In this document: in pieces, positions 1 through 64,000 of the stretch | Layout of the letters: each line of letters begins with the position of its first letter | Numbering within the stretch: position 1 is the first letter of the stretch | Assembly: GCA_012401045.1 (NCBI GenBank) | Contig: GCA_012401045.1_4704.2 | Direction: 5' to 3' (one strand) | Source of the DNA: a phage | DNA: 64,000 nucleotides | Notes under the pieces: model-generated | What the model saw: the letters and a program-made list of their open reading frames with translations, nothing else | Told to the model about the DNA's origin: nothing | Databases searched by the model: none | Made by a program: the position numbers and the translations under genes

Positions 1-70
1 TGTTGCGTGCTATCTTCTCGTTCATCTTCGGTGCAAGCCCAGCGACAGCTTTGCAGAATCTAGGATCCAT
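1..70 (-). CDS. partial CDS (N-terminal ~23 codons; gene continues beyond window start)
   Basis: Reverse-strand ATG at ~68-70 with AAGGAG about 6 nt upstream; frame open to window edge. Too short to appear in ORF track. Confidence 0.35.
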   Translation of the reverse strand, partial: MDPRFCKAVAGLAPKMNEKIARN

Positions 71-109
71 CACACACTCCTTTCAGAAAGTTGCTTAAGC
101 AGATTAAAG

Positions 110-1546
110 TTACTTTTTCGATGACGCTTTCTCAAGAATCTTGAAAAAGGTCATACCTATACCGACAACGGCCGCGGTTATGCTCGCAGCGGCTTTCCAA
201 ACATCGACGTTACGTTGACGTCGCGCTTCTTCCGCTTCACGTTGTCTTTTTGCCTCTTCATCACGTCGACGTATCTCAGCAGCAAACTCGTCGTGCTTAC
301 GTTTGGATTCTTCGTCTCGACGACGAAGTTCAGCGACGAATTCTTCATGTTTGCGTTTAGCCTCGTCGTCACGACGTTTTAAATCAGCTTGATAATCTTC
401 GTGTATTTGTCTACGTAGATCATCTTGACGCTTCATTTCGGCTTGGTGTTGTTCCATCCTACGTTTTTGTTCGTCTTTAAGCTGATCGAGTTCGGCTTTA
501 TGTTGTTCATCGCGCAGCTTTGCGTCGGCGCGATGCGCCTCATGCATCTGTGAGATAACTGCCTTGTGTTCATCCGCCATACGTCGCATTTCAGCCATCA
601 CCCCTTTAAGGGTTTCTTCTGATGCCTTACGTTCGTAGCTACGTTGGTCGAAATCATTTTTGTAGGCTTCTTTTTGGATGGGGTCGCGCCAATGCAATGC
701 CGATTCACGTGTCGGAAAAACATTGTACTTCCACATCTCTTTTTCCAAATCTTCGACCGGTACGAAGATGGAGTCATTATTCCCGAAGGTAACCAACATG
801 CCTGGCGCGCCTGCTCCATTCGTTGGTTTTATTTCGAACGCTTTCCCCAACACGTTAACCCATAAGCTATACGGATTATGAAAGTCGGGCGGCGTCCAAT
901 GGATAGTGAGTTGCGTTCCGAGAATCCGGAAACCCTCTGTTTTTCCCGTCAAGCTCCGCGCGCACGTTGCGATGTAGGGGTGATCAATCCCTTTCGTAAC
1001 GTGGTCTGCGCTTTTGTATTCTCCTTTAACTTTTACGATTGCCACGTTGATTTGCGCGACATAAGCGGGTTGATTAAAGTTCAACGTGTTGAGGTCAATT
1101 TGACATATTTCATCCAGCGTATCGTACCAGTCTTGCTGGTCTAATAGACGCGGCATTTTCTCTGTGTTAACAATACGACGGATATGCGGTTTCCTTATCG
1201 CGTAACCTGTACCGTTTTTAACACGGAGTATATCCCGACGTCTACCCGCGTAGACGAAGTTTCTGAATGCACCATTCGCATTAGATACGTCATGGCTGTC
1301 AACTATTACAGGACTACGAAATTTTGAACGTCGTACGATCCTGAATGTATTGCCGTCCTCAACCCTACCAGGAATGTACTGGAACATATTGTCGGAGGTG
1401 ATAACCAACACGGTATGGCCAGATTCATTAATACATGCCCATCCTAATTCCAGGTCATATAACGGTTCAGCATAACCGTCAATGCGATAAGCGTGCGTAC
1501 CATCCCACGGTTCGAACGCGGTATCACATATTGGCATGGAGGGCAT
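110..1546 (-). CDS. tail-anchored coiled-coil protein with C-terminal tandem basic/acidic repeats and one predicted C-terminal TM helix
   Basis: 480-aa track ORF (110..1552) begins at TTG; first ATG is codon 3 with GGAGG 6 nt upstream. Repeated RRRDEE-[AS]KRKH-[DE]EF-[AV]AE units, then hydrophobic AAASITAAVVGIGMTFF. Confidence 0.7.
   Translation of the reverse strand: MPSMPICDTAFEPWDGTHAYRIDGYAEPLYDLELGWACINESGHTVLVITSDNMFQYIPGRVEDGNTFRIVRRSKFRSPVIVDSHDVSNANGAFRNFVYAGRRRDILRVKNGTGYAIRKPHIRRIVNTEKMPRLLDQQDWYDTLDEICQIDLNTLNFNQPAYVAQINVAIVKVKGEYKSADHVTKGIDHPYIATCARSLTGKTEGFRILGTQLTIHWTPPDFHNPYSLWVNVLGKAFEIKPTNGAGAPGMLVTFGNNDSIFVPVEDLEKEMWKYNVFPTRESALHWRDPIQKEAYKNDFDQRSYERKASEETLKGVMAEMRRMADEHKAVISQMHEAHRADAKLRDEQHKAELDQLKDEQKRRMEQHQAEMKRQDDLRRQIHEDYQADLKRRDDEAKRKHEEFVAELRRRDEESKRKHDEFAAEIRRRDEEAKRQREAEEARRQRNVDVWKAAASITAAVVGIGMTFFKILEKASSKK
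200..400 (-). repeat. in-frame tandem DNA repeats encoding the RRRDEE-KRKH-EEF coiled-coil units of 110..1546
   Basis: Repeated cgacg/ttcttc-rich ~45-60-nt units visible on the plus strand. Confidence 0.5.
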
Positions 1547-1695
1547 CGTCAACCTCCATCAGATTGAAAACTATCACGCATAATACATTTCCCTTTTCTT
1601 GTTCTTATCGAGCCGACAGCCGACGGTTTCAGCATCGTTCCTAGCGCGAGAACGACCTTACGTGTTGTCTATGCCTTATTCATCGCAGGCGTCTG

Positions 1696-1715
1696 TCACC
1701 TAGGTAATGTAAGCG
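1696..1715 (-). promoter_or_regulatory. third, partial copy of promoter-like motif (TCACCTAGGTAATGTAAGCG)
   Basis: Shares the TCACCTAGGTAATGTA core; upstream of 110..1546. Confidence 0.3.
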
Positions 1716-1745
1716 TCAAATTTTTTCTATTCGCAACGATAAACG

Positions 1746-1794
1746 GCATAGAAACCTCCCCCAACCCTTGCGGGCTGAGGGAGGCTGACTTATG
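1746..1794 (-). terminator. palindromic GC-rich hairpin (GCATA-CCTCCC...GGGAGG-TATG family) downstream of capsid gene
   Basis: Inverted repeat with polypyrimidine/polypurine arms, extended by GCATA/TATG flanks. Confidence 0.55.
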
Positions 1795-1883
1795 TATCAC
1801 GGTGCCGGATGAATGTCCGGTGCAATGAAACCATCCGCAACGTTGTCATCAAGAATATCATCCAACGAAGCAGCTACGGTAGT

Positions 1884-4106
1884 TCAGTTAGTCTGAACCG
1901 GCAGCTTGATGTTTTCAGTGTAGACCTTACGCAGGTTCACAACGTTAATCAGACCCAGCAGCGGGCAGTTGTTAACGAAGCGGCAGCGCGGCTGAACCAT
2001 GGTTTCTTTAGAAACCTGACCGTTACGGGTAACCTGAGCAACAGATACCAGTTCCGGTACGTACAGGAACATACCGAAGGTCAGCGGATCCGGAGAACCC
2101 TGGATACCACGAGACAGGGTCACGAAGATCTTATCGCGCAGCATGACGTTCGGGTTATCTACAACCACGAAGTTGAAGCTTACACCGACGGTACGGAAAT
2201 CGCCATCGGTCTGCAGGAACTGCGGGATGTAGTTGTCAGTTGCTACTACGCAACGCGGTTTCTCATCGGCGTTGGAAGACAGCAGCTGCAGAGCTGGCTG
2301 ATAACCAGACTCGGAGTACATGCGGTATGCCATCTCACGAATCACGTTCATGATCGCAGCAGACACTTCAGCACGACGTTCTGCAGTGGTGGTACCCTGA
2401 ACAGATTTCTCCAGGTCCAGATTGATTTCTTCGAACCACGGACGGATCAGGTAACGACCGAAACCTTCGATCTGGATGTCACCGAACTGACGGAAGCGAG
2501 AGGTCGCAACCGCTTTCAGTGCGTCTTTGTAGCTGAACAGTTTCTCAACCATCAGGTTGTCGAAACGTGCGTTAGCAGCTTGGATCAGAACGTCCAGGTC
2601 AGCAGCGTTTTCTTCCCAATCCAGCGGACGAGGAATGGAGAACGGAGCCAGCAGGCCGATTGCGTAACGTTCTTGCTTCATGTTGAAGTCAAGGTGCTTA
2701 CCGCGTTCACGACGGTTGCTGTTGTTACGGCGGATACGCAGTTCGTAACCAACCAGTTTGAAGCTCAGGTCTTCAGCCAGTTGTTTGAACTCTTCGCTCT
2801 TACGCGGTTGTTCGATGTTGTCCTGATCAACCAGGCGATACAGTTCAGCGTTAGCGCCGTTAACACGCAGACCCGCTTTCTCTACGTTGGAAGAACCGTA
2901 AACTTCGATCGCCAGCTGAGCAGCAGATTTCGCATCGATGATGTCCTGCAGCGCTTCGGCTTTCGCACCTTTAACGTCTTTGGTGTTCTCATCAACGAAG
3001 ATGGAGTGGGTGTCGAACGCCAGGGTCATTTTGCGGAAGTCGCCTTCCAGGGATTTCTGGAAACCGTTGGTGATCAGACCAGATACGTCGAACGGTACGT
3101 AAGAGGTTTTGCTGTGCTTGGTAGATTTGATTTCCACCAGGATTTTGGTCAGCGTGATCTGGGCGTCCAGCGCGTCGGTGTTGTCGCTATAACCGTTAGC
3201 CAGGATGCTATCGTCTTCAGCGATACCGATCATGTCGATCAGTTTATCAACAGCCAGGTAAGACGTTTTATAAGTTACGCCTTTAATTTCGATGTCGCGC
3301 GGAGCAACGATAGCTTTGTCAACGAAGTACTGCGCGTTAGCATCGTCAGCACGATAGATCGGATGCAGATCGGTCACGTCGTTGGACAGAACGTCGTTGT
3401 ACATGAACGCATCCAGCAGCGGACGACGTACCCAATCAGCCGGAGTACCGTCGGCGTTACGACGCAGGTGGTTGAACACCAGCGGACGACGGAAAGATAC
3501 GTCGTAACCGATCTGGTTCGGAGCCAGAACGATGGTGTTGTACAGTTCGTTACCCATGCGGCTCAGACGAGAAGCCTTCACGTTGAACACAACGGAGTAC
3601 GGCATCATGTCACGCAGTTCTTTCTGGTCGTAGGACAGCTGAACCAGTTCTTCAGATTCGCAACCGCAGGAATCAGCAGCCATCATGACGAAGTTAGAGC
3701 TGTCAACTTCACGGCCAGACGGAGTGGTGCTGATGTTCATGGAACGTGCTTGTTTAGCATATTCCACCGGGTTACCATGAGCCAGCATGATCAGTGCTGC
3801 TGCACGAGCCTGCTGTGCGTTCATGGTGAACAGCTGTTCTTCAATACGCTGCTTCTCTTCCGGAGTGGTGGTTTCGAAGCCCAGCATGGACAGAACCGGT
3901 TCTTCTGCTTTACGGATGTCGCTGCTGAAGCTCTTAACATCCATTTCGTTAACCAGTTTGTCCATGGATTTGAAATCAACCTTAGAAGCAGATTCCATAG
4001 ACAGGAAGGTGTTCTCCAGACCTTTGTCTGCTGGTTTGCTACCATTAGCGGTCAGGAACTGGCGAGTGGCCGCGACCTGTTGGCTAAGAAGGGTTTTATC
4101 ATTCAT
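1884..4106 (-). CDS. putative major capsid protein (740 aa); tail sheath not excluded
   Basis: Long ORF with strongly host-optimal codon usage (cgt/ctg/ggt/aac/gaa), AAGGA RBS 8 nt before ATG, hairpin terminator downstream. Size matches major capsid proteins of phiKZ-like phages. No homology search run. Confidence 0.45.
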   Translation of the reverse strand: MNDKTLLSQQVAATRQFLTANGSKPADKGLENTFLSMESASKVDFKSMDKLVNEMDVKSFSSDIRKAEEPVLSMLGFETTTPEEKQRIEEQLFTMNAQQARAAALIMLAHGNPVEYAKQARSMNISTTPSGREVDSSNFVMMAADSCGCESEELVQLSYDQKELRDMMPYSVVFNVKASRLSRMGNELYNTIVLAPNQIGYDVSFRRPLVFNHLRRNADGTPADWVRRPLLDAFMYNDVLSNDVTDLHPIYRADDANAQYFVDKAIVAPRDIEIKGVTYKTSYLAVDKLIDMIGIAEDDSILANGYSDNTDALDAQITLTKILVEIKSTKHSKTSYVPFDVSGLITNGFQKSLEGDFRKMTLAFDTHSIFVDENTKDVKGAKAEALQDIIDAKSAAQLAIEVYGSSNVEKAGLRVNGANAELYRLVDQDNIEQPRKSEEFKQLAEDLSFKLVGYELRIRRNNSNRRERGKHLDFNMKQERYAIGLLAPFSIPRPLDWEENAADLDVLIQAANARFDNLMVEKLFSYKDALKAVATSRFRQFGDIQIEGFGRYLIRPWFEEINLDLEKSVQGTTTAERRAEVSAAIMNVIREMAYRMYSESGYQPALQLLSSNADEKPRCVVATDNYIPQFLQTDGDFRTVGVSFNFVVVDNPNVMLRDKIFVTLSRGIQGSPDPLTFGMFLYVPELVSVAQVTRNGQVSKETMVQPRCRFVNNCPLLGLINVVNLRKVYTENIKLPVQTN

Positions 4107-4255
4107 TGAAAGTATCCTTTACAGAATTAACTTATATAAGTCGGTCGATAGACCATAGCGTACACGCGTGCATGCGCCACTATAGTATCAGTAAACACTT
4201 ACCGTTATTGAGGTCGTGATACAACACTAAAAATGCCGCATAACTTTTCCCTACG

Positions 4256-4876
4256 TCATAAACGACGCAGGCGATAATGGATGGAACGATTGGTGCAATA
4301 TGAACGGAACAGCGGCAATTGCGCAACTTCCGCAAGACTCATATTAATTCGCAGGTGTTCAATAACGGCGCTGTAGTTATCAGCAATACGATCGCTCAAT
4401 AACTCTTCTGCCAATAAAGGAAGACAATCGACAACAATCGCGATCACATCCTCATTAACATAACGCACCCGAACACTCAACGGACGTTTGTCTGGGCTGT
4501 AAGTTGGATCCGCCAAACGACGTTCAATATCACGCGGATAGCTCGTCAGTAAATGGTAATAACCATTGTCATAACGATTGATGTACTCACACAGCACATC
4601 AACATTCTTCTCTGGCGGCAAACCTGTTTCGTCATAGTGATACGCAAACATACCACCAAGCAGGTTGTTAAGATGAACCGCAGGGTTCGCTTGTTCGTGT
4701 TCTTTCGTGATGAAGAAAGGCACATTTTGAGCTGCGAAATAAAAACCTACATCATTGGGCGATAGTATGCCGAAAAGACTTTTAGGGTCTAATAACACCT
4801 GTAAGTCATCACGCGCATTTCGAATAATCGCGTGTTCTACCCAATTCGGAACGACGAGATATCGGAGTTCCTTCAT
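4256..4876 (-). CDS. hypothetical protein (206 aa), immediately upstream of capsid gene
   Basis: ATG start with AGAGG RBS ~9 nt upstream; no recognisable motif. Confidence 0.7.
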   Translation of the reverse strand: MKELRYLVVPNWVEHAIIRNARDDLQVLLDPKSLFGILSPNDVGFYFAAQNVPFFITKEHEQANPAVHLNNLLGGMFAYHYDETGLPPEKNVDVLCEYINRYDNGYYHLLTSYPRDIERRLADPTYSPDKRPLSVRVRYVNEDVIAIVVDCLPLLAEELLSDRIADNYSAVIEHLRINMSLAEVAQLPLFRSYCTNRSIHYRLRRL

Positions 4877-4915
4877 TATGATTACCTCTTTGCAAGTATC
4901 GAAAGGATTGAGTCG

Positions 4916-6526
4916 ATGGACCCAAAACAGATAGCCATTAAGATTATTACGTTACTGTTTCGTAATGCACAATTGAACCATCCCGATCCCAGTACGATCG
5001 AACATGTTAAATCCGTCTTAGATAAAGTCGAACCCCCGAAAAACCATCTCGCTACAGACGTAGATAGAGAGGTTTTCAACAACCTGATGAATACCATTCA
5101 TTGGATGTTGGAACAACCATTATCGGAACCTTTCGATAAACAACAGTTGTTACAAAGGATACGTTTGGATTGCCTTGAACAAAGCAATCTTTACGAGATT
5201 CTTGCCGACGGACTGTACGATATCGAAGACGACGCTCATATCAGTAAGGTCTGTTCACTCTATTACAACGAATTACGTAATCTGATTACCCGTCGTCGTG
5301 TTTTCGAAACCTTTAGAAACACGTACATGGATATCAGTAACGGGCGACTTGGGGATAAAGAATTTTTCGATGCAATGGCGAATCTGAAATTATCGCTAGA
5401 CAGTATCGAAATGGATACCGAAAATCCCGAAGAGATGTCGTGTATGATTGACGGCTTTATCGCTGACAGCGAAGACGATATCGAGAAAGTCGAACGTATG
5501 TTCGTCAAAGCGATGGAACGTAACAGTCCTGAAGGTGGATTTGTAACCGGCTGGCAAGGCTTTAATAAAATGTTGGGGTCGGTCGGCGTTTTACGTCGCG
5601 GTACCTTAGGACTGATCGGTGCAATGCAGCACCGGAACAAGTCAGGCGTGTTGTTAAAACTGTTCACACATCTGGCATTGTACAACAAACCCCATTTCTT
5701 TTTCCCGGAGCGAGCAAAGAAAGCATTACTGATTCATTTGTCGACAGAAAACGAAGTGGAAGAAAACACGCTTCAGATATACAAGAACATGCGAGAACAG
5801 GAAACAGGCGAATATGTCGATATTCGTAAGATTGACCCTCGCGAGGCATCACGTTATGTGTTGAAGGTGTTCAACGATGCGGGTTTCTCTGTTTGTATGC
5901 GTCGTGTTGATGGGATGAGTTATAAACAACTCGCTAATCTCATCGACCATTTCGAACGCATGGGTTATGAAGTCATGGCGTTGTTCATTGACTATCTGAA
6001 AATGTTCTCATCGGAAGGGTTGGATAGAAATGGACCGACCGGCGCATGGCTCCAAGAACTCTTCAACAAAGTACGTAACCTCTGCAGCGTCAAACGTATT
6101 TTAGGTATGACTGTACACCAGCTGTCATCCGATGCGAAGATGCGTGCGCGTGATGGTAACGATGAAGAGTTTGTTGACCAGGTCGCAGGTTTAAGTTACT
6201 GGGATGGTTGTAAAGGGATCGACCGTGAGATTGACCTTGAAGTGATTGTTGATATCGTTAAGGAGCCGGGCAAACGTCAAAGCTGGCAGGTCTTTGCGTT
6301 AGGGAAAGACCGTCAACCGGATAACGGTTCAACGAAACCTGAAGACAAACATTTCGCGATGCCATTCCAAACCATCGGGATGCTTCCTGATGATTACGGT
6401 AAGAAAGCAGTATATTGCCGCAAGGTTGGCGGACAACCTGTCTCCGAGGGAGGTAAAGGTCCGTGGAACAAGTTCGATGAAAACGCAGCACCGAGTAATG
6501 AATTACAATTTGATTTAGAATTTTAA
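4916..6526 (+). CDS. hypothetical protein (536 aa)
   Basis: Track ORF 4832..6526 starts at GTG inside the divergent gene; first ATG at 4916 has GAAAGGA RBS 8 nt upstream. Ends at a bidirectional terminator. Confidence 0.7.
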   Translation: MDPKQIAIKIITLLFRNAQLNHPDPSTIEHVKSVLDKVEPPKNHLATDVDREVFNNLMNTIHWMLEQPLSEPFDKQQLLQRIRLDCLEQSNLYEILADGLYDIEDDAHISKVCSLYYNELRNLITRRRVFETFRNTYMDISNGRLGDKEFFDAMANLKLSLDSIEMDTENPEEMSCMIDGFIADSEDDIEKVERMFVKAMERNSPEGGFVTGWQGFNKMLGSVGVLRRGTLGLIGAMQHRNKSGVLLKLFTHLALYNKPHFFFPERAKKALLIHLSTENEVEENTLQIYKNMREQETGEYVDIRKIDPREASRYVLKVFNDAGFSVCMRRVDGMSYKQLANLIDHFERMGYEVMALFIDYLKMFSSEGLDRNGPTGAWLQELFNKVRNLCSVKRILGMTVHQLSSDAKMRARDGNDEEFVDQVAGLSYWDGCKGIDREIDLEVIVDIVKEPGKRQSWQVFALGKDRQPDNGSTKPEDKHFAMPFQTIGMLPDDYGKKAVYCRKVGGQPVSEGGKGPWNKFDENAAPSNELQFDLEF

Positions 6527-6530
6527 ACGC

Positions 6531-6590
6531 AAAAAAAAAAAAAGATTGTACGGTTCCCTCCTCCAACCCGTAAGGGAAGGAGGAAGGTTT
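6531..6590. terminator. bidirectional intrinsic terminator (A13 run plus CCCTCCTCC...GGAGGAAGG hairpin) between convergent genes
   Basis: Hairpin flanked by a 13-nt A run on plus strand (T run for minus-strand transcripts). Confidence 0.7.
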
Positions 6591-6603
6591 ATGACCGCTT
6601 TGA

Positions 6604-6930
6604 TTAACTTATTGTCATGAATTCATTAGGTGAAAATTTCCAGCCGTTCTCAGTGAGAAGCGTGTTGAGTTTTGCCGCAACGATAAGCCATGCATGCATG
6701 GCCGTTACATCGTATTGGCGATTCACTCGACGTTGGTTTTCGATATTGATTTGCTCCTGTTCAGTGATGTTTGGATAAAGTGCGATAGCGCTAGGTTTAC
6801 CCAGCGCGCTAGTCATCACCGCCGTACATTCACTGATAATGTTGTTTAAGTGGTAGTTATACACCGTTCCACGCATGACGCGATGACGGCATTCGATAAT
6901 AGCGTCGTAAATGATTTCTCGAGTAATCAT
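6604..6930 (-). CDS. hypothetical protein (108 aa)
   Basis: ATG-initiated ORF immediately upstream of the hairpin plus T-run terminator. Confidence 0.6.
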   Translation of the reverse strand: MITREIIYDAIIECRHRVMRGTVYNYHLNNIISECTAVMTSALGKPSAIALYPNITEQEQINIENQRRVNRQYDVTAMHAWLIVAAKLNTLLTENGWKFSPNEFMTIS

Positions 6931-6936
6931 GATAAT

Positions 6937-7338
6937 TTAAAACATACGGTCGTTTTTAGCACGGGCGTCCATTACCAGATCGTAGATGCCTGCGGTTCGT
7001 AAGCACTCTTCGTAGTAACGATGTGTGCCTTCCTCAGCCATCCACGATAACCCTCGGCTATCCGCAACGATAACCAGTTTGTTATTGTTGAACGCACACA
7101 CCACACGGTAGGTCGCGTTGTTATTCGGATCGCGAGTGATAAGTTCGTAAACGCCGTTAACAGGTTTACTGAATTCGCCGTTTAACGGAACGAGTTCGGT
7201 AGTACCTTCAGCAAACGTTACGTTGATCGGTGATGGGTCTTTAGCGATAACAGTATATTCCACATTGTGTTCTTTACTGGTCATAATACCGAAGTAAGAA
7301 CTCACAGGGGAACGCGGTACACTAAGAATATTAAACAT
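6937..7338 (-). CDS. hypothetical protein (133 aa)
   Basis: ATG start with AAGAGG RBS; tightly packed with neighbours. Confidence 0.65.
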   Translation of the reverse strand: MFNILSVPRSPVSSYFGIMTSKEHNVEYTVIAKDPSPINVTFAEGTTELVPLNGEFSKPVNGVYELITRDPNNNATYRVVCAFNNNKLVIVADSRGLSWMAEEGTHRYYEECLRTAGIYDLVMDARAKNDRMF

Positions 7339-7407
7339 AAATGTTGTCCTCTTAATTGGATTTAGATTGTTGGGTATGTGATTGGAAATGAAAACGTTGT
7401 TTCGGTT

Positions 7408-7977
7408 TTAGACGATGAGTGACCAGGTGGTAAGCACCCCACTTGCGAATTCGAGCTTAAGACGTTTACCGATAAGTTGTTGCTGGATCATCTTCTCGGT
7501 GATACGTCGATCATGCTGAACCGCTTTATCAAACGCTTCTTTCGCTTCAGCTTGGTAGAAGTTCGTTTCTTCGTTTTCGTCGATCTCTTCGAGAGCATCG
7601 TCGTCGATGTCAGCAAGTTTCACTCGACCGTTTTCATCAGGTTGTTCTGCAGGTTCATTGTCATACGGCGTGTCTTTTGTTGGTGCGACACGATGTTGCA
7701 ACTCGACCTGCGTTAACATGATCTCCATCTCACCATCGATAGGAATGATTTCATCGGCGCTGCCGTTTTCGGTCAGCTCGCGACTTTCCAGTAATGTCGT
7801 CGTAACAGAGAACACCTCTTCAACAGGAACCTCATCATCGTCGATGGTGTTAACCGTGTTGCTGGTAACTTCAGCAACAACCATCAAATCAAATGCGTGA
7901 GGGTCACCTGGCATTTTGATTCCTGGAAGTTTGTTGAGGTACCAAGGATCAAGAATCATGATTTCTGGATTAAACAT
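7408..7977 (-). CDS. hypothetical acidic protein (189 aa)
   Basis: ATG start with AAAGG RBS; D/E-rich central region. Confidence 0.65.
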   Translation of the reverse strand: MFNPEIMILDPWYLNKLPGIKMPGDPHAFDLMVVAEVTSNTVNTIDDDEVPVEEVFSVTTTLLESRELTENGSADEIIPIDGEMEIMLTQVELQHRVAPTKDTPYDNEPAEQPDENGRVKLADIDDDALEEIDENEETNFYQAEAKEAFDKAVQHDRRITEKMIQQQLIGKRLKLEFASGVLTTWSLIV

Positions 7978-8053
7978 CGTATTTTACCTTTCTATGTTAG
8001 GTGGATTTCGGATAGAAGAATCAATGCATAAACTAATTTAAGTTTGTTAAGGT

Positions 8054-8956
8054 TTACTTAGCCTTTGAGTTATACGGACTAACATGTTGTTGTACTCGTT
8101 GGATTGTATCGTAGTACGGGTTAAGTTGATTGAACATGTTGTTGTGTGGGTGATAGCCATATGGCGCATTTTGCCTTGTTGGTGAGAAACCTTGTTGAGA
8201 AGGACGGTTTGAATTAACCGCGAGTACGTAGTAAACCAAATTTTGGCGGTCGAACGTTCCTTCGTTTTTGAAGGTGTCGGCGTAGGCGCTTACCGCTGGA
8301 GCGAGCCTATCACCATCGGTTGTAATGATTGTGCCATCGGGATAAACTTCCCGAACGACGCACCATGTTCCGATGAGAACATCTTTGGGTGATGTATTAC
8401 CGTATCCGGTTGTAACGGTAAGGTAAGTATCGAACCCTTCAGAACAACAAGGATGACGATAGATGGGTCCTGTCATTTCCAGTCTATCGGTGTCACCGCA
8501 TTTCTCTATTGAGAGCGATGATGTGTCGGTTTTGAAATTGTCAAATTCTTTCTTTAAGTCGATTACGGGTTCTTTCGTATAGTACTTCTTGATTGCTTTG
8601 ACGTAAAGATCGGGAACGGTTGTCAGCAATCCGTTATACCTGATTCTCAGGTTTTCGAGTAATCCAAAGATGCTCGCGCATGCCTGTTCGCGAGGTTTTG
8701 TAAGATAAGAGATCCCCCCAGGAACGCTGGGATCTTTGAGAAAGAAGATTGCGTTATTGTCGTTGTGCGATGCGTTGAAGAAAACGATTGATTCGATATA
8801 TACGGAGCATAGGCTGTCGTTGGCGTCGTCAGATAACACCCAGATGCACTCATCGGTCGTCTTGTTTAAAAGTTCTGTTTTGTCGACCAAACGTTGTTTC
8901 ATTGCGAGGAAATGTGCCTGTTGTTCAGCGGATAATTCACGATAAATGGTGGTCAT
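8054..8956 (-). CDS. hypothetical protein (300 aa), paralog of 9042..9824
   Basis: AAGGAG RBS; shares [YF]D[RT]YLT[IV]T-G and RE[IV]YPDG-I[VI]T blocks with the adjacent gene. Confidence 0.7.
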   Translation of the reverse strand: MTTIYRELSAEQQAHFLAMKQRLVDKTELLNKTTDECIWVLSDDANDSLCSVYIESIVFFNASHNDNNAIFFLKDPSVPGGISYLTKPREQACASIFGLLENLRIRYNGLLTTVPDLYVKAIKKYYTKEPVIDLKKEFDNFKTDTSSLSIEKCGDTDRLEMTGPIYRHPCCSEGFDTYLTVTTGYGNTSPKDVLIGTWCVVREVYPDGTIITTDGDRLAPAVSAYADTFKNEGTFDRQNLVYYVLAVNSNRPSQQGFSPTRQNAPYGYHPHNNMFNQLNPYYDTIQRVQQHVSPYNSKAK

Positions 8957-9041
8957 GTTGAGCTCCTTGATTACGATAAGGATGATTGCGGTTTTGTGGT
9001 GTTGGTAGGGCCCTAAACAAATGAACCCTACTAATATTAGG

Positions 9042-9824
9042 TTAATCGGGATCGGCGTAGAAATGGTGAGGATAGCCGGAGTACGATCCCGCGTTACCGG
9101 TTATGGATTCTTTCTGGGAATCGACGACGAGTGCATAGAACTGTCGGGAATTTGTTAGCGTTGAGAAATAAGAGGAAAGGACTTTTTCATTCAACGCATC
9201 GCAAGGTAGACAGGTGCGACCGCAAAACGTCACGATACGGCCGTCAGGATAGATCTCACGAATCATTCTCCACTCGCCAATATCGACTGGTGATGGCGCT
9301 GCTACACCACCTGTTATCGTTAAGTAACGATCGTACGTGGTATGGCATTCAGGATGAACGTAAATCGGTTGGGCATCAATACTATCGTTTTCTGTTTGAT
9401 CTTTATTCACGTATACCTCAAGGTAGATTGTTGGTAACCCGGTTAGAACGCCAGTGTCACGACGTTTTTTGGTAATCCGGGGACGGATATTATCGAGCAC
9501 GCCTTCCAGTTTTTCTGCGACTTCGTCAGCCGGTAATATATACCCGTATGTTGGTTCTGGGTCATCACCGTGGCTAAATAAGATACGACAGTCGTTTTTA
9601 TTAAATTCTATATCTTCAGGTGGGAAGATGATGACGCGAACCGTATGGCGTTCTGCGATATAAAATCCTTCAGGCCCCTCAGTTTTGGTAAGTGTAAAGG
9701 ACCAGGATGAATGATCTTCAAGTGACGTGCCTGCCAGGAAAAAGTCCGCCCGAATTGGTGCGTTCCATTTCGCGATCATATTGGCGTGACCAATAACGCC
9801 TAATTTTTGATAAATATCTGTCAT
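9042..9824 (-). CDS. hypothetical protein (260 aa), paralog of 8054..8956
   Basis: ATG with GAGG RBS; conserved promoter-like motif lies upstream; paralogy as above. Confidence 0.7.
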   Translation of the reverse strand: MTDIYQKLGVIGHANMIAKWNAPIRADFFLAGTSLEDHSSWSFTLTKTEGPEGFYIAERHTVRVIIFPPEDIEFNKNDCRILFSHGDDPEPTYGYILPADEVAEKLEGVLDNIRPRITKKRRDTGVLTGLPTIYLEVYVNKDQTENDSIDAQPIYVHPECHTTYDRYLTITGGVAAPSPVDIGEWRMIREIYPDGRIVTFCGRTCLPCDALNEKVLSSYFSTLTNSRQFYALVVDSQKESITGNAGSYSGYPHHFYADPD

Positions 9825-9858
9825 GATTGTATCCTCGGTTATTAAGAGAATTTACAAC

Positions 9859-9910
9859 GATAACAGTAACCGCTGTTATCACCTAGGTAATGTAGTCGCG
9901 AAATAAACTG
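9859..9910 (-). promoter_or_regulatory. conserved ~30-nt promoter-like motif (ATCACCTAGGTAATGTAGTCGCGAAATAAACTG) with adjacent palindrome GATAACAG-N6-CTGTTATC
   Basis: Near-identical copy at ~47084-47135 and partial copy at ~1696-1715, each upstream of a minus-strand gene start and downstream of a family hairpin. Confidence 0.4.
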
Positions 9911-9930
9911 GAGTAATGCGAAATAAGACA

Positions 9931-9975
9931 GCATAAGCCCTCTCCCAACCCGTAAGGGAAGGGAGAGGGAATATT
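9931..9975 (-). terminator. hairpin of the GCATA-CCCTCTCCC...GGGAGAGGG family
   Basis: Abuts stop of 9974..11341. Confidence 0.55.
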
Positions 9976-11341
9976 AAACGGTTGGACGAACGGTGTTGTC
10001 TTTTTCTGGTGCAAGCCATAACGTGACCGTACCATGGCATGTCCACTGTGGTTCACGTACAGAAGAACCTGCCATTGTAACAGCGCAATCGGTACGCATG
10101 ATAACCCCGTATGCTTCGCAGAGATTGTTATCTTGCATCCACACAACTTTAGCAGGCATGCCGGGATACAACATATCCATGTTTGCGTATTCCCACACCA
10201 ACTGCATTGTTCTACCGCGTAATCCAGCAGTATTACTTAATTCACGCCATCGGTTATCGGTTACGCGTCCCATCCCTTTCGCCACCTTCACGTTATCGCT
10301 ACGTTCTTCAGTTACGTACTCGCTAACGTTTACGGTACGACTGATTATCGTATCACCCCCTTTTGATAACGTCATTCCCTGACTCATCTGACTTGCCGAA
10401 ACAAAACGCCCACCCGCATTACCTAACAACGAAGCCGCGTTATTGATGTCGCTTACCGACGCCCCTCTCGTACATGCAATTTCCACGTATTTGTCACGAT
10501 TGATCCAGGTCTTGTCCATGCCCGGAAACATGTCGGCAGGATAGTTGTAAAAGATAGCCGTGCGCCGACCGTCAGAGAAACGGGTTTCGTCGTAGAGAGG
10601 ATAAATATACAGATACGGAGATTGATAATAACAACCGACATCCGCTGAATAAATACCGACCTGGTTCTGGATTTTGTCTACGAGATCCATTGCGTTGGTG
10701 CCGTGCGGAAGAATAAGCAACTTGAACAGGTTGTCGTTATTCGGTGCAACAATATCCACGCCCTGCATTTTGAACCCGGTGTCGGCTTCAACCGCAGAAA
10801 GTATCTTGCTGAATTCGAGCCGTAACACATCCAGCACTTTCGACCCGGTATAGTTTTCACCGGTTTCTGATTGCATGAAGCTTTCAAGAACAGGATCGAA
10901 CAGTTGAAATTGAAGATCGACCATTTGTTCGTAGTCTTTCTTCGAAGAATCGGTTGCGGTACGTTCGTCGTTAGCAGACATACGACTGTCTACGGTTGTT
11001 AAACAAACCGCTCGGTAGACGTAAGCTTGTGCGGCATCGTCTACGGTTTGGCGTTGTCCGCGCATCAGGCTGTACGCCTGCACGATGATGCGCATTTTAA
11101 GTTGTTGTTGGTACGGTAGAATGTATTTTCCGTAACTGCCGGGCGGGAACTTTACAGAGATATAGAGTTCATCTCCAGCGTTACGTTCATAGTCTCGATA
11201 CGTGTGGACTTGAGTCACTAAAGGAACAGACACCGTCATTGACGGCGTGATTAATTCCGCGGTGACTTTATACGCAACAGCAACTGCTTCCTGCGCAAAT
11301 GTACCGATATACCGTCCTAACGGCGTCTGTTTGTAATCCAT
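9974..11341 (-). CDS. hypothetical protein (455 aa), likely virion-associated
   Basis: Long ORF, stop abuts hairpin terminator; translationally coupled to upstream gene. Confidence 0.7.
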   Translation of the reverse strand: MDYKQTPLGRYIGTFAQEAVAVAYKVTAELITPSMTVSVPLVTQVHTYRDYERNAGDELYISVKFPPGSYGKYILPYQQQLKMRIIVQAYSLMRGQRQTVDDAAQAYVYRAVCLTTVDSRMSANDERTATDSSKKDYEQMVDLQFQLFDPVLESFMQSETGENYTGSKVLDVLRLEFSKILSAVEADTGFKMQGVDIVAPNNDNLFKLLILPHGTNAMDLVDKIQNQVGIYSADVGCYYQSPYLYIYPLYDETRFSDGRRTAIFYNYPADMFPGMDKTWINRDKYVEIACTRGASVSDINNAASLLGNAGGRFVSASQMSQGMTLSKGGDTIISRTVNVSEYVTEERSDNVKVAKGMGRVTDNRWRELSNTAGLRGRTMQLVWEYANMDMLYPGMPAKVVWMQDNNLCEAYGVIMRTDCAVTMAGSSVREPQWTCHGTVTLWLAPEKDNTVRPTV

Positions 11342-11343
11342 GT

Positions 11344-11949
11344 TTAACGACCCCGTTGCTGTTGTTGAATGATGAATTCTTCGATCTTCGTACCACGGAA
11401 TTCGCTGTGACGAACCGCTTGCAGTTGCTCTTCAACGGTTGGGCCTGCATTGAGACCACCACGACGTGCGCGGTTGATGCCGATTTTACGGCGCTGACCG
11501 ATTTCACGTAAACGTGAAGATAATCCGCTCATTTCGGTTGGGTCTTTAATGCGACCGCGTGCAACGTTCCACAGACCACCCATGAACTCTTCGAGAATAC
11601 GACTGGCTTCGAGAGACGGTACGCGTGCGTTAGGATCGTTTTCGAGATTGTATTTAACGTATTCCGTGTGTTCCAGAAGAAGCATGAACATCTTCATGGC
11701 GTTCACGTCAGGATTTGCAATACGCATAGGAACACCACGAGAATGTTTTTCAGCAGCCTGCGGTACGGTAAGCTGTGCGGGCACCTCTTCGTTCATGGCC
11801 ATATCGTCGATTTCTGCAACCCCTGAAGAGTAGACGCCGCTGACCTCATTGGTGTAATTGTCCACCATGAATTTACGGGGAATCCAGAATTCGAATTTAC
11901 GTTCAAATAGACGTTTGGTTGGGGTATCTTTAACGTGTTGTAGACTCAT
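11344..11949 (-). CDS. hypothetical protein (201 aa)
   Basis: ATG start overlaps upstream stop (ATGA-type coupling). Confidence 0.7.
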   Translation of the reverse strand: MSLQHVKDTPTKRLFERKFEFWIPRKFMVDNYTNEVSGVYSSGVAEIDDMAMNEEVPAQLTVPQAAEKHSRGVPMRIANPDVNAMKMFMLLLEHTEYVKYNLENDPNARVPSLEASRILEEFMGGLWNVARGRIKDPTEMSGLSSRLREIGQRRKIGINRARRGGLNAGPTVEEQLQAVRHSEFRGTKIEEFIIQQQQRGR

Positions 11950-13262
11950 GGTTCAATAGCTCCTGCTCGTAACAGCATAATAACGAACGGTGTGAAATAA
12001 TAACGATCCAGCGGAGAAAGCAACGGTATTGCGTCAACCATCTGTTTCAGTGCCGGATGGCTGATCGCTTTCTCATCGACCATATCACGTACCATACTCT
12101 CAATAATCGTCATTGGGGCTTGGTTGCGGTAGAAAGCCTCTGTGAAAACATAGTACGGATCGTCTGCTACCGATGGAAACAACGGAACGCCGTCATACTC
12201 CATCGATGTAAGGTTGGTCACCAACGGATTTGTCGGTGGTGTGTTTTCAGGTACAGCCAACTCTTTACCGACGTCTTCACCGAGCGACGTGGTCGCAGGC
12301 CACATACAGAATCGCGCCCCGCTAAAACGAATCCCACCTGCAGCCGGGTACTGATAGAAACGCTTTGTTGACAACAGTGTGAATTTCACCGTCAACCGCG
12401 CCTCGTCTTCCCGACGTCCGTCCATTACCCATTCAAAGACAGAAATCGCATTCGCTTCCTGGCTGTCGTCTACGTTAAGACGTCCGAAGTTCCATGAAGG
12501 TTTTCCTTCAAGCGACGACCATAATTTCGTAAACGCGTTAACACACCAGGGATCGTAGGTTGCCGCATCCTGACCAGGAACAAGTAGTGTGTTTAATTCA
12601 CGGCTGTAAAATTCGTGGTAATACGCATGACAAAGTCCCAGCGCACGACGGAGATAATCATACTTACGATTGTATTTCTCCGTTGCCATTACGGGATGTT
12701 TTCCGTGCTTCAACTGGTCTTGGTCGTACAGTGTATCCTCAACGATTTTCGCTTCCAGTTCGATAAGCTGTTTTTCGTCAAGAATACGCTGGAAGGAAAT
12801 ATCGCATTCGTAAGCCGGTGCTAAGCTAATGTTCTTCGGCGTGATTCGGGTGATCGTGTACACCGCGATACGATGATCGAGACCGGAGATTAACAGCATG
12901 TTACCTAAAAGAGGAACCGATACCGCCGGAAGTATACACGTACCCTCGGATTGAAAACGTGCGGTCCCGTTGTCGTACGATGGCGTCAATGACGACATTA
13001 ACTTGATAGGGTAATGTCTGATGCGACGGTACTGCTGTTCAGCGATATCGCGGTTAGCTTGAAAACTGCTTTGTTCATCATCGCGACCGAGAATCTGTTC
13101 GTAATAATCACATTCTACGGAATAACCGGATGCGTAATTCACTAACCCGATTTGACTATTGTATTGCTCATCCACCACCGCAGAACGATAAACATCGTCG
13201 CGAGCCTTCGCGGGTTGTTGGGGGTTGATGATGGGTTTCGCGGGCTTCTTAGCGAGCGCCAT
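11946..13262 (-). CDS. hypothetical protein (438 aa)
   Basis: Long ORF, overlaps neighbours by a few nt (operon-like packing). Confidence 0.7.
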   Translation of the reverse strand: MALAKKPAKPIINPQQPAKARDDVYRSAVVDEQYNSQIGLVNYASGYSVECDYYEQILGRDDEQSSFQANRDIAEQQYRRIRHYPIKLMSSLTPSYDNGTARFQSEGTCILPAVSVPLLGNMLLISGLDHRIAVYTITRITPKNISLAPAYECDISFQRILDEKQLIELEAKIVEDTLYDQDQLKHGKHPVMATEKYNRKYDYLRRALGLCHAYYHEFYSRELNTLLVPGQDAATYDPWCVNAFTKLWSSLEGKPSWNFGRLNVDDSQEANAISVFEWVMDGRREDEARLTVKFTLLSTKRFYQYPAAGGIRFSGARFCMWPATTSLGEDVGKELAVPENTPPTNPLVTNLTSMEYDGVPLFPSVADDPYYVFTEAFYRNQAPMTIIESMVRDMVDEKAISHPALKQMVDAIPLLSPLDRYYFTPFVIMLLRAGAIEP

Positions 13263-14814
13263 AGCGTTTCACTCCTACGATGGTACCGACAAGAATTCTC
13301 GGTACGAATAAACTACGATGTTTGAACCATGAAGCGGTTGTTGGGATACGTTTGATGGCTTCGATAAGCCCGATTAGCGTATAGCATCCCCGACTGTTCT
13401 TCTTAGGCCAGTACTTTTTATCTAGACCTAATACTGCAAACAGCTCATCCACCAGATTGGGATAACAACACAATGCTTCAAGTGTTTCAACCTGTAACTG
13501 ACTTAAATCTAACAGTATCGCTAGACGAACGTGGTAATCACTCCGTAAGTCTAACGGATCTTTCGCTTCAAGATCACCAACGTCGGTTAATGTCCACGCG
13601 TCTCTTGCGTAGCGGTATTTACCCTTCCAAACCTCAAGGAAAAAAGGAGATTGGTAATGACATTTTGACCATTCTGGGTACTCACGGAACCACCGAACAA
13701 GATCGGGATGGAATTCACCTTCTTCGGCTAACGAGTCCAACGTCACCAACAGGTTAGGTTGTTCAGGATCGATGGCAAGCAGCGCGGTGAAAAGCGTGCT
13801 TGATGGAAGTTCGGTTTCCACACTTGATGGCGGTAGCCATTCATCCAGATCAGGATACCGATACGCTTGAATCGACTCACCCTGCTCGGGCAAGAACGAA
13901 TCACGAAGAATGTCCTGATACTGCACCACCATACCACCACGACGCGCACGGGATTTATCGCGCACCGAGAGGCTCGGTTTGTAAAGGTACTCTTCGGGGA
14001 GTATCTGTTGGTGTACTTGAACAGGATACCGTGCTACGATATGTGTTGGCGTGTCGTACGTGTAACGGTAAGAGAAGGTTGCGTTGTACGAAGAACTGTT
14101 CTCATTCTTCTCTGGCTTCGGAGCGTCGGTGAAATCAAATTGACCAGAGATCTCTTCTTGCATTTCCCTGATAACCAATTTAACGCTCTTACCGTCACCG
14201 GCAACTGTCGTCATGGTGGTTGCGCGGTTGTCGAACCCGTCTCTAAGGTATTCGCTGAACTTATCCCCGTAACCCGCTATTGCTTCCCGGTGTGTATGAA
14301 TAACTTTTAACAACATGAGAAACTGTGTTGGGATCGCATAGCTGTATTCGGCGCTAAGGAAGGCAGCGACATGCTGACTTGTGAGCAACCGTTTCATGTC
14401 GTACCACCAACGTTCGGCAGTGACCTGATCTTCGAACCGTTTGGTGATCTGCATGGTTGCAACCATCGTACTGTAAACAGGTACTAACGATACGCCAAGG
14501 TTACGGTCTTCAAATACGGGAAGACTGTTTCGTTTGTAAACGGTATCGTACATAGAGGCCTGTTCTTCAGGGACAATGTTAAGCTCAATTTGGATAAACC
14601 CGTCAGCAGGCCCCTTTACATCCTGATCAACAACTTGCGGCGGTTGCTCGTTCGCAGCACTCATTTTAGCGTGAAGAGCTTCCCCTCGAAAAAGAATGTT
14701 CTCCCGACTATAATCCCACCCGCAAAGCTCGCTGATCTGCCGTAACACCGCGATTGCAACCGGACGTGTTACCGTCGCGTATACGTCATTGATTTTTCGA
14801 TCAAGTTTAGGCAT
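13249..14814 (-). CDS. hypothetical protein (~521 aa)
   Basis: Track ORF starts at GTG (14841); first ATG is codon 10 with GAGGA RBS 8 nt upstream. Confidence 0.7.
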   Translation of the reverse strand: MPKLDRKINDVYATVTRPVAIAVLRQISELCGWDYSRENILFRGEALHAKMSAANEQPPQVVDQDVKGPADGFIQIELNIVPEEQASMYDTVYKRNSLPVFEDRNLGVSLVPVYSTMVATMQITKRFEDQVTAERWWYDMKRLLTSQHVAAFLSAEYSYAIPTQFLMLLKVIHTHREAIAGYGDKFSEYLRDGFDNRATTMTTVAGDGKSVKLVIREMQEEISGQFDFTDAPKPEKNENSSSYNATFSYRYTYDTPTHIVARYPVQVHQQILPEEYLYKPSLSVRDKSRARRGGMVVQYQDILRDSFLPEQGESIQAYRYPDLDEWLPPSSVETELPSSTLFTALLAIDPEQPNLLVTLDSLAEEGEFHPDLVRWFREYPEWSKCHYQSPFFLEVWKGKYRYARDAWTLTDVGDLEAKDPLDLRSDYHVRLAILLDLSQLQVETLEALCCYPNLVDELFAVLGLDKKYWPKKNSRGCYTLIGLIEAIKRIPTTASWFKHRSLFVPRILVGTIVGVKRYGAR

Positions 14815-15190
14815 CGATGTCGTCCTCGCTAATTTCCTCACCTCCTTGTTGTCGATATCCGGTATAATGAATCAGACTGCTCTGTAGAAGCTCTTTAACG
14901 AGCCCTAGACGCGTTTTATCTGTTTCATTGGACGTTTCCATTAATGTTTCTATTTCGTTGTTTAAAACAGCGTATAGCGCTTCTAACGGCAATCCTTGGA
15001 TGATTGGTTTGATGGTACCTTCCGGTAGTGCCGCAACAGGAATCTGCACGACGGTTTCGTGTGCGGTATGTGGGTTAATACGGCAAATATACATACCGGG
15101 TACTGAATGTCGCGGGCACGCCGCTACCAAGCATGTCTGTTGCTGCGCACCGTTAAGTGCGAGTGAAAGAAATTTTGCTTCACGTGTCAT
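14807..15190 (-). CDS. hypothetical protein (127 aa)
   Basis: ATG start, weak RBS; fits gap between larger genes. Confidence 0.55.
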   Translation of the reverse strand: MTREAKFLSLALNGAQQQTCLVAACPRHSVPGMYICRINPHTAHETVVQIPVAALPEGTIKPIIQGLPLEALYAVLNNEIETLMETSNETDKTRLGLVKELLQSSLIHYTGYRQQGGEEISEDDIDA

Positions 15191-15235
15191 CGCAGATTCC
15201 TGTTTGAAAGATAAGATATCACATGATGGTCGACA

Positions 15236-15271
15236 GCATAAAGCCCACCCCGAAGGGCGGGCTGTTTATGC
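15236..15271 (-). terminator. hairpin variant (GCATAA-AGCCCACCC cgaa GGGCGGGCT-GTTTATGC)
   Basis: Immediately downstream of 15279..18656 stop. Confidence 0.5.
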
Positions 15272-15278
15272 GTACGGA

Positions 15279-18200
15279 TTACTTGTAGGCACCGCAATGG
15301 GCTTTGATGAGGAAAAGCACCGCTTGCATCGGTTTATTGAACTGTTGCCATAACGTCAATGCCGGATGGAACAACCAATCTTCCAGGCCGAGAACAATAC
15401 CGTAGTTAACGACATTATTAACATCGTTCTCAACGTTGAGTTCGCTATCCAGGAATTTATCGATTGAACGCAGGGTCTGCATGGCGTTGTCAGCAATAAG
15501 CCAAGCTTCATGTGCTTCACGAGCCGCACGCAGCACTGCCTCCAGTTCGCTGATAGTAGCTACCGGTAATTCCTCACTGGTGAGGTCGTCAGAAACCGTA
15601 AACTGGCGATTGATACCGGTGTAGATCCACTGCATCAGTTTCGCTGCTTCCTCGTTCGGGTTGTTACGCGTTGTCGCATAAGTCGCGCTCACCTTCACGA
15701 TGTGCGTTTCACCAAGATACGCTTTGGACCCAACACCTTTACGATCGCTGTCTTTCCACGGTTGTACGGTAGCGACCATGAGCTTATCCCATTTCTGAAT
15801 AGGAATACGCTTCAGACCAACAACCGATCCAGCGGATGTTTCGGACTGGTTGCTCTTCCGCACGTCGCTGAGCTCACGATCGATCGCAACGATTAATTCA
15901 CGCGTCATGTTACCAAGCATTTTGATTTCACCCAACGCAGCGATGAGCTTCTTCACATCGGTAACAGGTTCACCACCGATGGTAAGATGACGGATGAAAC
16001 GTTTCAGAATAATCCGTTCTGCTGCTGGGTTACCGCGCCGCGCTTTGGCCAACGCTTGCTGTGTTTCGGCGAACAGCTTATCCCATGGAGCCGTAGCGGC
16101 GGTATAGTAACGATGGTTGGTTTCAATCCAGTTACCGATACGGTTGACCGCGGTCTTAACGGTATCCATGAATCCTTCCATCGCAATTTCGGTAGCTTCG
16201 ACGTTACCCTGGAAGTTATCAGGACCGATCTCGCGTGCCGCTACCAGAATACCTTCCACCGCGCTCACCGCGTGGCGACCGATAGCCAGATTTCGCTGCG
16301 CTTCTTCAGCACGCTCAACGAATTCCACCACCGCAGGATCGTCAACGATTTCCACCTCAGCAACAACACGAGTACCAGCATCGCCTTCCAGTGTTTCGAT
16401 GGTGACAACAGGATCGTTTTCACCAGCAACATCCTGGTATTCTTCCTGTTTGAGATCGCCGTTATCAGCCGCTGCGACAGCGGTGAGTATACGAATGGTA
16501 ACATCGCCGAGTTCTTTTGCAGCGAATCCGTAAACGGTGCATGCGGTCGTTGCAAAGTTCATCAGGGTACGTGTGCGCTGCGTGACGTAGCGTGCGCCCG
16601 ATTCGTTTTCCACTTTGTCTAGATCGCGGAGTAACTGCTCAGCCGTCTCCTGAAGTTGAGTAGCTGCTTTCAGGAGGTCTTCGTCAAACAGTTTTGTTGA
16701 TGCATCGATCAGCATTTCAACGCTAACGTTGGGCGGTACAGCATCATCCTGCTGTTTCATGGCGCTAAGTTCGTAACGGAACTCACGAATGCCGTTTAAC
16801 GCGTCGTCGATAGAATATCCGAACGCTTTCACGCCCGCCATTCCAAGAGCTGCTTTCATTTCAGCTGGATGCTGAACTTGCTCGCCTTCCTTGCTGTTCT
16901 TTAACTCATCGAAATATTTCTTCGACGCGTCCGCAATACGTTTACTGTCTTTAACCGCATTTACGATCTTATCGACAGATTTCGAGTCGTTTGCGAGCAG
17001 CGTATCCAGTTTATTCCACTCAACGTCAACCTTCTTGGTGTCGCTCGGCGGAGGAAGCAGTTTCATCACTGGTGCTGTGCGTTGTTCTTTGGTCAGCTTG
17101 TTGGCCTTCTCTTCGATTTTTTTCTTATTAACACCAAAGAGATTTTTCAAACGCGCCACGAGGGCTTTTAAGAACTTCGCGACCGCTTCGTAAACCGATT
17201 TCAGAATCTGTTTAAAGCGACCCGGCTGCTTTTCCCCGTCTTCCAGATTGAGATCGCTGTTCAGTGCGACATCAAGCTGTTTGTACGATTCCATGATGTA
17301 TTCGTCTTTGATTTCAGGACGAATCTCGAAGCTTTCCATCGGACCTTCAGCCGGACGGAATTCCATTTTCAGTTCGCCTTGCAGGGTAGGGTCGACAATG
17401 GCGATCGCTTCACCCTGACCATCAGCGTTAAAGCGTTCAGCGTAACGAGTACGGCGAACAATAACACTCTTACCCCCGTCAAGACGACGTACCACCATGG
17501 TGCCAGGAATGTACGGTTGTTCTGTTTCAATGACGGTTACATCTGTTTCACCCTCACCGAGAATAACAGATGCACGCTGTTCAACAACAGGAACATCTAA
17601 TACACCACGGGCTTCCAGCTCTTGATGAATTTCGAACGACTCTTGTTTCAGATCTTCATCTTCTTCGTTTTCGTCGTCTTCATCATCGCCACCTTTGGTG
17701 TTTTCATCACCCTTGGTGGTTGTGTCGTCGGTGGCACCAGCGTCAGCGTCGGTGTTAGCAGGTTCTTCGGACGCAGGTTCGGTGGTGTTGTCCTCCGTGG
17801 ACGACCCGTCAGTGTTATCGACATCAACATCACCTTGCAGTTCTGTTTCCTGAGCAACTGCTTCGGCTTTCTGCTCGCCGGTATTGCCGTCATTAGCGTC
17901 AACGACAGGTTGTTCGTCAGCGACGGTATCTTCAACCTTTTCTACTTTCTCCACGACACGTTTAATCACGGTGACTTTGATGGGTTCTTCCGTCGTTTTG
18001 GTTTCTGGCGTCGCCTCGGCTACCTCAGCTGCTGTTTCAGCAACAGGTTCTGCTTTTTCCGGTTCGACGACATTGCCTTTAACACCTTCGGTGGTTTCTG
18101 CAGGTTGCGTCGCCTGTTCGATTTGTGCCGGATTGGTTGGATCGATGGCGTTAGCCGCATCCTGAATCTTGTTCTTCAGGTTGTCGCGGTCAGCGTTAAC

Positions 18201-18656
18201 GGTCGGGTCGTTGGTCACTTTCGGTGCCGGTGTTTCGGTCGGTGCGTTTGCCGGATACGGGTTCTTCGGCTCTTCGCCAGGTGCGGTCGGTACCGCGATC
18301 AGAACGAACGGTTGAACATCGTTACCGTCTTCCATGGTTACGCCACCGTTGCTCGGTGTGAAACGAATTCGTAAACTACCATCAATAGGACGGGTCACAA
18401 TAACAGCACGTACGACATCCTCACCGTTCTCATCCGTGCTACGAATCACACGAACAGCGTCATCAACGGTAGCCCCTTCCTCGAGCGTATCTGATTCGAT
18501 CGTCGCTTCGATGCTGTCTGGCCGTGCCGCTGTAGGTAATGCGATCACTTGCTCTTCTTTATCAGTAGAAAGCGTTGCTTTGACTTCGATAGGTGTATCG
18601 CCGCTTTCCAGGTTAAGATGCGACTTACGCATCAGATCAGCTAACGATTTTTTCAT
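15279..18656 (-). CDS. large virion-type protein (1125 aa) with long acidic, Thr/Glu/Asp-rich low-complexity N-terminal region
   Basis: AAGAGGA RBS; hairpin terminator just downstream of stop; low-complexity acidic region of ~300 aa. Confidence 0.75.
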   Translation of the reverse strand: MKKSLADLMRKSHLNLESGDTPIEVKATLSTDKEEQVIALPTAARPDSIEATIESDTLEEGATVDDAVRVIRSTDENGEDVVRAVIVTRPIDGSLRIRFTPSNGGVTMEDGNDVQPFVLIAVPTAPGEEPKNPYPANAPTETPAPKVTNDPTVNADRDNLKNKIQDAANAIDPTNPAQIEQATQPAETTEGVKGNVVEPEKAEPVAETAAEVAEATPETKTTEEPIKVTVIKRVVEKVEKVEDTVADEQPVVDANDGNTGEQKAEAVAQETELQGDVDVDNTDGSSTEDNTTEPASEEPANTDADAGATDDTTTKGDENTKGGDDEDDENEEDEDLKQESFEIHQELEARGVLDVPVVEQRASVILGEGETDVTVIETEQPYIPGTMVVRRLDGGKSVIVRRTRYAERFNADGQGEAIAIVDPTLQGELKMEFRPAEGPMESFEIRPEIKDEYIMESYKQLDVALNSDLNLEDGEKQPGRFKQILKSVYEAVAKFLKALVARLKNLFGVNKKKIEEKANKLTKEQRTAPVMKLLPPPSDTKKVDVEWNKLDTLLANDSKSVDKIVNAVKDSKRIADASKKYFDELKNSKEGEQVQHPAEMKAALGMAGVKAFGYSIDDALNGIREFRYELSAMKQQDDAVPPNVSVEMLIDASTKLFDEDLLKAATQLQETAEQLLRDLDKVENESGARYVTQRTRTLMNFATTACTVYGFAAKELGDVTIRILTAVAAADNGDLKQEEYQDVAGENDPVVTIETLEGDAGTRVVAEVEIVDDPAVVEFVERAEEAQRNLAIGRHAVSAVEGILVAAREIGPDNFQGNVEATEIAMEGFMDTVKTAVNRIGNWIETNHRYYTAATAPWDKLFAETQQALAKARRGNPAAERIILKRFIRHLTIGGEPVTDVKKLIAALGEIKMLGNMTRELIVAIDRELSDVRKSNQSETSAGSVVGLKRIPIQKWDKLMVATVQPWKDSDRKGVGSKAYLGETHIVKVSATYATTRNNPNEEAAKLMQWIYTGINRQFTVSDDLTSEELPVATISELEAVLRAAREAHEAWLIADNAMQTLRSIDKFLDSELNVENDVNNVVNYGIVLGLEDWLFHPALTLWQQFNKPMQAVLFLIKAHCGAYK

Positions 18657-18671
18657 AAAGCGTTATTCCTC

Positions 18672-19778
18672 TTAAAAGTAATATTTCAGCGCCTCGCGAG
18701 AGACATCAAGCATAGCCGCTGTTGAATTCGTAAAGAACTCGGCATAGCCCACAAGCGGCACCTTGATCCACGCGGTATACGCTGTAAGGTATCGAGAAAG
18801 GGCTACCATAGCATCATCAGAAGCAGTAGTAACTGACAACTGACCTTGTTGACGATAAACGTCGTTAAGTTTTGCTTGTAGATTCCCTGCGATTTCGAGT
18901 AACTCGTTGGCGTACTTTTTACGATGGTAACTAACCAGTAAATCAACACCCGTATTTACCGACTCGAGTAGCACACCAACTTGTTCTAATGTTGGCATTG
19001 TAACCACCATATCCCGTTCAACGGACGGTACATCCTGGACTTCAAACCGTGCGGATTGAATAGCGAGGGACTGTTGAATTGAACCAGAACCTGAGGTGGT
19101 AACCTGATCGAGTCGTAGCGTACGGTTACCCAGTAACGTTACATTGACGAGTCTCGATTCGTTCAGCGTACTGTAGACTTTATGCAATAACGTATACGCG
19201 TCACGGTTAATCACATCGATTAATGCGGTATCCGTCTGTTTTAAGATAATGTCGAGCGCTCTATCTAACGTATTAGCGAACTGTTTGAAATCATCACGGA
19301 ACGACGAAGACAAGAGATATTCAGCGATTGCCAAATTCTGTTTGTATAACGTATTCCCAGTTGTGAAGTCGAATCCAAAACTGTTCCCATACCGTAGGTG
19401 CGGTGCCAGCGTTGACGAAGCTTCGAAGCTTTGCGCGATGGGTTTACGACCAACGGCTTTTGTGTAGTGACGGCGGATGTTGCTGAGTTCGAGCTGTAGT
19501 GCGCGACTACGATCGATAAACCGGGCGATAAACGCAGTGATGTTCCGCAACGTTGTCCAGATTGCATCGATGATGGCTTTGATGATTTTCATCGCAAGCT
19601 GATTGTACGATTCCATCGTGAGGAGATCAGCACTTTCCGTGGTATAACTGGTTGTCGGAATACCGCCCGCTTGCTGATAAATGAGCTGGTGAATTTGTCG
19701 TTGCGTTGCTGTCTCTGGCACAGGTAATTTTTTTAACAAGCTTAACGCTTGAATCTGTCCATCATAGGTCTGCAGCAT
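18672..19778 (-). CDS. hypothetical head-associated protein (~368 aa)
   Basis: Track ORF extends to 19820; internal ATG (codon 15) has GAGGA RBS. Amphipathic helix resembles the paralog family below. Confidence 0.65.
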   Translation of the reverse strand: MLQTYDGQIQALSLLKKLPVPETATQRQIHQLIYQQAGGIPTTSYTTESADLLTMESYNQLAMKIIKAIIDAIWTTLRNITAFIARFIDRSRALQLELSNIRRHYTKAVGRKPIAQSFEASSTLAPHLRYGNSFGFDFTTGNTLYKQNLAIAEYLLSSSFRDDFKQFANTLDRALDIILKQTDTALIDVINRDAYTLLHKVYSTLNESRLVNVTLLGNRTLRLDQVTTSGSGSIQQSLAIQSARFEVQDVPSVERDMVVTMPTLEQVGVLLESVNTGVDLLVSYHRKKYANELLEIAGNLQAKLNDVYRQQGQLSVTTASDDAMVALSRYLTAYTAWIKVPLVGYAEFFTNSTAAMLDVSREALKYYF

Positions 19779-21063
19779 TGCTGGTTTCCTCAAGTTCGAG
19801 ATGCGCGTCAAGATAATCATTAAGACCGTCGATGACGTCGCAGACAGTTAACAGGAATCGGGCAAAAGCAACCGCCTGGAAGCCGACGACGTTACGCGCG
19901 ATACCCACACGTTGAACGATAGCGGATGCGGCGGTATCGTTGTTGTCCATCTGTTGTAGCAGGCGCTCGTAAGGTTGAATCCATTCGTCCTGATCGGCAA
20001 GGCTTGCTTCAAGACAACGTTTAAATTCCAACTGTCGTAGCGTAGACCATAACGTACTTAATGCGTTGATGATCGCGTTGGTTCCGTCGATAACATCGTT
20101 TAACGGCAAGAAACGGAATCCGTCTTTTGCTGATTGGAAAGGTACGGCTTCCCACACAACGCTGAATTGCGTTCCTGTTGCGTCTTCGATGTTGTGTAAT
20201 TTAAGATAGGAAGCACCAACAGGTACGTCAACGACTAGATCGTCTGTTCCGGTAGGCGTTAACGGCTTCTCGCATAACGCATCGTTGATGACTTCAAGGA
20301 TATTCTCCCAACAGGCTTCGTTTTCTGCAGCGATACCTTCTTTGTTATCCGCTGATGGTGCTTTTAGTAGCCGCATTAATAACGGATCGAGTTGACGATG
20401 CCACGCTGCGAGGATTCCTGTGTTCGTTACGATGTTTTCTGCGGTTTGTCGTAAATCAGCAATACTGCTTACCGCACCGCCTTTCGGATGAAGATAACGC
20501 CAGTTGTAGGGAAAGTTCTCCCAGAACGCGTTATCTTCATCGACGTCGTATTCGGAAATATTTTTCAACGCAACCGCTTTCTTTAATAACGGCTTCACCT
20601 GACGAACGAATCGACGATAACAACGATTACAGATATCGATCGCGTAACGGTATAACTCGTTCATGTAAAGCCATAACGCTCGGGTTGCTTCTTTTGCGGT
20701 CTTGTCAAAACTTTCCATGTTCAAGCTCATCCCGCTGGAAGTTTCCTCTTCCAGACCCTCGATGATTTGGTTTGGGTCCATCCCCATCCCGGCTGCTGCG
20801 GTTGTTGCGATATGTTTGATGGTGTTAATATCGCGTTCTTCAACTTCAGCCATGTTTGGGACAATATCCAGCCTGAGTTTATTTAATGTTTGAAGGTGTT
20901 GTTCACCTTCTTTCATCACCGTGTTTGTTTCGTCGATTGAGTGAAACTGATTCTCAATATTACTGGCATCGAGAACGTTGCCAGCGATACCGAACGATTC
21001 TACAGGTTCATCATCAATCCCTTGAAATAACGATGTCATGGGTTGTTGTAACACGTTTTCCAT
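19762..21063 (-). CDS. paralogous acidic head-type protein (433 aa), candidate proteolytically processed internal head protein
   Basis: AGGAG RBS; acidic N-terminal region with I-I-E-G motif followed by amphipathic helix, shared with 21212..22501, 22511..23827, 23930..25252 and 35044..37839. Confidence 0.7.
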   Translation of the reverse strand: MENVLQQPMTSLFQGIDDEPVESFGIAGNVLDASNIENQFHSIDETNTVMKEGEQHLQTLNKLRLDIVPNMAEVEERDINTIKHIATTAAAGMGMDPNQIIEGLEEETSSGMSLNMESFDKTAKEATRALWLYMNELYRYAIDICNRCYRRFVRQVKPLLKKAVALKNISEYDVDEDNAFWENFPYNWRYLHPKGGAVSSIADLRQTAENIVTNTGILAAWHRQLDPLLMRLLKAPSADNKEGIAAENEACWENILEVINDALCEKPLTPTGTDDLVVDVPVGASYLKLHNIEDATGTQFSVVWEAVPFQSAKDGFRFLPLNDVIDGTNAIINALSTLWSTLRQLEFKRCLEASLADQDEWIQPYERLLQQMDNNDTAASAIVQRVGIARNVVGFQAVAFARFLLTVCDVIDGLNDYLDAHLELEETSNAADL

Positions 21064-21161
21064 TTGGGACTCCTACGTAGGAAAATCTTGGCGGGTGATC
21101 ATGTCCGCCATTTACCTTCTGAACCGTTGATTCAGAAGTCAAAAGATAACCGGATACCAAC

Positions 21162-21209
21162 GCCATAAACCTTCCTCCAACCCAACAGGGAAGGAGGAAG
21201 GGATATGGT
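21162..21209 (-). terminator. hairpin of the CCTTCCTCC...GGAGGAAGG family
   Basis: Downstream of 21212..22501; two further short palindromes at ~21089-21110 and ~21117-21138 in the same spacer. Confidence 0.55.
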
Positions 21210-21211
21210 GA

Positions 21212-22501
21212 TTATGCTTTTTCGGTCGCTGCGTTGAAGTATTTCGCAGCAGCAAATACAGCATCCGCATATTGACGTATCGAAGCGCGAAGAATCTTGG
21301 TTGACAATACTGTACTTAAACGTGCCATTTCAGAAACCGCGCTTACATAAGGACGGATGGTTTCACGATCGGCTTCAGGCAGCTTGTCAAGCATATCACC
21401 CCACTTCGTTTTGATTTTCATGCCGTTGAGTTTAGCGGTACGCTCCACAGAACCAGCCAAAGCTTCAACCATGTGGAAATAAGAGGAGTCTATCGTACGG
21501 AACACGTTAAGATAGGAAGTCAATGCACCTTTCAGTTCGTTATCGTCTTTGAAAATGTTTGCGTTCTCTATCTCACCGGTCGCCGTCGTCTCGGTTTCAA
21601 CCCGAATATTTTTCACCAACGTGTAGGCTTTAATCGCATCACGTTCGTTTTCAACAGCATCGAGACCTTGAATAACGAAACGTTTCCCACCGCTCTCTGG
21701 AAAAACAACTTTATTCAGAGCCGATTTGATCGCAAGCAGGTATTTGTCTAAGATAGACGGAAGCAGTGTGAGGTCAGTGAGGTCTGCGACCTTTTTATTG
21801 ATATCAGCCACTTGCTTAAACAATGAATCCACCCCGCTTGCGCTTGCAGCGAGTTGTTCGATATGCTTGCTTGCAAACACGGCATTCGCTGATTTCGCAT
21901 TAGGGAACATATTGACCATATTTCCAGTGGGCTTATCCAACTGTTTGATATGGCGCTCACCTTTATTCACAGCGGTTGCGATGTTGACAATTTTGTTGTA
22001 TGCGACAACCAGGTTCTTGAACAACATCTGGAACAGTTTGAACAGCTGCTCAGCGATATTCGCAATGATTACCCAGACCGCATATAACGCTTGTGCTGCG
22101 CGTTCTTTAAAACCTTCCAGTACAATAGCTTGCCCTTCCACCAAACGATCGTCGGCTTGGAACATGTCTTCATCGGACATCCCCAGGTTAGCTGCTGACG
22201 TCGAAGCAATCTGACGGATAAGTGCGATGTCGCTGGCGCGAGCTTCAGGGATCGTAGGTGCGATCATGTACGCGGTATCTTCCAGCGTTGCTGAGGTACG
22301 CACCGCAATTTCAGCCAGTTCGCTGGATTCATCGATCGTCTCGTCGGTACGTCGAATCACCAACTCAACTTCGTCCTCTTCGATTTCTGCGTTAGGATCG
22401 TGTTGCTCCGCTGGAATTGCTGCAAGAAGATCTTCGGCGCTGAGCAATGCGAGTTCGAATGCGTTTTTATTGACGTTATCAAAAAGAGAAATACGTGCCA
22501 T
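21212..22501 (-). CDS. paralogous acidic head-type protein (429 aa)
   Basis: AAGGA RBS; N-terminal acidic region and IVLEGFKERA motif then amphipathic helix; hairpin terminator after stop. Confidence 0.7.
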   Translation of the reverse strand: MARISLFDNVNKNAFELALLSAEDLLAAIPAEQHDPNAEIEEDEVELVIRRTDETIDESSELAEIAVRTSATLEDTAYMIAPTIPEARASDIALIRQIASTSAANLGMSDEDMFQADDRLVEGQAIVLEGFKERAAQALYAVWVIIANIAEQLFKLFQMLFKNLVVAYNKIVNIATAVNKGERHIKQLDKPTGNMVNMFPNAKSANAVFASKHIEQLAASASGVDSLFKQVADINKKVADLTDLTLLPSILDKYLLAIKSALNKVVFPESGGKRFVIQGLDAVENERDAIKAYTLVKNIRVETETTATGEIENANIFKDDNELKGALTSYLNVFRTIDSSYFHMVEALAGSVERTAKLNGMKIKTKWGDMLDKLPEADRETIRPYVSAVSEMARLSTVLSTKILRASIRQYADAVFAAAKYFNAATEKA

Positions 22502-22510
22502 GTTAGTTCC

Positions 22511-23827
22511 TTAACCTTTGGTATAAGCTTTAACGAGAGTGTTGATAAATGAAGTCAGTGCGCGAAGATATTGGTAAGCGAACTGGTTTTCAATACGGTT
22601 CTCTTTACCGCAAAGCAGAATCGCACGCTTAACGAGCTTAGGGTAGATCTCAACGTACGGTTGGTAGCTTGCATCAAAATTCTGCTCGTTGAAGCGTTTC
22701 ATGGTGATTTCCTGGATGCGCTCCATGGTGCGAATTTTATTGCGAGAGAACATCTCAGAGAAAGCGCGTCCGCGTTTTGTTACCATCAACAGATCTTTCG
22801 CGAACGTCAGTTGTCGAACGTTACGCAAATCGTCCGGTGTCGGCAGGACGTACGTTTCCGGGTCACTATCCCATTCAACATCTTCAACGACAATATCCAA
22901 GTCGAGGTAACGTTTAACCGCATCGATGATATTGTCTTTTGACGCATCGAATTCTTTCAAGAAGACCGCGCCGTTGATGTAGCGGATGCGTTTTCCGGAA
23001 ACCGTTGGGGTGATAACGTCAGTACCTTCCACGGAACCGCGATTTTCCAGCGTCGATTTGACAGCGTTCAAGAAAGTCAGATAATCAACGGGAAGTTTTT
23101 CAACCTTATCTAAATGGAAGTCGACGATGCTTAATCCTAACCCATCAATAACTGAATAGCCGTCTGATTTAAGGAACATCTGATTGAAGGTATCGATGTT
23201 GCTTTTCAGCGCGTCTACGCCACCAACGTTGTTACGGTTAGGGAAAAGTGTCCGCCACTCCGCTTTAAACGCAACTTCTTTATTTTCCTCGTATTTGCCT
23301 TTAGGCATTTGTTCGAGGTCTGCAACGGCTTTCTGAAAATTGCGCGTCTCGTCGTAAACAAGACGGGTAAGCTTCTCGAAGGCTGCTGCCAAGGTCAGGG
23401 CAATATCAACGATGATATCCCAGATCTTTTTCATGGCTTTTACAACGGTGTCCTTAAACCCTTCAATAACCAAAGCTTCTCCAACCTCAACACGATCGGT
23501 TGGCGTCAGCAATGCTTCGGAGGGTAGACCCAGAGCAATCGATGCGGATTCTTGCACGTTACGAACTAATGCAACGTCACTGTAGTTAGCCGATTCGATA
23601 GTCGGAGCAACATCAAAACTGATTTCCCGCAGTGCAGCAACAGCAGGGAAAGCACGATCAAGTGCGTCTTCATGTTCGTCGATTGTCGCCAAACGCAATT
23701 CAACACCATCGGCATCGATGACATCGGCTGTAGGCTCCACGGCAAGCGCCTCAGCAACAATAGGATCTTTTTCAAACGCCTCAAGGCTGATATCGCCTTG
23801 GGTCGCAAATAGCGGTATGTGTACCAT
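22511..23827 (-). CDS. paralogous acidic head-type protein (~438 aa)
   Basis: Track ORF starts at TTG (23851); first ATG is codon 9 with GGAGA RBS; LVIEGFKD motif. Confidence 0.7.
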   Translation of the reverse strand: MVHIPLFATQGDISLEAFEKDPIVAEALAVEPTADVIDADGVELRLATIDEHEDALDRAFPAVAALREISFDVAPTIESANYSDVALVRNVQESASIALGLPSEALLTPTDRVEVGEALVIEGFKDTVVKAMKKIWDIIVDIALTLAAAFEKLTRLVYDETRNFQKAVADLEQMPKGKYEENKEVAFKAEWRTLFPNRNNVGGVDALKSNIDTFNQMFLKSDGYSVIDGLGLSIVDFHLDKVEKLPVDYLTFLNAVKSTLENRGSVEGTDVITPTVSGKRIRYINGAVFLKEFDASKDNIIDAVKRYLDLDIVVEDVEWDSDPETYVLPTPDDLRNVRQLTFAKDLLMVTKRGRAFSEMFSRNKIRTMERIQEITMKRFNEQNFDASYQPYVEIYPKLVKRAILLCGKENRIENQFAYQYLRALTSFINTLVKAYTKG

Positions 23828-23867
23828 GTGTTGTCTCCAGTAATGATTCAAAAGATAAACCTGAGCG

Positions 23868-23913
23868 GCATAGAACCCTCTCCCAACCCGTCAGGGAAGG
23901 GAGAGGGGATATG
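23868..23913 (-). terminator. hairpin of the CCCTCTCCC...GGGAGAGGG family
   Basis: Downstream of the highly expressed gene 23930..25252. Confidence 0.55.
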
Positions 23914-23929
23914 TCAGTTTATTAACTGA

Positions 23930-25252
23930 TTACTGCTGTGCTGCGTCAGCCGGTTTCTCAGCCGCCTGGCCGCCGTACTCTTTCAGCATTTTAGCAACGC
24001 CATCCAGGACAGCGTTACCTGCCTGAACACCGTATTTCATCAGACCAGTCTGCGGGTTCACGTAGCAGGAACGTGCGTCTTTCAGTGCAGACAGTACAGC
24101 TTGAACACGCTGTTTTTCCTGAGCGGAAACTTCGCCTTTCTTAGACAGATCGGCTTCCATATCGTCACCGAATTTAACAGCGTCTTTGAAGCCCTGGGAT
24201 TTCTTACCGATGTTGCCTTTCAGCGCCAGCAGTTTGTCAGCCAGTACTTCAACACCGCTAACCGCAGCAGCCAGCTGATTCAGGGACAGGACGGTAGCTT
24301 CAACTTCTTTTGCTTCGCCAGAGCGTTCCCAGGTTACTTTACCATCGTTGGCTTTGAAACCCCAGCCCGCAGGACCAGCAACGTCGGCAATCGCCGGAGC
24401 GTTCAGTTTATCAGCGTACTCGGTGTGAGATTTAGCGACAACGGTACCAACGAATTTATCAGCACGATCGTCAGCAGCCTTCATTGCTTTCTCGAAGGTG
24501 TCAGCGATTTTGGTCGCGCCGGTAACCAGATCATCACCACCGATGTAACCAGAAACGCCGCTACCCAGCTTAACTTTGGTATTTTTAGCAACGCCTTTAC
24601 GCTTGCCGATCATTTCTTTCAGTTTAGCAGCACGTGCTTTCAGTTTGGTCGCGCCGTCGAAGATGCGATCCATGAACTTCACGAAGGTTTCCCAGGAAGT
24701 TTTCAGGAAGTTCTTGATGGTTGCCCACAGTTTCTGCCACCATTTTTGTTCTTCCAGGAAGATCATGTTGGTTGCATCGTAGCGGGAAGCGGAACCACCG
24801 AAGCTTTCGAAGGACGGCATGGTTTCCGGCAGTTTGAAACCGATAGTACCACACAGACGTTTCAGATTACGCATGTGTTCCTGAGCGGTCTGTGCAGACA
24901 TACCGCCGTCTTTCAGGTAGCTTTCGGTTGCAACAACGGTTTCCGTCAGTTCATCCATGGCTTCGTCCATGGCTTCTGCGGTTTCGTCGTCTTTTGCAAT
25001 TTCGATAACAACAGCATCAACCTGCTCGATATCACCACGAACTTCGATAGCCAGTTCGGTTTCAGCTGCGGTATCTTCAGCGATTTCAGCACGTTCGGTC
25101 AGTTCAGCCACAACGGTTTCATCCGCTGGTGCAGCATCAGCTGCCGGTTCTGCTTCAACGGTTGCCGCTGCATCCGGGTCGATCTCAGCAGCCAGTTGAA
25201 CCAGCTGTGCGTTAGATGGATTTGCGACAAGACGATCAAAAATAGAAGGCAT
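23930..25252 (-). CDS. abundant Ala-rich acidic head-type protein (440 aa), member of paralog family
   Basis: Strongly host-optimal codon usage, AAGGA RBS, hairpin terminator after stop; acidic N-terminus then amphipathic helix. Confidence 0.7.
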   Translation of the reverse strand: MPSIFDRLVANPSNAQLVQLAAEIDPDAAATVEAEPAADAAPADETVVAELTERAEIAEDTAAETELAIEVRGDIEQVDAVVIEIAKDDETAEAMDEAMDELTETVVATESYLKDGGMSAQTAQEHMRNLKRLCGTIGFKLPETMPSFESFGGSASRYDATNMIFLEEQKWWQKLWATIKNFLKTSWETFVKFMDRIFDGATKLKARAAKLKEMIGKRKGVAKNTKVKLGSGVSGYIGGDDLVTGATKIADTFEKAMKAADDRADKFVGTVVAKSHTEYADKLNAPAIADVAGPAGWGFKANDGKVTWERSGEAKEVEATVLSLNQLAAAVSGVEVLADKLLALKGNIGKKSQGFKDAVKFGDDMEADLSKKGEVSAQEKQRVQAVLSALKDARSCYVNPQTGLMKYGVQAGNAVLDGVAKMLKEYGGQAAEKPADAAQQ

Positions 25253-25316
25253 AATTTGTTTCCTTTACAATAAATTGCACATTAGCTAATGCGGCTTAAG
25301 TGAACCGTCAGCTCAC

Positions 25317-25847
25317 TTAAAAGCCCTTAAAACCCGGTGCCATAGGTTGCCCAAACACCGCATTCAAAGTACATATGATGTCCTGGATGCCATTGTCCCA
25401 ATGGAGCCAAGTACGCACCATCTCTTCGTCTGACAACGTGATATAACTCATAAGTTTACCGCTGCTTTCCAGACGTTGGTGTGAACTTAACGACTGACGA
25501 TCTGACCAGTTATCAATCAATTGACCAGCAATCTGAACGTTCGTGTCTCGTCTACCCGTGTGAATGAACCGTAGTGTATCACGGATAAACTCCAGACTGG
25601 TGAAGTTCAGATTTGGGTTATGGCTGTTCATTTCCACCCAATCGGTGATGGGGTACATCAAACGATAAAGGGTAGAAAGAACCTGACGTTCATATTTCCA
25701 GTCATCGAGAGGAGTACCGTCGACCAGACGCTGATACAAACTAACAACGTCACGATCGTAGTTCTCCTGACGTTTTACACCGTTAACCGGAAATCCAAAG
25801 AACCCGGTACCGTATAACGTTAAAGGGACGTCACGAAGTGCATTCAT
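25317..25847 (-). CDS. hypothetical protein (176 aa)
   Basis: ATG start overlapping upstream stop; hairpin overlapping its own stop. Confidence 0.65.
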   Translation of the reverse strand: MNALRDVPLTLYGTGFFGFPVNGVKRQENYDRDVVSLYQRLVDGTPLDDWKYERQVLSTLYRLMYPITDWVEMNSHNPNLNFTSLEFIRDTLRFIHTGRRDTNVQIAGQLIDNWSDRQSLSSHQRLESSGKLMSYITLSDEEMVRTWLHWDNGIQDIICTLNAVFGQPMAPGFKGF

Positions 25848-26746
25848 ACAGCCGCCTCTTCTTTTCGTTTAATATCGTAACGAAGTTTCTTCAGTCGCTC
25901 TTCGTGATATTCGATCTGCTGCTGGATTTTTGGATCGTTGCCTGCATTCTGCTGTTTTTGCTTCAGTGACAAAATCCAATACTCCAACGCTTGGGCTTCT
26001 TCTTTGGCCGCTTGTAATGATGCTTCTTCACGTTCGCTGCGCCAGATACGGAAACGGTAAACAAGCGTGTCGGTTACATCACCGTTAGCCCACGAACCCA
26101 TGCGCATCGGGTCAGTATTACCCGCGTTGTACAATCCGTTACCAACACCGTCTTCATCAGAAACCACAACATCCGGGATTTTATCCAACCCAGCAAGGAT
26201 CTGTTGTTTCTGTCCACACAGCACCTCGGTGGCGATGGCGAAGCCGTACATGTTGGCGGTCAGGTAAGCAATCTCGTTTTTGGTGAAGAACTCACCAAGT
26301 GCTTTATCACCACCCGGCATGCTTTCGCAGATGACCGTTGCACGAAGCAGCGTACGGGCGTAGCTAACGTAGAAGCCCAGGGATTCAACAAGACGTACCA
26401 GAGCGGCTTCTTTGAAACTTAGACCGTCAGCAGCAACATCGATTTCCAGGTTTTTGTTAACGCGTTTAACAATTTCTGGAATCAGGTCAACAGCATTGCG
26501 TAGCGCTAAGTGAACGTTTTCTACCCAGCTTCCAGAGCGAACGCGGGTTAAACGCTGGTGAAGATCCTTGTCAGCAAGTTTCCATAAGGCGCTTTCACCC
26601 TTTTGGAGAAGCGAAGCGGATGTCTCGTAGTAAGGAATCGCGGTGTTGTTGATTTCGTCACGGATTGATTCGAGTGCGTCAGCAACACCGGTGCGTTTAA
26701 AAAGCGGCTTCAAACCGCGAATGAATTCTTTAAAATCGATTGCCAT
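25844..26746 (-). CDS. hypothetical protein (300 aa) with C-terminal coiled-coil
   Basis: ATG-initiated ORF in same operon-like block. Confidence 0.7.
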   Translation of the reverse strand: MAIDFKEFIRGLKPLFKRTGVADALESIRDEINNTAIPYYETSASLLQKGESALWKLADKDLHQRLTRVRSGSWVENVHLALRNAVDLIPEIVKRVNKNLEIDVAADGLSFKEAALVRLVESLGFYVSYARTLLRATVICESMPGGDKALGEFFTKNEIAYLTANMYGFAIATEVLCGQKQQILAGLDKIPDVVVSDEDGVGNGLYNAGNTDPMRMGSWANGDVTDTLVYRFRIWRSEREEASLQAAKEEAQALEYWILSLKQKQQNAGNDPKIQQQIEYHEERLKKLRYDIKRKEEAAV

Positions 26747-26785
26747 GAGTGAGCACCTATGCTATTTCGAAACAGGTTACGTGTA

Positions 26786-27892
26786 TTAACGAATCTGTGG
26801 GACGTTTCCGGTACGGAGCGCCTGGAGGATCGTCAGAAGATCGGAACCCGAGGTTGACGAACTGTTGGATTTTTCCAGTTGCTTGAAGCTTACGGTGGTC
26901 CCTTGATCCAAGCTGTGGAAATAGAAGGTCACCATCTCTTCAGCTTCGTCGATGATGATCAACTGCATTGCGAGGGCTTCAGCCATGACTTTCTGACGTG
27001 TGGTATAGTCAGATAAACGACGTCCGATCTTACGCTCGATGGCTTCCTGGTTAGCCTTAGAGATGATATAGGTGGAGGCGATGGCTCCAGAAGAAGGGAT
27101 CTTTGTGCTCGCTGCAGCTTTTGCGGCATTGATGCGTGCAGCATTAACAGCCTTGCGGATACCCTCTTTATCCATACGTGAGATTCGTTTATGTTCACGA
27201 ACCAGATCGCTAAGCAGGATCATATCGCTCCAGAAAGACAGCTCACCTGCCATCATGCGATGCCAACGTGCTCGCCAGGTGTTCTGTGGGCCACCGATCG
27301 CTAAAATCGATGCAAGCACTTCCGCTGGAGAGCTTGCAATACGCATGCTGATGTTCAACGGCATTTTCATCGTTGCTTGACCATCGGTCAGCGTCACGGT
27401 TAAGAACTTGCCGGTAACCGCGTTCGCATCTTTGTTCAGCAATTCGATCGCAGCGTCGCTGGCTCCAACATCGAGGCTATTTTTTTGTTTCCCCTGCAGG
27501 TTGAATCCTTTGTCATCAAGGAAAACAAGGCTTTTGCTATCCGCACTTTCCAGCGCTAATTTAACAGCCTTATCCATCAGGTTAGCGTTACGATTTGGGT
27601 TCACACGACCCAGCGTTTTGTCTACACTGATATTACCCACCTGCATGATGGTATTCAACGCCAGTAAATAGAACCCGGTATACATGTTTTCAGCGGTGCG
27701 CATGCAGTTGCCTAACGCATTGCGTGCGTCGCTATAATACAACTCACGTTCAAAGATCAACGGCGCGATAACGCGTGAAGGTTGTGAGAGTTCAACCAGC
27801 GAACCTGGCTGGATAAGTTTATTAACTTCGTAGACTTTAGCGATACCGGACGCAACAACGTTAACAGCGTCGGCAATTTCTGATGCTACCAT
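26786..27892 (-). CDS. hypothetical protein (368 aa)
   Basis: ATG-initiated ORF; first gene of the minus-strand block, diverging from plus-strand gene 27927..29132. Confidence 0.7.
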   Translation of the reverse strand: MVASEIADAVNVVASGIAKVYEVNKLIQPGSLVELSQPSRVIAPLIFERELYYSDARNALGNCMRTAENMYTGFYLLALNTIMQVGNISVDKTLGRVNPNRNANLMDKAVKLALESADSKSLVFLDDKGFNLQGKQKNSLDVGASDAAIELLNKDANAVTGKFLTVTLTDGQATMKMPLNISMRIASSPAEVLASILAIGGPQNTWRARWHRMMAGELSFWSDMILLSDLVREHKRISRMDKEGIRKAVNAARINAAKAAASTKIPSSGAIASTYIISKANQEAIERKIGRRLSDYTTRQKVMAEALAMQLIIIDEAEEMVTFYFHSLDQGTTVSFKQLEKSNSSSTSGSDLLTILQALRTGNVPQIR

Positions 27893-27926
27893 ATTGAAAT
27901 CCTTATTTACAAATAAAGGAAAGAAA

Positions 27927-29132
27927 ATGTCTAATTACTACGACCAAGCTATTCAAACCATTCAGGAGAATAATGCGTCGTTAACACCCGAAGCTGTGGA
28001 GGCAGCGGGCAATGCGGTGTTATTCACTGATTCGGATTGGGCAATAGCGCGGAAGAATATTCGTACCAGTGTCGGTCAAGGGACATACGAGGACAGTATC
28101 GCCAGACGGTATCGGAATGTGTCACCTATTCCGGGTAACAGCCCGATCCCGATTAACCGCGATCATGCCGGTATTACCTTCTTCACACGACCTAATTTAC
28201 ATCTTACCGACGCGAACTTAAAACGAGATCGACGTTTGTGGTCGTTACGTACGGATAACCCTAACAGTATTCAGGCTGTTGTCCGTGATTACTTGGACCC
28301 TGTGGGTGCCAGAAAGCGGAACCATCGAGGACGTGCCATCGTCGATGAGCGCAATCCATTCATAAGTATACTGACGGACAACCTAACGGATATCAGTGGC
28401 TTCAACGACATGGAAATGCAGGTTTACCAGGGTAAACCGGGATTACGTCAAGAAACCGTTGTGATGGCTGACGGTTCGGTGGATATGTTCCAGCCCTATA
28501 ACCTGAACGCGACGTTCAAGAACATCATGGGTAACCCCATCATGTTCCTTCATTATATTTGGTTGATTTACATCGCAGGTGTGCATAATGGCGAACTGAC
28601 GCCAAGCCCTCAGGCCATCATTGATAATGAAATGGATTACTGGACAAGATGTTATCGTATCATCTTGGATCCGACTGGGATGTATGTTCGTTATATCTTC
28701 GCACCGACCGCGATGTTTCCTGTCGGGTTACCGATTGGTAATATGGCTAACTACAGCATCGATAAACCCTTCACGCAAGATAACGAACGTATCACTATCC
28801 CATACCAAGCGGTTGGTAACAACGCATTCGATGAAATTCTGAAGGATGAATTCAATCGCCTTGTCCTGATGTTCTATTACGGTGAGAACGATACCCGTAC
28901 GTTCCTTGAAGATGAGGAGCTGGTACCTATCTCACCCTACGAGCGTCGAATCATGTCGTATCGTGTCGATATGTATCCATTTATTCATCCGTTGACCTCA
29001 GAGCTTCTTTGGTTCGTACCCGCTGATGATTACAACGAATTCTATCTGGATCTTGAGCCGTCGGCGTTACCACCGGATACGTTCAGTCGCGATCTTGTCC
29101 GTACCACCATTCCGCAAAATTACGAGGGATAA
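27927..29132 (+). CDS. hypothetical protein (~401 aa)
   Basis: Track ORF starts at TTG (27894); first ATG is codon 12, preceded by AAAGGAAAG. Confidence 0.7.
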   Translation: MSNYYDQAIQTIQENNASLTPEAVEAAGNAVLFTDSDWAIARKNIRTSVGQGTYEDSIARRYRNVSPIPGNSPIPINRDHAGITFFTRPNLHLTDANLKRDRRLWSLRTDNPNSIQAVVRDYLDPVGARKRNHRGRAIVDERNPFISILTDNLTDISGFNDMEMQVYQGKPGLRQETVVMADGSVDMFQPYNLNATFKNIMGNPIMFLHYIWLIYIAGVHNGELTPSPQAIIDNEMDYWTRCYRIILDPTGMYVRYIFAPTAMFPVGLPIGNMANYSIDKPFTQDNERITIPYQAVGNNAFDEILKDEFNRLVLMFYYGENDTRTFLEDEELVPISPYERRIMSYRVDMYPFIHPLTSELLWFVPADDYNEFYLDLEPSALPPDTFSRDLVRTTIPQNYEG

Positions 29133-29135
29133 TAA

Positions 29136-32129
29136 ATGAGCGTAACCAACAAAGATCTTGCTGAACAGCTCAATCGCTATATGCTTTCACCTATTGAAAT
29201 GCAGGCTGTTGCAAGCGATATGATCCGTTTGGCTTCTGATGGTGAATTAACCCTGGTTGACCCCAGCTGTCCGTTTGTTTATCTGCTGGAGGTTGCAACG
29301 GCGACGGCTGCGAACCAGAACGCACGAGATGAGTCCCGTGTTCGCGAACTGTATCCAAAACTTGCAACCAACTGGAGCCAGCTCTATCGTTGGATGTACG
29401 ACGAGTCGTACGTCGGACGTTTCGCAATGCCGGGTAAAACGGAAATCATTTATTCGTTAGGGTATCAGGAAATCCTCGATCGTGCGGTAGAAATTCCAAA
29501 CAATGCCACCTCCGATGATTTAAGCCGTTCTTACAGCCGTAAGTTAGTGATACCACGTACGACGGCGTTTACGGTAGCCGGAATGGATTTCGGGTTGCAT
29601 TATCCCATCGAAATCCAAGTGCAAGCGCACGACCAGATCCGCGTCGTTTATAACACCGATAACATCAGCCCATTGCAAACCTTGGAGAGTAACCAAGTTG
29701 AGTATGGGGTTGTTCGTGTAAAAGCGGGTAAAGTGTTGGTGATGCGTATCCCGCTGTTCCAGTTTAAAACACTGGTAAAAGATGTGCCGTTTAACAGCGT
29801 TCACGGAATGAACAGCAGTATTACCTTCGAAGATCAGTTTTACCATTGTCGTGCGTACATGTCGTCGGATAACGATACCTGGACGGAGATAGCGACAACG
29901 CACAGTCAACAGATCTACGATCCGTTAACACCAACCATCGCGTTACAAGTAGAAGGGAACAAACTTAACTGGCGTGTTCCTGAAATTTATTTGTCTCAAG
30001 GTACGATGGATAAAAGCACCATTCGACTTGAGGTGTTGACGACGAAAGGGAAAATCAGCGTCGACCCGTCTGATTACGATGTGACCGACTGGAAAGATAA
30101 CTACATCGATTTGTCGCCAAAAGCTGAACAGAAATACAGTGCACCGCTAAGTGCATTCAACATTAAAGGGATTTATAGCGAAGGGGCATTGTCGGGTGGG
30201 CGATCCGCGTTAACGTTCGAGGAACAACGTGAACGTGTTATGGCGGGTGTGAACAAAACCAAGGTGCCGATCACAGGAACGCAGGTAGAGCTGGTGCTTC
30301 AAGATGCGGGTTACGGGATGGTGACCACCATCGACAACGTAACCAATCGTTCGTTCCTGGCAACCCGAGATTTACCGCAATTGAGCGACAGCGTACCGCA
30401 AGCCGGTTCGTTGATGGGGTCTTTCTATACTTCAGCCGCAGCATTGGTGAAAAGTAAGTTTGTCGCCGATAACGGCGATCGTATTACGATTAAACCCGAT
30501 TGCTTGTATCGTGACAGTAACGGAAGTATCGCGCTGTTGTCAGACGATGAAATTGACCGTATTAATGCAGGCAACTCTGATGCAAAGTTGAACGCGGTAA
30601 ACAACGCCATGTTGTTTTACAGTCCGTTTCATTACGTATTAGACGCGACAAGCGATTTCGATATCCATGCTTATTACCTGGACGCCCCTAAGATCGGCAC
30701 ACAAGCATTCCTCGACGCGAACGAGACAATCCCGTTAACCGCTATGGTGACCGGATACCGTCTGGATCGTATCGCTGAAGGATATCGTCTAAGCCTCATT
30801 GTAGAAGGTAACGACGCATGGAAGGCGCTCGACGATAAAAACGTGCATATCCAGCTGGGATTCAATCCGCGGGGTGAGGGTGATTATGCGACGATGTTGG
30901 CGTCACCGACAACCGATGAACAAGGTCGTCGTTTGTTCACCTTCGATATCACCACGAATTATGATTTTACACGAATCCTGGCTGATGATTCCACGGCGTA
31001 TGAACCGTATATCGCATTGACCTCTTTCTCGATGTATGAATCAACACCGCGGGATTATTGGGCATCACTGCAGCAGTATTTGGAAATCTTCCATGTGGTG
31101 ACGGATTACGCGCCGGAAGATGTCGACGGTATCTTACACAGTGCTTCCGATAATTACCTGGTTAAGAAACTCACGCTTCAAAATGGGTATTGTTTCTACC
31201 GTGAACGTCTCACCGCAACCTTTGGTTATGATCTGGATGGCCTTTGGATGCGCTCACGTACGGTGGCCTCGGAGATTACGTATAAACGTTACACCGAGAA
31301 CATTCCGTGGGTGTATGATGAAGATATCCCAGCGACGGATGAGACCGGCTCGGTTATCATTGAACAAGGTGACGATGGTACGCTGTCGGTTAAATACCTG
31401 CATCGTAAAGGTGACCCGAAATTAAACAGTGATGGAAGCCAAGCCTATCGTTATCTGAAAGGCGACATCATGAAAGATAATTACGGTAATCCGATCCCTG
31501 TCGATGAACGTGAGGTTCTGCGTAACCTGGACATGTTCTTTATTGATGCGTCGTATCTGTTAGCGAACGATACAGACGTGATTGAGTATCGTAATGCGAT
31601 TCCTACGCAGCTTATCGAATGGATCCAGAACGATATCGACACGTTCAGGAATTTCTGTTATGAAGAAACAGAGATTTCATTGTATCCTAAGCAATCGCTG
31701 GGGTATGTGGATGTTATTGTGGAAAACGGATTGGAAACAACGCTTCCTGCTGCCCTCTCGTTCAACGTGACACTGTACTTACCGGCTAAGCAATACGCTG
31801 ACCTGGATTTACGTCAAGTCCTTCAAGCGATGGTATCGAAAGTCATCAATGAATGCTTGACATCCCGTACAGTAGCTAAAGCAGAAATGATCGCGATGAT
31901 TCGTGAGGAGGGCGGTGACGACATCCTTAACGTTGAAATCGATGATTTTGGACCAGGTAAGAACCTCAGTGTTTATACCGCGAAGAACGACGGTGTTCGC
32001 TGCGCGGTGAAGAAAGAGCTTTATGTGAAAGCGGATGGTATCTTGTCCGTACGTGAAGCGATCGATGTGAGTTTTGTGAAACACGCACAAAGCAACAGTT
32101 CAGCGCTAGCGCAAGGCCTTCGTGTCTAA
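29136..32129 (+). CDS. large hypothetical structural-type protein (997 aa)
   Basis: GAGGG RBS 7 nt before ATG; ends at bidirectional hairpin terminator. No catalytic motif recognised. Confidence 0.75.
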   Translation: MSVTNKDLAEQLNRYMLSPIEMQAVASDMIRLASDGELTLVDPSCPFVYLLEVATATAANQNARDESRVRELYPKLATNWSQLYRWMYDESYVGRFAMPGKTEIIYSLGYQEILDRAVEIPNNATSDDLSRSYSRKLVIPRTTAFTVAGMDFGLHYPIEIQVQAHDQIRVVYNTDNISPLQTLESNQVEYGVVRVKAGKVLVMRIPLFQFKTLVKDVPFNSVHGMNSSITFEDQFYHCRAYMSSDNDTWTEIATTHSQQIYDPLTPTIALQVEGNKLNWRVPEIYLSQGTMDKSTIRLEVLTTKGKISVDPSDYDVTDWKDNYIDLSPKAEQKYSAPLSAFNIKGIYSEGALSGGRSALTFEEQRERVMAGVNKTKVPITGTQVELVLQDAGYGMVTTIDNVTNRSFLATRDLPQLSDSVPQAGSLMGSFYTSAAALVKSKFVADNGDRITIKPDCLYRDSNGSIALLSDDEIDRINAGNSDAKLNAVNNAMLFYSPFHYVLDATSDFDIHAYYLDAPKIGTQAFLDANETIPLTAMVTGYRLDRIAEGYRLSLIVEGNDAWKALDDKNVHIQLGFNPRGEGDYATMLASPTTDEQGRRLFTFDITTNYDFTRILADDSTAYEPYIALTSFSMYESTPRDYWASLQQYLEIFHVVTDYAPEDVDGILHSASDNYLVKKLTLQNGYCFYRERLTATFGYDLDGLWMRSRTVASEITYKRYTENIPWVYDEDIPATDETGSVIIEQGDDGTLSVKYLHRKGDPKLNSDGSQAYRYLKGDIMKDNYGNPIPVDEREVLRNLDMFFIDASYLLANDTDVIEYRNAIPTQLIEWIQNDIDTFRNFCYEETEISLYPKQSLGYVDVIVENGLETTLPAALSFNVTLYLPAKQYADLDLRQVLQAMVSKVINECLTSRTVAKAEMIAMIREEGGDDILNVEIDDFGPGKNLSVYTAKNDGVRCAVKKELYVKADGILSVREAIDVSFVKHAQSNSSALAQGLRV

Positions 32130-32144
32130 AACAAAATAGCATGA

Positions 32145-32189
32145 GCATAACCCTCCTCCAACCCAACAGGGAAGGAGGAGGGAATATGC
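32145..32189. terminator. bidirectional hairpin terminator (CCCTCCTCC...GGAGGAGGG) between convergent genes
   Basis: Located between stop of 29136..32129 (+) and stop of 32192..34984 (-). Confidence 0.6.
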
Positions 32190-32191
32190 TG

Positions 32192-34984
32192 TTATCTTAC
32201 GTTATTGCTGTTCTGCTGTTCGCTGAACCAACTGTACACCTTGAGATCGGTACCGTATTTCAATGCGATATACGCATTCAGCGCAGCACAGAACAAAGAC
32301 GCGAATGCCCATATCAGCGAAGGATCAACATCTTCCGTTACCACCTGGAGAGTATTATCCGGTTCCCATGATGGAGAACTGTCCATGAACGTCGTGTACC
32401 ATTCCCGCCGTTGTTCTTCGGTGGTAAAGTCGCTATGAGGTTCCAACGCTTCTTTTGCCAGACGTCGATATTCGAACATATGCGTTGCTAAAGCCGACGA
32501 GTTACCAGATTCGCCTTCATAGTTCGGATCCACCGCATAACAGAGTTCTGTTGAATCCAACAAAGCAATCGCTTGTGTGATGCTGTCGGCAGTGCCTGCA
32601 CCATAAAGCTCGATAGACCGCGAAAGCTTTTCACAGAACGCATTTAACGCGGAAGGATTGGACACCTGAAGGTCAAGGCCTAATGTCCACGGATAGTTAC
32701 TGAATACGCCCGTAAACCGCGGCATAACACCCAACAGATGTTGTCCGATTACAGCACGGTTATAAACAGCCCGGTTATAGACTTGAAACGCAGCCTCCAA
32801 AGCTTGGTTATAATGACGACGAAGTTCGTCACGCGAGTTGCGGAATCTGTTTGCCGCAAGACTTGTGGCTGCGACGCTACAAACATCGTAATTGGTGGAC
32901 GAGAGCACAGTTTCGTTAAGATCGAACGATTCCTGTTTCAACGATCCGCTAACCGCTGCTGCTTCGCTGTTTGCTTTATCGACAACAGTACTCAAAGCGT
33001 TGATGTAACGTTTAGCTCGGACTTCCAGCCATTGTGCGATACCGAGAATATCCACCGCGGCTTTAGCAAGATCGCGTGCATTCACGATTTCGTTCTTCAA
33101 CGCCCCTAAACCTTTATTTTCAGGCAATGAGGCTTGTTGACGAATCATGCTGTTCAACATGGTAAGCAGATTATCCAACTCATGTCCACTGACCTTGTTA
33201 CGTGCATCGGTAATAGGACCTTGCAGGAATTTACGGCAACCATCGTTGTATCGAATCAGTTTATCCACATCGATAGATTCGTTCGTGGATTCCTTGAACT
33301 GATTCTTCAATTCTTCACGGTAGTCATGGATTTCACTTGCGAGATTATCGATAGTGATACCATCATATCCAAGAAGAACTTTATTGAAGTTACCTTTCTC
33401 GAATGCAAGAGCAAGACCTTCACGAATCTTAGCGAGTTTGTCCTGATCAAGTTCACGACCGTTCGATAGCTCTTTCACTTCCGAGCTGATTAATGCCGAA
33501 ACGTTACCCAGATTGTCGGTAACTCCTTTGAACGCTCCCGACCAGATCGTTCCTGCTTCAGCGTATTTCGCAATGGTCTGAATACCGACGGTATGCAACG
33601 ACGCTAAACGTTTCTTCGTGCCTTCGGTAAGCAGTGCGTCTTTAGCTCGCGTAAGTTGACTGTTATTAGCTTCCGCTTGCTGGATTGCTGCTTTCGCACT
33701 TCCATTACGCCAGCTCTTAACTAACCAATCAACCAAACGTTTTAGGATGTTGACGGTGTATTCCATTGTCCGCCGTAACGTTTCCCACGCGCTTTCTGCG
33801 GTATAAATGCCGTACCCTTCCATCTTCGTTGGGTCAAAGAAACCTTCCTGCACGAGATCAGTACGTGTGTAGCCATCAGCAGCTTCTACTTCCGCCTGGG
33901 TTTTATCCCAGAAGTCGTCGCTCTTTGCAGCAATCGCTGTATCTTTAACGTCCAGGATGATCTGACCAACCGTTTGTGCAAACAGCAAGGCCGCACGTAC
34001 CGATTGTGCGAACATCCGCTGATATTTGATTCGAACGCATTGCATCTGGGTTAGCAGATTCAGTTGTGCGATCCCATCCAAGGTGCTATCCTGAGCAAGC
34101 CCTTCGGCTTTAGTGATAACCTGTTTTACACGTTCAGCGACATCACCGTACTGCTGGCAAACATCTCGCAGAATACGTGCCGCGAAGACCCCGGTACCGA
34201 TATAGTTCAATAGGTCTTTTAACGACCATTCGGTCGGACAATCGGTCGGCGCAATAGGGAGTAAGCAACCATCACCGTCCATGAATCTCTCTAATGCGCT
34301 AATATCCTGATTTTCTACGCTCATGGGGATATCGACATCAGCCGCTTGCAGATCCAGCATCTGTTGTAGGATGTTGGTATCGGCTTGTACAAGCGTCACA
34401 AGCGCTTGGCTGTGTGCGATTATTGGTAACGCAGGTGACCATACTGCAGCAAGCTTGTCGGCGTGACGTTGAATGGCATACCCCATATCCTCGATCACAT
34501 CGGGATGCTCGATAACCCCCTGAAGCGTTTGATGTAGCTCACCGAGTTGCTGAGACAGATCGACCATCATGGTGTTGAAGGTTTCACCATCCTCTTTGTG
34601 GTTGTCCAGACGCTCGAGTTCATGTCGAAGCAATGTAACGAGCTGTCCGTTGCCTTCTTGCTTCAGCTTGCTTTCCATTAACGTAATGGCTTTATCGACG
34701 ATCTGACACGCTTCACGAAAACCGGTTGTGGAAGGAAGCTCTGTCCATAACGCCAACGGTTTACCGTCAAGGGCTTCCGGCATCGATAAAGAAAGCATAG
34801 ACAGTTGTTGACGTGATACTTGCTGTTCACGGTGTAATGTTTCTTTTAACGCCAGGAGATCGTCAAGAAACGCGCCGTTAAGGGTGGTCGTACGCGGTGT
34901 TGAATTAATACCGTCAGTTAACGATTCAAGCACCAGGAGACCGTTATCAGCTGAAGAGAGTCCCGCGGCAAGATATTTGTTCAT
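32192..34984 (-). CDS. large hypothetical protein (~930 aa)
   Basis: Track ORF extends to GTG at 35041 through a perfect 12-bp-stem hairpin; first ATG is codon 20 with GGAG RBS. Confidence 0.7.
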   Translation of the reverse strand: MNKYLAAGLSSADNGLLVLESLTDGINSTPRTTTLNGAFLDDLLALKETLHREQQVSRQQLSMLSLSMPEALDGKPLALWTELPSTTGFREACQIVDKAITLMESKLKQEGNGQLVTLLRHELERLDNHKEDGETFNTMMVDLSQQLGELHQTLQGVIEHPDVIEDMGYAIQRHADKLAAVWSPALPIIAHSQALVTLVQADTNILQQMLDLQAADVDIPMSVENQDISALERFMDGDGCLLPIAPTDCPTEWSLKDLLNYIGTGVFAARILRDVCQQYGDVAERVKQVITKAEGLAQDSTLDGIAQLNLLTQMQCVRIKYQRMFAQSVRAALLFAQTVGQIILDVKDTAIAAKSDDFWDKTQAEVEAADGYTRTDLVQEGFFDPTKMEGYGIYTAESAWETLRRTMEYTVNILKRLVDWLVKSWRNGSAKAAIQQAEANNSQLTRAKDALLTEGTKKRLASLHTVGIQTIAKYAEAGTIWSGAFKGVTDNLGNVSALISSEVKELSNGRELDQDKLAKIREGLALAFEKGNFNKVLLGYDGITIDNLASEIHDYREELKNQFKESTNESIDVDKLIRYNDGCRKFLQGPITDARNKVSGHELDNLLTMLNSMIRQQASLPENKGLGALKNEIVNARDLAKAAVDILGIAQWLEVRAKRYINALSTVVDKANSEAAAVSGSLKQESFDLNETVLSSTNYDVCSVAATSLAANRFRNSRDELRRHYNQALEAAFQVYNRAVYNRAVIGQHLLGVMPRFTGVFSNYPWTLGLDLQVSNPSALNAFCEKLSRSIELYGAGTADSITQAIALLDSTELCYAVDPNYEGESGNSSALATHMFEYRRLAKEALEPHSDFTTEEQRREWYTTFMDSSPSWEPDNTLQVVTEDVDPSLIWAFASLFCAALNAYIALKYGTDLKVYSWFSEQQNSNNVR

Positions 34985-34999
34985 AAAACACTCCGTTGG

Positions 35000-35030
35000 C
35001 CTAGGGGAAGGCTGAAAACCTTCCCCTAGG
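35000..35030 (-). terminator. perfect palindrome CCTAGGGGAAGG-ctgaaaa-CCTTCCCCTAGG (12-bp stems)
   Basis: Sits between stop of 35044..37839 and ATG 34984 of the next gene. Confidence 0.45.
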
Positions 35031-35043
35031 GTTATAAACACAA

Positions 35044-37839
35044 TTAAGCTAATTTACCGAAACCGGCTTTCTGCAGTTTCTCGTTGATGATTTTCGCTTC
35101 AGCGAAGACGTAATCACGATACGCAGTGACTAATCCGTCCACCCGTGAACGCAAGGCTTCTTCGAAGCTATACCACGCAGCGATTTCACGAATCTGTGCG
35201 TTGATATAATCAACGGTTGAGCGAAGCTCGGTTGCGTTTTCTTGCGGAATGGCTTTCACCTGGCGAGCAACGTCATTTAAACGACGGAACTGTGTTTCGA
35301 TTTCTTTAAACTTACTGTCGGCAAGTTTGCTGAATTCGTCACCAGAACGGGTAAATAACAGATAGCTGTTGCCGTCAAGTGCGGTCGCTAACTGCTGAAG
35401 TACGTTGGTGTCCGGATACACAGGAGTACCGCTTTGCAGTACTTTCTCACCGAATTCCGCGAAGTCCTTCGGTGGTAAGTGTGCAGACGTTGTCAATTCG
35501 TTGAAACGGAAAGTCAGCGAATTATCATACAGCATCCGGTACGCTTCCATACCCTGTTTCATGGTACCGGCCAGGTTAGCCAGACGCGGAGCAATCTCGC
35601 CTTCTTTAGCGCGTTTCTGGTCTTCTAACGCCCCTTCGAGTTCTTTACACTGGTCGTTCAGATACACGATACGATCAGGACGTAGACGACGCATCTCACG
35701 AAGAATAGTATCCAGCTTACCTTCCTGGAAATAACCCAACGTTAAAGACGTACACGCTTGCTGAAGACGATCGAACACCGGTAAGGTTACCATCTCCTTA
35801 CGGATACCATCAACAATCGCAGAAACAGCCGAAAGTTTCTGTTCTGTAGTCAATGGAACATCAGAGGCCGACTTGCTGGGTGCACCAACAACGTTACGCA
35901 TTGCGTCGGTATCCTCGGTTTTATCAACCTCTTTACGAACATGCTCATCAGGAACATAAACGTTCGCGTTACGTTTCGCCTGCTTGATGGCGTCGTTGGC
36001 CGCTTTTTCGGTGGCTGCTACGCTATCAGCACGTTTCTTCAAGAGTTCAATAATCCAGAGCAACAGACGACGAATCGCAGTATAGGCCGTCGTGATGATG
36101 ACACCGATAACAGCCATCTTCATGATACCGAACGATTCCATGGTCGGCTCTAACGCTTGGTCTGGCATATACCGTTCACGCAGCTCCAGATAGATCTGCT
36201 CATCTGGTTTGCTGACCTCACCACGATGCGAAGTACGATAGATGGCTTCGTCAATCTCAACAAGATCTTTGCGGGCCTGGCGATCGGATTCTGTTAAGTA
36301 AGCACAACCGGATACGTCGTCTTCGAAGCTTAAGAATTTGAAAAAGTCACTGACGTCGATCTTGATCTTCTTCGCTTCATTATCGACATCGATAACATCT
36401 TTTTTCTGTGCCTGATATTCCGCTTTGATGTCGTTCACCGGCTTCAACGCACGTTCTTTTAATGCCTGCACGATCTGTTTCCAGTCGGCGTCACGCTCAA
36501 GAACAAGGAAGTAATTCTTGAGTTCAAAAGCACGGTAACGCGCAACGAGTTGTTCTACCTGAATATGAGCGAGTTGCACATCCATCAGCCAACGCGACAT
36601 TGCTGAGATCAAACGGCTATAAGCAAGCAATGTCTGATATGTTAGCTTCATGTGCTTTTCGTACAGCTCAATATCGCCGTCTTGAATATCAGCCGTTGGG
36701 TTCATTTCCTTCGTTGCTTTGAAGATCTGTTCGGCCTCATTTAACGTTTGTTCGAATTTGACTTCATTAAACGTGTCAAACGGTTCAGCCAACTCCATCA
36801 TTCGATCGTGAAGCTCACGAACCCAGGCTTCCTTATTGTTGCGAATAGCTGCGTCATCGTGAAGTTCAGTTTGATGTTTCTGTACCCATTCTTCGACGAT
36901 ATCAGCGGCGGCAACAATTCCTGTACCATCGGAAACTAACGGAACAACTCCAGCAAGTACGCCTACACACGCCGGGGTTTTCCAATAATCGTTCAAAGCG
37001 TTTCTGAATTCAACGATGGATTGTACGTTTGGTACCGTATCCAAAAACGTACTGCCGTTACGGCTCATTGTCGTTACGATATCAGCGAATTCCTTCTGCT
37101 TAGCGGTAACAAAAGGAACCAGGACCATAAGCCATTCAGCAACCGACTTCGCTTTCTCTTTCAGATTTTTGTCAGCGATTTCCTTAAGGTTTATCGCACC
37201 ACCGTAACCTGCAAGCTCTTTATATACGTCGCTAAGGGTCATCTGTTTATCCAACATTTCTTTGAAACGTGGGTAATCAGCACCTAACGCATCGACAATA
37301 TCGTTGATTACGTCATCAGTTGTTGCGATAAACTTCTTCGTATCAACGTTTGAATATTTCCAGACGTATCGTACTGCTTTCTTGATTCCTGCAAAGATAA
37401 ACGCCCAGATACGCTTGATGAGTTCCCAGACTTTCTTCGCGCCATCGACAAACAGTTTAGAGACCTTGGCAACGAATCCTTCCTGCACCAATTCAACGCC
37501 GTTACGTGATGGGATTTCCGTGAAGAAAGCATCCGGCAGTTGTTTCGGGAATGCGTCACCAAGACGCATACGCAGTTCCGGTACATCAGCACGAGAAATA
37601 CCGCGTGTTACTAATTGTTCGTGAAGACGAACGTTTTCTTCACCAGAGGTCACGAATTCGTCAACATCGAAGGAGACCATTGTTTCCTGATCTTCGGTGG
37701 TAACGACGCTTGAACCATCACTGGTTTGGATGTCTTCGTCAGGGAATGCCATGAGCATACCGTGACGCATTTCAACCACCCCGTAATCGGTTGCTAAACC
37801 GAATTCGTTGTGGTCTGGGGTAATAACTGGGATACTCAT
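35044..37839 (-). CDS. large acidic head-type protein (931 aa), distant member of the paralog family, with one internal hydrophobic helix
   Basis: AAGGAGA RBS; N-terminal acidic region plus LVQEGF motif and amphipathic helix (WELIKRIWAFIFAGIKK) as in the 19762-25252 family. Confidence 0.7.
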   Translation of the reverse strand: MSIPVITPDHNEFGLATDYGVVEMRHGMLMAFPDEDIQTSDGSSVVTTEDQETMVSFDVDEFVTSGEENVRLHEQLVTRGISRADVPELRMRLGDAFPKQLPDAFFTEIPSRNGVELVQEGFVAKVSKLFVDGAKKVWELIKRIWAFIFAGIKKAVRYVWKYSNVDTKKFIATTDDVINDIVDALGADYPRFKEMLDKQMTLSDVYKELAGYGGAINLKEIADKNLKEKAKSVAEWLMVLVPFVTAKQKEFADIVTTMSRNGSTFLDTVPNVQSIVEFRNALNDYWKTPACVGVLAGVVPLVSDGTGIVAAADIVEEWVQKHQTELHDDAAIRNNKEAWVRELHDRMMELAEPFDTFNEVKFEQTLNEAEQIFKATKEMNPTADIQDGDIELYEKHMKLTYQTLLAYSRLISAMSRWLMDVQLAHIQVEQLVARYRAFELKNYFLVLERDADWKQIVQALKERALKPVNDIKAEYQAQKKDVIDVDNEAKKIKIDVSDFFKFLSFEDDVSGCAYLTESDRQARKDLVEIDEAIYRTSHRGEVSKPDEQIYLELRERYMPDQALEPTMESFGIMKMAVIGVIITTAYTAIRRLLLWIIELLKKRADSVAATEKAANDAIKQAKRNANVYVPDEHVRKEVDKTEDTDAMRNVVGAPSKSASDVPLTTEQKLSAVSAIVDGIRKEMVTLPVFDRLQQACTSLTLGYFQEGKLDTILREMRRLRPDRIVYLNDQCKELEGALEDQKRAKEGEIAPRLANLAGTMKQGMEAYRMLYDNSLTFRFNELTTSAHLPPKDFAEFGEKVLQSGTPVYPDTNVLQQLATALDGNSYLLFTRSGDEFSKLADSKFKEIETQFRRLNDVARQVKAIPQENATELRSTVDYINAQIREIAAWYSFEEALRSRVDGLVTAYRDYVFAEAKIINEKLQKAGFGKLA

Positions 37840-38276
37840 GCATTCTCTCCTTGCAGTGCGTTAGCGAAAGCCGTTGCGAGTTGCGCAACCAGCTTAGGAT
37901 CAACACCTTCGATAACGTCGGGCAGCCCTGCGGTTTCTTGGTCACGAACGGCGGAGGCTAATAACAGCATGGTTTCAGGTGCGGTCGGCTCATGCACCAT
38001 GCGGTAACGCAGGCACCAGAAGTAGCGGGCAACGTCTAACGCATCGGCCAGCCCAATAACCAGTACCTTGTTCAGCTTATCCAGCCCTTCACGGATTTTA
38101 GGGAGATGTTCGCGAACGAAAATGCTATCTGCGGTCAGATCTTCTTTTTCAGCGAATACGGGCATGCTGTAACCAGCGATATAACCTGCGGCAATACTTA
38201 GCGCACGGGTCTGTTGTTCGGCTGGGAAATCACGTACCAGGTCTTTCAGCTGAACGGCGAAATCAGAAATATTCAT
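37836..38276 (-). CDS. hypothetical protein (146 aa)
   Basis: AAAGGA RBS; overlaps downstream start by 4 nt. Confidence 0.65.
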   Translation of the reverse strand: MNISDFAVQLKDLVRDFPAEQQTRALSIAAGYIAGYSMPVFAEKEDLTADSIFVREHLPKIREGLDKLNKVLVIGLADALDVARYFWCLRYRMVHEPTAPETMLLLASAVRDQETAGLPDVIEGVDPKLVAQLATAFANALQGENA

Positions 38277-38308
38277 GTTAAATTCCTTTATAGTAAAAAT
38301 AGAAGAGA

Positions 38309-39619
38309 TTAGGCGATAATGGAGTCAAGAGTCGCTGCGGTTTTGAACAGATCGTTGTTCATTGTAGAAGAAAGGACTTGCTGAATTTCTTCCTGTTTAA
38401 CCGCTTTACGAACCCCAGGACGAAGGATAAGCGTAACCATCTGTGAAAAGGTACGATTATTGTTCATCGCACTCAGCGTTTCATCGATTGTTTTGATGGC
38501 ATCCAGCGTCATGGAACGAACATCGCTTGGGATATCACGATCTTTCAAGCGTATAATTAAATCTTGTTTGATTTTACGGAATCGTTCCATGTCGTTATCG
38601 TAAATGCTGTATGTCGGATCTAACCAAACAGAAAGCGCGGTTACAGCGACAACAACCAACACGCCGATAGCACCAACAGAAGCTAAACCTATCGCCATCA
38701 TAGAAGCTATAGTAGCATCCATGATGAAGGAGAGCCAGAACATCGTTTTGGACTTCACGGAGTCTTTGCTATAAAGCCGATACATTTTAGCAAGCCCGCT
38801 AACGAGATACTCCCCACCGCCATGACGCGTAGCGAACTGATCAGCCATGAATTCGGAAGCAACGTCGGTATATCGTCCAGCGTTGTTTACGTTTCTTAAC
38901 TGCATCGCTCTGTTAGACACGTAAACCGTGTACCAGACACTACCGTCGTCTGAATCACTGATTTTGTCTACGTCGACGTTGGTATCCAACGTTTTGTTTA
39001 ACGCTTTCGCCAGTTCGATACGTTTTACCTTATCGGTTGTCCCCAACAGTTCACGCTGTACGGTCATGATTGAGGCTTCGACACGAACCGTTTCCGACAA
39101 TGTTTCAAGGAAGGTAAATGCGTGCCCGATTTCATGCAGCATTATGGCTGCTTTTTCTTCCGGAAGAAAGGGTTCTGTCGCCGTTAGCAGTTCATACGTG
39201 ATGGCAGAACGAATCTTCAATTCTTCAAAAATACCGTAAACACGACCTTTTTCTAAATCGACGTAACCGACAGGTGTATCTTTAATCTTCTTAAGGAGCG
39301 TAACACCATCAGCACCGCGCATCCATAACCGATGATAGTCTGCCAGGATTGTGTTGTTTGTCGAAATATCCGGCGGGTACACGTAGGCATTCATCCGGCC
39401 CATTTTCACGTCGACCGAGAATTCGATGTTCAACCCCGTATAGCGTTTAACCATCTCGGTTAAACGACCGTCCTTGAAAACGTTTAAAACCTCTTTTTTA
39501 TCCAGTCCCTGTTTGCTTCTGAAGAACTCGGTCATTTCCTTGAACAAGGAACCATCTTGAAACTTGATGGCCTCCATCGTTAATTCGTCATGACCATACA
39601 CGCGTTGTAGTAATGACAT
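38309..39619 (-). CDS. putative membrane-anchored zinc metallopeptidase (HExxH; 436 aa)
   Basis: Motif AIMLHEIGHAF (HExxH) mid-protein; two hydrophobic helices near C-terminus; GAGAG RBS; perfect 18-bp palindrome just upstream of RBS. Confidence 0.5.
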   Translation of the reverse strand: MSLLQRVYGHDELTMEAIKFQDGSLFKEMTEFFRSKQGLDKKEVLNVFKDGRLTEMVKRYTGLNIEFSVDVKMGRMNAYVYPPDISTNNTILADYHRLWMRGADGVTLLKKIKDTPVGYVDLEKGRVYGIFEELKIRSAITYELLTATEPFLPEEKAAIMLHEIGHAFTFLETLSETVRVEASIMTVQRELLGTTDKVKRIELAKALNKTLDTNVDVDKISDSDDGSVWYTVYVSNRAMQLRNVNNAGRYTDVASEFMADQFATRHGGGEYLVSGLAKMYRLYSKDSVKSKTMFWLSFIMDATIASMMAIGLASVGAIGVLVVVAVTALSVWLDPTYSIYDNDMERFRKIKQDLIIRLKDRDIPSDVRSMTLDAIKTIDETLSAMNNNRTFSQMVTLILRPGVRKAVKQEEIQQVLSSTMNNDLFKTAATLDSIIA

Positions 39620-39630
39620 TGTACACTCTC

Positions 39631-39648
39631 TAAATTTACGTAAATTTA
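39631..39648. promoter_or_regulatory. perfect 18-bp palindrome TAAATTTACGTAAATTTA upstream of the HExxH protease gene
   Basis: Located ~12-30 nt upstream of the start codon, in the divergent region with the DNA polymerase fragment gene. Confidence 0.35.
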
Positions 39649-39840
39649 AGGGCTAATGGATCGGCTGGCCGCACCAATCACAATGTGTCCGCTGCTATGC
39701 AACGGCATTCATAGAAATACCTTTTGACGGTAACATCACCGTTCATACCCCAAGCAATAAGAGTGGTCGGTTAAAAACAACAGAACGTGGGGATGATATA
39801 GAAAATCACCTTTTAACACTTATTACGAGTTTATCAAGCC

Positions 39841-41592
39841 ATGAGCGAACAAGAACGAAAACCTAAGAAGAAACTGCTCGGTATTCAATGTCGACACATC
39901 AGCTATAACGAAGCGAACGATGGCAGCAAGAACGACCTCATGATCGCAAAAGAGATCATGTTCTTTGATGACAATACGCAAGCGACGAACCTTCGCTTCT
40001 TTGAGAATTACAAACGTCCGTTTTGGGTGACGGTAGAGAGTAAACGTAAGAACAAATATAAAAAGGAAAGCGAGAAGCTCTCGCATGTGCGTCGCTACGA
40101 TGTCCGCCAAAGCGAACTGGTTGAAAAGATCAGCTCGGTACTTTATAAAAGACGTGCTGACGATAACACCCGTTTACAGCAGCTTGCACGGAGTCCATAC
40201 CTCTATGGAACGGACGTTAGCGCCAGCTGTTATTTAAAAACCCAGTACAACACAAAATGGCCGGAATACGTCGATAAATTACCCGCTTCCATTGCCTGTT
40301 TCGATATCGAAACCGACGTTGTCCACGGACACGGTAAGATCGTTTGTATGTCTATTACAATGGGATACAATGCGATACTTTGCTATACCAAGGACTTCGT
40401 TGGTCATATTCCGAATGCCATTGAGAAAACCCATGAGAAGATTCGATATTACCTGGCCGAACGTCTGAATACCAAAGAAGATCCCCACGCATTCGAAAAA
40501 TATCAGTACGATGTTCGAATCGTAGAAAGCCCGGCACAAGCGGTCATCCAATGCATGCAGAAGGTTCACGAATGGCAGCCGGATTATCTCCTTGGCTGGA
40601 ATATCGCGTTCGATATTCCGCGCATGCTCCAGGCACTGAACGAGGAAGGGTATCGTCCCGAGGATGTTTTCTCCGATCCCCGTATACCACCTAAATATCG
40701 TATTGCTCGCTGGGTACCACCGAAGACCGACAAGGTATCTGCTTCAGGTCGTAAAACCAACCTTACCCTTGAGCAAACCTGGCCGATGTTTTATACGATG
40801 GCTACGTATCAGGTTATGGATGCGATGTGTGGCTATAAGTTCGTTCGTTTAGGAAGACCGGATGAAGGACGCTATTCACTCGATGCGGTGTTAGAGCGAA
40901 ATAAATGCCATACGAAATTAAAAGCTATTCCTGGTACAGAGGGGTTCACGGAGCTTGCCTGGCACGAAGAGATGCAAACGAACCATCAAATCGACTACGG
41001 CGTATATAACCTTTGGGATAACCAGGGTATTGAGGCGTTGGACCAGAAAACAAAAGACTATTCGATGACCATCCCTATCCGTTTAGCGGCGTCGGATTTG
41101 AAAGATTTCAGTTCTAACCCTAAACGTATCTGCGATAAACTTTTCTTCGTTTATCTTAACCGTGGGGAAGTCATGGGATGTACCGCTGACGACATGACCC
41201 AGGAAGAAGATAAGTGGGTTATCTCACGAGCTGGACATATCGTCACATTACCATGCGATCTCATGGCTGACAACGGCATTCATCTCTTCTGGGATATGCC
41301 GAACCTGAGAAGTTATATCCGTCTATTCGTTGCAGACCTTGACATTAGCAGTTCATACCCGAATGGGCAGATCCTGTTGAATCTATCCAGAGCGTGTGTT
41401 TTTCGCGAGCTCTCACGCATTGAGGGCGTCTCTGACTATCAATTCAGGAAGTTAGGTATCAACTTTATTACCGGAGGTAAAACGAACGCTGTAGACTTCT
41501 GTAGAATCGTTTATAAAGCACCATCGATGTTTGAACTTTTAGAACATTTCGATGCAACGCGTCCAAAAGAGGAAGCGCGGACCATCGAATGA
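39841..41592 (+). CDS. family-B DNA polymerase N-terminal fragment: 3'-5' exonuclease domain plus polymerase motif A
   Basis: Exo I FDIETD, Exo II WNIAFD, Exo III YNLWD, then DISSSYP matching motif A (DxxSLYPS); ORF ends ~80 aa later with no motif B or C. Confidence 0.6.
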   Translation: MSEQERKPKKKLLGIQCRHISYNEANDGSKNDLMIAKEIMFFDDNTQATNLRFFENYKRPFWVTVESKRKNKYKKESEKLSHVRRYDVRQSELVEKISSVLYKRRADDNTRLQQLARSPYLYGTDVSASCYLKTQYNTKWPEYVDKLPASIACFDIETDVVHGHGKIVCMSITMGYNAILCYTKDFVGHIPNAIEKTHEKIRYYLAERLNTKEDPHAFEKYQYDVRIVESPAQAVIQCMQKVHEWQPDYLLGWNIAFDIPRMLQALNEEGYRPEDVFSDPRIPPKYRIARWVPPKTDKVSASGRKTNLTLEQTWPMFYTMATYQVMDAMCGYKFVRLGRPDEGRYSLDAVLERNKCHTKLKAIPGTEGFTELAWHEEMQTNHQIDYGVYNLWDNQGIEALDQKTKDYSMTIPIRLAASDLKDFSSNPKRICDKLFFVYLNRGEVMGCTADDMTQEEDKWVISRAGHIVTLPCDLMADNGIHLFWDMPNLRSYIRLFVADLDISSSYPNGQILLNLSRACVFRELSRIEGVSDYQFRKLGINFITGGKTNAVDFCRIVYKAPSMFELLEHFDATRPKEEARTIE

Positions 41593-41635
41593 TTCAAGTA
41601 GGTTGATCCTCGCTTAACAAAAAAGAAAACACATG

Positions 41636-41685
41636 CGAAGCCCCTCCCCCTGGCGGAAGCCGGAGGGAGGGGTGAGGTTTATGCG
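41636..41685. terminator. bidirectional hairpin (CCCCTCCC...GGGAGGGG) between convergent genes
   Basis: Between stop of DNA polymerase fragment gene (+) and stop of 41679..42164 (-). Confidence 0.55.
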
Positions 41686-42164
41686 CGTTCGTTACCAACC
41701 GTTACTTTGTAGTCAGCGTCGGTTAAGAAAATAGACAGGAATCCATGTTCTTTGCAAATCTTACTAAGGATGTCAGCAATGATTTCGTTGATCATCGGCT
41801 TGTTTGCAAGGGCATAGATGTACCCGGGTGTAAAAGAAAGTGCGTGATTGATCATAGGCTCATGAGAAGCCAAGATAAGGATCACGTGATGCTTCCCATC
41901 GTCGGTAACGACCGCTTGCGTAGACACGAAGAAATCAGTGAAGCAGCAGCGATCACAGGCTTTAGGTATATACAAGTCACCCAGAGCTTCGTCACGTGCT
42001 TTTACGTGTGTTTCAGGGGTGATGCTGCTAAGTTGATCTTCAGCGAGATCCAAGACATCCTCAATCGTTTTAAGAATAGCGTTGCGGAAATCCTCACGGT
42101 AGAATGGGATGATATCACGATCGTTCATGTAATCGCCGGATTCGATAGTAAAGTTGATGTTCAT
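41679..42164 (-). CDS. hypothetical protein (161 aa)
   Basis: AGGAG RBS 6 nt before ATG; convergent with DNA polymerase gene across a hairpin terminator. Confidence 0.65.
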   Translation of the reverse strand: MNINFTIESGDYMNDRDIIPFYREDFRNAILKTIEDVLDLAEDQLSSITPETHVKARDEALGDLYIPKACDRCCFTDFFVSTQAVVTDDGKHHVILILASHEPMINHALSFTPGYIYALANKPMINEIIADILSKICKEHGFLSIFLTDADYKVTVGNERA

Positions 42165-42234
42165 TGAATGCTCCTAGTGGTTATGTCGATTGATCGATGT
42201 ATTGATTTATGTTTGAAGGTGTTGTTCACCTTCG

Positions 42235-42699
42235 TTAGATATCGTCATCCGTGGTGCCGTAGGACATATGCTGAATTAATTTTCTCGGCTCGATGAAAAT
42301 ACGACATGTGATAAACACATCGGGATCGTATTGCTCCACGCAACGTCCGAAGGTTTGTTTTGCGGCTTGGCGCATCGATGTTATTTCCTGATCGTTCATC
42401 GCATTATCGAATTCGATGTTGATCGTGATTTTATCGGGAAATAAATAGATAAAGTAATCGCCGCTGATACCACCATCATCAAAGTGACGTTCATTGTAGC
42501 ACTGGACGAGCTTACCTTCACGTTCTTTCTGATACCATCCAAGGATACTATTAAGACCTCTGTCCACGCATTCGAATGCTTGAGTAATAACATCCTCAAC
42601 GACGGATGCAGGCGTGGGACCATTGAATAGACGATCTAAGCGCTTTTTCATCGATTTGGTTTTCTCGTTCATGATTTCTTTTCCTGTTATAATCGGCAT
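42235..42699 (-). CDS. hypothetical small protein (154 aa; alternative start at 42672)
   Basis: First ATG lies inside a hairpin element; internal ATG (codon 10) has AGGA RBS. C-terminal QYDPD resembles the EYDPD paralog family. Confidence 0.6.
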   Translation of the reverse strand: MPIITGKEIMNEKTKSMKKRLDRLFNGPTPASVVEDVITQAFECVDRGLNSILGWYQKEREGKLVQCYNERHFDDGGISGDYFIYLFPDKITINIEFDNAMNDQEITSMRQAAKQTFGRCVEQYDPDVFITCRIFIEPRKLIQHMSYGTTDDDI

Positions 42700-42740
42700 A
42701 CAACCCTTCCCCGGCCTGATGGCTAGGGAAGGGGCTATGC
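42696..42740 (-). terminator. hairpin variant (GCATA-CCCTTCCCC...GGGAAGGGG-CTATGC)
   Basis: Downstream of 42748..43146. Confidence 0.5.
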
Positions 42741-42747
42741 TACGTTG

Positions 42748-43146
42748 TTATGCTTCGCAATCAGCTGAAGGCGTCGCGCCTTTCTTACCAGCGATACACC
42801 AAATCCGACACGCTGGGTAATGGTTAACCTCTAGAGAGCAAGGAATGTTATATTTCTCTTCCAGCGCATAAAGACATTTCGTTAGCTGCTCCAGCGCGTT
42901 CTCGTCGTGTCGTAACGCGTGGTGGCCTAATCGATGTTGGTCGTTCTTTATATACGCCTCGAAGAGAACATGTTGGCGATGTACGCTGACGTTTACAGCC
43001 TCGAGTATAGCTTGGTCGAGCATACGACTAAAGCACATCAACGAGTCAGATACGTTTTCTCGCTTAACCAGATCAATCATGGCGGGAATATACGAATGGT
43101 CGATGTTATCGATGACCGCTTTAGCGACGGAATCAGCAACGTTCAT
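42748..43146 (-). CDS. small protein (~132 aa), paralog of 43183..43578
   Basis: Track ORF starts at GTG (43176); first ATG (codon 11) aligns with the paralog N-terminus; shared EEKYNIP[CF]SLEVN block. Confidence 0.65.
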   Translation of the reverse strand: MNVADSVAKAVIDNIDHSYIPAMIDLVKRENVSDSLMCFSRMLDQAILEAVNVSVHRQHVLFEAYIKNDQHRLGHHALRHDENALEQLTKCLYALEEKYNIPCSLEVNHYPACRIWCIAGKKGATPSADCEA

Positions 43147-43182
43147 CTTTTTAATCCCTAGTTTGTTATTGATCACGTATAT

Positions 43183-43578
43183 TTACTCTTTGACGTCAGT
43201 TGTCGTTTCGACATGCTTCTCACTACTGACGTACCAGAGCAGGTACGCTGGGAAAAGATTGACCTCTAAGCTAAATGGAATATTGTATTTCTCTTCCATT
43301 TTACAGAGATGTTCTTTAAGTAAATTTCTCGCGTCTCTGTCACCACGAACAGAGTGCCAGTCTAGTTCTTTGTTCTCCTTTACCAGGACCTCTACGATGA
43401 TACGTTGCTCGTGAACCTCGGTTTTCACAGTGAAAAGTAAATCGCTGCTATCAAAACGGGTAAAACGAATGTATGAACCAGGTGTTTTTTCTTGTTTAAT
43501 AATATCGATCATGGTAGAAATGCGCGGATGATCGATGTTGTCGTTAACAGCTTTAACGATGGATTCTACAATGCTCAT
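43183..43578 (-). CDS. small protein (131 aa), paralog of 42748..43146
   Basis: AAGGA RBS; paralogy as above. Confidence 0.65.
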   Translation of the reverse strand: MSIVESIVKAVNDNIDHPRISTMIDIIKQEKTPGSYIRFTRFDSSDLLFTVKTEVHEQRIIVEVLVKENKELDWHSVRGDRDARNLLKEHLCKMEEKYNIPFSLEVNLFPAYLLWYVSSEKHVETTTDVKE

Positions 43579-43610
43579 TTTTTATCCTTAATGTTATCGA
43601 TTTGGAAATA

Positions 43611-44378
43611 TTACTTATTTTTGCTTTCTTTATAGACAGTTGTTACCCACGATGGGAAAGCCGGATGGAAACAGAGCGTGAACGTAACTGTCGTATCGTA
43701 TTTAAACGCACAGTTCACTAACCGGGTATCTAACGTTTTCCTTAATCCGTCATCATCGTTATCGATGATGGTCATATCTCTTAATATCCCAAGCACGTTA
43801 ACGCCATCGGGTGTCTGGGTTACGACAAGTCGTCGTAATGGCCCGCATGTATAGTCACGTACAAATCCTTTCTTCGGGTCCGATACCCTGTTTAACGCAT
43901 CGTGATTTTTGATGAATTCATCGGCGATACAATAGGTTTGTTCCCTTGCTTTATCGGGATCGTATTCTGCTAATAGTTCCTTCGTGTCGAACGTTATCAT
44001 GTTATTATCATTCGATTCAGAAGGGAAGCATAAAACTAAACGAACAGGGTACTCGTATTGATCTGTTCTCGTTTCGAAAGCATTAGCTAAACACGGCTTG
44101 TATGCCTTTGCGTCGACATTGTCCAAACATGGATGCAATAATGCATGAATAACGGCACCATCGTCAGTTAAACCGAATTCCAGAAATTGTACCCTATCAG
44201 TATCCGCTACGGTTTTCTGAAGGTACGCTTTACCGTTAACAATATCGGTATCCCACATATCGTCGTTTAACGATTCTTCAAACTTATCGAATATATGGTT
44301 TACGAGATTGACGAGTTCATCAATACGGCACTGTTGGTTGAATTCGATTAATCGTTGAACTTTATCTTTGATAGACAT
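43611..44378 (-). CDS. hypothetical protein (255 aa) related to the EYDPD small-protein family
   Basis: Contains LAEYDPD block shared with 44381..44839, 44839..45300 and 45372..45866. Confidence 0.65.
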   Translation of the reverse strand: MSIKDKVQRLIEFNQQCRIDELVNLVNHIFDKFEESLNDDMWDTDIVNGKAYLQKTVADTDRVQFLEFGLTDDGAVIHALLHPCLDNVDAKAYKPCLANAFETRTDQYEYPVRLVLCFPSESNDNNMITFDTKELLAEYDPDKAREQTYCIADEFIKNHDALNRVSDPKKGFVRDYTCGPLRRLVVTQTPDGVNVLGILRDMTIIDNDDDGLRKTLDTRLVNCAFKYDTTVTFTLCFHPAFPSWVTTVYKESKNK

Positions 44379-44380
44379 GA

Positions 44381-44839
44381 TTACCCATTAGCTCCTTCTT
44401 CGTCTGGAGAGTATTCCATCGTGTAGAATTCATAACCATCGGAAAACTTGAGTGTTAATGTAATAGGGAAATCGCACGGCATAGCTGATTTCGTAAATGC
44501 GTTATTAGCAACATCAGCCAACCGACGTATAGCATCAGTCCCGCTGACGCTGAACGGTAGTTGTATGTTGATAAGGATGCGGTGCTTGTAAACATGGAAA
44601 ACAACGGTACTGTCAAGATAAACGCTATGGAACGGTATTGTTGGGATGCGTTCCACAATGGAAAAATACGTCCCGTCATTATCGCTATGCCCCATCGACC
44701 AAATATCGGATTTGCGTAGATTTTGTTTGAGGGATTCGATACTTCGAGTGACGGTCTCATCAACAGGCGTGACGTAAGTGTCTTTATGCGAGTCGAAAAG
44801 TTCGTTGACGTTAGATTCGAATGAATACATTGTTGCCAT
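44381..44839 (-). CDS. small paralogous protein (152 aa), EYDPD family
   Basis: QLPFSVSG and EYSPDEE blocks shared with the downstream paralog; 1-nt overlap coupling. Confidence 0.65.
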   Translation of the reverse strand: MATMYSFESNVNELFDSHKDTYVTPVDETVTRSIESLKQNLRKSDIWSMGHSDNDGTYFSIVERIPTIPFHSVYLDSTVVFHVYKHRILINIQLPFSVSGTDAIRRLADVANNAFTKSAMPCDFPITLTLKFSDGYEFYTMEYSPDEEGANG

Positions 44840-45300
44840 TATTCTACCTCTTTCTTCATCTTCATCGGAACAGAGAGTGCTGTTATCTCTGTTCCATTAT
44901 CCGGTTCATACTCCAATGTAACGAGATTGCAGCCATCCGATAATTCATAATCGATCGCTAGGGGGAACGAGATACCGTGCGACTTTATGCATTTACCAAA
45001 TGTCTCGTTGGCTGTATACATTAGAAGTTGCTTTGCGGCAAGCCCGTTTACGCTGAAAGGTAATTGTGCTGTCGCAGCGATACGATTATTGTAAACTCTG
45101 ATATCGGTGATATCTACAATCGTAGCATTGCCGTGTTGTGTTGTTGGAACGGATAGGTTGTAGAAGTAAGGTTCGGAGTCGGAATCGGGCTCGTTAAATA
45201 ATTCCCAGCACCCGTCCTCCTGCAATCTTACTTCGAGTATTTCAAAGCTTTTAATTATCGATTCTACCAGCTGCTCACCGTAAGAATCCCATGTCGTCAT
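44839..45300 (-). CDS. small paralogous protein (153 aa), EYDPD family
   Basis: QLPFSVNG and EYEPDNG blocks. Confidence 0.65.
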   Translation of the reverse strand: MTTWDSYGEQLVESIIKSFEILEVRLQEDGCWELFNEPDSDSEPYFYNLSVPTTQHGNATIVDITDIRVYNNRIAATAQLPFSVNGLAAKQLLMYTANETFGKCIKSHGISFPLAIDYELSDGCNLVTLEYEPDNGTEITALSVPMKMKKEVE

Positions 45301-45371
45301 TTTTTAACACCTTCGACACCTTTTAACCGATACGTGTCCCATCTAACAAGGGACACGATATCGTTGATTAA

Positions 45372-45866
45372 TTACTCTTCTGTGTTTTCATTGTCAGGAT
45401 CGTAGTGGAATTCGAACAGCCCTGAACCGTCGTGTCCGTTGATTGTTAGTATAACGGGCATATCGAATCCTCGGACACGCGAATGAAAACATTGTGCTAA
45501 TTTTAGTTTGGCGTATGCCGCTACTTCATTGACAGCAATACACGATTCACCTGTTATACTCAGTATAACGTCGATACTAACAACGTTGTCGTGCAACGCA
45601 AAACGCCAGCGATCGATACGATTATTATCTTTATCGGTTGTCTCGTTTACGAGATAGACTTTATCGTCAACCGACAAAGCGGGACTCCAGCAACGATCGT
45701 TTATTAAATTCGCCTGGAGTTTTAGTATCGTCTGATCGATAATATCCCAACACGTAACCAGCGTGGTGTCAGGCACTGAGTAGAGAAGGGCGTGCACTTT
45801 ATCCTTTATTTTAAGTGCTTCCGCAGGACGTCCGCAAATACCATGCATTTCAACTTTCTTATTCAT
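45372..45866 (-). CDS. small paralogous protein (~164 aa), EYDPD family
   Basis: Track ORF starts at GTG (45872); ATG is codon 3; C-terminal FEFHYDPDNEN block. Confidence 0.6.
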   Translation of the reverse strand: MNKKVEMHGICGRPAEALKIKDKVHALLYSVPDTTLVTCWDIIDQTILKLQANLINDRCWSPALSVDDKVYLVNETTDKDNNRIDRWRFALHDNVVSIDVILSITGESCIAVNEVAAYAKLKLAQCFHSRVRGFDMPVILTINGHDGSGLFEFHYDPDNENTEE

Positions 45867-45909
45867 ATTCACTTCTTTCTTAATCTAAATGTTAGTTGGG
45901 GTGGGATGT

Positions 45910-46512
45910 TTACATGCTTTCTAGCATATTGACGATCATGGAACCCATACCGAAACTCGGTCTTTCACCGATGTACTCAGCAAGCTGGCGATGGACGTCT
46001 TTTGGATTTCCTTCTTCACCATCGGCATCGATGTAAACCGAAAAAGAAACCGAATCGGAATCCACGCTGATAACCAGACGACGTTCATTGCGTTCCTTGA
46101 GCGTGTCGACGATAGATGCTTTCAGTACCGGGATCGCATTCATCGCGTGCAAGATATCTCCATCGGGTTTCGGCAGATCGATCTTTTCTTTCAGGTCGAT
46201 ATTGATGTTGGTTACAATTGGATTGAGGTCGACCTTGACATAATCGTTAGGATACATGCGAATAATCGCACGATCGATATCTGAGCCGTAAAAGTCAACA
46301 CGCGGCTTTAACACTTCTTTGTTTGGATCCATGTTTTCATCCATCCCAGCCTGCAAGAAACGTTCTACGTTATCCAGTTCACGATAAACTGACGCTTCGA
46401 TTTCTTTCAGATAGTTGGCTGCGGTTTCATGTTCTTTACGCAGCTCGTCTTTAAGGAGCTGTACGGTGGTTTCACTGGAACGGATGCTGTTCGCGAATTG
46501 TGTAATTGACAT
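45910..46512 (-). CDS. hypothetical protein (~200 aa)
   Basis: Track ORF starts at TTG (46542); first ATG (codon 11) has AAGGA RBS 7 nt upstream. Confidence 0.65.
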   Translation of the reverse strand: MSITQFANSIRSSETTVQLLKDELRKEHETAANYLKEIEASVYRELDNVERFLQAGMDENMDPNKEVLKPRVDFYGSDIDRAIIRMYPNDYVKVDLNPIVTNINIDLKEKIDLPKPDGDILHAMNAIPVLKASIVDTLKERNERRLVISVDSDSVSFSVYIDADGEEGNPKDVHRQLAEYIGERPSFGMGSMIVNMLESM

Positions 46513-46610
46513 ATCGAATTCCTTAAATTCTCTTGAGTTCAATTAATGATGAAAAGCTGTAAAAAAAGGTGGGGCGAACCCCACCAAAACGTCAGACACA
46601 CGCAGGAAAA

Positions 46611-47036
46611 TTAATTCAGTGATGCATATAAGGCATAACGACTGTAGATCTCAACCGCCGGTCCGTTATGTGTTAACAGACCATCCTGGTTGTAATACTG
46701 GAAAAATGAATAACGTTTGTCGAAGTGATAAACAAAAGCGATGTCTTTGCCGTCAAAACCTGTGATGCGTGGTCTGTTTTTATCTAGCAATGCTTTGACT
46801 TTTAACAGTGTTGCCGCACGTGCTTTAACGTTAGGGATCAAGCCATCACAATCGATATAAACGGTGTAACCTGTTTCAGATGTTGCGACGGTTGTATTGC
46901 GATTGACGCGGAAGATTTTTGTTTCGTATGTACTATCTTCAAGAATTGGGTTTTGTTTTTCGTATTTTCGTTTACGTAGAAATTCTACAACGGTGATATA
47001 GTTAGCGGTAATATGCCCGGTTATTGCTTGTAACAT
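46611..47036 (-). CDS. hypothetical protein (141 aa)
   Basis: AAGGA RBS; conserved promoter-like motif ~70-100 nt upstream. Confidence 0.65.
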   Translation of the reverse strand: MLQAITGHITANYITVVEFLRKRKYEKQNPILEDSTYETKIFRVNRNTTVATSETGYTVYIDCDGLIPNVKARAATLLKVKALLDKNRPRITGFDGKDIAFVYHFDKRYSFFQYYNQDGLLTHNGPAVEIYSRYALYASLN

Positions 47037-47083
47037 CTCGACATCCTTTTATATTGGATTGATTGCAATTGTCTTAAATAGAT

Positions 47084-47135
47084 GATAAGATATTTTGCTC
47101 TTATCACTAAGGTAATGTAGTCGCGAAATAAACTG
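47084..47135 (-). promoter_or_regulatory. second copy of conserved promoter-like motif with adjacent palindrome GATAAGA-N8-TCTTATC
   Basis: ATCACTAAGGTAATGTAGTCGCGAAATAAACTG; ~70-100 nt upstream of ATG of 46611..47036. Confidence 0.4.
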
Positions 47136-47156
47136 CGTTAACACGAAATAAAAACA

Positions 47157-47212
47157 GCATAGAACCCTCCTCCCCCATCCTTCAAGAGGACGGTGGGAAG
47201 AGGGAGAGATTA
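47157..47212 (-). terminator. hairpin of the CCCTCCTCCC...GGGAAGAGGG family
   Basis: Overlaps stop of 47210..47611; followed on minus strand by the conserved promoter-like motif. Confidence 0.5.
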
Positions 47213-47611
47213 AATGTCGTGGACGGCAATGCCGTTTAACCAGCAATACAGCTTAACGCGACACGGATACCGCTTCGTTGCGGCAACCATTTCATCGCGT
47301 AAACGCTGGTAGATTTCATCCTGGTGTTCACGTTCAATGGGGTAATCAGCCCAACATTCGATCATGACATCACCATTCGTCAGAATCGTCGTACGCATCC
47401 TGTCCTGGATACGGCGGTCTTTCCCGGCATTAGGGAAATACATTCCTTCAGTACGAATAAGGTCGCCGCAGGGCATGACTAACCATTCGTTCGTTTTGCC
47501 GGTATTCTTATAATCCATTACGGCTTGCATTGCGGTGTCAACGCTAAAAGAAACATAATTCCAAACGGATGTCCAACGATAGATTGCGGGTTGTTCGAGT
47601 GTTTCGTTCAT
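47210..47611 (-). CDS. hypothetical protein (133 aa)
   Basis: ATG-initiated ORF followed by hairpin element at stop. Confidence 0.6.
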   Translation of the reverse strand: MNETLEQPAIYRWTSVWNYVSFSVDTAMQAVMDYKNTGKTNEWLVMPCGDLIRTEGMYFPNAGKDRRIQDRMRTTILTNGDVMIECWADYPIEREHQDEIYQRLRDEMVAATKRYPCRVKLYCWLNGIAVHDI

Positions 47612-47657
47612 GGAGTGCTTGTCCTATTTTTATTTTCTGCACAGGATAAATTCAACG

Positions 47658-47707
47658 GCATAAAGCCCTTCCCTGCCCTTATATGGGGCGGGAAGAGTTT
47701 ATGACCG
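47658..47707 (-). terminator. hairpin variant (GCATAA-AGCCCTTCCC...GGGCGGGAAG-TTTATG)
   Basis: In the ~210-nt spacer downstream of 47825..48451. Confidence 0.45.
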
Positions 47708-47824
47708 CAATGAGAATCTCTCACGACAAGCTCACGACGATTATCGCATCACCCCGCGAGTGAGGGAGATCAGGATCACCTCCTACGTCGTAACGACAGC
47801 AATCCCGTTACGTCGCTTTAGACG

Positions 47825-48451
47825 TTATGCGAAGCGACGCATGTAACCCGCCAGATAGTTACGCGTATCGAAGTAAGCAATTTCAGGAATTGCGATATTA
47901 AGGTCGATAGCGCGGATTTCAACTTGGCGACGGCTTTCATCATAGATCGCATCCATCAGACGCAGTACTGTCAGGAAAGCCATGCGGGTATGGTAGTCCA
48001 GCGGCATGTTATCGATACCGCGATACAGATAACGGTTTGCATTAAATGCCCCTTCGCTGTTATCTTTCCAGATCTTCAGAATATCAGCAAAGGCGGTGCG
48101 GAAAACTTCAGGATTATCCACATCCAGTAACGCACGGAAAGCAGACATTAAAGACCGCTGATGACGGATCAACGACTGCGGCGTTTGCGGCATGGTCGGA
48201 CCCATTTCTTCCGCATATTTCTGGAACGGAGCAACCAGGGTTGCGGCACGAGAAGCCACGATAGAAACAGCAGGCGATTCTTTCACCGCCGGTTTCGCAG
48301 GCTTTTCTTCAACAACGGTTTCCTTCTTCTCAACAGCGACCGTTTCCGGCTGTGCTACAACATCACTAACCGGAGCATCTGCAACGGTGGTTTCTACCGC
48401 AGTAATCTCCTCGTCCATTTTTGCAGAACGTTGGTCTTTATTCTTGCTCAT
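47825..48451 (-). CDS. hypothetical protein (208 aa) downstream of RNA polymerase fragment gene
   Basis: AAGGA RBS; Ala/Val/Glu-rich N-terminal region. Confidence 0.65.
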   Translation of the reverse strand: MSKNKDQRSAKMDEEITAVETTVADAPVSDVVAQPETVAVEKKETVVEEKPAKPAVKESPAVSIVASRAATLVAPFQKYAEEMGPTMPQTPQSLIRHQRSLMSAFRALLDVDNPEVFRTAFADILKIWKDNSEGAFNANRYLYRGIDNMPLDYHTRMAFLTVLRLMDAIYDESRRQVEIRAIDLNIAIPEIAYFDTRNYLAGYMRRFA

Positions 48452-48476
48452 GTTTATTTCCTTTCATTTAACAAGG

Positions 48477-49778
48477 TTAACTAATATAAAGTTCAGGATC
48501 GTAAGGCGCTAACGATACACTGGCGTTATGCATTGCTTTCATCATAGTGTTCATGAAAACGTTGTTTACACCGGTGATCTCTGCCCCGATCGCGTCTGGG
48601 GTTGGAGCCATCGCGTTACCGCAACAGGTAGCACAGTATTCCAATGGGCCTGCTTTACAACGTTGAGGATCGCGTAACTTGATGGTTTGTCCTTCCAAGG
48701 AAGCAAGTAATTCAGCATCAATAAGTTTAAGCGCCGCACCGTCGATCATGTAACGGCCGACAAGCAGCTTATCTTTGATATGATCGCGGTTTACCGTGAA
48801 CAGAATATGTTCGTGGGTACCGCAGTCGTCCATCGTGATTTTAAGGTTCTGTGTCGCACGTTGTGATTCTTTCGCCGTCTGTCCCGCTAAAGCGGTCAGT
48901 GCGCCACGTGAGAACGAACCTGCACGTGCACTGTTGTTGTACTCCGCCCAATGGTCGACACGCATCCCTTCAGCCAGGCTGTGTGTGATAACGTTACGTT
49001 TACCAGGGTCAACGAAGTCGGCTTCAACCCCCATCATGATGTGTGTTTTCTTTCGAGTATTACCGAAACTCTTGCCTGGGTTAATATAGAACCCTTCCGA
49101 TTCGTCGCCCTTAAAGGATTCTTTATCCATTTTGGTTAGCGTGGCTTCGAGTTTGATCAGTTCTTCAGGCGTGAACTTACCTTCCTCTTGTAAGCGTGCT
49201 AACTCTTTATCGCGATAGGCAATAATATCATCATCGACCGTTAACGCTTTATCACTCATTGATGGAACAATTAAACGGTTGATAGCGGTTAATGCGCTGA
49301 TATTGTTGGTGAATTTCTTCACTTCGCTTGCGTACAACGGACCAATTGGACGTTCGTTAGGATCGGGTATTCCCTCTTCAGGATCGTCCGCTACGCGTGG
49401 CGCAATCAGTGACTCCAGTGTACCGCTGGTCAACCGTCCTGCCTGGTATTCAATCTGAATACCGAAAGCATCATAAAGGACGTACATATTGAACAACGCT
49501 TCACCGAAGGTTGTGGTGGTTGTATTCTTAACCGACGGTAGATCACCAGGTGCAAGCTCCAATGACTCCCAGAAACTCAACAAGGGTTTTGTTGGCTCGG
49601 TTTCCCATTGGTGTTCTTCACCGTCGATGGTAACCGTAACGACGTTACCTTGACGACGTAATTTAGGCTGATACTTCTCAGCGCCGCCTTCCGTAAAAGC
49701 AAATGCGTCGTTAATCCATTCAAGATAACGGTAGTGCCCTTCACGCATCGCGTAAAGGAAATATTCACGAGGTGTCAT
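48477..49778 (-). CDS. multisubunit RNA polymerase beta-prime-like fragment (bridge helix region; 433 aa)
   Basis: AAGGAG RBS. EGMRVDHWAEYNNSARAGSFSRGALTALAGQTA resembles the beta-prime bridge helix ([27 protein letters not shown]); TMDDCGTHEH matches the DDCGTHEG segment that follows it in bacterial RpoC. No NADFDGD, so it is a fragment. Confidence 0.55.
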   Translation of the reverse strand: MTPREYFLYAMREGHYRYLEWINDAFAFTEGGAEKYQPKLRRQGNVVTVTIDGEEHQWETEPTKPLLSFWESLELAPGDLPSVKNTTTTTFGEALFNMYVLYDAFGIQIEYQAGRLTSGTLESLIAPRVADDPEEGIPDPNERPIGPLYASEVKKFTNNISALTAINRLIVPSMSDKALTVDDDIIAYRDKELARLQEEGKFTPEELIKLEATLTKMDKESFKGDESEGFYINPGKSFGNTRKKTHIMMGVEADFVDPGKRNVITHSLAEGMRVDHWAEYNNSARAGSFSRGALTALAGQTAKESQRATQNLKITMDDCGTHEHILFTVNRDHIKDKLLVGRYMIDGAALKLIDAELLASLEGQTIKLRDPQRCKAGPLEYCATCCGNAMAPTPDAIGAEITGVNNVFMNTMMKAMHNASVSLAPYDPELYIS

Positions 49779-49791
49779 GTAACAACTCCTT

Positions 49792-50664
49792 TTAAACCCG
49801 GGTCAGGTCACCGTGACGTGAAACGAACTCTGATAACGCTCGGGTTGCTTCTTTGGATTCTTCAGCCATCGGGAAGTTTGCGGTAATAAGTTCTCGTAAG
49901 ACAGGGACGAGTTCATTATCTTCGAGATCGGAAGCTAAGGCGAATGCAATCAGTTCTTGGGTGTATGCATACGGTTGCTGACGTAATGCAGTAAGCTGAT
50001 CCCGACACTGCGACATTAGCAGGTCCAGTGGAACCGCTATCGTACCCCCTTCATCAATATACTGGCTGAACACCGGTGGGAACGCATCGCTGATGACACG
50101 AATACGTCGACGAATATGATCCGGAATCTGGACGTTTTCTTCGTCGGCGACGTTTTCGCTATCTTTCTCCAGCTTCTTGGTCAGTACCTGCTGGATACGT
50201 GGGAGCAGGCTTGAATGCACAAAACTGATTAATGATGCTACGTCCACAGCATCGACACCGTAAATATAATGCGCGCATTCCGCTAGCGCTTCAGCTGCGG
50301 TGTAGTCTTCATCTTCAACGATAGCGAGTAGAAAAGCGGTATCGTCGTGTGTTTCCAGGTCTAATAACGTAGACGCTAGCGCATGAAGATATTTCAGGCT
50401 ATCCAGAGTTAGCTGCCCTTCGTTAATTCGGATCCCGAAGGCAAGCAATTGTTGTTTATAAAGTTCGATACATCCGTTTGTTAAAATGATGTCTAATTCG
50501 TTTAAATCGTATTGTTCCCCAGCACCTGACAACATCGTACTGCAGAACGTTTCCAGTTGTTCACATTTAAAATCTTGGTATAAACGATGCATGCAGTGCT
50601 GTAACAGCGTACGCCTTGTTTCAGGGATCTTACCTTCTAACAAAGCCAAGACGGAATCAATCAT
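49792..50664 (-). CDS. hypothetical protein (~290 aa)
   Basis: Track ORF starts at GTG (50670); ATG is codon 3 with GGAG RBS. Confidence 0.65.
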   Translation of the reverse strand: MIDSVLALLEGKIPETRRTLLQHCMHRLYQDFKCEQLETFCSTMLSGAGEQYDLNELDIILTNGCIELYKQQLLAFGIRINEGQLTLDSLKYLHALASTLLDLETHDDTAFLLAIVEDEDYTAAEALAECAHYIYGVDAVDVASLISFVHSSLLPRIQQVLTKKLEKDSENVADEENVQIPDHIRRRIRVISDAFPPVFSQYIDEGGTIAVPLDLLMSQCRDQLTALRQQPYAYTQELIAFALASDLEDNELVPVLRELITANFPMAEESKEATRALSEFVSRHGDLTRV

Positions 50665-50760
50665 ATCCACTCCGATGCGGTAAATGTCTACTAGCTCTCA
50701 TAATCTATTGAAGAAACTACCAGCTTACGCCAACTTAGATTAATCAGGAGTAACCATCCC

Positions 50761-51234
50761 ATGCCAGTTTCATCCAAACCAAGAAAAAAATCCGTAGGAA
50801 ACCCTAAAGCTCAGGAAACAACAGCAATTCGTTGGGACGAGTTACGTGAACCTATCGAAAACTGCGAATTGTTATTGGGTACCCTGGGTGCGGCTATTTA
50901 CCAAGCGACGCAACCCTGTCGTTTACGATTAACCCAAAACAAACGTGATGAGTTCGTTGCGTTATCAACAAGCACGAATAAAGATCTGACCGAACTTCAA
51001 ACCGAGTTGACGACGATCAAGAACTCCATTACGCCGATGTACGGTAAAGAAGTTGATGAACAAAGTATTCTGTTACAGTACAACTACGGGATGTCGTTAA
51101 TGAACATCCTGGAACGCGCATCCGATATTCTGCGTCCTGACGTTGCACGTCTAAGCCAACTGCGTGTCGAAGGGATGGAGAACCAGATCCGATTCGCTAA
51201 CAGTGTTAAATCTCAAGGAGCCACCGAAGCATGA
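50761..51234 (+). CDS. hypothetical protein (157 aa)
   Basis: AGGAG RBS; stop overlaps next start (ATGA). Confidence 0.65.
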   Translation: MPVSSKPRKKSVGNPKAQETTAIRWDELREPIENCELLLGTLGAAIYQATQPCRLRLTQNKRDEFVALSTSTNKDLTELQTELTTIKNSITPMYGKEVDEQSILLQYNYGMSLMNILERASDILRPDVARLSQLRVEGMENQIRFANSVKSQGATEA

Positions 51235-52916
51235 GCGAACAAGAAAAAGAAGTCGTGACGAATCAGGAAGCCGTTGAGCGTTCAGAGTCGTCCGTTGAAA
51301 CTACGATTCCGGCAAGTTCCGAGCCGGTTGGTTCCGCACAGCAGGAAAGTAAAGACGAAGTCAGCACGACTAAAGAAGATGTAGTGGCTCCAGAAGCAAC
51401 CCGTGAAGAAGAACCATCACATCCACCACTAATCGATTTCTCGAAGGCGACGATACGTTTCCAATGCGAAGACATTCGTCCTAAGAGCCCGAAGAAAACA
51501 AAACGCCAGCCGTTGGTGTTACCGCTGTATTCTCCACGTGTGCAGACAACGTATTACCGGGAATACATCAACGAAGCAATGGATACCGTGCAAGCCATTG
51601 TCGCTCAACGCGGTAAACCGACAGACGAACAATTTGATAAATTCAGTAAAGCGGTGGTGCAATCGGTTGCTGATGGACAATATCATCCGCGTGGCCCAGC
51701 TCACGATCGCGCCTTGGAACGTAAGGGCAGTCAGTGGACTAACGTACCCGTAGACTCATCGGGTGTTGGTCGCGTTATTCCTGGCATTCCACAACCGAAC
51801 CATATCCCTGATGATGTCGAAGCGCCGCTGACAGGAACCGATGCGATCTATTTTGCAATCCGCAATACGAAATCAGGTGCGCCTGCGGTAATGCCGTTAT
51901 GGCATAGCGGTATTAAGCTGCAGTTCAATCCGCCGTCAAATGAACGTGTTGCAATTATGCACGAACGTATTGCACGCGATAAAATCCTGGGTGGACGTGA
52001 TAGCACCGGTTTCCTGTTTTCGGCAACCTCGATTATCACCATGAAGCACGCAATCGAATTAGCGTTAGAATGCTGTTACATGGCCAACGTACCGAACCTG
52101 GATATCCAGCGTTTGAAAGACATTATCCCGGTTACCGATGTTCCGGCATTGTTGTTGAACGTGCTGGTAACCATGTATCCGTACGGATATCCTTACGTAC
52201 AGACCTGCTATCAGAATCCAGAAACCTGCGACTATCGTGTTGAAGATACCGTAAGCTTTGCGAAACTCTATCAAGTTGACAACAGCGCAATAACCAAACG
52301 TATGCGACAGATCATGACCGAAGGTCCGGTCATGACGGATGAACTTTTGCGTGAGTATGCAAACGAACTGGGTGAAACAAACTCCCGTACGCTGGATCTG
52401 TCCGACAACGGTTCTGTTATCATTGAACTTGAAGTACCGAAGATCTCACGACAAATAGCCATGGGCGAACGCTGGTTAAGCGATACCCTGGAAGATCTGC
52501 GTGATATTCTATCGCGTCCGTCAATGACCGAAGAAGAGCGTGATCGTGTTATTCGTGAACGTCAGTTTTATAGCTGGATGCGTCAGTATGATGCGTGGAT
52601 CAAATCGATGCACGTGTCAGTAAACGGTACCATGCGTCGTGTAAGCGATGCAGATACGGCAACGGTATTAGCACAGCTGTCACGAGACAGCGACCTTCGT
52701 GAACGTTATATTGACGGGTTGATGCAATTCATCGGTGATTCGACGATTGCGCTCGCAGCGATGCCTGCCTGGAAATGTCCGAAATGTAATGCCGATATTG
52801 CTGACAATCTGCGTGACCAGAAATACTACGATCTGATTGCTTTGGATGTACCCCAGCTTTTTTTTACCCTAAACTCCGTCCAATCTCTTCAGGAGGGGAT
52901 GGACGCGGTATTCTAA
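51231..52916 (+). CDS. hypothetical protein (561 aa); possible -1 frameshift extension into the next ORF
   Basis: AAGGAG RBS. A T8 run at ~52858-52865 sits near the 3' end; the downstream ORF frame is open from 52817. Confidence 0.7.
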   Translation: MSEQEKEVVTNQEAVERSESSVETTIPASSEPVGSAQQESKDEVSTTKEDVVAPEATREEEPSHPPLIDFSKATIRFQCEDIRPKSPKKTKRQPLVLPLYSPRVQTTYYREYINEAMDTVQAIVAQRGKPTDEQFDKFSKAVVQSVADGQYHPRGPAHDRALERKGSQWTNVPVDSSGVGRVIPGIPQPNHIPDDVEAPLTGTDAIYFAIRNTKSGAPAVMPLWHSGIKLQFNPPSNERVAIMHERIARDKILGGRDSTGFLFSATSIITMKHAIELALECCYMANVPNLDIQRLKDIIPVTDVPALLLNVLVTMYPYGYPYVQTCYQNPETCDYRVEDTVSFAKLYQVDNSAITKRMRQIMTEGPVMTDELLREYANELGETNSRTLDLSDNGSVIIELEVPKISRQIAMGERWLSDTLEDLRDILSRPSMTEEERDRVIRERQFYSWMRQYDAWIKSMHVSVNGTMRRVSDADTATVLAQLSRDSDLRERYIDGLMQFIGDSTIALAAMPAWKCPKCNADIADNLRDQKYYDLIALDVPQLFFTLNSVQSLQEGMDAVF

Positions 52917-53008
52917 TCGATCCGCGATACGGGTTACATGACGGACAACTTGTTCGTAATGATGAAAAAATCTGGGAACTGCTGTTAGCGCGTAAAGGCG
53001 ACGGCGGC

Positions 53009-53338
53009 ATGAAGCTGAACATCGAAATGGGTATTGCGTACGATACCATGTTTGGCTTGTACGATCGTGTTAACGAATGGACGCCGTTGAAATGGGTTGC
53101 TCAGCATCCCGCTGAAGATCCCTGGGACAGATTGGGGATTAAACCCTTAATCGAAGATTATGTCCGATTCGGTATTAAAGAGTTCATGACGCTGGATGCG
53201 TTTTTAAAAGCACCGTATCCTTACGCGCAAACGGTACTCAAAATCGCACAAGACGAACTGCGGAAACGTAGTGCGGTACTGGACGACGATGAGGACAAGT
53301 TACGACGAGAAGAAGAACGTTTACGAAACGGAAAATAA
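53009..53338 (+). CDS. hypothetical protein (109 aa) or 3' portion of a frameshift product
   Basis: ATG at 53009 has a weak RBS; its frame is open for ~190 nt upstream, overlapping the end of the 561-aa ORF. Confidence 0.5.
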   Translation: MKLNIEMGIAYDTMFGLYDRVNEWTPLKWVAQHPAEDPWDRLGIKPLIEDYVRFGIKEFMTLDAFLKAPYPYAQTVLKIAQDELRKRSAVLDDDEDKLRREEERLRNGK

Positions 53339-53339
53339 A

Positions 53340-53849
53340 ATGGCAAGATTTACCAGTTTGATTGGATTGGATATTTGGGAAACACCGGCTGACGTTCGGG
53401 TTATTCCTGTTAACACCGTCGGTGTGATGGGACGTGGTCTTGCCAAACAGGCAGCCGATCGTGTGCCCGGTCTTCTTGAAGCGTACCGTAAGCAATGTCA
53501 AGATGGGTTTAAGGTGGGCGAAGTCGTATCGTATCAGCAAGGCGAGAACGATCAGCTCACTTACGTGTTGTTTCCATCAAAATCGGATTGGCGTGAAAGA
53601 ACACGACGCGAGTATATCGTTAACGGTTTACTGGCGTTAAAAGCATGGTTACTGGAGCTTCAGTTCGAAAGAGACGGCTTCTCATATCGGCGTCCGGCTG
53701 AACCGCTGATCGTTGCAATTCCTCCGGTCGGTTCTGGTTGCGGTAATATCGGTTACGGACAATCCGAAACAATCCAGCCTCAATGGGTACGCGCACAAAT
53801 CAAACAGTATCTTGCCACCGTACCAAACGTTCATTTCTACTTGTTCTAA
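53340..53849 (+). CDS. macro-domain-like protein (ADP-ribose binding/processing; ~169 aa)
   Basis: Track ORF 53271..53849; ATG at 53340 directly follows upstream stop. VIPVNTVGVMGRGLAKQAA resembles the macro-domain glycine-rich loop; IPPVGSGCGNIGY resembles its second loop. Confidence 0.5.
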   Translation: MARFTSLIGLDIWETPADVRVIPVNTVGVMGRGLAKQAADRVPGLLEAYRKQCQDGFKVGEVVSYQQGENDQLTYVLFPSKSDWRERTRREYIVNGLLALKAWLLELQFERDGFSYRRPAEPLIVAIPPVGSGCGNIGYGQSETIQPQWVRAQIKQYLATVPNVHFYLF

Positions 53850-53859
53850 TGCAAAGGTA

Positions 53860-53905
53860 ACATAACCCTCCTCCAACCCGTAAGGGAAGGAGGAGGGCTT
53901 ATGCT
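53860..53905. terminator. bidirectional hairpin (CCCTCCTCC aacccgtaaggg AAGGAGGAGGG) between convergent genes
   Basis: Between stop of macro-domain gene (+) and stop of 53907..54281 (-). Confidence 0.6.
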
Positions 53906-53906
53906 G

Positions 53907-54281
53907 TTAATGTTCGTTCCAGATGGCATCTTCCGGTGGAACAATAGGATCTTTCTTCGGCATTGACGGTACTTCATGACGATGCTTACGGAATTGCCTA
54001 TCGATAACCTCACGAAGCCGGTACGCATCAACCCATGTTGATTTATTGAACAGCTCCAATGTCACAGTTAATCGTGTTCTTGACATTGAATAGCTTTTCT
54101 TTGCAATCAAATTGGGATAATTCAGTTGAGCGAACCACGCACGTATTTGTGCTTCGGTAAAAGCGATGCTGTAATAACTAAGTTTACCGTCATTAAAATC
54201 GTGCGCGTGGGTGTAACGTCCAGCGTAACGCCAGACAAGATGCACATTCAGATCGATCCATGGTGGGGTGGTATCAGCCAT
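53907..54281 (-). CDS. hypothetical protein (124 aa)
   Basis: GAGGG RBS; hairpin terminator after stop. Confidence 0.6.
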   Translation of the reverse strand: MADTTPPWIDLNVHLVWRYAGRYTHAHDFNDGKLSYYSIAFTEAQIRAWFAQLNYPNLIAKKSYSMSRTRLTVTLELFNKSTWVDAYRLREVIDRQFRKHRHEVPSMPKKDPIVPPEDAIWNEH

Positions 54282-54290
54282 GTGTTACCC

Positions 54291-54860
54291 TCAACGATTC
54301 TTCATCACTTTACCCAGGCTTTCGATATTATCCCAAAAGCGATTTTTACTTGGCGCATCGCCGACGATAACCGACATCAAATCACGACGTTCGCGACTGA
54401 TGATGCCTTGTGATTTCCAGATCACCATCGTCCAGCAAGCGGCCAGAACGAACAGATGGTTAATGCTCGGTTTGGTTTGCGCGATGAACGCAAGCCATGC
54501 CCAGATACCGGTGTATACTAGCGTCACTAAAAAGAGCGAGATTGTTGCAACGACAACAACGAAGTTTTGGACAGCGGGTTGATTAGCGTTATCATGAATA
54601 GCGGTAAGATCAGGAAGATTACCTTCAACTGAACTCGTTTCATCGATTTCCAATTCTTCGATTTCTTTTCGTGTGTCAGGAGCTAATCCAGCATCATCGA
54701 GATGCTTTTTTAACCGCTGTATGCTTAATCGTTGACCGACAGGAATGTTGATGTTGTCGTAACTATTAAGCGCATCAACCAGGGAGCGTCCATCAACGAG
54801 AACCAAGCTCGCGGTACCCATCGTTTGCGGTTTTATTTTGTAAAGGTCTTTTACTTTCAT
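54291..54860 (-). CDS. predicted integral membrane protein (189 aa; two TM helices)
   Basis: Hydrophobic segments VVVVATISLFLVTLVYTGIWAWLAFIA and LFVLAACWTMVIW; immediately downstream of tailspike gene. Confidence 0.6.
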   Translation of the reverse strand: MKVKDLYKIKPQTMGTASLVLVDGRSLVDALNSYDNINIPVGQRLSIQRLKKHLDDAGLAPDTRKEIEELEIDETSSVEGNLPDLTAIHDNANQPAVQNFVVVVATISLFLVTLVYTGIWAWLAFIAQTKPSINHLFVLAACWTMVIWKSQGIISRERRDLMSVIVGDAPSKNRFWDNIESLGKVMKNR

Positions 54861-54881
54861 GTAGACACCACCTCCAACGTG

Positions 54882-57494
54882 TTAAGCGTCCGGCGTAAAA
54901 TCAAAAGGAATGTCCGTACGAATGATACCATAACGTTTTCCGAGGAAATAAAACTCTTCGGGAACCTGACCGGGAATAATGCTATCACCGATGAACTGCG
55001 GATACGCCCAGATGTACTGAGTGAGTCCTTCGAACATATCCAGGTTATTTGCGTGGTTACCCATGATACGTTTCCAGAGTTCGCGTTTATACGGCGTTTT
55101 AACATCGAAACCATAAAGCGGTGCAAGATCTTCACCAGGAACAAATCCCAGGTAATAGTGAATCTGACTAACCGGGAAACCAAGCGTATCTCGCGGAATG
55201 GTGATCGCTTGCTCAGCTTTGGTGACATGCGTTTCAATAATCCAGTCGTAACACTCTGAATAGAACCGATCGAATTTCTCTGGATTATACCATGCTTTGG
55301 GAAGATTCAGTTTCTCCGTGAACGCATTCGACATGATCGTCGGTAAGAACGGAAGAACACCGGTTTTGATCTGCGTGTATTTCGATTTTACCCGGTTAAC
55401 CAAATTCCAGCAACTGTATCCTAACTGTTCGTTACAAAACTCAACGTAGAGATCGTAATCACCGCCGGATAATGGGTTGTTGATATCACCAATGTCTGCA
55501 GCGTATTTGTTGGGATATCGGTTATTGAAAGCCAGTTTGGTTTGGTAATCGTAGATACACGGTTTGTTGTTCGCTGTATTGATCCACCACCAGGGTTCAC
55601 CCACCTGTACACAAATGTCCTGGACATGAGGGTAAATAATATCGGCAAACGCGGTTAACACATCCCCTAACCACGCCATCGCCTGTTGGTTACATGGAGA
55701 CAGCAACCAGGACGGTGGTGTATATCCGGTTGCTGCGATGTTTCCTTCCCAATCCTGCTGCGCCCACTCGAACGGGCAGGCTGTACTCATCAATTCGTAA
55801 CTTAAACTGATGGTGACAGAGAAATGGTGTTTTGCAGCATATGCGGCGAAAGCTTCATGCCACGCGATACAGGGTGGATTTAATACATCCGTGGTGTTCA
55901 CCAGTAACTTACCCGCACTTGGCGTCCAGACAGTATCGTAGAAATGCGACATTCCAACATAATGCACTAATTCATCTTGATACCCCGCATAAACCAGGTT
56001 CTCAAATACACGCTCTGGCGTGATGTTGTAATGGTCATCGTAAGCGGTTATCGCACGAAGTTCGTGTGGTGTACAGTGGTGACGATTAACCGTCATTTCC
56101 TGATACACCCCATCGATAGGAAGAATCTCGAGGGTTAAACCGAGGTCGATTGGCGTTTCCAGATAGGTCGTTTCAGTCGCACCTTCCTTATAATGTCGAG
56201 AACTCATGCTGAACATCAACGATGCTACCGATTCGAGTTCGATAGGTTCGTCAGCATAGAACCCCGCCATTGCGTCATTGAAATCGATCGTTACGATTGC
56301 GCTTCTACCGTCTTCAGAGACATCGGTGGCGTATCGGGTTAATGAGATATACTGACGGCTATCGTCTTTGTGTACGACGGTTAAAACCGGCGGGTTTTCG
56401 GTATCTGCAAAGTTACGCTGATCGCCAGTAAACGTGATCTTCGCTTTAAAGATCAAACCGAATAACGACGTCATGGGATCATACGCAATACAACCGTGAT
56501 CCAGCGTATCCGTTGTCCGCCATTCTATCCCGACCAACCCGTTAGCGGTATGGCATCGCATATACGCATTAAGGACCATGTCTTCACTGACAACCGCGAA
56601 GTTCTCTGTTGACTGACCGTTGATAATCCAATACATCGGTTGCCAGAGGTTACGCGTACCTTTTGCGTAGCGGTAGGTTGGTGCGCCTTTAGGGTTGCCG
56701 TTATTGAGATGGAATACGGCAGTACCTTGATAATGGTCGTTCGTATTAATCGGAACACTGTAAGCGTCACCGAGGTCCGTACGTTCCACCTTCGTGACCG
56801 TTGCGTTTTCAAATAACCCACGCAACGCTGGTAAACCGATATCTTCAGGCGCGTTTTCTCGACGAATCGCATCCGCGATGCGATGGGCTAAGGCGGGGTA
56901 AATAGCTTCACCCTGTTGTAGGTTTGCAAGACCTACAAAGCGATCAGGGTCGATACCAGCAATCAATAACTCAACATCACCCTTCGTTCTATCGTCGTTA
57001 AGATATTTCAGTCCGGTAAGGTCAAGATGCTGAATAAGCGACAACAGGTTGTATTTACGGTTTTCAACAGTTAGTACAAGATCGCCTGCCCAAACCAAAC
57101 TTCCCTCATCCGCTGTTACTTTAACGGATTGTCGGCCTGTGGTAGACGTTGTTGTCGTTTTATTTAATTGTCCTTGTAGGAAGTCGGTTGCGAGGTCAAA
57201 GGCAATACCGTAACGGTCAGCGACCGCTTGCATGATTTCACGTAACTGGGTATCTTCTTCAATGATAATCTTGACAGGTATTCCCAAGAACGCTTTAGCA
57301 AGGTCTCGTTTAACCAACGAGACGAATACGGATTTGTAGTATCGGCTTCCATCTTTCCCTTTAAAAAGAATGGAGGTTGTTTCGGGTGCCGATAGAACAC
57401 GTGCAAATACAACATCGTCGGAAGTAAGAGAAAGTCCGTTTTTCTCGTTGACCAATCTTAGTATTTCATTTTGCGCGGTTTCATGTAACTTCAT
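54882..57494 (-). CDS. putative tailspike/receptor-binding protein (870 aa) with N-terminal anchor domain
   Basis: N-terminal ~170 aa homologous to 63370..63897 (RDLAKAFLGIPVKII block); Trp-rich C-terminal region (GEPWWW); lies in tail fibre module. Confidence 0.55.
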   Translation of the reverse strand: MKLHETAQNEILRLVNEKNGLSLTSDDVVFARVLSAPETTSILFKGKDGSRYYKSVFVSLVKRDLAKAFLGIPVKIIIEEDTQLREIMQAVADRYGIAFDLATDFLQGQLNKTTTTSTTGRQSVKVTADEGSLVWAGDLVLTVENRKYNLLSLIQHLDLTGLKYLNDDRTKGDVELLIAGIDPDRFVGLANLQQGEAIYPALAHRIADAIRRENAPEDIGLPALRGLFENATVTKVERTDLGDAYSVPINTNDHYQGTAVFHLNNGNPKGAPTYRYAKGTRNLWQPMYWIINGQSTENFAVVSEDMVLNAYMRCHTANGLVGIEWRTTDTLDHGCIAYDPMTSLFGLIFKAKITFTGDQRNFADTENPPVLTVVHKDDSRQYISLTRYATDVSEDGRSAIVTIDFNDAMAGFYADEPIELESVASLMFSMSSRHYKEGATETTYLETPIDLGLTLEILPIDGVYQEMTVNRHHCTPHELRAITAYDDHYNITPERVFENLVYAGYQDELVHYVGMSHFYDTVWTPSAGKLLVNTTDVLNPPCIAWHEAFAAYAAKHHFSVTISLSYELMSTACPFEWAQQDWEGNIAATGYTPPSWLLSPCNQQAMAWLGDVLTAFADIIYPHVQDICVQVGEPWWWINTANNKPCIYDYQTKLAFNNRYPNKYAADIGDINNPLSGGDYDLYVEFCNEQLGYSCWNLVNRVKSKYTQIKTGVLPFLPTIMSNAFTEKLNLPKAWYNPEKFDRFYSECYDWIIETHVTKAEQAITIPRDTLGFPVSQIHYYLGFVPGEDLAPLYGFDVKTPYKRELWKRIMGNHANNLDMFEGLTQYIWAYPQFIGDSIIPGQVPEEFYFLGKRYGIIRTDIPFDFTPDA

Positions 57495-57516
57495 TAAAAA
57501 CCTCAGCCCTTTAGAA

Positions 57517-58158
57517 TTAAATGTACTGCTTACCGCCCACGAAGGAAGTTAACCAGTTCCCGCTGACGAGTTGTGATACCCAGCCTGGAACGGCTCTACC
57601 ATTCTGGCTCATGATGTTACCACACCAACCAGGGAATCCGGGACGGATGTAATAGAAAGTTAAATTGTAGAGATGGCAATTCCATACCGCAACGTTATGT
57701 TTACCAGAAACCGCTTTAAAGACAAACGCGACAGGTAACGGAGACGATAACAATTCGGTCACAGGGACGGCTGACCAGTTCGCATTCGCGTTCCATGGTT
57801 GCCAGGTATGGCTGCGCGAGTCGCAATATACGTTACCGTTGTTACCGCGCCCACCCGCATTCCACCACAGCGACGGACTCATGTTCTTAAGTGAGGTAAA
57901 TTGCTGCGGTGGAATATTCGGAATGATAACAGGGTTGGTGCCTTGTCCATGTTTCTTTTCTTTTGCGTTCACATAGCCGTTTATCGATTCGAGGTATTTG
58001 GTACCAGGATAATTGTTCTGGACTTGTGTCGCAATATCACGAACGTCGAACGTCCAGCAGATCATGGTGTTGTAGTAAGCATCGGTGTTGTCGTACCATG
58101 CGTTACCATCTTGTAAACGTGCACCACTATTCGGTGTTTTATCTGTGCTTATAGCCAT
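57517..58158 (-). CDS. hypothetical protein (213 aa), paralog of 58261..58917; fibre-module accessory protein
   Basis: Shares PGFPGW[AC]GN[IV]MSQNGRAVPGW[AV]SQLVSGNWLTSFVGGK C-terminus and HGQ...VPNIP block with neighbour. Confidence 0.65.
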   Translation of the reverse strand: MAISTDKTPNSGARLQDGNAWYDNTDAYYNTMICWTFDVRDIATQVQNNYPGTKYLESINGYVNAKEKKHGQGTNPVIIPNIPPQQFTSLKNMSPSLWWNAGGRGNNGNVYCDSRSHTWQPWNANANWSAVPVTELLSSPLPVAFVFKAVSGKHNVAVWNCHLYNLTFYYIRPGFPGWCGNIMSQNGRAVPGWVSQLVSGNWLTSFVGGKQYI

Positions 58159-58260
58159 GGTGTTGTCCTATACGTTGGTGGTTGAGGTGGCGGATATCGG
58201 ATGCGTGTTGTCGTCAGGTAATACATACAGAAACGCCCACTGATAAAACAGCAGCTTCTT

Positions 58261-58917
58261 TTAAATTGAATTTAGATATCGCTTACCACCAACAAACGAC
58301 GTCAACCAGTTCCCTGAAACAAGCTGCGAAGCCCAGCCAGGCACTGCCCTACCGTTCTGACTCATCACGTTACCTGCCCATCCCGGAAAACCTGGTACCA
58401 TTTCGTATATATTGAACGATTCTATCTGGAACGAACCAAGCTTAACGTAGTGCGTTGTTGATCGGTACTTAAATTCAATAATAACAAAGAACGGATGTGA
58501 TTGTAAGTCGGACATTCTAATAGGTGCCGAGAGATTACCCGCCGACCATGGTTTCCACGTATGCTTACGGCTATCACAGTCAATATTACCCATTGAACCG
58601 TTAGCTGACGCGTTCCAGAATAGCTTATAGTCATACGCGGCGACATCGCCACTCCATCCTTGGAGAGGTATATTTGGTACATATACCCCGTTATTCCATT
58701 GTCCGTGTTGAATTTCTTCAGCATCGCCATGCCCAGAGACATATTCTAAGTACGCGTTTGGGTGTCTAGCGACGACTTCTCGCGCAAAAGAACGCAAGTC
58801 AAAAAGATGGGCGACAATGCTGTTATTATAAGCCACTCTCCAGCCGGGATCACGCCACCCTAATTTGCCGTCAGCGTGCCTTCTAGACGTGAACCCTATA
58901 GTTCGCGCTATTGCCAT
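58261..58917 (-). CDS. hypothetical protein (~218 aa), paralog of 57517..58158
   Basis: Track ORF extends to 58968 inside a hairpin; internal ATG (codon 18) has GAGG RBS and aligns with the paralog N-terminus (MAI...). Confidence 0.6.
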   Translation of the reverse strand: MAIARTIGFTSRRHADGKLGWRDPGWRVAYNNSIVAHLFDLRSFAREVVARHPNAYLEYVSGHGDAEEIQHGQWNNGVYVPNIPLQGWSGDVAAYDYKLFWNASANGSMGNIDCDSRKHTWKPWSAGNLSAPIRMSDLQSHPFFVIIEFKYRSTTHYVKLGSFQIESFNIYEMVPGFPGWAGNVMSQNGRAVPGWASQLVSGNWLTSFVGGKRYLNSI

Positions 58918-58963
58918 TTTATACCTCGTTCCTATTCTCAAAAAGGAAATTTCATACGATGAC

Positions 58964-59006
58964 GCCATAGCAGCTCCTCCAACCCGTCAGGGAAGGAGGA
59001 GCATAC
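58964..59006 (-). terminator. hairpin (GCTCCTCC aacccgtcaggg AAGGAGGAGC) downstream of lipoprotein gene
   Basis: Loop sequence identical or near-identical to other family members. Confidence 0.55.
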
Positions 59007-59010
59007 TTAA

Positions 59011-59517
59011 TTACTTACTGATAACCTCAACGGAGTTGGGATCAGCGATCAATGCACGGTCGGTAGAACAATTGAAGAAGACCATCCCAACACCATCGCC
59101 GTTCGAGTTCAGGGTTGAACTTGCGTAAGACAATGTTGGTTTATTCATGCGGTAGAAGCGTTCGCTGGTTGCGGTATTGAACCCCAGGTCAACGTAGTCT
59201 TTCACCGTGGTATACAACTGGGTGGACTCGAAAACGGTTACCGGAGAGTCAACGGTAAATTGACTACCTTCGTCCACAACCAGAACTTTATCGTTCCAGA
59301 TTTCAGTGGTTGAGAACTTCGGTTTCCAATGTTCGAATTCCTGGGTTGCACCCCAGCAAGAATACACAGCGAGATTGCTGTTCTTCTCGACTGGTTTCAA
59401 ACCCACCAGTTGCGTCAGGTCTTTATCCAGGTTCGGTAAACCTTCCAGCGTAGCACACCCACCCAGAGAAAGCACCATCAACATACCAAGAACGATCGCA
59501 CAAAGTTTCTTCATCAT
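59011..59517 (-). CDS. predicted outer-membrane lipoprotein (168 aa)
   Basis: N-terminal MMKKLCAIVLGMLMVLSLGGC: signal peptide with lipobox-like LGGC, Ala at +2. AAGGA RBS. Sits between tail fibre gene and fibre-module paralogs. Confidence 0.6.
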   Translation of the reverse strand: MMKKLCAIVLGMLMVLSLGGCATLEGLPNLDKDLTQLVGLKPVEKNSNLAVYSCWGATQEFEHWKPKFSTTEIWNDKVLVVDEGSQFTVDSPVTVFESTQLYTTVKDYVDLGFNTATSERFYRMNKPTLSYASSTLNSNGDGVGMVFFNCSTDRALIADPNSVEVISK

Positions 59518-59565
59518 TAGATTTCCTTATGTGTTAACGGAAGTGACTTCCATAAGGATTGATGA

Positions 59566-62500
59566 TTACTTTTTGAGCGCTTTAAGTTCTTCTTCCATCG
59601 CTTCCACTTTTGCCGTAAGCTTCTGTACTTGTTTGATTAATGGAACCACCAAACGTTCGTACATAACACCTTCGGCGACGAGTCCGTTAGAAGAAACGAT
59701 AGCGGGGTCATCTTCTTCGGTTGCATCACGCCAATGCACGTATTGTGGTGCGATCTCACCAACCTCTTCGGCAATCAACCCATACCAACCCCAATCCTTG
59801 TTGTCGGCTTCGCAGGTAGAACGATACCAGACAGGACGCATCTCCAATACTTTATCCGCTTGTTCATCCGTGATATTCTCGATATCTTTCTTATAGCGCC
59901 GCGACGACGTTGAACGAAACACATTGTTGATCCCAGCAGTAGGACTGATATACATATTAGCCCCGCTGGTTGTAGTGCTAATGTCCCATACCGCAAATCC
60001 GCCGTTACTCCCATTTCTCACGACCAACGTATTGGCAATAATATCCAGGTTATTGTTGTAACCGGTTAACTGGTTTTCGGTGACAAAATCGGATAAGTTA
60101 ACGGAGTAGTTCTTGCTGTTATAACAACGACGCCATCCTGGGCTGTTGGTGCTGCCATTATAGTTGTCGTAGCTATAAATGAACTCGGAGTTGGTTTTCG
60201 CACCACTGACGGAAGACGTGGTTGCGGTGGTAACACGGATAGTGTAGTTCGTCATCCCGAAGCTAACGACCTCGATAACCGCACCAGCCAGAGGAATAAT
60301 ACCACATTTGGTTTCACTGTCTGGGATGTATGCGCTATCGGCAGCAGCGAAGGAGCAACGTGCGACCCAGGCACGGGTATTGAATGCACCTTGGTTCTGT
60401 AATAACGTAATAAACGATGAGGTCGTAATCGAGCTGTTATTATCACCTGTGATCAACCAGCCGGTTGGACATGCGGTAGCACCAACGTTTTTCGCTGTTA
60501 GCGTGATGTTCTTCGATCCGTCGAAGGCTACGCCGCTGATGGTACGTGCAGTCTGTAGCTTCGTCGCCGTTGCCGCGTTCCCTGATGTGTTCTGGTTCCC
60601 TGCCGCATTAACACCAGGCAGATTGATGTTCGCACTACCGTCGAAAGACACCCCGCCAATGGTGCGGGCTGTTTTCAGTTTTGTCGCCGTGGCGGCATTA
60701 CCGGTTGTGTCTTGGTTACCGGTGGTGTTTACCCCAGGTAGATTGATATTTGCCGTTCCGTTAAATGAAACGCCGCCAATCGTCCTTGCCGTTTGCAACT
60801 TCGTTGCAGATGCCGCATTCCCCGTGGTGTTTTGGTTGCCTGTTGTATTCACACCCGGGATACTATCCTTAGATGTGTAGATCTGTGCCCATTCCGACCA
60901 TTTCGCATCGGTTGAATCACGACGTGAACGTAGGTAAGCTGGAGCGTGTGCACCCGAGGTACCTGACCATCCAATGAGGATTTCACCTTCGCCGACCGAT
61001 GAAGCGCCTTTAAGATGAACAACGTTACCGTAGGCTGTAGGGTATCCGTTATTGTACGCTTCATACATCTGGATACCCGTATTGCTGCCCTGGGTCGCAT
61101 TAGCTAAAGCGGTGACCCGTCCCTTGGAAGCGAGCACGTTAATGCTAAAGCTAATATCGGTTGTACCGTCAAAGGCGACCCCATTAATCCTCCGCGCTGT
61201 TTGGAGTTTCGTGGCAGTAGCCGCATTACCAGAGGTACTCTGATTGCCTGCTTTGTTCACACCTGGTAAATCAATGTTGGCGGTTCCATCAAAGGACACG
61301 CCCCCTATGGTTCTCGCCGTCTGAAGTTTTGTTGCTGAACCAGCGTTTCCGGAAGTGCTTTGATTACCCGCCGCGTTGACACCTGGTAGGTTAATGCTAG
61401 CAGAACCATCAAAAGAAACTCCACCGATCGTAATAGCTGTTCGCAACTTCGTGGCTGTCGCAGCGTTACCCGTCGTATTCTGATTACCAGCTGCATTGAC
61501 GCCAGGTAATGCGATATCAGCTGTGCCATCGAACGCGACACCTCCGATTTTACGGGCGGTTTGTAGCTTGGTTGCTGTAGCAGCATTACCGCTGGTATTT
61601 TGCGTACCGGCTTTATTTACACCAGGAAGATCGATGTTAGCAGAACCATCGAAGCTGACGCCACCTATCGTTCTTGCAGTAGCAAGTTTAGCGGCTGTAG
61701 CAGCGACGTTACCGACTTTTAACCATTCTCCCCATGGACCATCCACACCGTTCCATGATGCCGTTAAACTGCGCACGTATATGTTTCCTGTACGTACTGT
61801 GTAACGTTGTGTTCCACCGAATTGACCGGCTGGGAGCACTTCGATGTAACCTACAGCATTTGCTTCAGGGAAATTGTGGGCAGCATCGGCATTCGTTGAT
61901 GTTTGTTTGGACCAAATACCCACAGACGCTTCAACCGGACCGTAGGTATCCAGATTTGCATCGGTGGGGAGCTGTCCTCGAAAACGTCGGAATAATGAAG
62001 CCGATAACCCCAACGTTGTTTGCATCCCTTCAATGCTTGACTGCGATAGAAGCGCCCGAGCTGTCGACGTGATGGCCGCTAAAGCAACCTTATCCGTACC
62101 GGTAAAAAACGGGAATTTGTTTGCTGATGTTGCTAAACCTGAAAGGGCGGTCAGTAATGCGTTAAGGGGTTGTTTCCCGGCTAGCGCGTTAGTCACAGTC
62201 GTTGCAAAGTTTGGATCATTACCTAACGCTTGAGCTAACTCGTTAAGCGTATTTAGCGCTTCTGGAGACGAGTCGATCAGCGACGCGATAGCACGCATCA
62301 CAAATTCCGTGTTGGCGATCTGTTGACTGCTATCGTTCTCTGCAGCCGTAGGTGCTGCTGGGATACCGGTGAACACAGGGTTATTAAGATCCGCCTTAAG
62401 GGCGATGAGACGTCTAAGTGCTTCAACATCGACTTTCAGGTTTTCCCATCCGACGAGATAACCATCACCGGTTGTGTGATAACGGTTGTACCAAAAATCG

Positions 62501-63363
62501 CCATTAACGCCAAAATAAAATATTCCCTTCTCTTCGTATTGTGGGCCAGAACTGTTCCGTGATGAGCTAATGTATTTTATTTCGATAAGGCCGTTGAATA
62601 CCACTCCTGGGATTATTTTGTTGTCTCCAGCTGACTGTGATACCTGGTAAATCCCCGGGGTTGCGGCTTTAACCCACGTTAAGAATTCTGTTACTCCAGC
62701 GGTACCGCTGAAATTCTTAACGTCGGTAAGTATTGCCCCATAACCGAACATACCGGGTAGAGCCACTCGTCCGCTGGTACGGTCACGAATATCTGTTGCA
62801 ACAACAGGTAATTGTTTACGAACGGCATTAACCGCTTTAGGTGTGGCCGATTTTGTCTCGTCGTCGCTATCGGTTTCATTACTTAGAATAGTTAAACCGC
62901 GTGTAGCAGTAGTTGCATCAGGAAGAAATGCGTTATCCAACACCTTAAGCTGTACTGCACTCGTATTACTAACAACGACATGCACTTGACAGTTAAGAAC
63001 GCTGGTTGCGCCTTCGGTAGGCGTAGGCTTATATCTTTCTGGTGCACTGCAGACGGCAATCAGAACACCTTGGTCATCGTACAGACCGATCTCACGTACC
63101 CAGAACCCACCTTGACCAGCAGGAATAATACCCTCAACGATAATCCTGGTTGTGCTATCACCATCCGCATGGATATTAGAAACTTCCCCACGATAAACTT
63201 CGTGAACAAGCGCTGTTTGGCTGGCGGTCGGGGTTGGGATCGAGCCGTTACCATCACCAACGGCAAAGTGTGTGATTTTTAGTTTCTCACCGTCGGGAAG
63301 TAACGCGGCGGTGATACGTTCTGCTCCTTTATCGGTAACTACCGTTATATATGCTGTACTCAT
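59566..63363 (-). CDS. tail fibre protein (1265 aa) with tandem ~40-aa fibre repeats and C-terminal S74-type intramolecular chaperone domain
   Basis: N-terminus resembles tail-fibre N-terminal domains (ITHFAVGDGNG...WVREIGLYD). At least eight repeats of NAATATKLQTARTIGGVSFDGSANINLPGVN. C-terminal SSRRYKKDIENI...WYGLIAEEV matches the S74 chaperone domain pattern. Confidence 0.8.
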   Translation of the reverse strand: MSTAYITVVTDKGAERITAALLPDGEKLKITHFAVGDGNGSIPTPTASQTALVHEVYRGEVSNIHADGDSTTRIIVEGIIPAGQGGFWVREIGLYDDQGVLIAVCSAPERYKPTPTEGATSVLNCQVHVVVSNTSAVQLKVLDNAFLPDATTATRGLTILSNETDSDDETKSATPKAVNAVRKQLPVVATDIRDRTSGRVALPGMFGYGAILTDVKNFSGTAGVTEFLTWVKAATPGIYQVSQSAGDNKIIPGVVFNGLIEIKYISSSRNSSGPQYEEKGIFYFGVNGDFWYNRYHTTGDGYLVGWENLKVDVEALRRLIALKADLNNPVFTGIPAAPTAAENDSSQQIANTEFVMRAIASLIDSSPEALNTLNELAQALGNDPNFATTVTNALAGKQPLNALLTALSGLATSANKFPFFTGTDKVALAAITSTARALLSQSSIEGMQTTLGLSASLFRRFRGQLPTDANLDTYGPVEASVGIWSKQTSTNADAAHNFPEANAVGYIEVLPAGQFGGTQRYTVRTGNIYVRSLTASWNGVDGPWGEWLKVGNVAATAAKLATARTIGGVSFDGSANIDLPGVNKAGTQNTSGNAATATKLQTARKIGGVAFDGTADIALPGVNAAGNQNTTGNAATATKLRTAITIGGVSFDGSASINLPGVNAAGNQSTSGNAGSATKLQTARTIGGVSFDGTANIDLPGVNKAGNQSTSGNAATATKLQTARRINGVAFDGTTDISFSINVLASKGRVTALANATQGSNTGIQMYEAYNNGYPTAYGNVVHLKGASSVGEGEILIGWSGTSGAHAPAYLRSRRDSTDAKWSEWAQIYTSKDSIPGVNTTGNQNTTGNAASATKLQTARTIGGVSFNGTANINLPGVNTTGNQDTTGNAATATKLKTARTIGGVSFDGSANINLPGVNAAGNQNTSGNAATATKLQTARTISGVAFDGSKNITLTAKNVGATACPTGWLITGDNNSSITTSSFITLLQNQGAFNTRAWVARCSFAAADSAYIPDSETKCGIIPLAGAVIEVVSFGMTNYTIRVTTATTSSVSGAKTNSEFIYSYDNYNGSTNSPGWRRCYNSKNYSVNLSDFVTENQLTGYNNNLDIIANTLVVRNGSNGGFAVWDISTTTSGANMYISPTAGINNVFRSTSSRRYKKDIENITDEQADKVLEMRPVWYRSTCEADNKDWGWYGLIAEEVGEIAPQYVHWRDATEEDDPAIVSSNGLVAEGVMYERLVVPLIKQVQKLTAKVEAMEEELKALKK
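60470..61700 (-). repeat. tandem ~120-bp repeats encoding the 40-aa tail-fibre repeats, in two blocks split by a non-repeat insert
   Basis: Antisense track ORFs 60308..60880, 61052..61243 and 61496..61804 show the mirrored periodic peptide pattern. Confidence 0.7.
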
Positions 63364-63369
63364 GGTGTT

Positions 63370-63897
63370 TTATCCTGGATAAATAGTGATGATATCACCA
63401 ATGACAGTTGTGGCACCGGCGTAAAGATGAGCCGGAGATACATCGTGTTGGTTTGTCACAGTAAGATCCAATCGACCACGCCAAACCATGGAGGTATTTG
63501 CGATGGGGATAGAAATCTTTTTGGATATATCGTCACGAAAATCAATAACAGTGGCAAGGGTAACCGCATCAAAGTCAACGTCGGGGTCAAAGACGAACCC
63601 GTATTGATCTGAAATCGCCCGAATAATCGCATGTATAGTTGTTGTCTCAACGGACTCTAAAACGATTTTTACCGGTATTCCTAAAAATGCCTTCGCGATA
63701 TCGCGTCGAGCGTAAACGATAAAACTTTCACCACACCACTTTGTTCCTTCATTTGCTGTGACGATCACTTTTGCCCTGTTAGCACCAGAACTCCCATCCA
63801 AGGTTAATGTAAGATCGGAGTTGCTGAACACGCTACTGTTACGTCTGTTTATCAACGACGTCAGTTCGTCTTTCCATGGCGGGTAAAGTGAACGCAT
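63370..63897 (-). CDS. fibre-anchor-domain protein (~175 aa), homolog of N-terminus of 54882..57494
   Basis: Track ORF starts at TTG (63918); ATG is codon 8 with GGAGGAGGG 11 nt upstream. RRDIAKAFLGIPVKIV block. Same frame as the downstream fibre gene, separated by TAA plus two codons. Confidence 0.6.
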   Translation of the reverse strand: MRSLYPPWKDELTSLINRRNSSVFSNSDLTLTLDGSSGANRAKVIVTANEGTKWCGESFIVYARRDIAKAFLGIPVKIVLESVETTTIHAIIRAISDQYGFVFDPDVDFDAVTLATVIDFRDDISKKISIPIANTSMVWRGRLDLTVTNQHDVSPAHLYAGATTVIGDIITIYPG

Positions 63898-64000
63898 AAG
63901 CGCACCCTCCTCCAACAATCAAATTAAATTGTAAAACGCCTCGAGACCAAAGTGTGATTCGAGGTAAACGTAAACAGTCTTAACGACCGCATAAAATTCC

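Follow-up and report, generated by a model that had tools for sequence, protein, structure and literature searches.

Genomic context

The window (the whole 64,000 nt stretch of DNA that was analysed) is 93.6% identical to Escherichia phage Goslar, and its source, judging by sequence, is a Goslar-like nucleus-forming jumbo phage. It carries the genes for the major head protein and a DNA polymerase, and codes for a fragment of an RNA polymerase beta subunit (phrog_2962, E 3e-106). The beta subunit and the identity to Goslar are as expected of a jumbo phage that encodes multisubunit RNA polymerases of its own. The curated map of the window contains 56 genes and 55 junctions, and Rfam and tRNA scans of the window returned no matches.

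A family of hairpin elements at gene 3′ ends

A sequence-only reading had listed 13 palindromic hairpins spread over this region, and all 13 are present, with their coordinates verified. The module begins with ACRGCATAA, continues with a pyrimidine arm, a loop and a purine arm, and closes with YTTATGCYGT. The sites, labelled a to m, are as follows (a dot denotes an element at a convergent junction with no single strand assigned).

Site a, 1744..1794 (-), candidate terminator between the major head protein gene 1884..4106 (-) and gene 110..1552 (-); tail UUUCUAUGCCGU
Site b, 6547..6597 (.), candidate terminator at the convergent junction of 4832..6526 (+) and 6604..6930 (-); canonical two-tier hairpin, 60.9 bits
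Site c, 9928..9975 (-), candidate terminator after 9974..11341 (-); sense tail CUUAUGCUGU, matching the consensus at 9/9 positions
Site d, 15233..15272 (-), candidate terminator after 15279..18656 (-); tail UUUAUGCUGU
Site e, 21162..21209 (-), candidate terminator after 21212..22501 (-); canonical two-tier hairpin, 66.5 bits; tail UUUAUGGCGU
Site f, 23867..23913 (-), candidate terminator after 23930..25252 (-); canonical hairpin CCCUCUCCC/GGGAGAGGG, 72.7 bits; tail UUCUAUGCCG
Site g, 32142..32192 (.), candidate terminator at the convergent junction of 29136..32129 (+) and 32192..35041 (-)
Site h, 41629..41684 (.), candidate terminator at the convergent junction of the DNA polymerase gene 39841..41592 (+) and 41679..42164 (-)
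Site i, 42694..42740 (-), candidate terminator after 42748..43176 (-); tail UUGUAUGCCG; covariance-model E 7.6e-4
Site j, 47154..47204 (-), candidate terminator after 47210..47611 (-); long variant hairpin; tail UUCUAUGCUGUUUUU
Site k, 47655..47707 (-), candidate terminator after 47825..48451 (-); variant stem; tail CUUUAUGCCGU (9/9)
Site l, 53859..53907 (.), candidate terminator at the convergent junction of the macro-domain gene 53271..53849 (+) and 53907..54281 (-); canonical, 70.1 bits
Site m, 58961..59006 (-), candidate terminator after 59011..59517 (-); canonical core with a shorter outer stem, 53 bits; tail UGCUAUGGCG

The elements are less uniform than was first described. The common module holds for most of them, but site d and sites h–k depart from the canonical form in both stem and loop: site d has a short stem, GCCCGCCC-UUCG-GGGUGGGC, and sites h and i have variant stems (CCCCTCCCCC/GGAGGGAGGGG and CCCCUUCCC, respectively), the inner helix being GGC/GCC in the former and GCC in the latter, while the helix of site k is lengthened by the flanks. 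Nor are the GCATA and TATGC flanks paired everywhere: 5′ CATA is absent from site b, and no TATG stands on the + strand of sites c, j and m. At convergent junctions, both strands of site g have a TATGC tail (tail scores 8/9 and 7/9), and the + strand tails of sites b and l are TTTATGACCG and CTTATGCTGT (9/9 in the latter); the - strand of site b is without TATG. Another hairpin, at 35000–35030, was rejected as a family member, having its purine arm first and no tail.

Folding and covariation

The window contains eight perfect hairpins with a pyrimidine arm, a purine arm and at least 7 bp, and the Goslar genome has 35; the chance level is about 0.07 per window (first-order Markov model, two matches in 30 simulations). 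GC-rich stem-loops, rich in pyrimidines in the 5′ arm and in purines in the 3′ arm, are found at 13/13 sites, and all fold on either strand, with energies of −21 to −34 kcal/mol and z-scores of −3 to −9. Stem and loop lengths vary, so that a MAFFT alignment of all 13 was poor, and covariation was assessed instead in 20 canonical copies of equal length. In this set 98.7% of positions that should pair do so, and two-sided changes occur in 5 of the 12 pairs. Double-change cells numbered 25, against 7.7 in shuffles, a value reached by none of 500 shuffles. Site l shows two compensatory stem changes relative to Goslar.

G.U pairs at sites a, d and j form on the sense strand only; the sense RNA of site a is a continuous 15 bp helix that includes G.U pairs (−31.3 kcal/mol, against −21.4 on the antisense strand), and site j shows a similar difference (−31.4 against −24.8 kcal/mol).

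Position and conservation

The elements occupy 4/4 convergent junctions, 9/43 tandem junctions on the - strand, 0/4 tandem junctions on the + strand and 0/4 divergent junctions of the curated map. They thus lie downstream of genes, with a bidirectional arrangement between convergent genes, and none of the 13 falls inside a real gene. The placement at gene 3′ ends and convergent junctions given in the sequence-only reading is therefore correct for every site.

All 13 sites are syntenic in Goslar, and they are also occupied in two further relatives (R1 and R2) wherever those contigs reach. Only two of the 13 Goslar orthologs carry a terminator annotation, those of site d ('putative transcriptional terminator') and site l. 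The hairpin core of site b is inverted in relative contig R1, and that of site m in Goslar and R2; the orientation of the loop and internal loop is thus not strictly required. These flips between close relatives are a point against the terminator reading.

They are also among the features that would fit a palindrome acting at the level of DNA, be it a cruciform, a binding site for a protein or a mobile intergenic repeat of the REP/MITE type, with no role in transcription. Near-identical copies occur at separate loci, lineage-specific genes are inserted beside some of them, and there are signs of copy-to-copy conversion, in that the loops of sites e and g have both changed from GTAA to AACA, matching Goslar copy 15778. 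However, the synteny of 13/13 copies with Goslar means that there is no presence/absence polymorphism, which a mobile repeat would show among close relatives. The copies lie strictly at the 3′ ends of genes, with none at a divergent junction, G.U pairing is confined to the transcribed strand, and the tail is asymmetric relative to the direction of transcription. A purely DNA-level role is extremely improbable.

The tail and the missing U-tract

A tail of the type BYTTATKYYGT, right after the stem on the transcribed strand, belongs to the module. This published pattern has 10 matches in the window against 2.8 expected, six of them at five of the elements, and the YTTATGCYGT tail is also found after unrelated hairpins without a polypyrimidine arm. 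At tandem sites in Goslar, TATG is present on the side of the incoming transcript (sense) in 15/20 cases and on the other side in 4/20, against a background of 2.3%. At convergent sites it is found in 13/19 on each side in Goslar, and in 4/4 and 2/4 for the two sides in the window. TATG is thus part of the 3′ tail of the terminator, and tracks incoming transcription. Within genes of these phages, TATG is strongly avoided.

The earlier remark that only one site has a long U tract stands in so far as U-tracts are missing, but the A13/T13 run at 6531–6543 is not an exception: on the - strand of site b it lies 12 nt downstream of the stem, and is therefore not a canonical U-tract. Taking at least 5 T in 8 nt, starting 0–2 nt after the stem, as the definition, none of the 13 has the U-tract of a canonical bacterial intrinsic terminator. 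A generic scan of the window for a hairpin plus T-run flagged 0/13 elements, and its total of sites was no higher than chance. This lack of a classical U-tract is a second point against termination. The only clear classical terminator in the window is at 46568–46585 (-), followed by T7.

Two tails were considered in which ATG might serve as a start codon and the purine arm as its Shine-Dalgarno sequence. For site i this was rejected, since a ribosome-binding site (AGGAAAAG) and the start given in the Goslar annotation are found 27 nt further downstream. For site m, the ORF that might begin at the tail ATG (58261..58968) has no Pfam match.

Termination and late promoters

The sequence-only reading had also proposed that the TATG following each hairpin couples termination to re-initiation. 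The post-hairpin TATG would then be the core of a phiKZ-type late promoter with G as +1, at which the polymerase stops and re-initiates for the next gene. phiKZ late promoters do require TATG as their core, transcription starting at the G (PMC4666361), and the beta-like subunit binds this motif (PMC12809450). In the window it is present in 8/8 sense tails at tandem sites (relaxed hairpin list), the leaders implied are of plausible length (24–194 nt), and TATG is otherwise counter-selected within genes, as a functional signal of this lineage would be.

The distribution of the motif argues otherwise. Its rate is equal on the two sides of Goslar convergent junctions, where a promoter could drive antisense RNA only, and at tandem junctions the low count on the non-incoming side shows that it is not placed to drive the downstream gene independently of upstream transcription. 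The tetranucleotide is shared with the phiKZ late promoter, but the promoter logo has neither a hairpin nor the extended CYGT, and here TATG follows incoming transcripts, convergent junctions included; the conserved stretch YTTATGCYGT fits the published terminator logo rather than a 4 nt promoter logo. TATG by itself is insufficient for promoter activity (PMC4666361). Neither the best-studied phiKZ late promoter, P119L, nor the likely promoter upstream of the capsid gene in the window (CGCTATGG) has an upstream hairpin. The text of neither the phiKZ nor the 201phi2-1 transcriptome paper reports start sites at terminators. A search for 7-mers enriched in upstream regions recovered only the terminator tail, a word resembling a ribosome-binding site and ATATTAC, and did not find an extended late-promoter motif. 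Coupling of this kind is not supported and is very unlikely, though some dual use of the tail at tandem junctions would be compatible with the sequences.

A different link between the two signals is conceivable, though doubtful. The TATG of the tail may use the same non-template-strand pocket of the non-virion RNA polymerase that reads the TATG of late promoters, giving either a sequence-specific pause that enables hairpin termination with no U-tract, or immediate recycling of the polymerase at tandem junctions. Recognition by the same pocket, if true, would account both for the removal of TATG from coding sequence and for its retention at almost every terminator.

Relationship to terminators of phiKZ and 201phi2-1

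Bacterial bidirectional intrinsic terminators consist of a GC-rich palindromic hairpin between an A-tract and a U-tract, and serve convergent genes. The elements described here are similar in being placed to serve convergent genes from both sides and in having an upstream flank that is the complement of the downstream tract, but differ in having the sequence-specific UUAUGCYGU in place of a U run, and a phage-encoded polymerase.

A match is found in phiKZ, where ONT-cappable-seq mapped 133 transcript 3′ ends (PMC10914365). The motif BCCYCCCCHWWDGGGRRGGBYTTATKYYGT is common to 61 terminator regions at these ends (Putzeys et al. 2024, PMC10914365), and six terminators are bidirectional, lying between convergent genes (PMC10914365). 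The same motif is reported for 201phi2-1 (n = 59), in which eight terminators were active in vivo in a terminator trap, those with elongated stems being stronger (PMC11512511).

The elements of the window resemble bona fide phiKZ copies in both sequence and structure. Covariance model R1, trained on Goslar-lineage copies only, finds phiKZ loci (L007 and L008; E 3e-6 to 1e-3) at sites of the published consensus, and phiKZ copies have the same flanks, e.g., aacagcataagCCCTCCC...GGGAGGGCTTATGCTGT. Site d differs from the published phiKZ consensus by three mismatches over 29 nt (full-consensus match 15233–15261), its short stem being phiKZ-like. Both have a pyrimidine 5′ arm, a purine 3′ arm and a tetraloop; the tail (C)TTATG(C/T)YGT and the mirrored 5′ flank ACAGCATAAG are identical; and both are positioned after genes, are bidirectional at convergent junctions and follow the major capsid gene, which in phiKZ (gp120) ends with this type of terminator. 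They differ in that most Goslar-lineage hairpins are longer and two-tier, with UU/UU (or AA/AA) as an internal loop between a 9 bp outer stem and a CCC/GGG inner helix, whereas phiKZ has a single stem of about 7–8 bp, and in that the phiKZ ends were mapped on transcripts while the Goslar-lineage elements are known here from sequence alone. Motif A of 201phi2-1 resembles the phiKZ motif (a likeness by description, not position by position), and the addition of motif B lengthens the hairpin and strengthens termination in vivo, analogous to the flank-extended palindrome found here (PMC11512511), although that phage has a Pseudomonas host. When viral contigs were scanned with a degenerate 16-mer, small contigs returned many chance matches, and only the matches on jumbo contigs had the hairpin; the hairpin-plus-tail module is present on about 15 jumbo contigs of 228–315 kb.

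In principle, the phiKZ 3′ ends might have arisen by processing or protection and not mark sites of release, and 3′-end mapping alone does not distinguish termination from trimming. The elements might accordingly stabilise RNA: the polymerase would read through, and the hairpin would block 3′-to-5′ exonucleases or mark a cleavage site, defining the mature mRNA ends. The hairpins are unusually stable, at −26 to −34 kcal/mol, their flanks can give a blunt-ended stem and the U-tract is absent, all in keeping with such a role. Against this, the eight homologous terminators of 201phi2-1 stopped downstream reporter expression in vivo (PMC11512511), and the conserved, orientation-dependent tail lies outside the stem, where a pure exonuclease block would need none. 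Stabilisation of a released transcript is in any case compatible with termination and not an alternative to it. Processing or protection in place of termination is very unlikely.

The elements are most probably factor-independent hairpin terminators, of a kind conserved among the phiKZ-like (Chimalliviridae) jumbo phages, whose genes are transcribed by multisubunit RNA polymerases of their own. This agrees with the terminator-like appearance noted from the sequence, given that the sites are found only at gene 3′ ends, occupy every convergent junction and match the phiKZ terminator motif. What is established directly is their structure and covariation, their placement, the rules of orientation and the identity to the phiKZ motif at the sequence level; transcripts of this phage would, by homology, end at these elements. 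On the proposed mechanism, the nascent RNA would form a GC-rich hairpin of very high stability, its 5′ arm rich in pyrimidines and its 3′ arm in purines, usually in two tiers in the Goslar lineage (9 bp and 3 bp separated by a UU/UU internal loop, and a tetraloop). The moderately U-rich, conserved tail YUUAUGCYGU right after the hairpin would replace the classical U-tract, and the transcript would end there. The upstream flank ACRGCAUAA, the complement of the tail, may act like the A-tract of bacterial bidirectional terminators, allowing the same palindrome to stop transcription from the opposite side, as at every convergent junction; it would also lengthen the stem, and longer stems are the stronger terminators in 201phi2-1.

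The finding is sound but largely ordinary: experiments on phiKZ and 201phi2-1 have already mapped this signal, and the hairpins here are the version of it carried by Goslar-type jumbo phages of E. coli. This means that the terminator signal of these Pseudomonas phages is conserved, down to flanks and tail, in Goslar-type phages infecting E. coli, and the signal can serve as a rule for marking out transcription units in chimallivirus genomes whose annotation is poor. The elements may offer strong, compact, bidirectional terminators for engineering E. coli phages. The conserved tail that is not a U-tract, together with the avoidance of TATG in genes, points to sequence-specific contacts between the polymerase and its stop signals.

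Relationship to Goslar

Nucleotides 30000-38000 of the window match a single genome by megablast, that of Escherichia phage vB_EcoM_Goslar (query coverage 98%, identity 93.6%). Two further relatives (90-98.5% identity) were found in IMG/VR, neither of them identical to the window. The Goslar match and three genes of the window place the phage, on sequence grounds, among the Goslar-type chimalliviruses, nucleus-forming jumbo phages with their own multisubunit RNA polymerases:

48477..49778, phage RNA polymerase beta-subunit fragment (phrog_2962, E 3e-106)
1884..4106, minus strand, major head protein
39841..41592, DNA polymerase

Matches to sigma-70-type promoters are scarcer than expected in window 1-60000 (10 vs 28.1, 15 vs 27.0 and 21 vs 35.6), a shortage that fits a phage not using the host RNA polymerase. 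The strand opposite the major head protein gene carries a 766-codon ORF (1809-4109, plus strand), probably a shadow ORF.

Structure and placement of the hairpins

The 13 hairpin sites reported in the sequence-only reading (labelled a to m in window order) were all recovered by unbiased scanning for folded structures together with a search for pyrimidine-arm/purine-arm hairpins. The window contains 8 perfect hairpins of this kind with a stem of 7 bp or more, and Goslar contains 35; Markov simulations yield about 0.07. RNA folding of each element, proposed in that reading as a check, gave -21 to -34 kcal/mol on either strand (z -3 to -9). Across 20 canonical (two-tier) copies, 98.7% of cells are paired and 5 of 12 pairs are altered on both sides, with 25 double-change cells compared with 7.7 in shuffles (0/500). 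Relative to the Goslar ortholog, site l (53859-53907) carries two compensatory changes, CCCTCCTCC/GGAGGAGGG against CCCTCTCCC/GGGAGAGGG. At sites a (1744-1794), d (15233-15272) and j (47154-47204), G.U pairs are present on the transcribed strand only, which argues for selection on the hairpins at the RNA level.

On a curated map of 56 window genes, the elements occupy all four convergent junctions (sites b, g, h and l), 9 of 43 tandem minus-strand junctions, and none of the four tandem plus-strand or the four divergent junctions. None of the 13 lies within a real gene; site j is an exception in appearance only, the 65-codon ORF enclosing it being spurious and unannotated in Goslar. Every element has a syntenic Goslar ortholog, only two of which are annotated as putative terminators.

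Match with the phiKZ terminator motif

In phage phiKZ, 133 termination regions have been mapped by ONT-cappable-seq; 61 of them have BCCYCCCCHWWDGGGRRGGBYTTATKYYGT in common, a motif made up of a hairpin and a TTAT region after it, and six work in both directions, between convergent genes (PMC10914365). The same motif occurs in 59 terminators of 201phi2-1, in which a second motif lengthens the terminator hairpin, and eight cloned 201phi2-1 terminators gave strong termination in vivo, better with longer stems (PMC11512511).

The tail pattern GGBYTTATKYYGT has 10 matches in the window (2.8 expected), six of them at five elements, and the full phiKZ consensus matches 15233-15261, at site d. Within a 100 kb phiKZ comparison sequence, the terminator copies have the mirrored flanks seen in the window (e.g., aacagcataagCCCTCCC...GGGAGGGCTTATGCTGT), and phiKZ sites with such flanks were detected by a covariance model of Goslar-lineage copies only (E 3e-6 to 1e-3). 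In phiKZ and the window alike, an element of this type follows the major capsid gene. About 15 further jumbo contigs, 228-315 kb long, also carry the hairpin-plus-tail module. The phiKZ motif match, the placement at gene ends and the cross-detection by the model support the earlier suggestion that the hairpins are terminators, and the elements are best classified, by sequence, with the already known phiKZ/201phi2-1 type.

Neighbouring genes and other signals

Three minus-strand window genes (58261-58968, 8054-8956 and 9042-9824) have no Goslar counterpart and no Pfam match. They lie transcriptionally downstream of terminators m (58961-59006) and c (9928-9975), and the start of ORF 58261..58968 is the ATG of the terminator tail at site m. 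The HNH/NUMOD1 endonuclease gene Goslar_00069, located just before terminator h in Goslar, is missing from the window.

The sole clear classical intrinsic terminator in the window is at 46561-46585 on the minus strand (GGTGGGGTTCGCCCCACC then T7), and is annotated as a terminator in Goslar. A perfect 12-bp hairpin at 35000-35030, purine arm first (CCTAGGGGAAGG-CTGAAAA-CCTTCCCCTAGG), lies between the gene at 35044..37839 (minus strand) and the probable start of the gene that follows; it was rejected as a member of the terminator family, having the opposite arm order and no TTATG tail. The 7-mer ATATTAC is enriched 12-fold in Goslar upstream regions and resembles the phiKZ early promoter. The 200-nt gap after terminator a (1552-1745) contains ACATTACC, which is similar to the phiKZ middle-promoter motif AAanTTACc. 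In its deposited form, the Goslar genome begins within a terminator hairpin (1-37) and ends just past another (237234-237289), so this linear record seems to have been cut arbitrarily, at or close to a terminator.

Architecture in the Goslar lineage

Most Goslar-lineage copies have two tiers, an outer stem of 9 bp and a CCC/GGG inner helix, separated by a 2x2 internal loop and capped by a variable tetraloop, whereas the phiKZ terminator has a single stem of 7-8 bp. Read on the sense RNA, the internal loop is UU/UU at almost every site: 18 of 20 canonical copies on the minus strand, plus one plus-strand copy located 3′ of plus-strand genes. At two sites, the core of the hairpin, comprising internal loop, inner helix and tetraloop, lies in exactly the opposite orientation in close relatives, between flanks that have not changed: at site m (58973-59002) relative to Goslar 97885-97914 and the relative contig R2, and at site b (6556-6587) relative to the relative contig R1. 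Each inversion is a flip of the hairpin, produced by recombination or by template switching inside the palindrome, and because of these flips the orientation of the internal loop is favoured but not obligatory. The hairpin loop sequences are fast-changing, and there are apparent cases of conversion between copies.

TATG within genes

Measured against synonymous-codon shuffles, TATG is strongly depleted in Goslar genes, with observed/expected ratios of 0.69 sense (z -16) and 0.74 antisense (z -7.3). The ratios for window genes are 0.69 and 0.74, and those for phiKZ genes 0.85 (z -7.2) and 0.92; depletion is absent from a 36-kb E. coli K-12 control (0.98). It falls on the codon frames TAT|G and xxT|ATG. 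This avoidance would fit a role of TATG as a polymerase signal in these phages.

The TATG tail

The TATG 3′ of the hairpins had also been likened to the phiKZ late-promoter motif, as a possible coupling of termination with re-initiation. The tetramer forms part of YTTATGCYGT, a longer conserved tail which in Goslar is also present after hairpins whose stems are ordinary rather than pyrimidine/purine. This tail, at tandem junctions, is on the side reached by incoming transcription; at each tandem site that has a syntenic counterpart in the window, and at most of the remaining Goslar tandem sites, the sense-side tail outscores its mirror. Within 14 nt of the stem, TATG is found without mismatch on the sense side at 15 of 20 Goslar tandem sites and on the other side at 4 of 20 (background 2.3%). 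At convergent junctions both sides carry TATG (Goslar, 13/19 each; window, 4/4 and 2/4); a promoter there would yield antisense RNA only. No hairpin precedes P119L, the best characterised late promoter of phiKZ, or the likely promoter TATG upstream of the window capsid gene. These observations do not support promoter coupling, and re-initiation at tandem junctions, for which no support was found, is unlikely.

Given the placement of TATG, the conservation of the longer tail and the hairpin-free late promoters, the tail behaves as a 3′ module of the terminator, probably a sequence-specific substitute for the U-tract in termination. The upstream flank ACRGCATAA, the complement of the tail, would act like an A-tract, permitting bidirectional use of the terminator and lengthening its stem.

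Follow-up and report, generated by a model that had tools for sequence, protein, structure and literature searches.

A tandem gene pair behind the baseplate-hub gene of a Goslar-like jumbo phage

The gene pair and its neighbourhood

The window analysed here is a stretch of 64,000 nucleotides of phage DNA that is 97% identical to Escherichia phage Goslar, a nucleus-forming E. coli jumbo phage (a chimallivirus), and thus comes from a close relative. Two ORFs picked out in an earlier sequence-only reading, at 8054..8956 (gene A, 300 aa) and 9042..9824 (gene B, 260 aa), have exactly these coordinates, but the ORF list places both on the minus strand, as are the parts of the two genes given below. 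The Shine-Dalgarno sequence of B is GAGGA (9836..9832) and that of A is AAGGAG (8968..8963). The latter sits in the 85-nt spacer between the genes (8957..9041), in which no terminator was predicted; A and B are therefore probably co-transcribed. Family members begin with a hypervariable alpha/beta domain of ~130 aa at the N-terminus; a linker connects it to a conserved, beta-rich C-terminal domain of ~90 aa, and the protein ends in a disordered aromatic tail. In B the N domain spans approximately residues 1–140 (9405..9824), includes the basic loop RPRITKKRR and is followed by the linker; the conserved C domain (approximately residues 151–238, 9111..9374) carries cysteines in HPEC and CGRTCLPC, and the tail beyond it is disordered. 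The N domain of A (approximately residues 1–125, 8582..8956) is followed by a long linker, the conserved C domain (approximately residues 164–255, 8192..8467) and a tail rich in Y, N, Q and P (8057..8191). AlphaFold models of the two proteins are of moderate confidence only, with an overall pLDDT of 67.6 for B (N domain ~80, C domain ~69) and 53.8 for A (N domain ~75). Candidate folds considered are a small OB/SH3-like beta-barrel for the C domain and a PUA-like (YTH/EVE) fold for the N domain. Both proteins have an acidic pI and no transmembrane segment. B is 100% identical to a protein from an E. coli assembly (P0006), and the homologues of A (P0001–P0005) show 57–96% identity.

Upstream of B lies the baseplate-hub gene (9974..11341), whose 455-aa product is a homologue of Goslar gp048. 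In Goslar, the baseplate spike cap is assigned to gp48, the stopper to gp50 and the tail terminator to gp51 (bioRxiv 10.64898/2026.04.21.720040). Downstream of A, three small genes on the minus strand (6604..7977) encode homologues of Goslar gp046 (189 aa), gp045 (133 aa) and gp044 (108 aa). None of the three has a match in Pfam or PHROG, in the phage collection tblastn with the homologues of gp045 and gp046 found Goslar only, and by these searches all three appear to be genus-specific. A conserved hairpin at 6555..6584, between the end of these genes and a convergent DnaB-like helicase gene, is the probable 3′ boundary of a B-A-gp046-gp045-gp044 unit. B and A head a five-gene, genus-specific unit with a conserved hairpin at either end.

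The second of these hairpins, the GC-rich CCCTCTCCCTTCCCTTACGGGTTGGGAGAGGG (9938..9969, minus strand), is terminator-like and lies 5 nt past the stop of the hub gene. It belongs to repeat families D1–D3 (7 copies), and the window holds at least 8 similar GC-rich hairpins, all at intergenic sites. The hairpin is part of the minimum-free-energy fold of the leader of B (z = −4.3) and its region is conserved in Goslar, where the RefSeq record annotates one hairpin of this region as a putative terminator. What had been described as a promoter-like motif upstream of the pair is a genuine conserved motif, but primarily a terminator-like hairpin that closes the baseplate-hub gene. The tetranucleotide TATG follows directly (9932..9935, minus strand) and is a candidate late-type start for the non-virion RNA polymerase. 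TATG is found on the downstream-gene side of the hairpins at 9940, 21172, 23878, 47666 and 58974. Since it matches the late-promoter core of phiKZ, T−3ATG+1 (PMC7598289), a role as promoter of the B-A transcript is plausible. Candidate transcription starts upstream of B are the G of this TATG (9932) and the TACATTACCTAGG box. The ChmC paper contains no transcript map for Goslar.

Two further elements occupy the leader of B on the minus strand. The conserved box GTTTATTTCGCGACTACATTACCTAGGTGATAA (9876..9908) belongs to repeat families D9 and D11 and its core, TACATTACCTAGGTGA, occurs in 3 copies in the window; a three-way alignment links it to 47040..47200 and 1640..1790, and an exact 15-mer is common to 9892 and 47117. 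We regard this box as a candidate second promoter or 5′-UTR element. The inverted repeat GATAACAG-CGGTTA-CTGTTATC (9859..9880) is unique in the window, is predicted to be terminator-like and is also part of the minimum-free-energy fold. In the alignment, the copy of this repeat at 47 kb keeps the stem through a covarying C/G to G/C swap. A scan for sigma-70 promoters gave fewer sites than in shuffled sequences, as fits a phage using its own RNA polymerases, and an Rfam scan of the whole window returned no family.

Homology of the two genes and distribution of the family

BLASTP aligns residues 1–269 of A with residues 1–256 of B at 25% identity (E = 2e-19), and the paralogy proposed from the sequence-only reading holds. 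The conserved blocks on which it had been based are present, as FDTYLTVTTG and REVYPDGTIITT in A and as YDRYLTITGG and REIYPDGRIVT in B. Similarity extends well beyond short or low-complexity stretches: the Smith-Waterman score is 191, compared with 33.9 ± 5.2 in shuffles (n = 500; z = 30). That the resemblance is a chance or low-complexity artefact would fit the C-terminal tails, which are compositionally biased and unrelated (shuffle z = 0.5), but the N domains alone (z = 7.5) and the C domains alone (z = 28) are each significant and an alignment of 21 family members contains 31 invariant columns. An artefactual origin is ruled out by the BLASTP and shuffle tests. The lengths and tails of the two proteins do differ, as had been noted; their N-termini, which had also been thought to differ, have a common start, MTxIYxxL. 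A and B are true, anciently diverged duplicates of one small family. A local duplication is upheld insofar as the genes are paralogous; it is neither recent nor specific to this genome, since the copies are only 25% identical and the arrangement recurs elsewhere. Searched with a family profile, the 64 kb window yields no copies besides these two. Some independent support for the earlier suggestion of paralog expansion in this genome comes from another tandem pair, at 57517..58968.

The C domains of both proteins carry the signature PIYxHP..[YF]DxYL[TS]..G...[IL]GxW..[IV]RE[IV]..DG.[IV].T..G. In an alignment (A3) of 25 sequences, which covers four types of member (A, B, C and D) and truncated forms, conservation is 90% or higher at its positions Y, H, P, D, Y, L, G, V, G, W, R, E, G, T, G and P. 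Scans of A, B and their relatives against Pfam, PHROGs, NCBIfam and PADLOC yielded nothing consistent. Neither A nor B matched Pfam at E ≤ 1, and all 37 members searched at E ≤ 10 gave no consistent result; the best PHROG match had E = 0.28 and the Pfam matches were scattered single ones at E ≥ 0.01. The anti-phage defence profiles of PADLOC and the named families of NCBIfam had no match for A or B, and a profile search against PDB sequences returned a single match, at E = 1.8. The 18 most conserved residues of the C domain, [IV]RE[IV]YPDG.I.T..G, resemble the blade motif of NHL beta-propellers, IRRI.PDG.V.T.AG. In the profile search, two NHL proteins with multiple repeats score E ~1e-4, a value reached by adding up 5–7 repeats. 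Unlike NHL proteins, however, A and B contain the motif only once, the remainder of the domain cannot be aligned and there is no Pfam NHL match (PF01436) at E ≤ 10. We therefore rejected NHL-repeat membership; the resemblance is probably that of a shared beta-hairpin motif. Neither homology nor a fold match ties A and B to an activity; they form a new orphan family with familiar behaviour.

An exhaustive profile search of 1.84 billion representatives retrieved only 4 family clusters, and neither A nor B had a tblastn match among 50,697 phage genomes. One IMG/VR locus was found by a search for related loci with alignment A1. All homologues with genomic context are in Goslar-like contigs of 236–250 kb or fragments thereof, which points to a family restricted to Goslar-like chimalliviruses. 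The order of B followed by a second gene is seen in many such contigs, both from metagenomes and from assemblies of E. coli, Shigella and Salmonella.

Loss, domain exchange and selection

Family members occupy a slot between the baseplate-hub gene and the gp046 homologue. This location is seen in the window and in loci L002, L003, L006, L008 and L012, and the partial contigs L004, L005, L007, L009 and L010 are consistent with it. Depending on the phage, the slot contains 0 to 3 family members. The compositions found are B + A; a 210-aa gene + B + A; the 210-aa gene + an N-only gene (134 aa) + B + A; B + a C-type member; and the 210-aa gene + B + a D-type member + a C-domain-only gene (148 aa). 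In the 210-aa gene, motifs of the form YRG...SFT...QREY can be made out by eye; assignment as an ADP-ribosyltransferase found no support in Pfam, PHROGs, NCBIfam, PADLOC or PDB sequences and was dropped.

In Goslar the slot is empty of both genes. By blastn and the Goslar annotation, the segment 8031..9819 has no counterpart there, and blastn finds the flanks to be 96–98% identical right up to both edges, which fall 23 nt past the stop of A and at codon 2 of B. What is left is a 25-codon in-frame remnant within annotated gp047. This remnant, MTLLIRDPSEYENTR joined to YNHNQFGNNF, derives from a third, C-type family member and matches the 5′ and 3′ ends of the C-type proteins P0026, P0033 and P0034 (291–300 aa). 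Goslar was isolated as a viable phage, and a model of its virion comprises 28 proteins (bioRxiv 10.64898/2026.04.21.720040); this cryoEM/MS preprint and its supplements make no mention of gp44–47. As Goslar has lost both A and B, the pair is dispensable. The sequence-only reading had proposed a structural or accessory gene. The accessory option is the better one and a core structural role is unlikely, because Goslar is viable without both genes.

The slot is a hot spot of variation inside an otherwise 96–97% identical neighbourhood. DNA identity to relatives jumps at 9368 (around residue 152 of B) and at 8491 (around residue 155 of A). The N domain of B exists as two alleles that are 31–36% identical to each other, and all four combinations with two C alleles occur. 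These patterns indicate that N-domain cassettes are swapped whole by recombination at the domain junctions. The dN/dS ratio is 0.11–0.44 for A and 0.16–0.35 for B; it is 0.36–0.64 for the N domains (comparisons with L002 and L006, where estimable) and 0.07–0.21 for the C domains. For the homologues of the hub, stopper, gp049, gp046 and gp044 it is 0.00–0.06, and for that of gp045 it reaches 0.21, a figure with very few substitutions behind it; most comparisons of flanking genes give 0.00–0.05. A and B are thus under purifying selection, and at the protein level they evolve about ten times faster than the neighbouring genes. As dN/dS remains below 1 throughout both genes, positive selection is not demonstrated.

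The high non-synonymous rates, the loss in Goslar and the truncated N-only and C-only derivatives might suggest evolutionary debris, that is, duplicated ORFs with no current function drifting to loss. We consider this very improbable. In every carrier contig examined both ORFs are intact and have good ribosome-binding sites, dN/dS is below 1 everywhere and lowest in the C domains, and around 20 C-domain positions are invariant across types that are only 25–30% identical. The N-only genes, moreover, form a conserved cluster of their own (P0035–P0041).

Possible roles of A and B

Evolutionary behaviour and dispensability are the only basis on which we take host interaction or anti-defence to be the most likely role; that the family is a dispensable, modular host-interaction or counter-defence module and not a virion building block seems to us about evenly balanced. 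In such a module A and B would be soluble cytoplasmic accessory factors, transcribed from the TATG after the hairpin and hence expressed as middle or late genes. Here the conserved C domain would provide a constant activity or a docking or oligomerisation surface, and the exchangeable N domain specificity for a variable target in the host (or a competitor). The N-allele types known to date show no grouping by host genus, and host specificity is therefore not evident. The late structural neighbours, the same strand and the late-type start fit a packaged or virion-associated protein equally well.

These same features, a place within the late structural block on one strand and behind a TATG start, would also suit non-essential proteins that are produced late, packed into capsid or tail and injected with the DNA to act as infection begins, for instance against a nuclease or sensor of the host. 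Chimalliviruses package many uncharacterised proteins for injection (bioRxiv 10.64898/2026.04.21.720040). Full-length and N-only members have in common the short N-terminal peptide MT[DTK]IYxxL, while the remainder of the N domain is ~20% identical. Here the family recalls the hyperplastic internal-protein (IP) loci of T-even phages, dispensable loci near structural genes with variable numbers of fast-diverging genes. T-even IP genes have a common short N-terminal peptide and are thought to serve host-specific counter-defence; IPI* of T4 is an injected anti-restriction protein. The likeness lies in dispensability, variable gene number and the short conserved peptide, which we take to be reminiscent of the T4 capsid-targeting sequence. 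There is no relationship in sequence or fold, however, and unlike T-even IP genes A and B are true paralogues that have a C-terminal domain in common and swap N domains, in a nucleus-forming jumbo phage. The peptide itself is modelled as a beta-strand of the folded N domain and not as a free signal, is followed by no conserved protease-type cleavage site, is replaced by MTLLIRDPS in C-type members and is found in no other ORF of the window. The multi-copy, chimallivirus-specific families of phiKZ gp93-like/PF12699 proteins also lie among structural genes and some of their members are injected. None of 37 A/B family members matches the PF12699 (inner-body) profile, though, and Goslar, which has a complete inner-body set, lacks the A/B family. 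On balance packaging and injection of A and B is possible but rather doubtful.

The position directly downstream of the spike-cap/hub gene could instead indicate baseplate or tail accessory factors, or assembly chaperones, that act on the spike/hub complex and tune host range. Modular domain exchange is typical of receptor-binding proteins, and the carriers come from assemblies of E. coli, Shigella and Salmonella. Goslar, however, builds a complete baseplate without A and B, a terminator-like hairpin separates the pair from the hub gene and the N alleles do not track host genus. Most receptor-binding proteins, moreover, are constant at the N-terminus and variable at the C-terminus, opposite to the arrangement in A and B. 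We judge a baseplate role unlikely.

Returning to host interaction, a more elaborate proposal that we offer tentatively is a cassette-type system of nucleus-forming phages, in which a constant C-terminal beta-domain is combined with recombined N specificity domains and multiplied in tandem. The C domain would then serve as an effector or dock onto the virion or the phage nucleus, and each Goslarvirus would carry personalised inhibitors or decoys against defences outside the phage nucleus. N-only and C-only genes would act as components of this system in their own right. Chimalliviruses shield their DNA in a protein nucleus, and the slot may bear on which of their accessory genes deal with RNA-, protein- or entry-stage defences. 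Goslar is a natural null mutant for the slot, which makes its function directly testable. Goslarvirus is abundant in enterobacterial assemblies and the N-domain alleles could be correlated with host genotype across the about 237 genomes known (PMC12768965). Otherwise, the locus would be one more orphan paralogue family of a jumbo phage.

A run of accessory genes at the same position exists in phiKZ, downstream of the homologous hub gene gp101, whose product is 25% identical to the 455-aa protein of the window (E = 1e-33). The genes there, gp102–gp110, encode proteins unrelated to A and B by tblastn and profile search, are shorter and are not annotated as a paralogous family. They are likewise small, lineage-specific and mostly uncharacterised, and include that of the macro-domain protein gp104.

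Two diverged paralogues and a remnant in Goslar

Genes B (9042..9824, 260 aa, Shine-Dalgarno GAGGA) and A (8054..8956, 300 aa, Shine-Dalgarno AAGGAG) lie on the minus strand, with A downstream of B, exactly where the sequence-only reading had placed two open reading frames. That reading had also called them paralogues sharing conserved blocks. BLASTP aligns the two proteins nearly end to end (25% identity, E=2e-19) and their Smith-Waterman score is 191, against 33.9 +/- 5.2 in shuffles (z=30); the paralogy is thus real. The similarity is not limited to short low-complexity stretches, since the N-terminal domains (z=7.5) and the C-terminal domains (z=28) are each significant on their own. The C-terminal tails showed no relationship in the shuffle test (z=0.5). 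The conserved blocks, FDTYLTVTTG / YDRYLTITGG and REVYPDGTIIT / REIYPDGRIVT, form the core of the C domain. A profile of the family found no third copy in the 64-kb window.

Escherichia phage vB_EcoM_Goslar is a jumbo phage of the Chimalliviridae that forms a nucleus. Window 7000..12000 is 97% identical to it, with only 64% of the length covered. Window 8031..9819 has no Goslar counterpart and the flanks are 96-98% identical up to those very edges; the missing segment is precisely the A/B pair. At this position the Goslar annotation has only the 62-aa 'gp047' (6034-6222 of our Goslar locus L001, NC_048170; 49584-49772 of the record). Its reading frame passes through the conserved leader and promoter region and only the last 25 codons are gene-derived. 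These codons, MTLLIRDPSEYENTR joined to YNHNQFGNNF, correspond to a gene of a third family type, the C-type, with its 5′ end fused to its 3′ end; the match is seen in DNA against locus L009 and in protein in family alignment A4 (C-type members P0026, P0033 and P0034: 291-300 aa, MT[IL]LIRDPS.YE...RFGNNF). Goslar thus formerly carried a family member, since lost through an in-frame deletion, and gp047 as annotated is probably not a real gene. The Goslar isolate is viable, so that under laboratory conditions the family can be dispensed with. We note that a TATG-containing motif, TTTATGC (8030-8036, minus strand), coincides with the left edge of the segment missing from Goslar; it lies 20-odd nt past the A stop codon, ahead of the gp046 homologue. 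This motif marks the boundary of recombination, and it may serve as an additional internal start.

Domain architecture and family distribution

Family alignments A1 and A4 and AlphaFold models indicate a four-part architecture. The proteins begin with an alpha+beta domain of ~125-140 residues, ending LPTIYLEV or PDLYVKA, and a variable linker. Next comes the C-terminal domain, ~90 residues long and rich in beta structure, in which the positions Y, H, P, D, Y, L, G, W, R, E, D, G, T, G and P hardly vary, and last a disordered tail with many aromatic and Asn residues. The pLDDT is 53.8 for A and 67.6 for B (~80 for its N domain, ~69 for its C domain). Two features of B-type proteins are missing from A, the His/Cys cluster HPEC...CGRTCLPC and the basic loop RPRITKKRR. 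Both A and B are acidic and neither has a hydrophobic segment. Each domain is an autonomous unit, as there are genes that encode the N domain alone (134 aa, P0035-P0041) or the C domain alone (148 aa, L012).

Word-seeded searches of 5.8 billion proteins found few homologues, from E. coli, Shigella and Salmonella assemblies and metagenomes, several of them on 236-250 kb contigs. Goslarvirus is common in bacterial assemblies, its known genomes having risen from 1 to 237 (PMC12768965). At the 50% clustering level the family amounted to just four clusters (types A, B, C and D) in an exhaustive HMMER profile search that covered 1.84 billion representatives; the remaining matches were a 40-aa B-type fragment and three proteins at E 1e-4 to 8e-4. 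Of these three weak matches, the two that were inspected are NHL-repeat proteins in which an 18-residue motif is matched many times over; kinship with them was considered and rejected. The family has no match in Pfam, PHROGs, NCBIfam, PADLOC or PDB sequences. It is an orphan confined to one genus and is undescribed; we found no annotation or paper on it. The duplication proposed from the sequence stands, but it is ancient and genus-wide and not local to this genome.

Leader of the pair and its genomic setting

The 455-aa gene just upstream of B (9974..11341) is a homologue of Goslar gp48, assigned as a T4 gp27-like baseplate spike-cap/hub protein in a cryoEM preprint that also assigns Goslar gp50 and gp51 as the stopper and tail terminator (bioRxiv 10.64898/2026.04.21.720040). 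Five bases past the hub stop codon lies a GC-rich hairpin (9938..9969, minus strand), and the leader of B continues on that strand with TATG (9935..9932), a conserved box, GTTTATTTCGCGACTACATTACCTAGGTGATAA, and a small inverted repeat before the ribosome-binding site. Near-identical GC-rich hairpins, of the form CCCTCCTCCAACCC-loop-GGGAAGGAGGA and variants, occur at at least eight intergenic sites in the window (6555-6584, 9938-9969, 21172-21198, 23878-23905, 32151-32179, 47666-47697, 53866-53894 and 58974-59000), with variants near 1.75 kb, 47.17 kb and 63.9 kb. TATG is usually on the side facing the downstream gene, often at one or both flanks, and sometimes lengthens the palindrome. This hairpin family is the sole strongly over-represented 10- and 11-mer motif in the window and evidently the 'conserved promoter-like motif' of the sequence-only reading. 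The motif does exist, but its primary character is that of a terminator-like hairpin; one in this region is a putative terminator in the Goslar RefSeq record. In phiKZ late promoters T-3ATG+1 is the only conserved element (PMC7598289). The motif upstream of B is best described as a terminator-like hairpin with a possible phiKZ-type late start, and the family as a whole looks like shared terminators coupled to such starts.

A composite cassette occurs in three copies, all minus (9815-9975, 47040-47200 and 1640-1790), upstream of B, of a 141-aa gene (46611..47036) and of a 480-aa gene (110..1552). It comprises the hairpin, [CT]TATGC, ~45 nt and then TACATTACCT[AT][GA]GTGA; two of the three also have a GATAA[CG]...[GC]TTATC stem, with a base change on one side compensated on the other. 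The cassette may represent a second class of promoter, or a 5′-UTR element with a regulatory role.

Terminators are predicted neither in the B-A spacer nor beyond A, and the next hairpin (6555..6584) lies past the gp044 homologue; B and A thus head a five-gene unit, B-A-gp046-gp045-gp044. A tblastn search of the phage collection with the gp045 and gp046 homologues matched Goslar only. The gp046 homologue (7408-7977) is very acidic (D/E-rich) and genus-specific, and its start is called differently, giving 189 aa against 168 aa in several relatives. Behind the homologous hub gene of phiKZ, gp101, there is likewise a run of small lineage-specific genes, and by this likeness the region 3′ of the hub gene looks like an accessory island across chimalliviruses. 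The late-type start, the structural-gene neighbourhood and the common N-terminus MTxIYxxL would all fit A and B being packaged or ejected proteins that the phage can do without, comparable to the internal proteins of T-even phages. We regard this main rival to a host-directed role as doubtful, and a baseplate-accessory or host-range function as less likely than that, indeed improbable.

Slot variation, selection and possible role

The content of the slot between the hub gene and the gp046 homologue varies among otherwise near-identical phages. Goslar has only the 25-codon remnant, the window and L002 have B and A, and L003 has a 210-aa gene, B and A (L004 and L005 break off immediately upstream of B). 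In L006, L007 and L008 the order is 210-aa gene, N-only gene, B and a 277-aa A; L009 has B and a C-type gene; L010 and L012 have B, a D-type gene and a C-domain-only gene, with or without the 210-aa gene in front. The 210-aa gene, absent from the window, lies between the hub gene and B (L003 5226-5858, L008 1745-2377, L012 3272-4003). By eye (YRG...SFT...QREY) it has motifs resembling those of R-S-E ADP-ribosyltransferases, an idea dropped when Pfam, PHROG, NCBIfam, PADLOC and PDB sequences gave no support.

B has two N-domain alleles, only 31-36% identical, and two C-domain alleles, ~76-80% identical, and all four combinations are observed. Against relatives with 95-97% identical flanks, DNA similarity collapses within the N-domain coding parts and recovers at the domain junctions (9368, B residue ~152; 8491, A residue ~155). 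N-domain cassettes are thus exchanged through recombination.

By Nei-Gojobori estimates, dN/dS is 0.00-0.06 for the hub, stopper, gp049, gp046 and gp044 homologues, the gp046 homologue being under strong purifying selection; for the gp045 homologue the closest comparisons give up to 0.12-0.21, on only 3-5 non-synonymous changes. Whole-gene values are 0.11-0.44 for A and 0.16-0.35 for B. C domains give 0.07-0.21 and N domains, where estimable, 0.36-0.64 in the L002 and L006 comparisons; the A N domain gives 0.15 against the near-identical L003, and the B N domain is saturated against L003 and L006. L002 is the relative that diverges most; in that comparison A has a dN of 0.19, B one of 0.09 and most flanking genes ~0.02-0.03. 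A and B are thus changing far more rapidly than the adjoining genes, and mainly in the N domain. Purifying selection and the intact reading frames show that both are functional; that they are debris is very improbable, and less likely than packaging.

The descriptive findings are well supported. Tandem, fast-evolving, dispensable paralogue families in plastic regions by structural genes are well known in phage genomics, and several features of this family fit the usual signature of accessory genes facing variable host factors. Its dispensability, restriction to one genus, variable copy number, one-domain exchange and high protein divergence, and the terminator-like hairpin after the hub gene, lead us to favour, at roughly even confidence, soluble proteins that act in host interaction or counter-defence. 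In this reading the N domain would confer specificity, and the C domain would be the module that stays constant, for function or docking. Of the 'structural or accessory' gene first proposed, we favour the accessory half over the structural. The host-directed and packaged readings are not mutually exclusive as to purpose. The family is a more attractive subject than the average orphan: Goslar provides a natural null in a model phage, the cassettes have sharp boundaries and hundreds of related genomes are available for association analysis.

The window holds a second tandem paralogue pair on the minus strand, 57517-58158 (213 aa) and 58261-58968 (235 aa). Their C-termini are nearly identical (PGFPGW.GN.MSQNGRAVPGW.SQLVSGNWLTSFVGGK.Y), they have in common a 115-nt DNA repeat of 73% identity, and they adjoin a 1265-aa fibre-like protein with many repeats (59566..63363).

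Follow-up and report, generated by a model that had tools for sequence, protein, structure and literature searches.

A motif of about 30 nt recurs in the 64,000-nt stretch of phage DNA analysed here (the window), each time upstream of a minus-strand gene. The sequence-only reading counted three copies and saw in them either a class of phage-polymerase promoters or the binding sites of a phage regulator, serving a small co-regulated gene set. The question is which of the two the motif is and, if it is a promoter, which RNAP would read it.

By genome comparison, window positions 1–64000 are colinear with positions 41555–103498 of Escherichia phage vB_EcoM_Goslar, at 82–98% identity in blocks. 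The window phage is a close relative of Goslar (Goslarvirus, Chimalliviridae), a nucleus-forming jumbo phage. Because the minus strand is the coding strand of nearly all window genes, the motif is read here as its reverse complement (...CAGTTTATTTCGCGA-CTACATTAC-CTAGGT-GA...). In this gene sense it is TTT-N6-TAYATTAC-N6-G, with exactly three copies in the window, all on the minus strand (TTTCGCGACTACATTACCTAGGTGA).

The three copies reported earlier are all present, two being near-exact and the third degenerate. The 27-mer TAGGTAATGTAGTCGCGAAATAAACTG occurs at 9884–9910 with no mismatch and at 47109–47135 with one, at an expectation of zero in shuffled sequences, and copy 3 has only a 17-nt core in common with them, at 1696–1712 with one mismatch. 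A short degenerate 16-mer alone is not significant (three in the window against 1.5 expected), so copy 3 was judged with a better model, a PWM.

Copy 1 (9879..9915, minus strand) scores 54.3 bits and consists of TTT, six nucleotides, the core CTACATTAC at 9895..9887, six nucleotides and the predicted +1 G at 9880; it is conserved in four Goslar-like genomes. Copy 2 (47104..47140, minus strand; 52.9 bits) has the same core CTACATTAC at 47120..47112 and its predicted +1 G at 47105. Copy 3 (1696..1732, minus strand; 49.3 bits) is of an 'A-tract' subclass, aaaaaatTTGACGCTTACATTACCTAGGTGA, lacks a strong palindrome and has its predicted +1 G at 1697. The Goslar orthologues of copies 1, 2 and 3 are sites 49717, 86690 and 43251 with predicted +1 positions 49718, 86691 and 43252. 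Measured from the predicted +1, the start codons follow at 56, 69 and 151 nt, which corrects the earlier distances of 70–150 nt and leaves copy 3 with an unusually long leader.

The whole-genome search that had been proposed for the motif was run on Goslar with a PWM built from Goslar sites only and seeded by a mismatch scan of the whole Goslar genome. It gives 14 sites at 35–56 bits; the interval from 14 to 35 bits is empty, and shuffles do not exceed 11 bits. The same PWM scores the three window copies at 49–54 bits, everything else in the window below 14 and shuffled genomes at most 11, the window scores being partly self-fitted as the three sites are orthologous to Goslar training sites. 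As an independent check, Goslar site 160776 was outside the seed set and still scores 36.9 bits. The small set of three genes envisaged at first thus gives way to a genome-wide regulon, predicted to be early, with 14 promoters in Goslar.

All the sites, 14 in Goslar and three in the window, are intergenic, in gene sense and 25–152 nt 5′ of start codons, which excludes a dispersed repeat that has nothing to do with gene starts. The core CTAYATTAC is found in 13 of the 14 Goslar sites, the exception being site 151619 with CTACATAAC. Its C variant, present in 6 of the 14, fits the consensus of phage EL and is conserved between genomes. A G stands exactly 6 nt past TTAC at every one of the 14 Goslar and three window sites and forms, at the sequence level, a high-information column. 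Across four Goslar-like genomes the promoter block is near-invariant, while the DNA just after the start codon diverges completely.

These features belong to a known class. According to a review of the jumbo-phage RNAPs, every RNAP-encoding jumbo phage has a conserved motif 5′ of its early operons, differing from phage to phage and centred near -10, and wherever tested the motif proved to be the early promoter of the injected virion RNAP. The published early-promoter consensus is TATATTAC for phiKZ, TTTRARR_BTATATTACDWHDGTG for 201phi2-1, WTTTYAAACCTACATTATY for EL (in short CTACATTAT) and ...TTTCARRYAKATATTATYWAAGTG for N1M2/OBP. The AR9 early promoters are AAATATATATTAT-(6N)-G+1 (...TATATTAT-(6N)-G+1), and the phiKZ and phiR1-37 transcriptions also begin 6 nt after the element. 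Our literature search met no paper describing this promoter motif for Goslar specifically.

A T-rich element upstream of about -19, at a fixed spacing, belongs to this class: each of the three window copies, like phiKZ (TTTAAACAG-TATATTAC), has TTT, then six nucleotides, then TAYATTAC. Where phiKZ has TATATTAC the window copies have TACATTAC, a 7/8 match, and this TACATTA variant is the EL form. The Goslar sequence CTATATTACTTAGGTG fits the 201phi2-1 consensus BTATATTACDWHDGTG at all positions, although the two phages differ in host (Pseudomonas for 201phi2-1, E. coli for Goslar) and in the upstream spacer, which has R in 201phi2-1 and C/G in Goslar. AR9 resembles Goslar in the AT-rich -10 element, the 6N spacing and the G start, but differs in its uracil-containing genome, the absence of a phage nucleus, a core ending in T rather than C and an AT-only upstream tract.

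The motif also transfers across genera. When the Goslar-only PWM is applied to phiKZ, 13 of the 14 top matches are phiKZ TATATTAC-6N-G sites, and the best of all is the promoter of PHIKZ054, the chimallin gene, at 28.4 bits against at most 11.2 in shuffles. Of the 28 TATATTAY-6N-G sites in phiKZ, 26 lie on the main coding strand; a published count of its early promoters is likewise 28. The phiKZ early promoters have been put at 28–32 sites, read by the virion RNAP.

The gene context is also in agreement. One Goslar site lies 66 nt 5′ of the chimallin gene, identified by a full-length match to PDB 7sqt, and another 89 nt 5′ of the homologue of PHIKZ074, an nvRNAP subunit (PDB 7ogp, E=4e-63). 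The chimallin promoters of phiKZ and Goslar align near base for base (GAAAAAAATTTGAGATTTATATTACTAAATTGAAT vs GAAAAAAATTTCAGGGTTATATTACCTAGGTGAAT). The Goslar chimallin is presumably gp189, or gp246 in the preprint numbering. In phiKZ, an early promoter has been found at chimallin, and the nvRNAP genes are early.

Overall, phiKZ and Goslar agree at 7–8 of the 8 core positions, in the TTT exactly 6 nt 5′ of the core and the G six nucleotides 3′ of it, in the coding-strand bias and in the site at chimallin, in addition to the retrieval of phiKZ sites by the Goslar PWM. They differ in the -6 to -1 segment, which is CTAGGT-like and G+C-richer in Goslar but AT-rich in phiKZ, and in the spacer, which is CACGGC or CGCGAC in Goslar and AAACAG or GAGATT in phiKZ. 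Early sites number 14 in Goslar versus about 28 in phiKZ, and inverted repeats straddling the start site are found at Goslar sites and not at phiKZ sites.

Two kinds of upstream sequence (-40 to -16) were noticed in both phages. One has an A-tract (gaaaaaaaTTTgag in phiKZ, gaaaaaaaTTTcag in Goslar) and includes window copy 3. The other has 'TCnAACAT' (attcaaacatatTTTaaacag in phiKZ, aatccaacattTTTcacggc in Goslar), of which window copies 1 and 2 show a variant. This hints, at the level of sequence, at two flavours of early promoter conserved across genera.

From the sequence match, the distribution over the genome, the orientation, the gene context and the transfer between genera, we conclude with a probability of about 0.9 that the motif serves a Goslar-like, nucleus-forming jumbo phage as its early promoter, read by the injected multisubunit virion RNAP. 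The acting polymerase, the exact +1 and the early timing in this phage are assigned by homology. The promoter would comprise a T-tract, six nucleotides, the -10-centred core (C)TAYATTAC, six nucleotides and the conserved G as the predicted start. It would be recognised by the injected multisubunit virion RNAP as in the homologous phages phiKZ, 201phi2-1, phiR1-37 and AR9. With such an RNAP entering together with the DNA, transcription of the downstream genes would start within minutes of infection and would need neither host RNAP nor new protein synthesis.

Mass spectrometry of Goslar virions found five vRNAP subunits, gp78 among them, and an orthologue of gp78 (99.5%) is encoded in the window at 48477..49778 on the minus strand as a subunit of the virion RNAP that would read these promoters. 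In AR9, the early transcription is insensitive to chloramphenicol, which showed the use of the early promoters by the virion RNAP. Also in AR9, one deviation from the consensus inactivated a predicted early promoter, so individual window copies, which carry TACATTAC, could be weak or dead.

The earlier proposal of a phage-polymerase promoter class holds, as the core, the T-tract spacing and the downstream G all match the published phiKZ-like early-promoter consensus. A phage polymerase is retained, and it would be the multisubunit virion RNAP, not a T7-type enzyme. A T7/SP6-type promoter, 23 bp long from -17 to +6, was rejected: the Goslar annotation has only beta/beta′-like multisubunit RNAP fragments, and the motif fits the class of the multisubunit vRNAP. 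The string TAGGTGA partly resembles the SP6 promoter, by coincidence.

A more serious alternative concerns the second RNAP of such phages. The motif might serve the non-virion RNAP in middle or late transcription, or both polymerases, in place of the injected virion RNAP. Promoter classes are indeed mixed at some genes of 201phi2-1 and phiKZ, with PHIKZ054 having both early and middle promoters, and all three window copies sit within late or structural gene clusters. The published nvRNAP motifs are different, however, with TACT centred at -22 for the middle class and TATG(+1) for the late one, whereas the core, the spacing and the +1 G here fit the early class and the sites precede the chimallin and nvRNAP genes. 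We regard the nvRNAP alternative as improbable, though it survives better than the others.

Reading by the virion RNAP makes the motif the Goslar-clade version of a well-described promoter class, and such a prediction is routine. Mildly novel leads come only from the lineage-specific inverted repeats at the start site and from a hypervariable early cassette.

A palindrome had been claimed for each copy on its upstream side. Strong repeats of 8 bp accompany two copies, and at 1696 there is only a 4-bp repeat. In gene sense, moreover, the palindromes are downstream of the motif, starting at or adjoining the predicted start site. For copy 1, the inverted repeat GATAACAG-cggtta-CTGTTATC (9859..9880, minus strand) begins exactly at the predicted +1 and is predicted to form a 5′ stem-loop of -9.5 kcal/mol. 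For copy 2, GATAAGA-gcaaaata-TCTTATC (47084..47105, minus strand; -7.6 kcal/mol) also begins at the predicted +1.

Such repeats are enriched in Goslar. The best perfect inverted repeat within -10 to +32 reaches 6 bp or more at 7 of the 14 sites and 8 bp or more at 4 of them, compared with 9% and 0.7%, respectively, of GC-matched controls; shuffling of the non-conserved tail gives similar levels. Windows shifted 45 nt downstream of the Goslar sites are at the background level. The phiKZ early promoters (TATATTAC-6N-G sites) show no inverted-repeat enrichment, with a mean of 4.6 against 4.5 in controls, so the repeats belong to the Goslar lineage rather than to the whole family. The enrichment is a modest, lineage-specific extra.

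In RNA, the palindromes starting at +1 would most likely, as we tentatively propose, give the early mRNAs a base-paired 5′ end. Stem-loops at the 5′ terminus stabilise bacterial and phage mRNAs, as in the ompA leader and the T7 phi10 leader. Like these leaders, the predicted transcripts are paired from +1 in the MFE fold of +1 to +30 at 6 of the 14 Goslar sites, namely the orthologues of copies 1 and 2 and four more; unlike them, the pairing is not universal. A 5′ hairpin as a universal feature was rejected, with +1 paired at only these 6 of 14 and P varying from 0.0004 to 0.035 with a threshold chosen post hoc. As the start of the left arm varies between -10 and +16, pairing in the RNA does not by itself account for all sites, and at the several sites where the arm starts upstream of +1 the full hairpin cannot form in RNA.

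The comparison of genomes suggests, from the sequences, that the inverted repeat is maintained under selection. Between Goslar site 113782 and its counterpart in genome L013 the stems are identical and 4 of the 13 loop bases differ. The copy 1 repeat in a related 183-kb IMG/VR contig (L010) has kept its outer 6 bp with a changed interior. In another contig (L008, IMGVR_UViG_3300011560_000001), the orthologue of site 47104 has a new 9-bp palindrome made from the promoter's own -7 to +2, and the copy 2 hairpin is still present 53 nt farther downstream, altered only by a substitution in its loop.

The palindromes could instead be dimer-binding sites in an operator for a phage DNA-binding repressor or activator, as they adjoin the motif and inverted repeats are significantly enriched at the Goslar sites. 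They vary, however, in sequence, length (3–9 bp), loop (3–14 nt) and position of the left arm (-10 to +16), and they give way to unrelated palindromes at orthologous sites, which does not fit a single protein with sequence specificity. What stays invariant has no symmetry and is the same as the known promoter consensus. The binding site of a phage regulator, offered earlier as the second choice, is dispensable for explaining the data, and we hold an operator to be quite unlikely, even less likely than an nvRNAP promoter.

An N4-type promoter, in which a hairpin of fixed geometry upstream of +1 is what the polymerase recognises, was also rejected: the repeats have no constant sequence, length, loop or position (-10 to +16), and some sites, as well as phiKZ, lack them. 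An Rfam scan of the whole window gave 0 matches at the gathering threshold.

Upstream of each window copy, the 'family hairpin' noted earlier is confirmed at 40–43 nt 5′ of the promoter core. These hairpins are predicted intrinsic terminators of the phiKZ type, whose published motif is BCCYCCCCHWWDGGGRRGGBYTTATKYYGT. All three have a stem of C-tract and G-tract with -25 to -31 kcal/mol and a tail of the YTTATKYYGT type. They share the stem and tail type with phiKZ but have longer stems (9–15 bp), some with an internal second helix.

The copy 1 terminator (9928..9969, minus strand) has the hairpin CCCTCTCCC...GGGAGAGGG and the tail CTTATGCTGT at -25.3 kcal/mol, and would end a virion-protein-like gene at 9974..11341. 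That of copy 2 (47154..47204, minus strand; -31.4 kcal/mol) carries the tail TCTATGCTGT and would end gene 47210..47611 (gp76). That of copy 3 (1743..1786, minus strand; -29.4 kcal/mol) carries the tail TCTATGCCGT and lies 3′ of a major-capsid-like gene at 1884..4106. Each window promoter would be insulated from its upstream gene by the terminator 40–43 nt upstream. A fourth terminator of the family was seen on the plus strand at 53853–53910 (CCCTCCTCC...GGAGGAGGG plus CTTATGCTGT, -24.7 kcal/mol), with no early promoter after it.

A terminator followed by a promoter as an obligatory module was rejected, with a strong hairpin directly upstream at only about 4 of the 14 Goslar sites. The pairing in the window is probably due to early units lying inside late clusters.

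That copies 1 and 2 are nearly identical might also mean a duplicated or mobile terminator-promoter cassette without promoter activity of its own. The two copies, at 9879 and 47104, have about 60 nt in common, a stretch that begins in the terminator tail and reaches +5, well past the core. At the junctions there are indels, one additional gene and an insertion of 53 nt bordered by a repeat of the 3′ half of the promoter. Against this, the eleven other Goslar sites have the promoter elements without these flanks, most of them without an upstream terminator, and phiKZ has these elements too. Duplication or recombination accounts for the long stretch of similarity, is compatible with the promoter function and is probably its consequence; a cassette devoid of promoter activity has very little probability.

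The two larger insertions were observed in L008 at 3830–4440, orthologous to window 47100–47210. An additional gene, about 480 nt long and followed by a family-type terminator of its own, precedes the promoter there, and a 53-nt hairpin-rich insertion follows right after the promoter core, bounded by the repeat of the promoter's 3′ half (CCTTAGTGA ... CCTAGGTGA). The sequences suggest recombination or insertion events targeting promoter sequences.

A host sigma70 promoter is the least credible of all and practically negligible: TTGACG lies 5′ of the core in copy 3, but a consensus scan of copies 1 and 2 (-35 TTGACA and -10 TATAAT, 16–18 nt apart) finds no match overlapping the motif on the gene strand, in line with the first impression of no sigma70 likeness, and the infection by the phiKZ family is independent of host RNAP.

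With the early promoter of the virion RNAP as the preferred reading, the transcription units can be predicted. The copy 1 unit would span 6604..9824 on the minus strand with the genes 9042..9824 (260 aa), 8054..8956 (300 aa), 7408..7977, 6937..7338 and 6604..6930, and has no minus-strand terminator-like site before a convergent gene. The copy 2 unit (46568..47036, minus strand) would hold a single 141-aa ORF at 46611..47036, orthologous to Goslar_00075, and is closed by a canonical intrinsic terminator at 46585..46568 (GGTGGGGTTCGCCCCACC then T7). The copy 3 unit would begin with gene 110..1546 on the minus strand (478 aa, orthologue of Goslar_00040) after a 5′ UTR of 151 nt, and runs off the window.

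Searches of six flanking proteins against Pfam and PHROGs gave no functional assignment, the first genes having no recognisable domain, and tblastn of the 260-aa protein against 50k phage records gave no match. The 260-aa and 300-aa genes (window 8054–9824, minus strand) are tandem paralogues with 25% identity (E=2e-19) and no Pfam or PHROG match. Their counterparts in L010 (10965–12668) are 48% and 27% identical, with flanks at 97–98%. Goslar lacks the pair; what follows the conserved ATGAC there is only an ORF remnant of about 24 codons. Since the divergence starts right after the start codon, the pair resembles an early accessory cassette that evolves fast within a fixed slot for expression.

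At the same place in Goslar, the annotated Goslar_00047 (63 aa, MK327938 49584–49772) begins on the upstream side of the promoter and takes in sequence of the terminator tail, the promoter itself and the +1 hairpin. The annotation is probably spurious, the true first ORF being the remnant of about 24 codons.

A broader scenario is speculative and, to us, rather doubtful as a whole. The Goslar lineage may have gained a short inverted repeat straddling the start site on an ancestral phiKZ-type promoter, the repeat being selected despite sequence turnover, and with it the conserved terminator, promoter, leader and ATG may form a fixed 'expression socket' in which fast-evolving early accessory genes are exchanged. 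If so, the 5′ hairpin could protect the early mRNAs from 5′-end-dependent decay or from the RNA-sensing defences of E. coli. Instead, the repeat at the start site could modulate the initiation or the escape of the virion RNAP.

Practically, TTT-N6-TAYATTAC-N6-G(+1) is a usable definition of the early promoter for the Goslar-like coliphages and delimits an early regulon in an E. coli model of nucleus-forming phages. It flags uncharacterised genes, including the hypervariable paralogue pair absent from Goslar, as probable early genes for host takeover or anti-defence. It also offers promoter parts for engineering, where the phiKZ consensus early promoter is already in use. The conceptual gain is small, such a motif being already established in each RNAP-encoding jumbo phage; the nearly identical chimallin promoters of phiKZ and Goslar mainly underline how conserved the vRNAP specificity is across hosts.

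Elsewhere, the window has two more variable regions, 41333–45394 and 58207–62147, where the colinearity with Goslar breaks or falls to 82–90% identity. Among the genes of the matching Goslar regions are Goslar_00069, an HNH/NUMOD1 endonuclease gene, the small hypothetical genes Goslar_00070-00073 in a row, and the tail-fibre genes Goslar_00089 and 00090.

Follow-up and report, generated by a model that had tools for sequence, protein, structure and literature searches.

Background

The closest described counterpart of the locus analysed here is in Escherichia phage Goslar, where all six proteins gp53 to gp58 are present in virions as packaged paralogues assigned to PF12699, the 'phiKZ-like internal head proteins' (Basu et al. 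2026 preprint, 10.64898/2026.04.21.720040). That work gives about 330 copies per virion for gp53, which has a PF12699 domain, about 70 for gp54, about 50 for gp55 and about 2150 for gp58; propeptide cleavage or a cleavage motif of gp53-gp58 is neither mapped nor discussed there. When GFP is fused to its C-terminus, gp58 is both packaged and injected into the host (PMC10541120). In SPN3US, maturation sites of PF12699 proteins have been mapped by mass spectrometry (MS) from semi-tryptic peptides, at AQE-125↓GWKETLK in gp53 and at ARE-137↓SLW and AQE-124↓SY in gp54 (PMC10052503; here and below the arrow marks the bond after the Glu). In phiKZ, gp86 is a cleavage product (PMC11297242).

Results

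Identity and extent of the array

The window, by which we mean the whole 64,000-nucleotide stretch of phage DNA analysed, shares about 94% nucleotide identity with Goslar. All proteomic and structural evidence used below comes from Goslar and none from the window's own phage. The adjacent genes at 18672-25252, which a sequence-only reading of the window had described as a tandem array of paralogous head-type proteins, are indeed five neighbouring minus-strand ORFs, the orthologues of Goslar gp54-gp58. The array is the known 'inner body' or ejection protein cluster of a Goslar-like E. coli jumbo phage and is one gene longer than had been flagged, the gp53 orthologue being included. The region is syntenic with phiKZ gp86-gp97, and gp59 anchors the synteny with the phiKZ gp89-gp97 operon.

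15279..18656, minus strand: gp53 orthologue (1125 aa), large internal head protein whose N-terminal third is very acidic and whose C-terminal domain is PF12699-like
18672..19820, minus strand: gp54 orthologue, probably a member of PF12699, its N-terminal extension short and not acidic (Pfam, PHROG)
19762..21063, minus strand: gp55 orthologue, paralogue of gp56 and gp57 (BLASTP about 1e-7 to each)
21212..22501, minus strand: gp56 orthologue, putative acidic propeptide (1-129), then a helical PF12699-fold domain (BLASTP, AlphaFold2/Foldseek)
22511..23851, minus strand: gp57 orthologue (PF12699 E=1.2e-4 over residues 37-162)
23930..25252, minus strand: gp58 orthologue, dominant internal head/ejection protein and bona fide PF12699 member (Pfam)
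25317..25847, minus strand: gp59, phiKZ gp91-type vertex-binding protein (PF25618 E=1e-46)

In the Goslar annotation gp54 starts 42 nt further downstream (window position 19778) and gp57 starts at Met9.

The paralogy claimed for the whole array holds in a direct sense for part of it. In pairwise BLASTP only gp55, gp56 and gp57 are detectably paralogous (3e-20, for gp56 against gp57, to 1e-7). The similarity of gp54 and gp58 to other array proteins is not significant, and they are linked to the family through PF12699 or fold evidence; the upstream gp53 had been left out. The gp58 orthologue, 99.3% identical to Goslar gp58, matches PF12699 at E=1.7e-21 (77 bits, cutoff 27), while residues 67-373 of gp54 match it at E=1.4e-4, under the gathering score, and gp54 matches PHROG 12254 at E=0.008. 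The gp53 orthologue, 93% identical to Goslar gp53, has no Pfam match by hmmscan; its residues 822-930 match PHROG 12254, 'internal head protein' (E=1.2e-3). The remote relatives of gp56 are PF12699 members, and a Foldseek search with its AlphaFold2 model matches jumbo-phage 'internal head proteins' (E=7e-8). A gp55-57 profile matched only 15 proteins among 1.84 billion representatives, and when ten of these were aligned with gp55-57, PF12699 accounted for 7 of the 13 sequences. The strong host-optimal codon bias ascribed to the last member is real: the E. coli-optimal codon fraction (Fop) of gp58 (23930-25252) is 0.83, second only to that of the major capsid gene (0.85) in a window with a mean of 0.54±0.08.

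A conserved glutamate motif

The sequence-only reading had also proposed that a short motif shared by these proteins marks the point where a propeptide is removed, the E-G bond being the scissile one. The candidate sites in the array are listed below.

16170..16187, minus strand: IAME827↓GF in gp53, at the start of the PF12699-like domain
17283..17651, minus strand: additional gp53 copies LKQE339↓SF, GPME441↓SF and YIME456↓SY (motif search)
19605..19622, minus strand: LTME70↓SY in gp54; the Pfam domain match starts 3 residues earlier
20707..20724, minus strand: LNME117↓SF in gp55, aligned column for column with gp56 VLE↓GF and gp57 VIE↓GF
22109..22126, minus strand: IVLE129↓GF in gp56, the sole invariant Glu, in register with SPN3US gp53 AQE125↓GW
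23456..23473, minus strand: LVIE130↓GF in gp57 (alignment with gp55, gp56 and relatives)
24800..24934, minus strand: VATE110↓SY and PSFE149↓SF in gp58, in the linker ahead of the first Trp-rich helix

The pattern [MQ]E[GS][FY] was observed 11 times against 0.72±0.85 expected (maximum 4 in 2000 shuffles), and all copies lie in gp53, gp54, gp55, gp64 and gp65, that is, in one functional class, internal head proteins. The looser E[GS][FYW] has 29 copies against 12.9±3.6 in shuffles. In the multiple alignment of 13 relatives (15-27% identity), no column other than the motif Glu is invariant, and a Gly follows it in 11 of them. Relative to Goslar, the gp56 motif region is fully kept while the rest of the gene diverges (propeptide 99% identical, mature domain 69%), and the gp53 copies at 339, 441 and 456 are all kept. 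In profile alignments gp56 E129 is in register with the mapped site of SPN3US gp53, AQE125↓GWKE, and the motif likewise lines up with the SPN3US gp54 sites ARE137↓SL and AQE124↓SY. The match of the window's own gp53 begins in register at IAMEGF, although these hhalign matches, the last one included, are weak (probability 23-32%).

A Trp-containing helix lies 14-18 residues past the motif in gp56 (IVLE↓GFKE...W), gp57 (LVIE↓GFKD...W) and gp65 (LVQE↓GFVA...W), as had been noticed from the letters, but in gp55 the true counterpart of the motif is LNME↓SF at residue 117 and not the 'IIEG' that had been named. In the AlphaFold2 model of gp56 a long predicted helix (128-179) starts at the motif. The acidic N-terminus that had been attributed to all members is found in gp55-gp58 (net -17 to -27) but not in gp54 (net +1), and past the motif gp56-gp58 are neutral or basic. 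Of 15 candidate sites only 3 have a small residue (A/S/G) at P3. The one new element is that P3 is usually not the small S/A/G that phiKZ and SPN3US require, P2 (M/Q) and P1'-P2' (G/S, F/Y) being conserved instead. Otherwise maturation by a head protease is what would be expected of such a phage, the recognition sequence being slightly out of the ordinary. The capsid protein, too, has an E-G-F (IQIE547↓GF), but this copy lies inside the fold and is evidently left uncut, so that sequence alone is insufficient for cleavage.

The motif outside the array

32192..35041, minus strand: gp64 orthologue, virion protein with LVQE399↓GF, TKME408↓GY and LKQE704↓SF (motif search)
35044..37839, minus strand: gp65 orthologue, vertex-binding-complex protein and counterpart of phiKZ gp86 (hits PDB chains of Goslar gp65 with E=0)
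nt 37474-37491, minus strand: LVQE120↓GF in gp65 (motif search)
nt 36130-36147, minus strand: PTME568↓SF in gp65 (motif search)

The gene at 35044..37839 had been taken for a distant paralogue of the array. We reject this, as gp65 is a vertex-binding-complex protein solved in the Goslar capsid (10.64898/2026.04.21.720040) that shares with the array only the motif and the next helix. One deposited Goslar gp65 cryo-EM chain begins at residue 135, 14 residues past LVQE↓GF, and peptide 83-91 is present only as a trace in Goslar virion MS (area 451).

The motif LVQE↓GF also occurs in the neighbouring gp64 (32192-35041), which the earlier reading did not mention. A semi-tryptic peptide of Goslar gp64, ANSEAAAVSGTLKQE, terminates exactly at the Goslar counterpart of E704 (...LKQE); it scores highly and exceeds the tryptic form in intensity, in a sample with non-tryptic C-termini in only 2 of 66 rows. 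Its C-side partner was not found among the Goslar virion peptides listed. Several N-terminal gp64 peptides are missing from the same list, while peptide 432-446 is strong (2.2e5).

The prohead protease and virion peptides

Goslar has an intact S80 prohead protease (PF20034, 1.3e-78), at about 160 copies per virion, whose gene lies outside the window. The protease has one such motif, SPTME197↓GF, which aligns with phiKZ gp175 SPALE210↓NY and lies near the self-cleavage mapped at AQE203 in SPN3US gp245; this is the position at which S80 proteases remove their own C-terminus. In Goslar virion MS, protease peptides ahead of residue 197 were detected and the two searchable ones beyond it were not.

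All six Goslar orthologues of the array are in virions (10.64898/2026.04.21.720040). Among the Goslar virion peptides listed, those of the proposed propeptides are missing or about 100-fold depleted. Three tryptic peptides from gp57 residues 21-89 are missing from this list and mature-region peptides are present. For gp58, peptides 55-72 and 115-128 each contribute far less than 1% of the signal summed over the protein. Propeptide-derived peptides can be detected at a low level for gp55 and gp58, in the latter at about 0.05-0.2% of the total protein signal; this equals the ratio for the capsid protein's N-terminus, known to be missing (major capsid propeptide about 0.05%). The gp53 tryptic peptide across IAME827↓GF is barely detected (area 541, against about 1e5 for its neighbours), and neither an N-side fragment ending ...IAME nor DEYIMESYK, across YIME456↓SY, was found among the peptides listed. 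The gp53 N-terminal peptides 84-96 and 202-220 are abundant, indicating that at least the gp53 'propeptide' is retained in virions, cut or uncut.

Discussion

The E-G/S-F/Y motif is very probably the position at which the head-maturation protease cuts to release acidic N-terminal propeptides. The scissile E-G bond proposed from the letters alone gains good though indirect support from the SPN3US register and, in Goslar data, from the protease tail, the gp65 chain start, the gp64 peptide and the depletion of propeptides. The array encodes PF12699 internal head proteins, its phage being a nucleus-forming jumbo phage of the Goslar type, and we consider it likely that these proteins are made as precursors that are cut after the motif Glu by the S80 protease. 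For the particular bonds in gp53-gp58, and for the final sites in gp58 and gp53, we infer cutting, and in gp58 several Glu residues are candidates for the final site. Each precursor would consist of an acidic propeptide of some 56-150 residues, though far longer in gp53, and a helix-rich domain. Once the precursors have been incorporated into the prohead, the protease would act at x-[M/Q/L/I]-E↓[G/S]-[F/Y], on the C-terminal side of the Glu and just ahead of the amphipathic, Trp-containing first helix. A helical domain of neutral or basic charge would be freed in this way, to remain with the DNA and be injected into the host, and the propeptides would mostly be degraded or expelled. Unrelated head proteins (gp64, gp65) and the C-terminal tail of the protease itself may use the same site, which would explain the motif in the supposed distant member gp65.

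Alternatively, the motif might serve structure or assembly, for instance by N-capping the first helix or by docking it to scaffold, capsid or partner proteins; the proteins would then mature at canonical small-residue-x-Glu sites that lie upstream, such as VATE110 of gp58 or the conserved A-L-E-D in the gp55-57 propeptides. The joint conservation of the motif and the next Trp helix, the predicted start of that helix right at the motif and the scarcity of A/S/G at P3 would all fit such a role; in addition, remote relatives have extra canonical A-x-E sites upstream (ALE↓D, PAxE↓SY), and in phiKZ the first helix of gp162 past its cleavage site packs into the gp86 bundle. We nevertheless regard this as unlikely. 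The homologous Glu in SPN3US gp53 is a mapped maturation site, the gp64 peptide terminates on a motif Glu, the motif recurs at the protease's self-cleavage position and in proteins without homology to the array, and gp53 has several copies in acidic, disordered stretches with no helix after them. Both roles may coexist, and the dispute is mainly over which bond is cut.

That the proteins stay essentially full length in this lineage, with the motif a relic of a disused cleavage site, seems improbable. The abundant gp53 N-terminal peptides, the detectable gp55 and gp58 propeptide peptides and the silence of the Goslar preprint on processing would suit it. It is at odds with a Glu invariant even in very distant relatives, with the gp56 motif region kept despite divergence elsewhere, with the intact, packaged protease, with the gp57 propeptide peptides missing from the list, and with gp58 propeptide levels like those of the missing capsid N-terminus. 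Coincidence among acidic, helix-rich proteins, in which E, G, S and F are common residues and gp54 and gp58 show no significant pairwise similarity to the others, is extremely improbable; it is effectively refuted by the shuffling and conservation tests, with the excess of copies confined to one functional class and the column invariant across remote relatives.

The proposed cleavage of the array proteins after the motif Glu can be compared with several known systems. Goslar gp53-gp58 are the direct orthologues (amino-acid identity 79-99%, gene order equal), and Goslar gp58 enters the early infection vesicle by injection; Goslar differs in the mature domain of gp56, only 69% identical to that of the window. 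The phiKZ inner-body proteins gp92-gp97, gp162 and gp163 resemble the array in their syntenic operon, adjoining gp89-gp91 homologues, in their helix-rich fold and probably in a cleavage that parts the N-terminal region from the helical domain (protease gp175, MEROPS S80). The gp65 counterpart gp86 is likewise a cleavage product, and gp97 has SLE532↓SF ahead of a helix, like the array motif. However, the phiKZ motif is S/A/G-x-E with a variable P1', N-terminal fragments of gp93 and gp162 remain on the capsid wall, and no ordered inner body is seen in Goslar. T4 IPI-III and Alt are also internal, ejected head proteins trimmed after Glu by a related prohead protease (gp21), but their N-terminal capsid-targeting sequence has about 10 residues ending in L/I-x-E, the propeptides here being 5-15 times longer, and neither their sequence nor their fold relates them to PF12699. 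The abundant ejection proteins of SPN3US paralogue family A (gp53/gp54), substrates of the prohead protease gp245, fall in the same Pfam family as the window proteins. As proposed for the array, an acidic propeptide of about 125-137 residues, with further sites inside it, is cut off after a Glu that directly precedes the first amphipathic helix. In SPN3US, Ala is required at P3 (A-x-E), whereas most window sites have V, T, N, I, K or P there and are strict instead at P1'-P2' (G/S, then F/Y), and the two SPN3US paralogues compare with six in the window phage.

Genomic setting of the array

Goslar is an Escherichia nucleus-forming jumbo phage (Chimalliviridae), and it is the sole match in the phage collection to the 6.6-kb stretch at 18672-25252, with a nucleotide identity of 94%. 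The five minus-strand ORFs of this stretch are orthologues of Goslar gp54-gp58, all of them annotated as hypothetical in Goslar, and are referred to here by the Goslar names. An array of four to five adjacent genes had been proposed from the sequence alone. The array is real, but with gp53 it has six members. The features that flank the five ORFs are:

15279-18656, minus strand: gp53 orthologue, 1125 aa, the sixth array member, omitted from the sequence-only reading
25317-25847, minus strand: gp59 orthologue, directly downstream of the array, matching PF25618 (PhiKZ_gp91, vertex-binding protein) at 1e-46

Next beyond gp59, Goslar gp61-63 are annotated as relatives of phiKZ ORF087-089. Together with the PF25618 match at gp59 this indicates that the array occupies the position of gp92-gp97 in the phiKZ inner-body operon, a head-gene location beside homologues of phiKZ gp89-gp91. 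In a recent preprint Goslar gp53-gp58 are reported to have the fold of PF12699 (phiKZ-like internal head proteins) in common, and all six were found by mass spectrometry of virions, with about 2150 copies of gp58, about 330 of gp53 and about 50-70 of each of gp54-57 (10.64898/2026.04.21.720040). Goslar gp58 that carries sfGFP at its C-terminus is packaged into virions and delivered to the host (PMC10541120), as N-terminal processing would predict.

The strong host-optimal codon bias that had been remarked upon in the last array gene is confirmed. The fraction of E. coli-optimal codons, with an assumed optimal set, is 0.83 in gp58 and 0.85 in the capsid gene, against a window mean of 0.54+-0.08, and the value for gp58 fits its status as the most abundant non-shell virion protein. 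Very long plus-strand ORFs lie opposite these two genes with the strongest codon bias, at 1809-4109 (766 aa, opposite the major capsid gene) and 24101-25273 (390 aa, opposite gp58), and are probably a by-product of the codon bias and not genes. As given, the gp54 ORF starts from an ATG inside gp55, with 59 nt common to the two genes (19762-19820); the start of Goslar gp54 is annotated 14 codons downstream (window 19778), so that the true start is ambiguous.

Family membership

In a Pfam scan gp58 (23930-25252) matches PF12699 over profile positions 6-385 of 387 with 77.3 bits (gathering cutoff 27, E=1.7e-21), gp54 (21.6 bits) and gp57 (21.9 bits) fall just under the cutoff, and no PF12699 match was returned for gp55, gp56 or gp53. 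A weak PHROG match and a weak hhalign match link gp53 to a PF12699-type family, the latter with a probability of 23% for the gp53 C-terminus and in the correct register. The proposed paralogy holds for gp55-57 by pairwise BLASTP (gp56-gp57, 3e-20; gp55 to gp56 and gp57, about 1e-7) and for gp58 by PF12699, but neither gp54 nor gp58 has a significant BLASTP match to other array members. In the word-indexed protein search all relatives were close and Goslar-like (67-98% identity), and in phage genomes tblastn with gp58 as the query hit essentially nothing but Goslar. A profile of gp55-57 found 15 proteins among 1.84 billion representative proteins, and in the set of 13 formed by gp55-57 and ten of the relatives so retrieved, 7 score as PF12699 members (best 7e-42), which supports the family assignment indirectly.

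In the AlphaFold2 model of gp56 the confidence is good from residue 160 on (pLDDT 70-93 over residues 160-429). Foldseek returned 38 matches to it at E<=1e-3, and the top matches include an 'internal head protein' and virion structural proteins of 201phi2-1, PhiEaH1 and Psa21. As modelled, gp56 has the helix-rich fold common to the internal head proteins of phiKZ and 201phi2-1, and the same fold has been reported for Goslar gp54-57 (10.64898/2026.04.21.720040). Arrays of PF12699 internal head/ejection proteins processed by a prohead protease of the S80 family (the phiKZ gp175/SPN3US gp245 type) are as such established biology, and in Goslar the array has been published already, save for the cleavage sites.

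A candidate propeptide cleavage motif

It had been suggested that a motif shared by the array proteins marks the site of propeptide cleavage. An alignment of gp55, gp56 and gp57 has G123, E129, F131, A138 and W143 (gp56 numbering) as invariant residues, so the motif and the following Trp are indeed common to these three proteins. The same alignment places LNME↓SF (the arrow is the proposed scissile bond after Glu) at the motif position of gp55; IIEG, which had been taken as the gp55 copy, is rejected.

Related candidate sites
gp53: LKQE↓SF, GPME↓SF, YIME↓SY, IAME↓GF
gp54: LTME↓SY
gp55: LNME↓SF
gp58: VATE↓SY, PSFE↓SF
gp64 orthologue (32192-35041, minus strand, adjoining gp65): LVQE↓GF (identical to the gp65 copy), TKME↓GY, LKQE↓SF
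gp65 orthologue (35044-37839, minus strand): LVQE↓GF, PTME↓SF

Counted over the window's 56 non-overlapping ORFs, E[GS][FYW] is present in 29 copies, where shuffling of the residues yields 12.9+-3.6. The narrower [MQ]E[GS][FY] is present in 11 copies, against an expected 0.72+-0.85 and never more than 4 in any of 2000 shuffles, and gp53, gp54, gp55, gp64 and gp65 account for all 11. When gp55-57 are aligned with the ten remote relatives (15-27% identity), the motif Glu is the sole invariant column, and it is followed directly by Gly in 11 of the 13 sequences. The acidic N-terminal region that had been described is found in gp55-58, whose pre-motif regions carry net charges of -17 to -27, and is lacking in gp54, where the net charge is +1. 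The post-motif regions of gp56-58 are neutral or basic.

The SPN3US PF12699 paralogues gp53 and gp54 are cut by the prohead protease gp245, and semi-tryptic peptides place the cuts at AQE-125↓GWKETLKDLFER, ARE-137↓SLWDDIK and AQE-124↓SY (PMC10052503). These positions are reproduced in the SPN3US sequence. With MAFFT and hhalign, IVLE↓GFKE of gp56 is in register with SPN3US AQE↓GWKE and phiKZ gp93 ISLE↓DL, and all three sites immediately precede the first long helix; when the gp55-57 profile is compared with classical PF12699 members by hhalign, the register is right but the probability low (32%). Like SPN3US gp53, the remote relatives have two sites in succession, first PAxE↓(S/N)(Y/F) and after it xAxE↓G(I/F)(K/R)(E/D).

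A search for the prohead protease gene with phmmer, and with tblastn using phiKZ gp175, found no S80 homologue in the 64-kb window, and queries with phiKZ gp175 found none in Goslar at 38.5-85 kb or 150-200 kb. The Goslar S80 gene lies at 203033-203839 (PF20034, 1.3e-78), and since Goslar encodes the protease, the rest of the genome of the present phage very probably does too. The single E[GS][FYW] in the Goslar protease, SPTME197↓GF, aligns residue for residue with SPALE210↓NY of phiKZ gp175 and is near AQE-203 of SPN3US gp245, the mapped self-cleavage site. Goslar virions yielded protease peptides from 142-165, and the two searchable ones from 201-228 were not found.

Peptides from Goslar virions

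All of the experimental data come from Goslar and not from the phage of the window, and the virion peptide data cover peptides starting with A to ELK. Within this range the gp57 peptides 21-45, 59-67 and 68-89 and the gp56 peptide 89-96 are absent. In gp58 the peptide 55-72 has an area of 4.9e3 and the peptide 115-128 a total of about 1.7e4, while the protein as a whole totals 1.08e7 over 87 peptides and one peptide of the mature region has 7.9e4. A similar ratio is seen for the capsid propeptide, with about 3e3 for a propeptide peptide versus 5.7e5. The peptide values weakly favour a final cut of gp58 after residue 128 (PSFE149↓SF or later) over VATE110↓SY.

In gp64 several N-terminal peptides are absent, and the peptide 432-446 has an area of 2.2e5. 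One gp64 peptide from Goslar, ANSEAAAVSGTLKQE, has the Glu of LKQE↓AF as its last residue (the window reads LKQE↓SF at this site); its score is 108, and its area of 1.4e4 exceeds that of the tryptic form; a non-tryptic C-terminus is found in 2 of the 66 rows of the table part that holds it. Among the searchable A-ELK peptides the predicted fragments DDETAEA...VATE of gp58, EIGPDN...IAME and DEYIME of gp53, the C-side fragment AFDLNEVV... of gp64 and EELVQLSYDQK of the capsid protein were not found.

The N-terminal 157 residues of the capsid protein are missing from the Goslar map (10.64898/2026.04.21.720040). In the capsid protein (1884-4106, residues 146-160) the first ordered residue of the Goslar model is S158 (...GCESEELVQL/SYDQK, the stroke preceding S158), and LVQLSY resembles LVQE↓GF with Leu in place of Glu. 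The cleavage candidates that precede S158, GCE150↓S, E152 and E153, do not fit the motif. IQIE↓GF, which lies within the folded capsid protein, evidently escapes cleavage, and a gp53 peptide that spans EAHE↓AW is intact and abundant, so a Glu in such a context is not always cut. The N-terminal peptides of gp53 are abundant in Goslar virions, and the N-terminal part of gp53 therefore stays in the virion.

The register with the mapped SPN3US cuts, the depletion of propeptide peptides, the end of the gp64 peptide and the start of a deposited gp65 chain all lend indirect support, by analogy with Goslar, to the proposal that the motif Glu is a prohead-protease propeptide site in gp54-58, where the sites are candidates.

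The gp64 and gp65 orthologues

The product of 35044-37839 had been regarded as a distant member of the array family. It matches the Goslar gp65 chains from the capsid structure in the PDB over its full length (E=0), and gp65 is a vertex-binding-complex protein, the counterpart of phiKZ gp86 (10.64898/2026.04.21.720040); by direct BLASTP its match to phiKZ gp86 is not significant (E=0.04). We therefore reject gp65 as a PF12699 paralogue. Its similarity to the array lies in the motif and the helix after it (47 residues, BLASTP E of about 0.03).

One deposited chain with the gp65 sequence begins at residue 135, 14 residues past LVQE120↓GF, and in the data from Goslar virions the gp65 peptide 83-91 has an area of 451. 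phiKZ gp86 is also produced by cleavage, with a modelled N-terminus near its mapped sites (PMC11297242), and its sequence has STE↓GF and ISQE↓AV ahead of its Trp helix. Chain C7 of PDB 36za, labelled 'Inner-peripheral baseplate spoke gp32', carries the gp65 sequence (residues 134-934), and because of this the label is apparently wrong. The second gp65 motif, PTME568↓SF, is directly followed by a strongly hydrophobic, transmembrane-like stretch (GIMKMAVIGVIITTAYTAIRRLLLWIIELL; window 36040-36147, residues 565-600), and both are identical in Goslar.

Differences from Goslar

In gp56 (21212-22501) the propeptide (1-129) is 99.2% identical to that of Goslar and the mature domain (161-429) 68.8%, while the neighbours of gp56 are 93-99% identical. 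Part of gp56 has no megablast match to Goslar, with a divergent core at about 21700-21889. The pattern suggests that the ejected domain has been replaced by recombination or is evolving fast. Elsewhere, a segment of about 1.8 kb at 8030-9820 stands where Goslar has about 90 bp; its ORFs are:

8054-8956: 300 aa, no Pfam match
9042-9824: 260 aa, no Pfam match

Conversely, a Goslar insertion of about 1.8 kb is lacking here at about 41333-41356. It includes the NUMOD1/HNH homing endonuclease Goslar_00069 and sits after a 499-aa DNA-polymerase-like ORF; the window has one continuous ORF of 583 aa (39841-41592). The region 42756-44395 has no megablast match in the part of Goslar compared, and is therefore another difference between the two phages.

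Cleavage specificity and known systems

The function of PF12699 proteins, which enter the early infection vesicle along with the DNA in thousands of copies, has been described as a key unsolved problem in the life cycle of chimalliviruses. Exact mature N-termini would define the injected polypeptides, and so guide structural and functional constructs and explain why C-terminal tags work; they would also correct estimates of copy number and mass that are based on full-length masses. What the cleavage motif and its apparently shifted specificity add to the published array is modest and testable, and apart from the motif shift this is the expected biology of the phage group.

The T4 internal proteins, which had been offered as a parallel, have a targeting peptide of about 10 residues that ends in L/I-x-E (PMC5694885), whereas the propeptides predicted here are 56-150 residues or longer. 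The array proteins have no similarity to the T4 internal proteins and lack a targeting sequence of the T4 type.

The published phiKZ cleavage motif, as relayed at second hand (PMC11297242, PMC5694885), is S/A/G-x-E, and that of SPN3US is A-x-E with Ser preferred at P1'. Among the 15 candidate sites here, in contrast, just 3 have A or S in the P3 position and the rest have V, T, N, I, K or P, so that the small P3 residue (S/A/G) of S80 substrates is missing from 12 of 15. Met or Gln occupies P2 in 11 of these 15 sites; P1'-P2' is always G/S and then F/Y, as this is how candidate sites were selected. The remote relatives keep A, S or T at P3, and from these sequences the loss of the small residue looks specific to the Goslar clade. 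The protease of this clade may thus have been retuned to read P2 (Met/Gln), P1 (Glu) and P1'-P2' (Gly/Ser, Phe/Tyr) and not a small P3, and the cleavage motif with its Trp helix would then be a module common to unrelated proteins, namely PF12699 proteins, gp64, gp65 and the protease itself. We put somewhat short of an even chance on the combined proposal, in which the S80 specificity is retuned and a portable module of motif and Trp helix could coordinate the co-assembly of these proteins into the prohead core and their timed release. If the module reading is true, the propeptide is a conserved assembly part and the released domain is free to diversify, as in gp56 (99% vs 69%). A protease motif unlike the phiKZ/SPN3US rule would permit other head substrates of Goslar-like phages to be predicted from sequence, and would offer a natural comparison for the evolution of S80 specificity.
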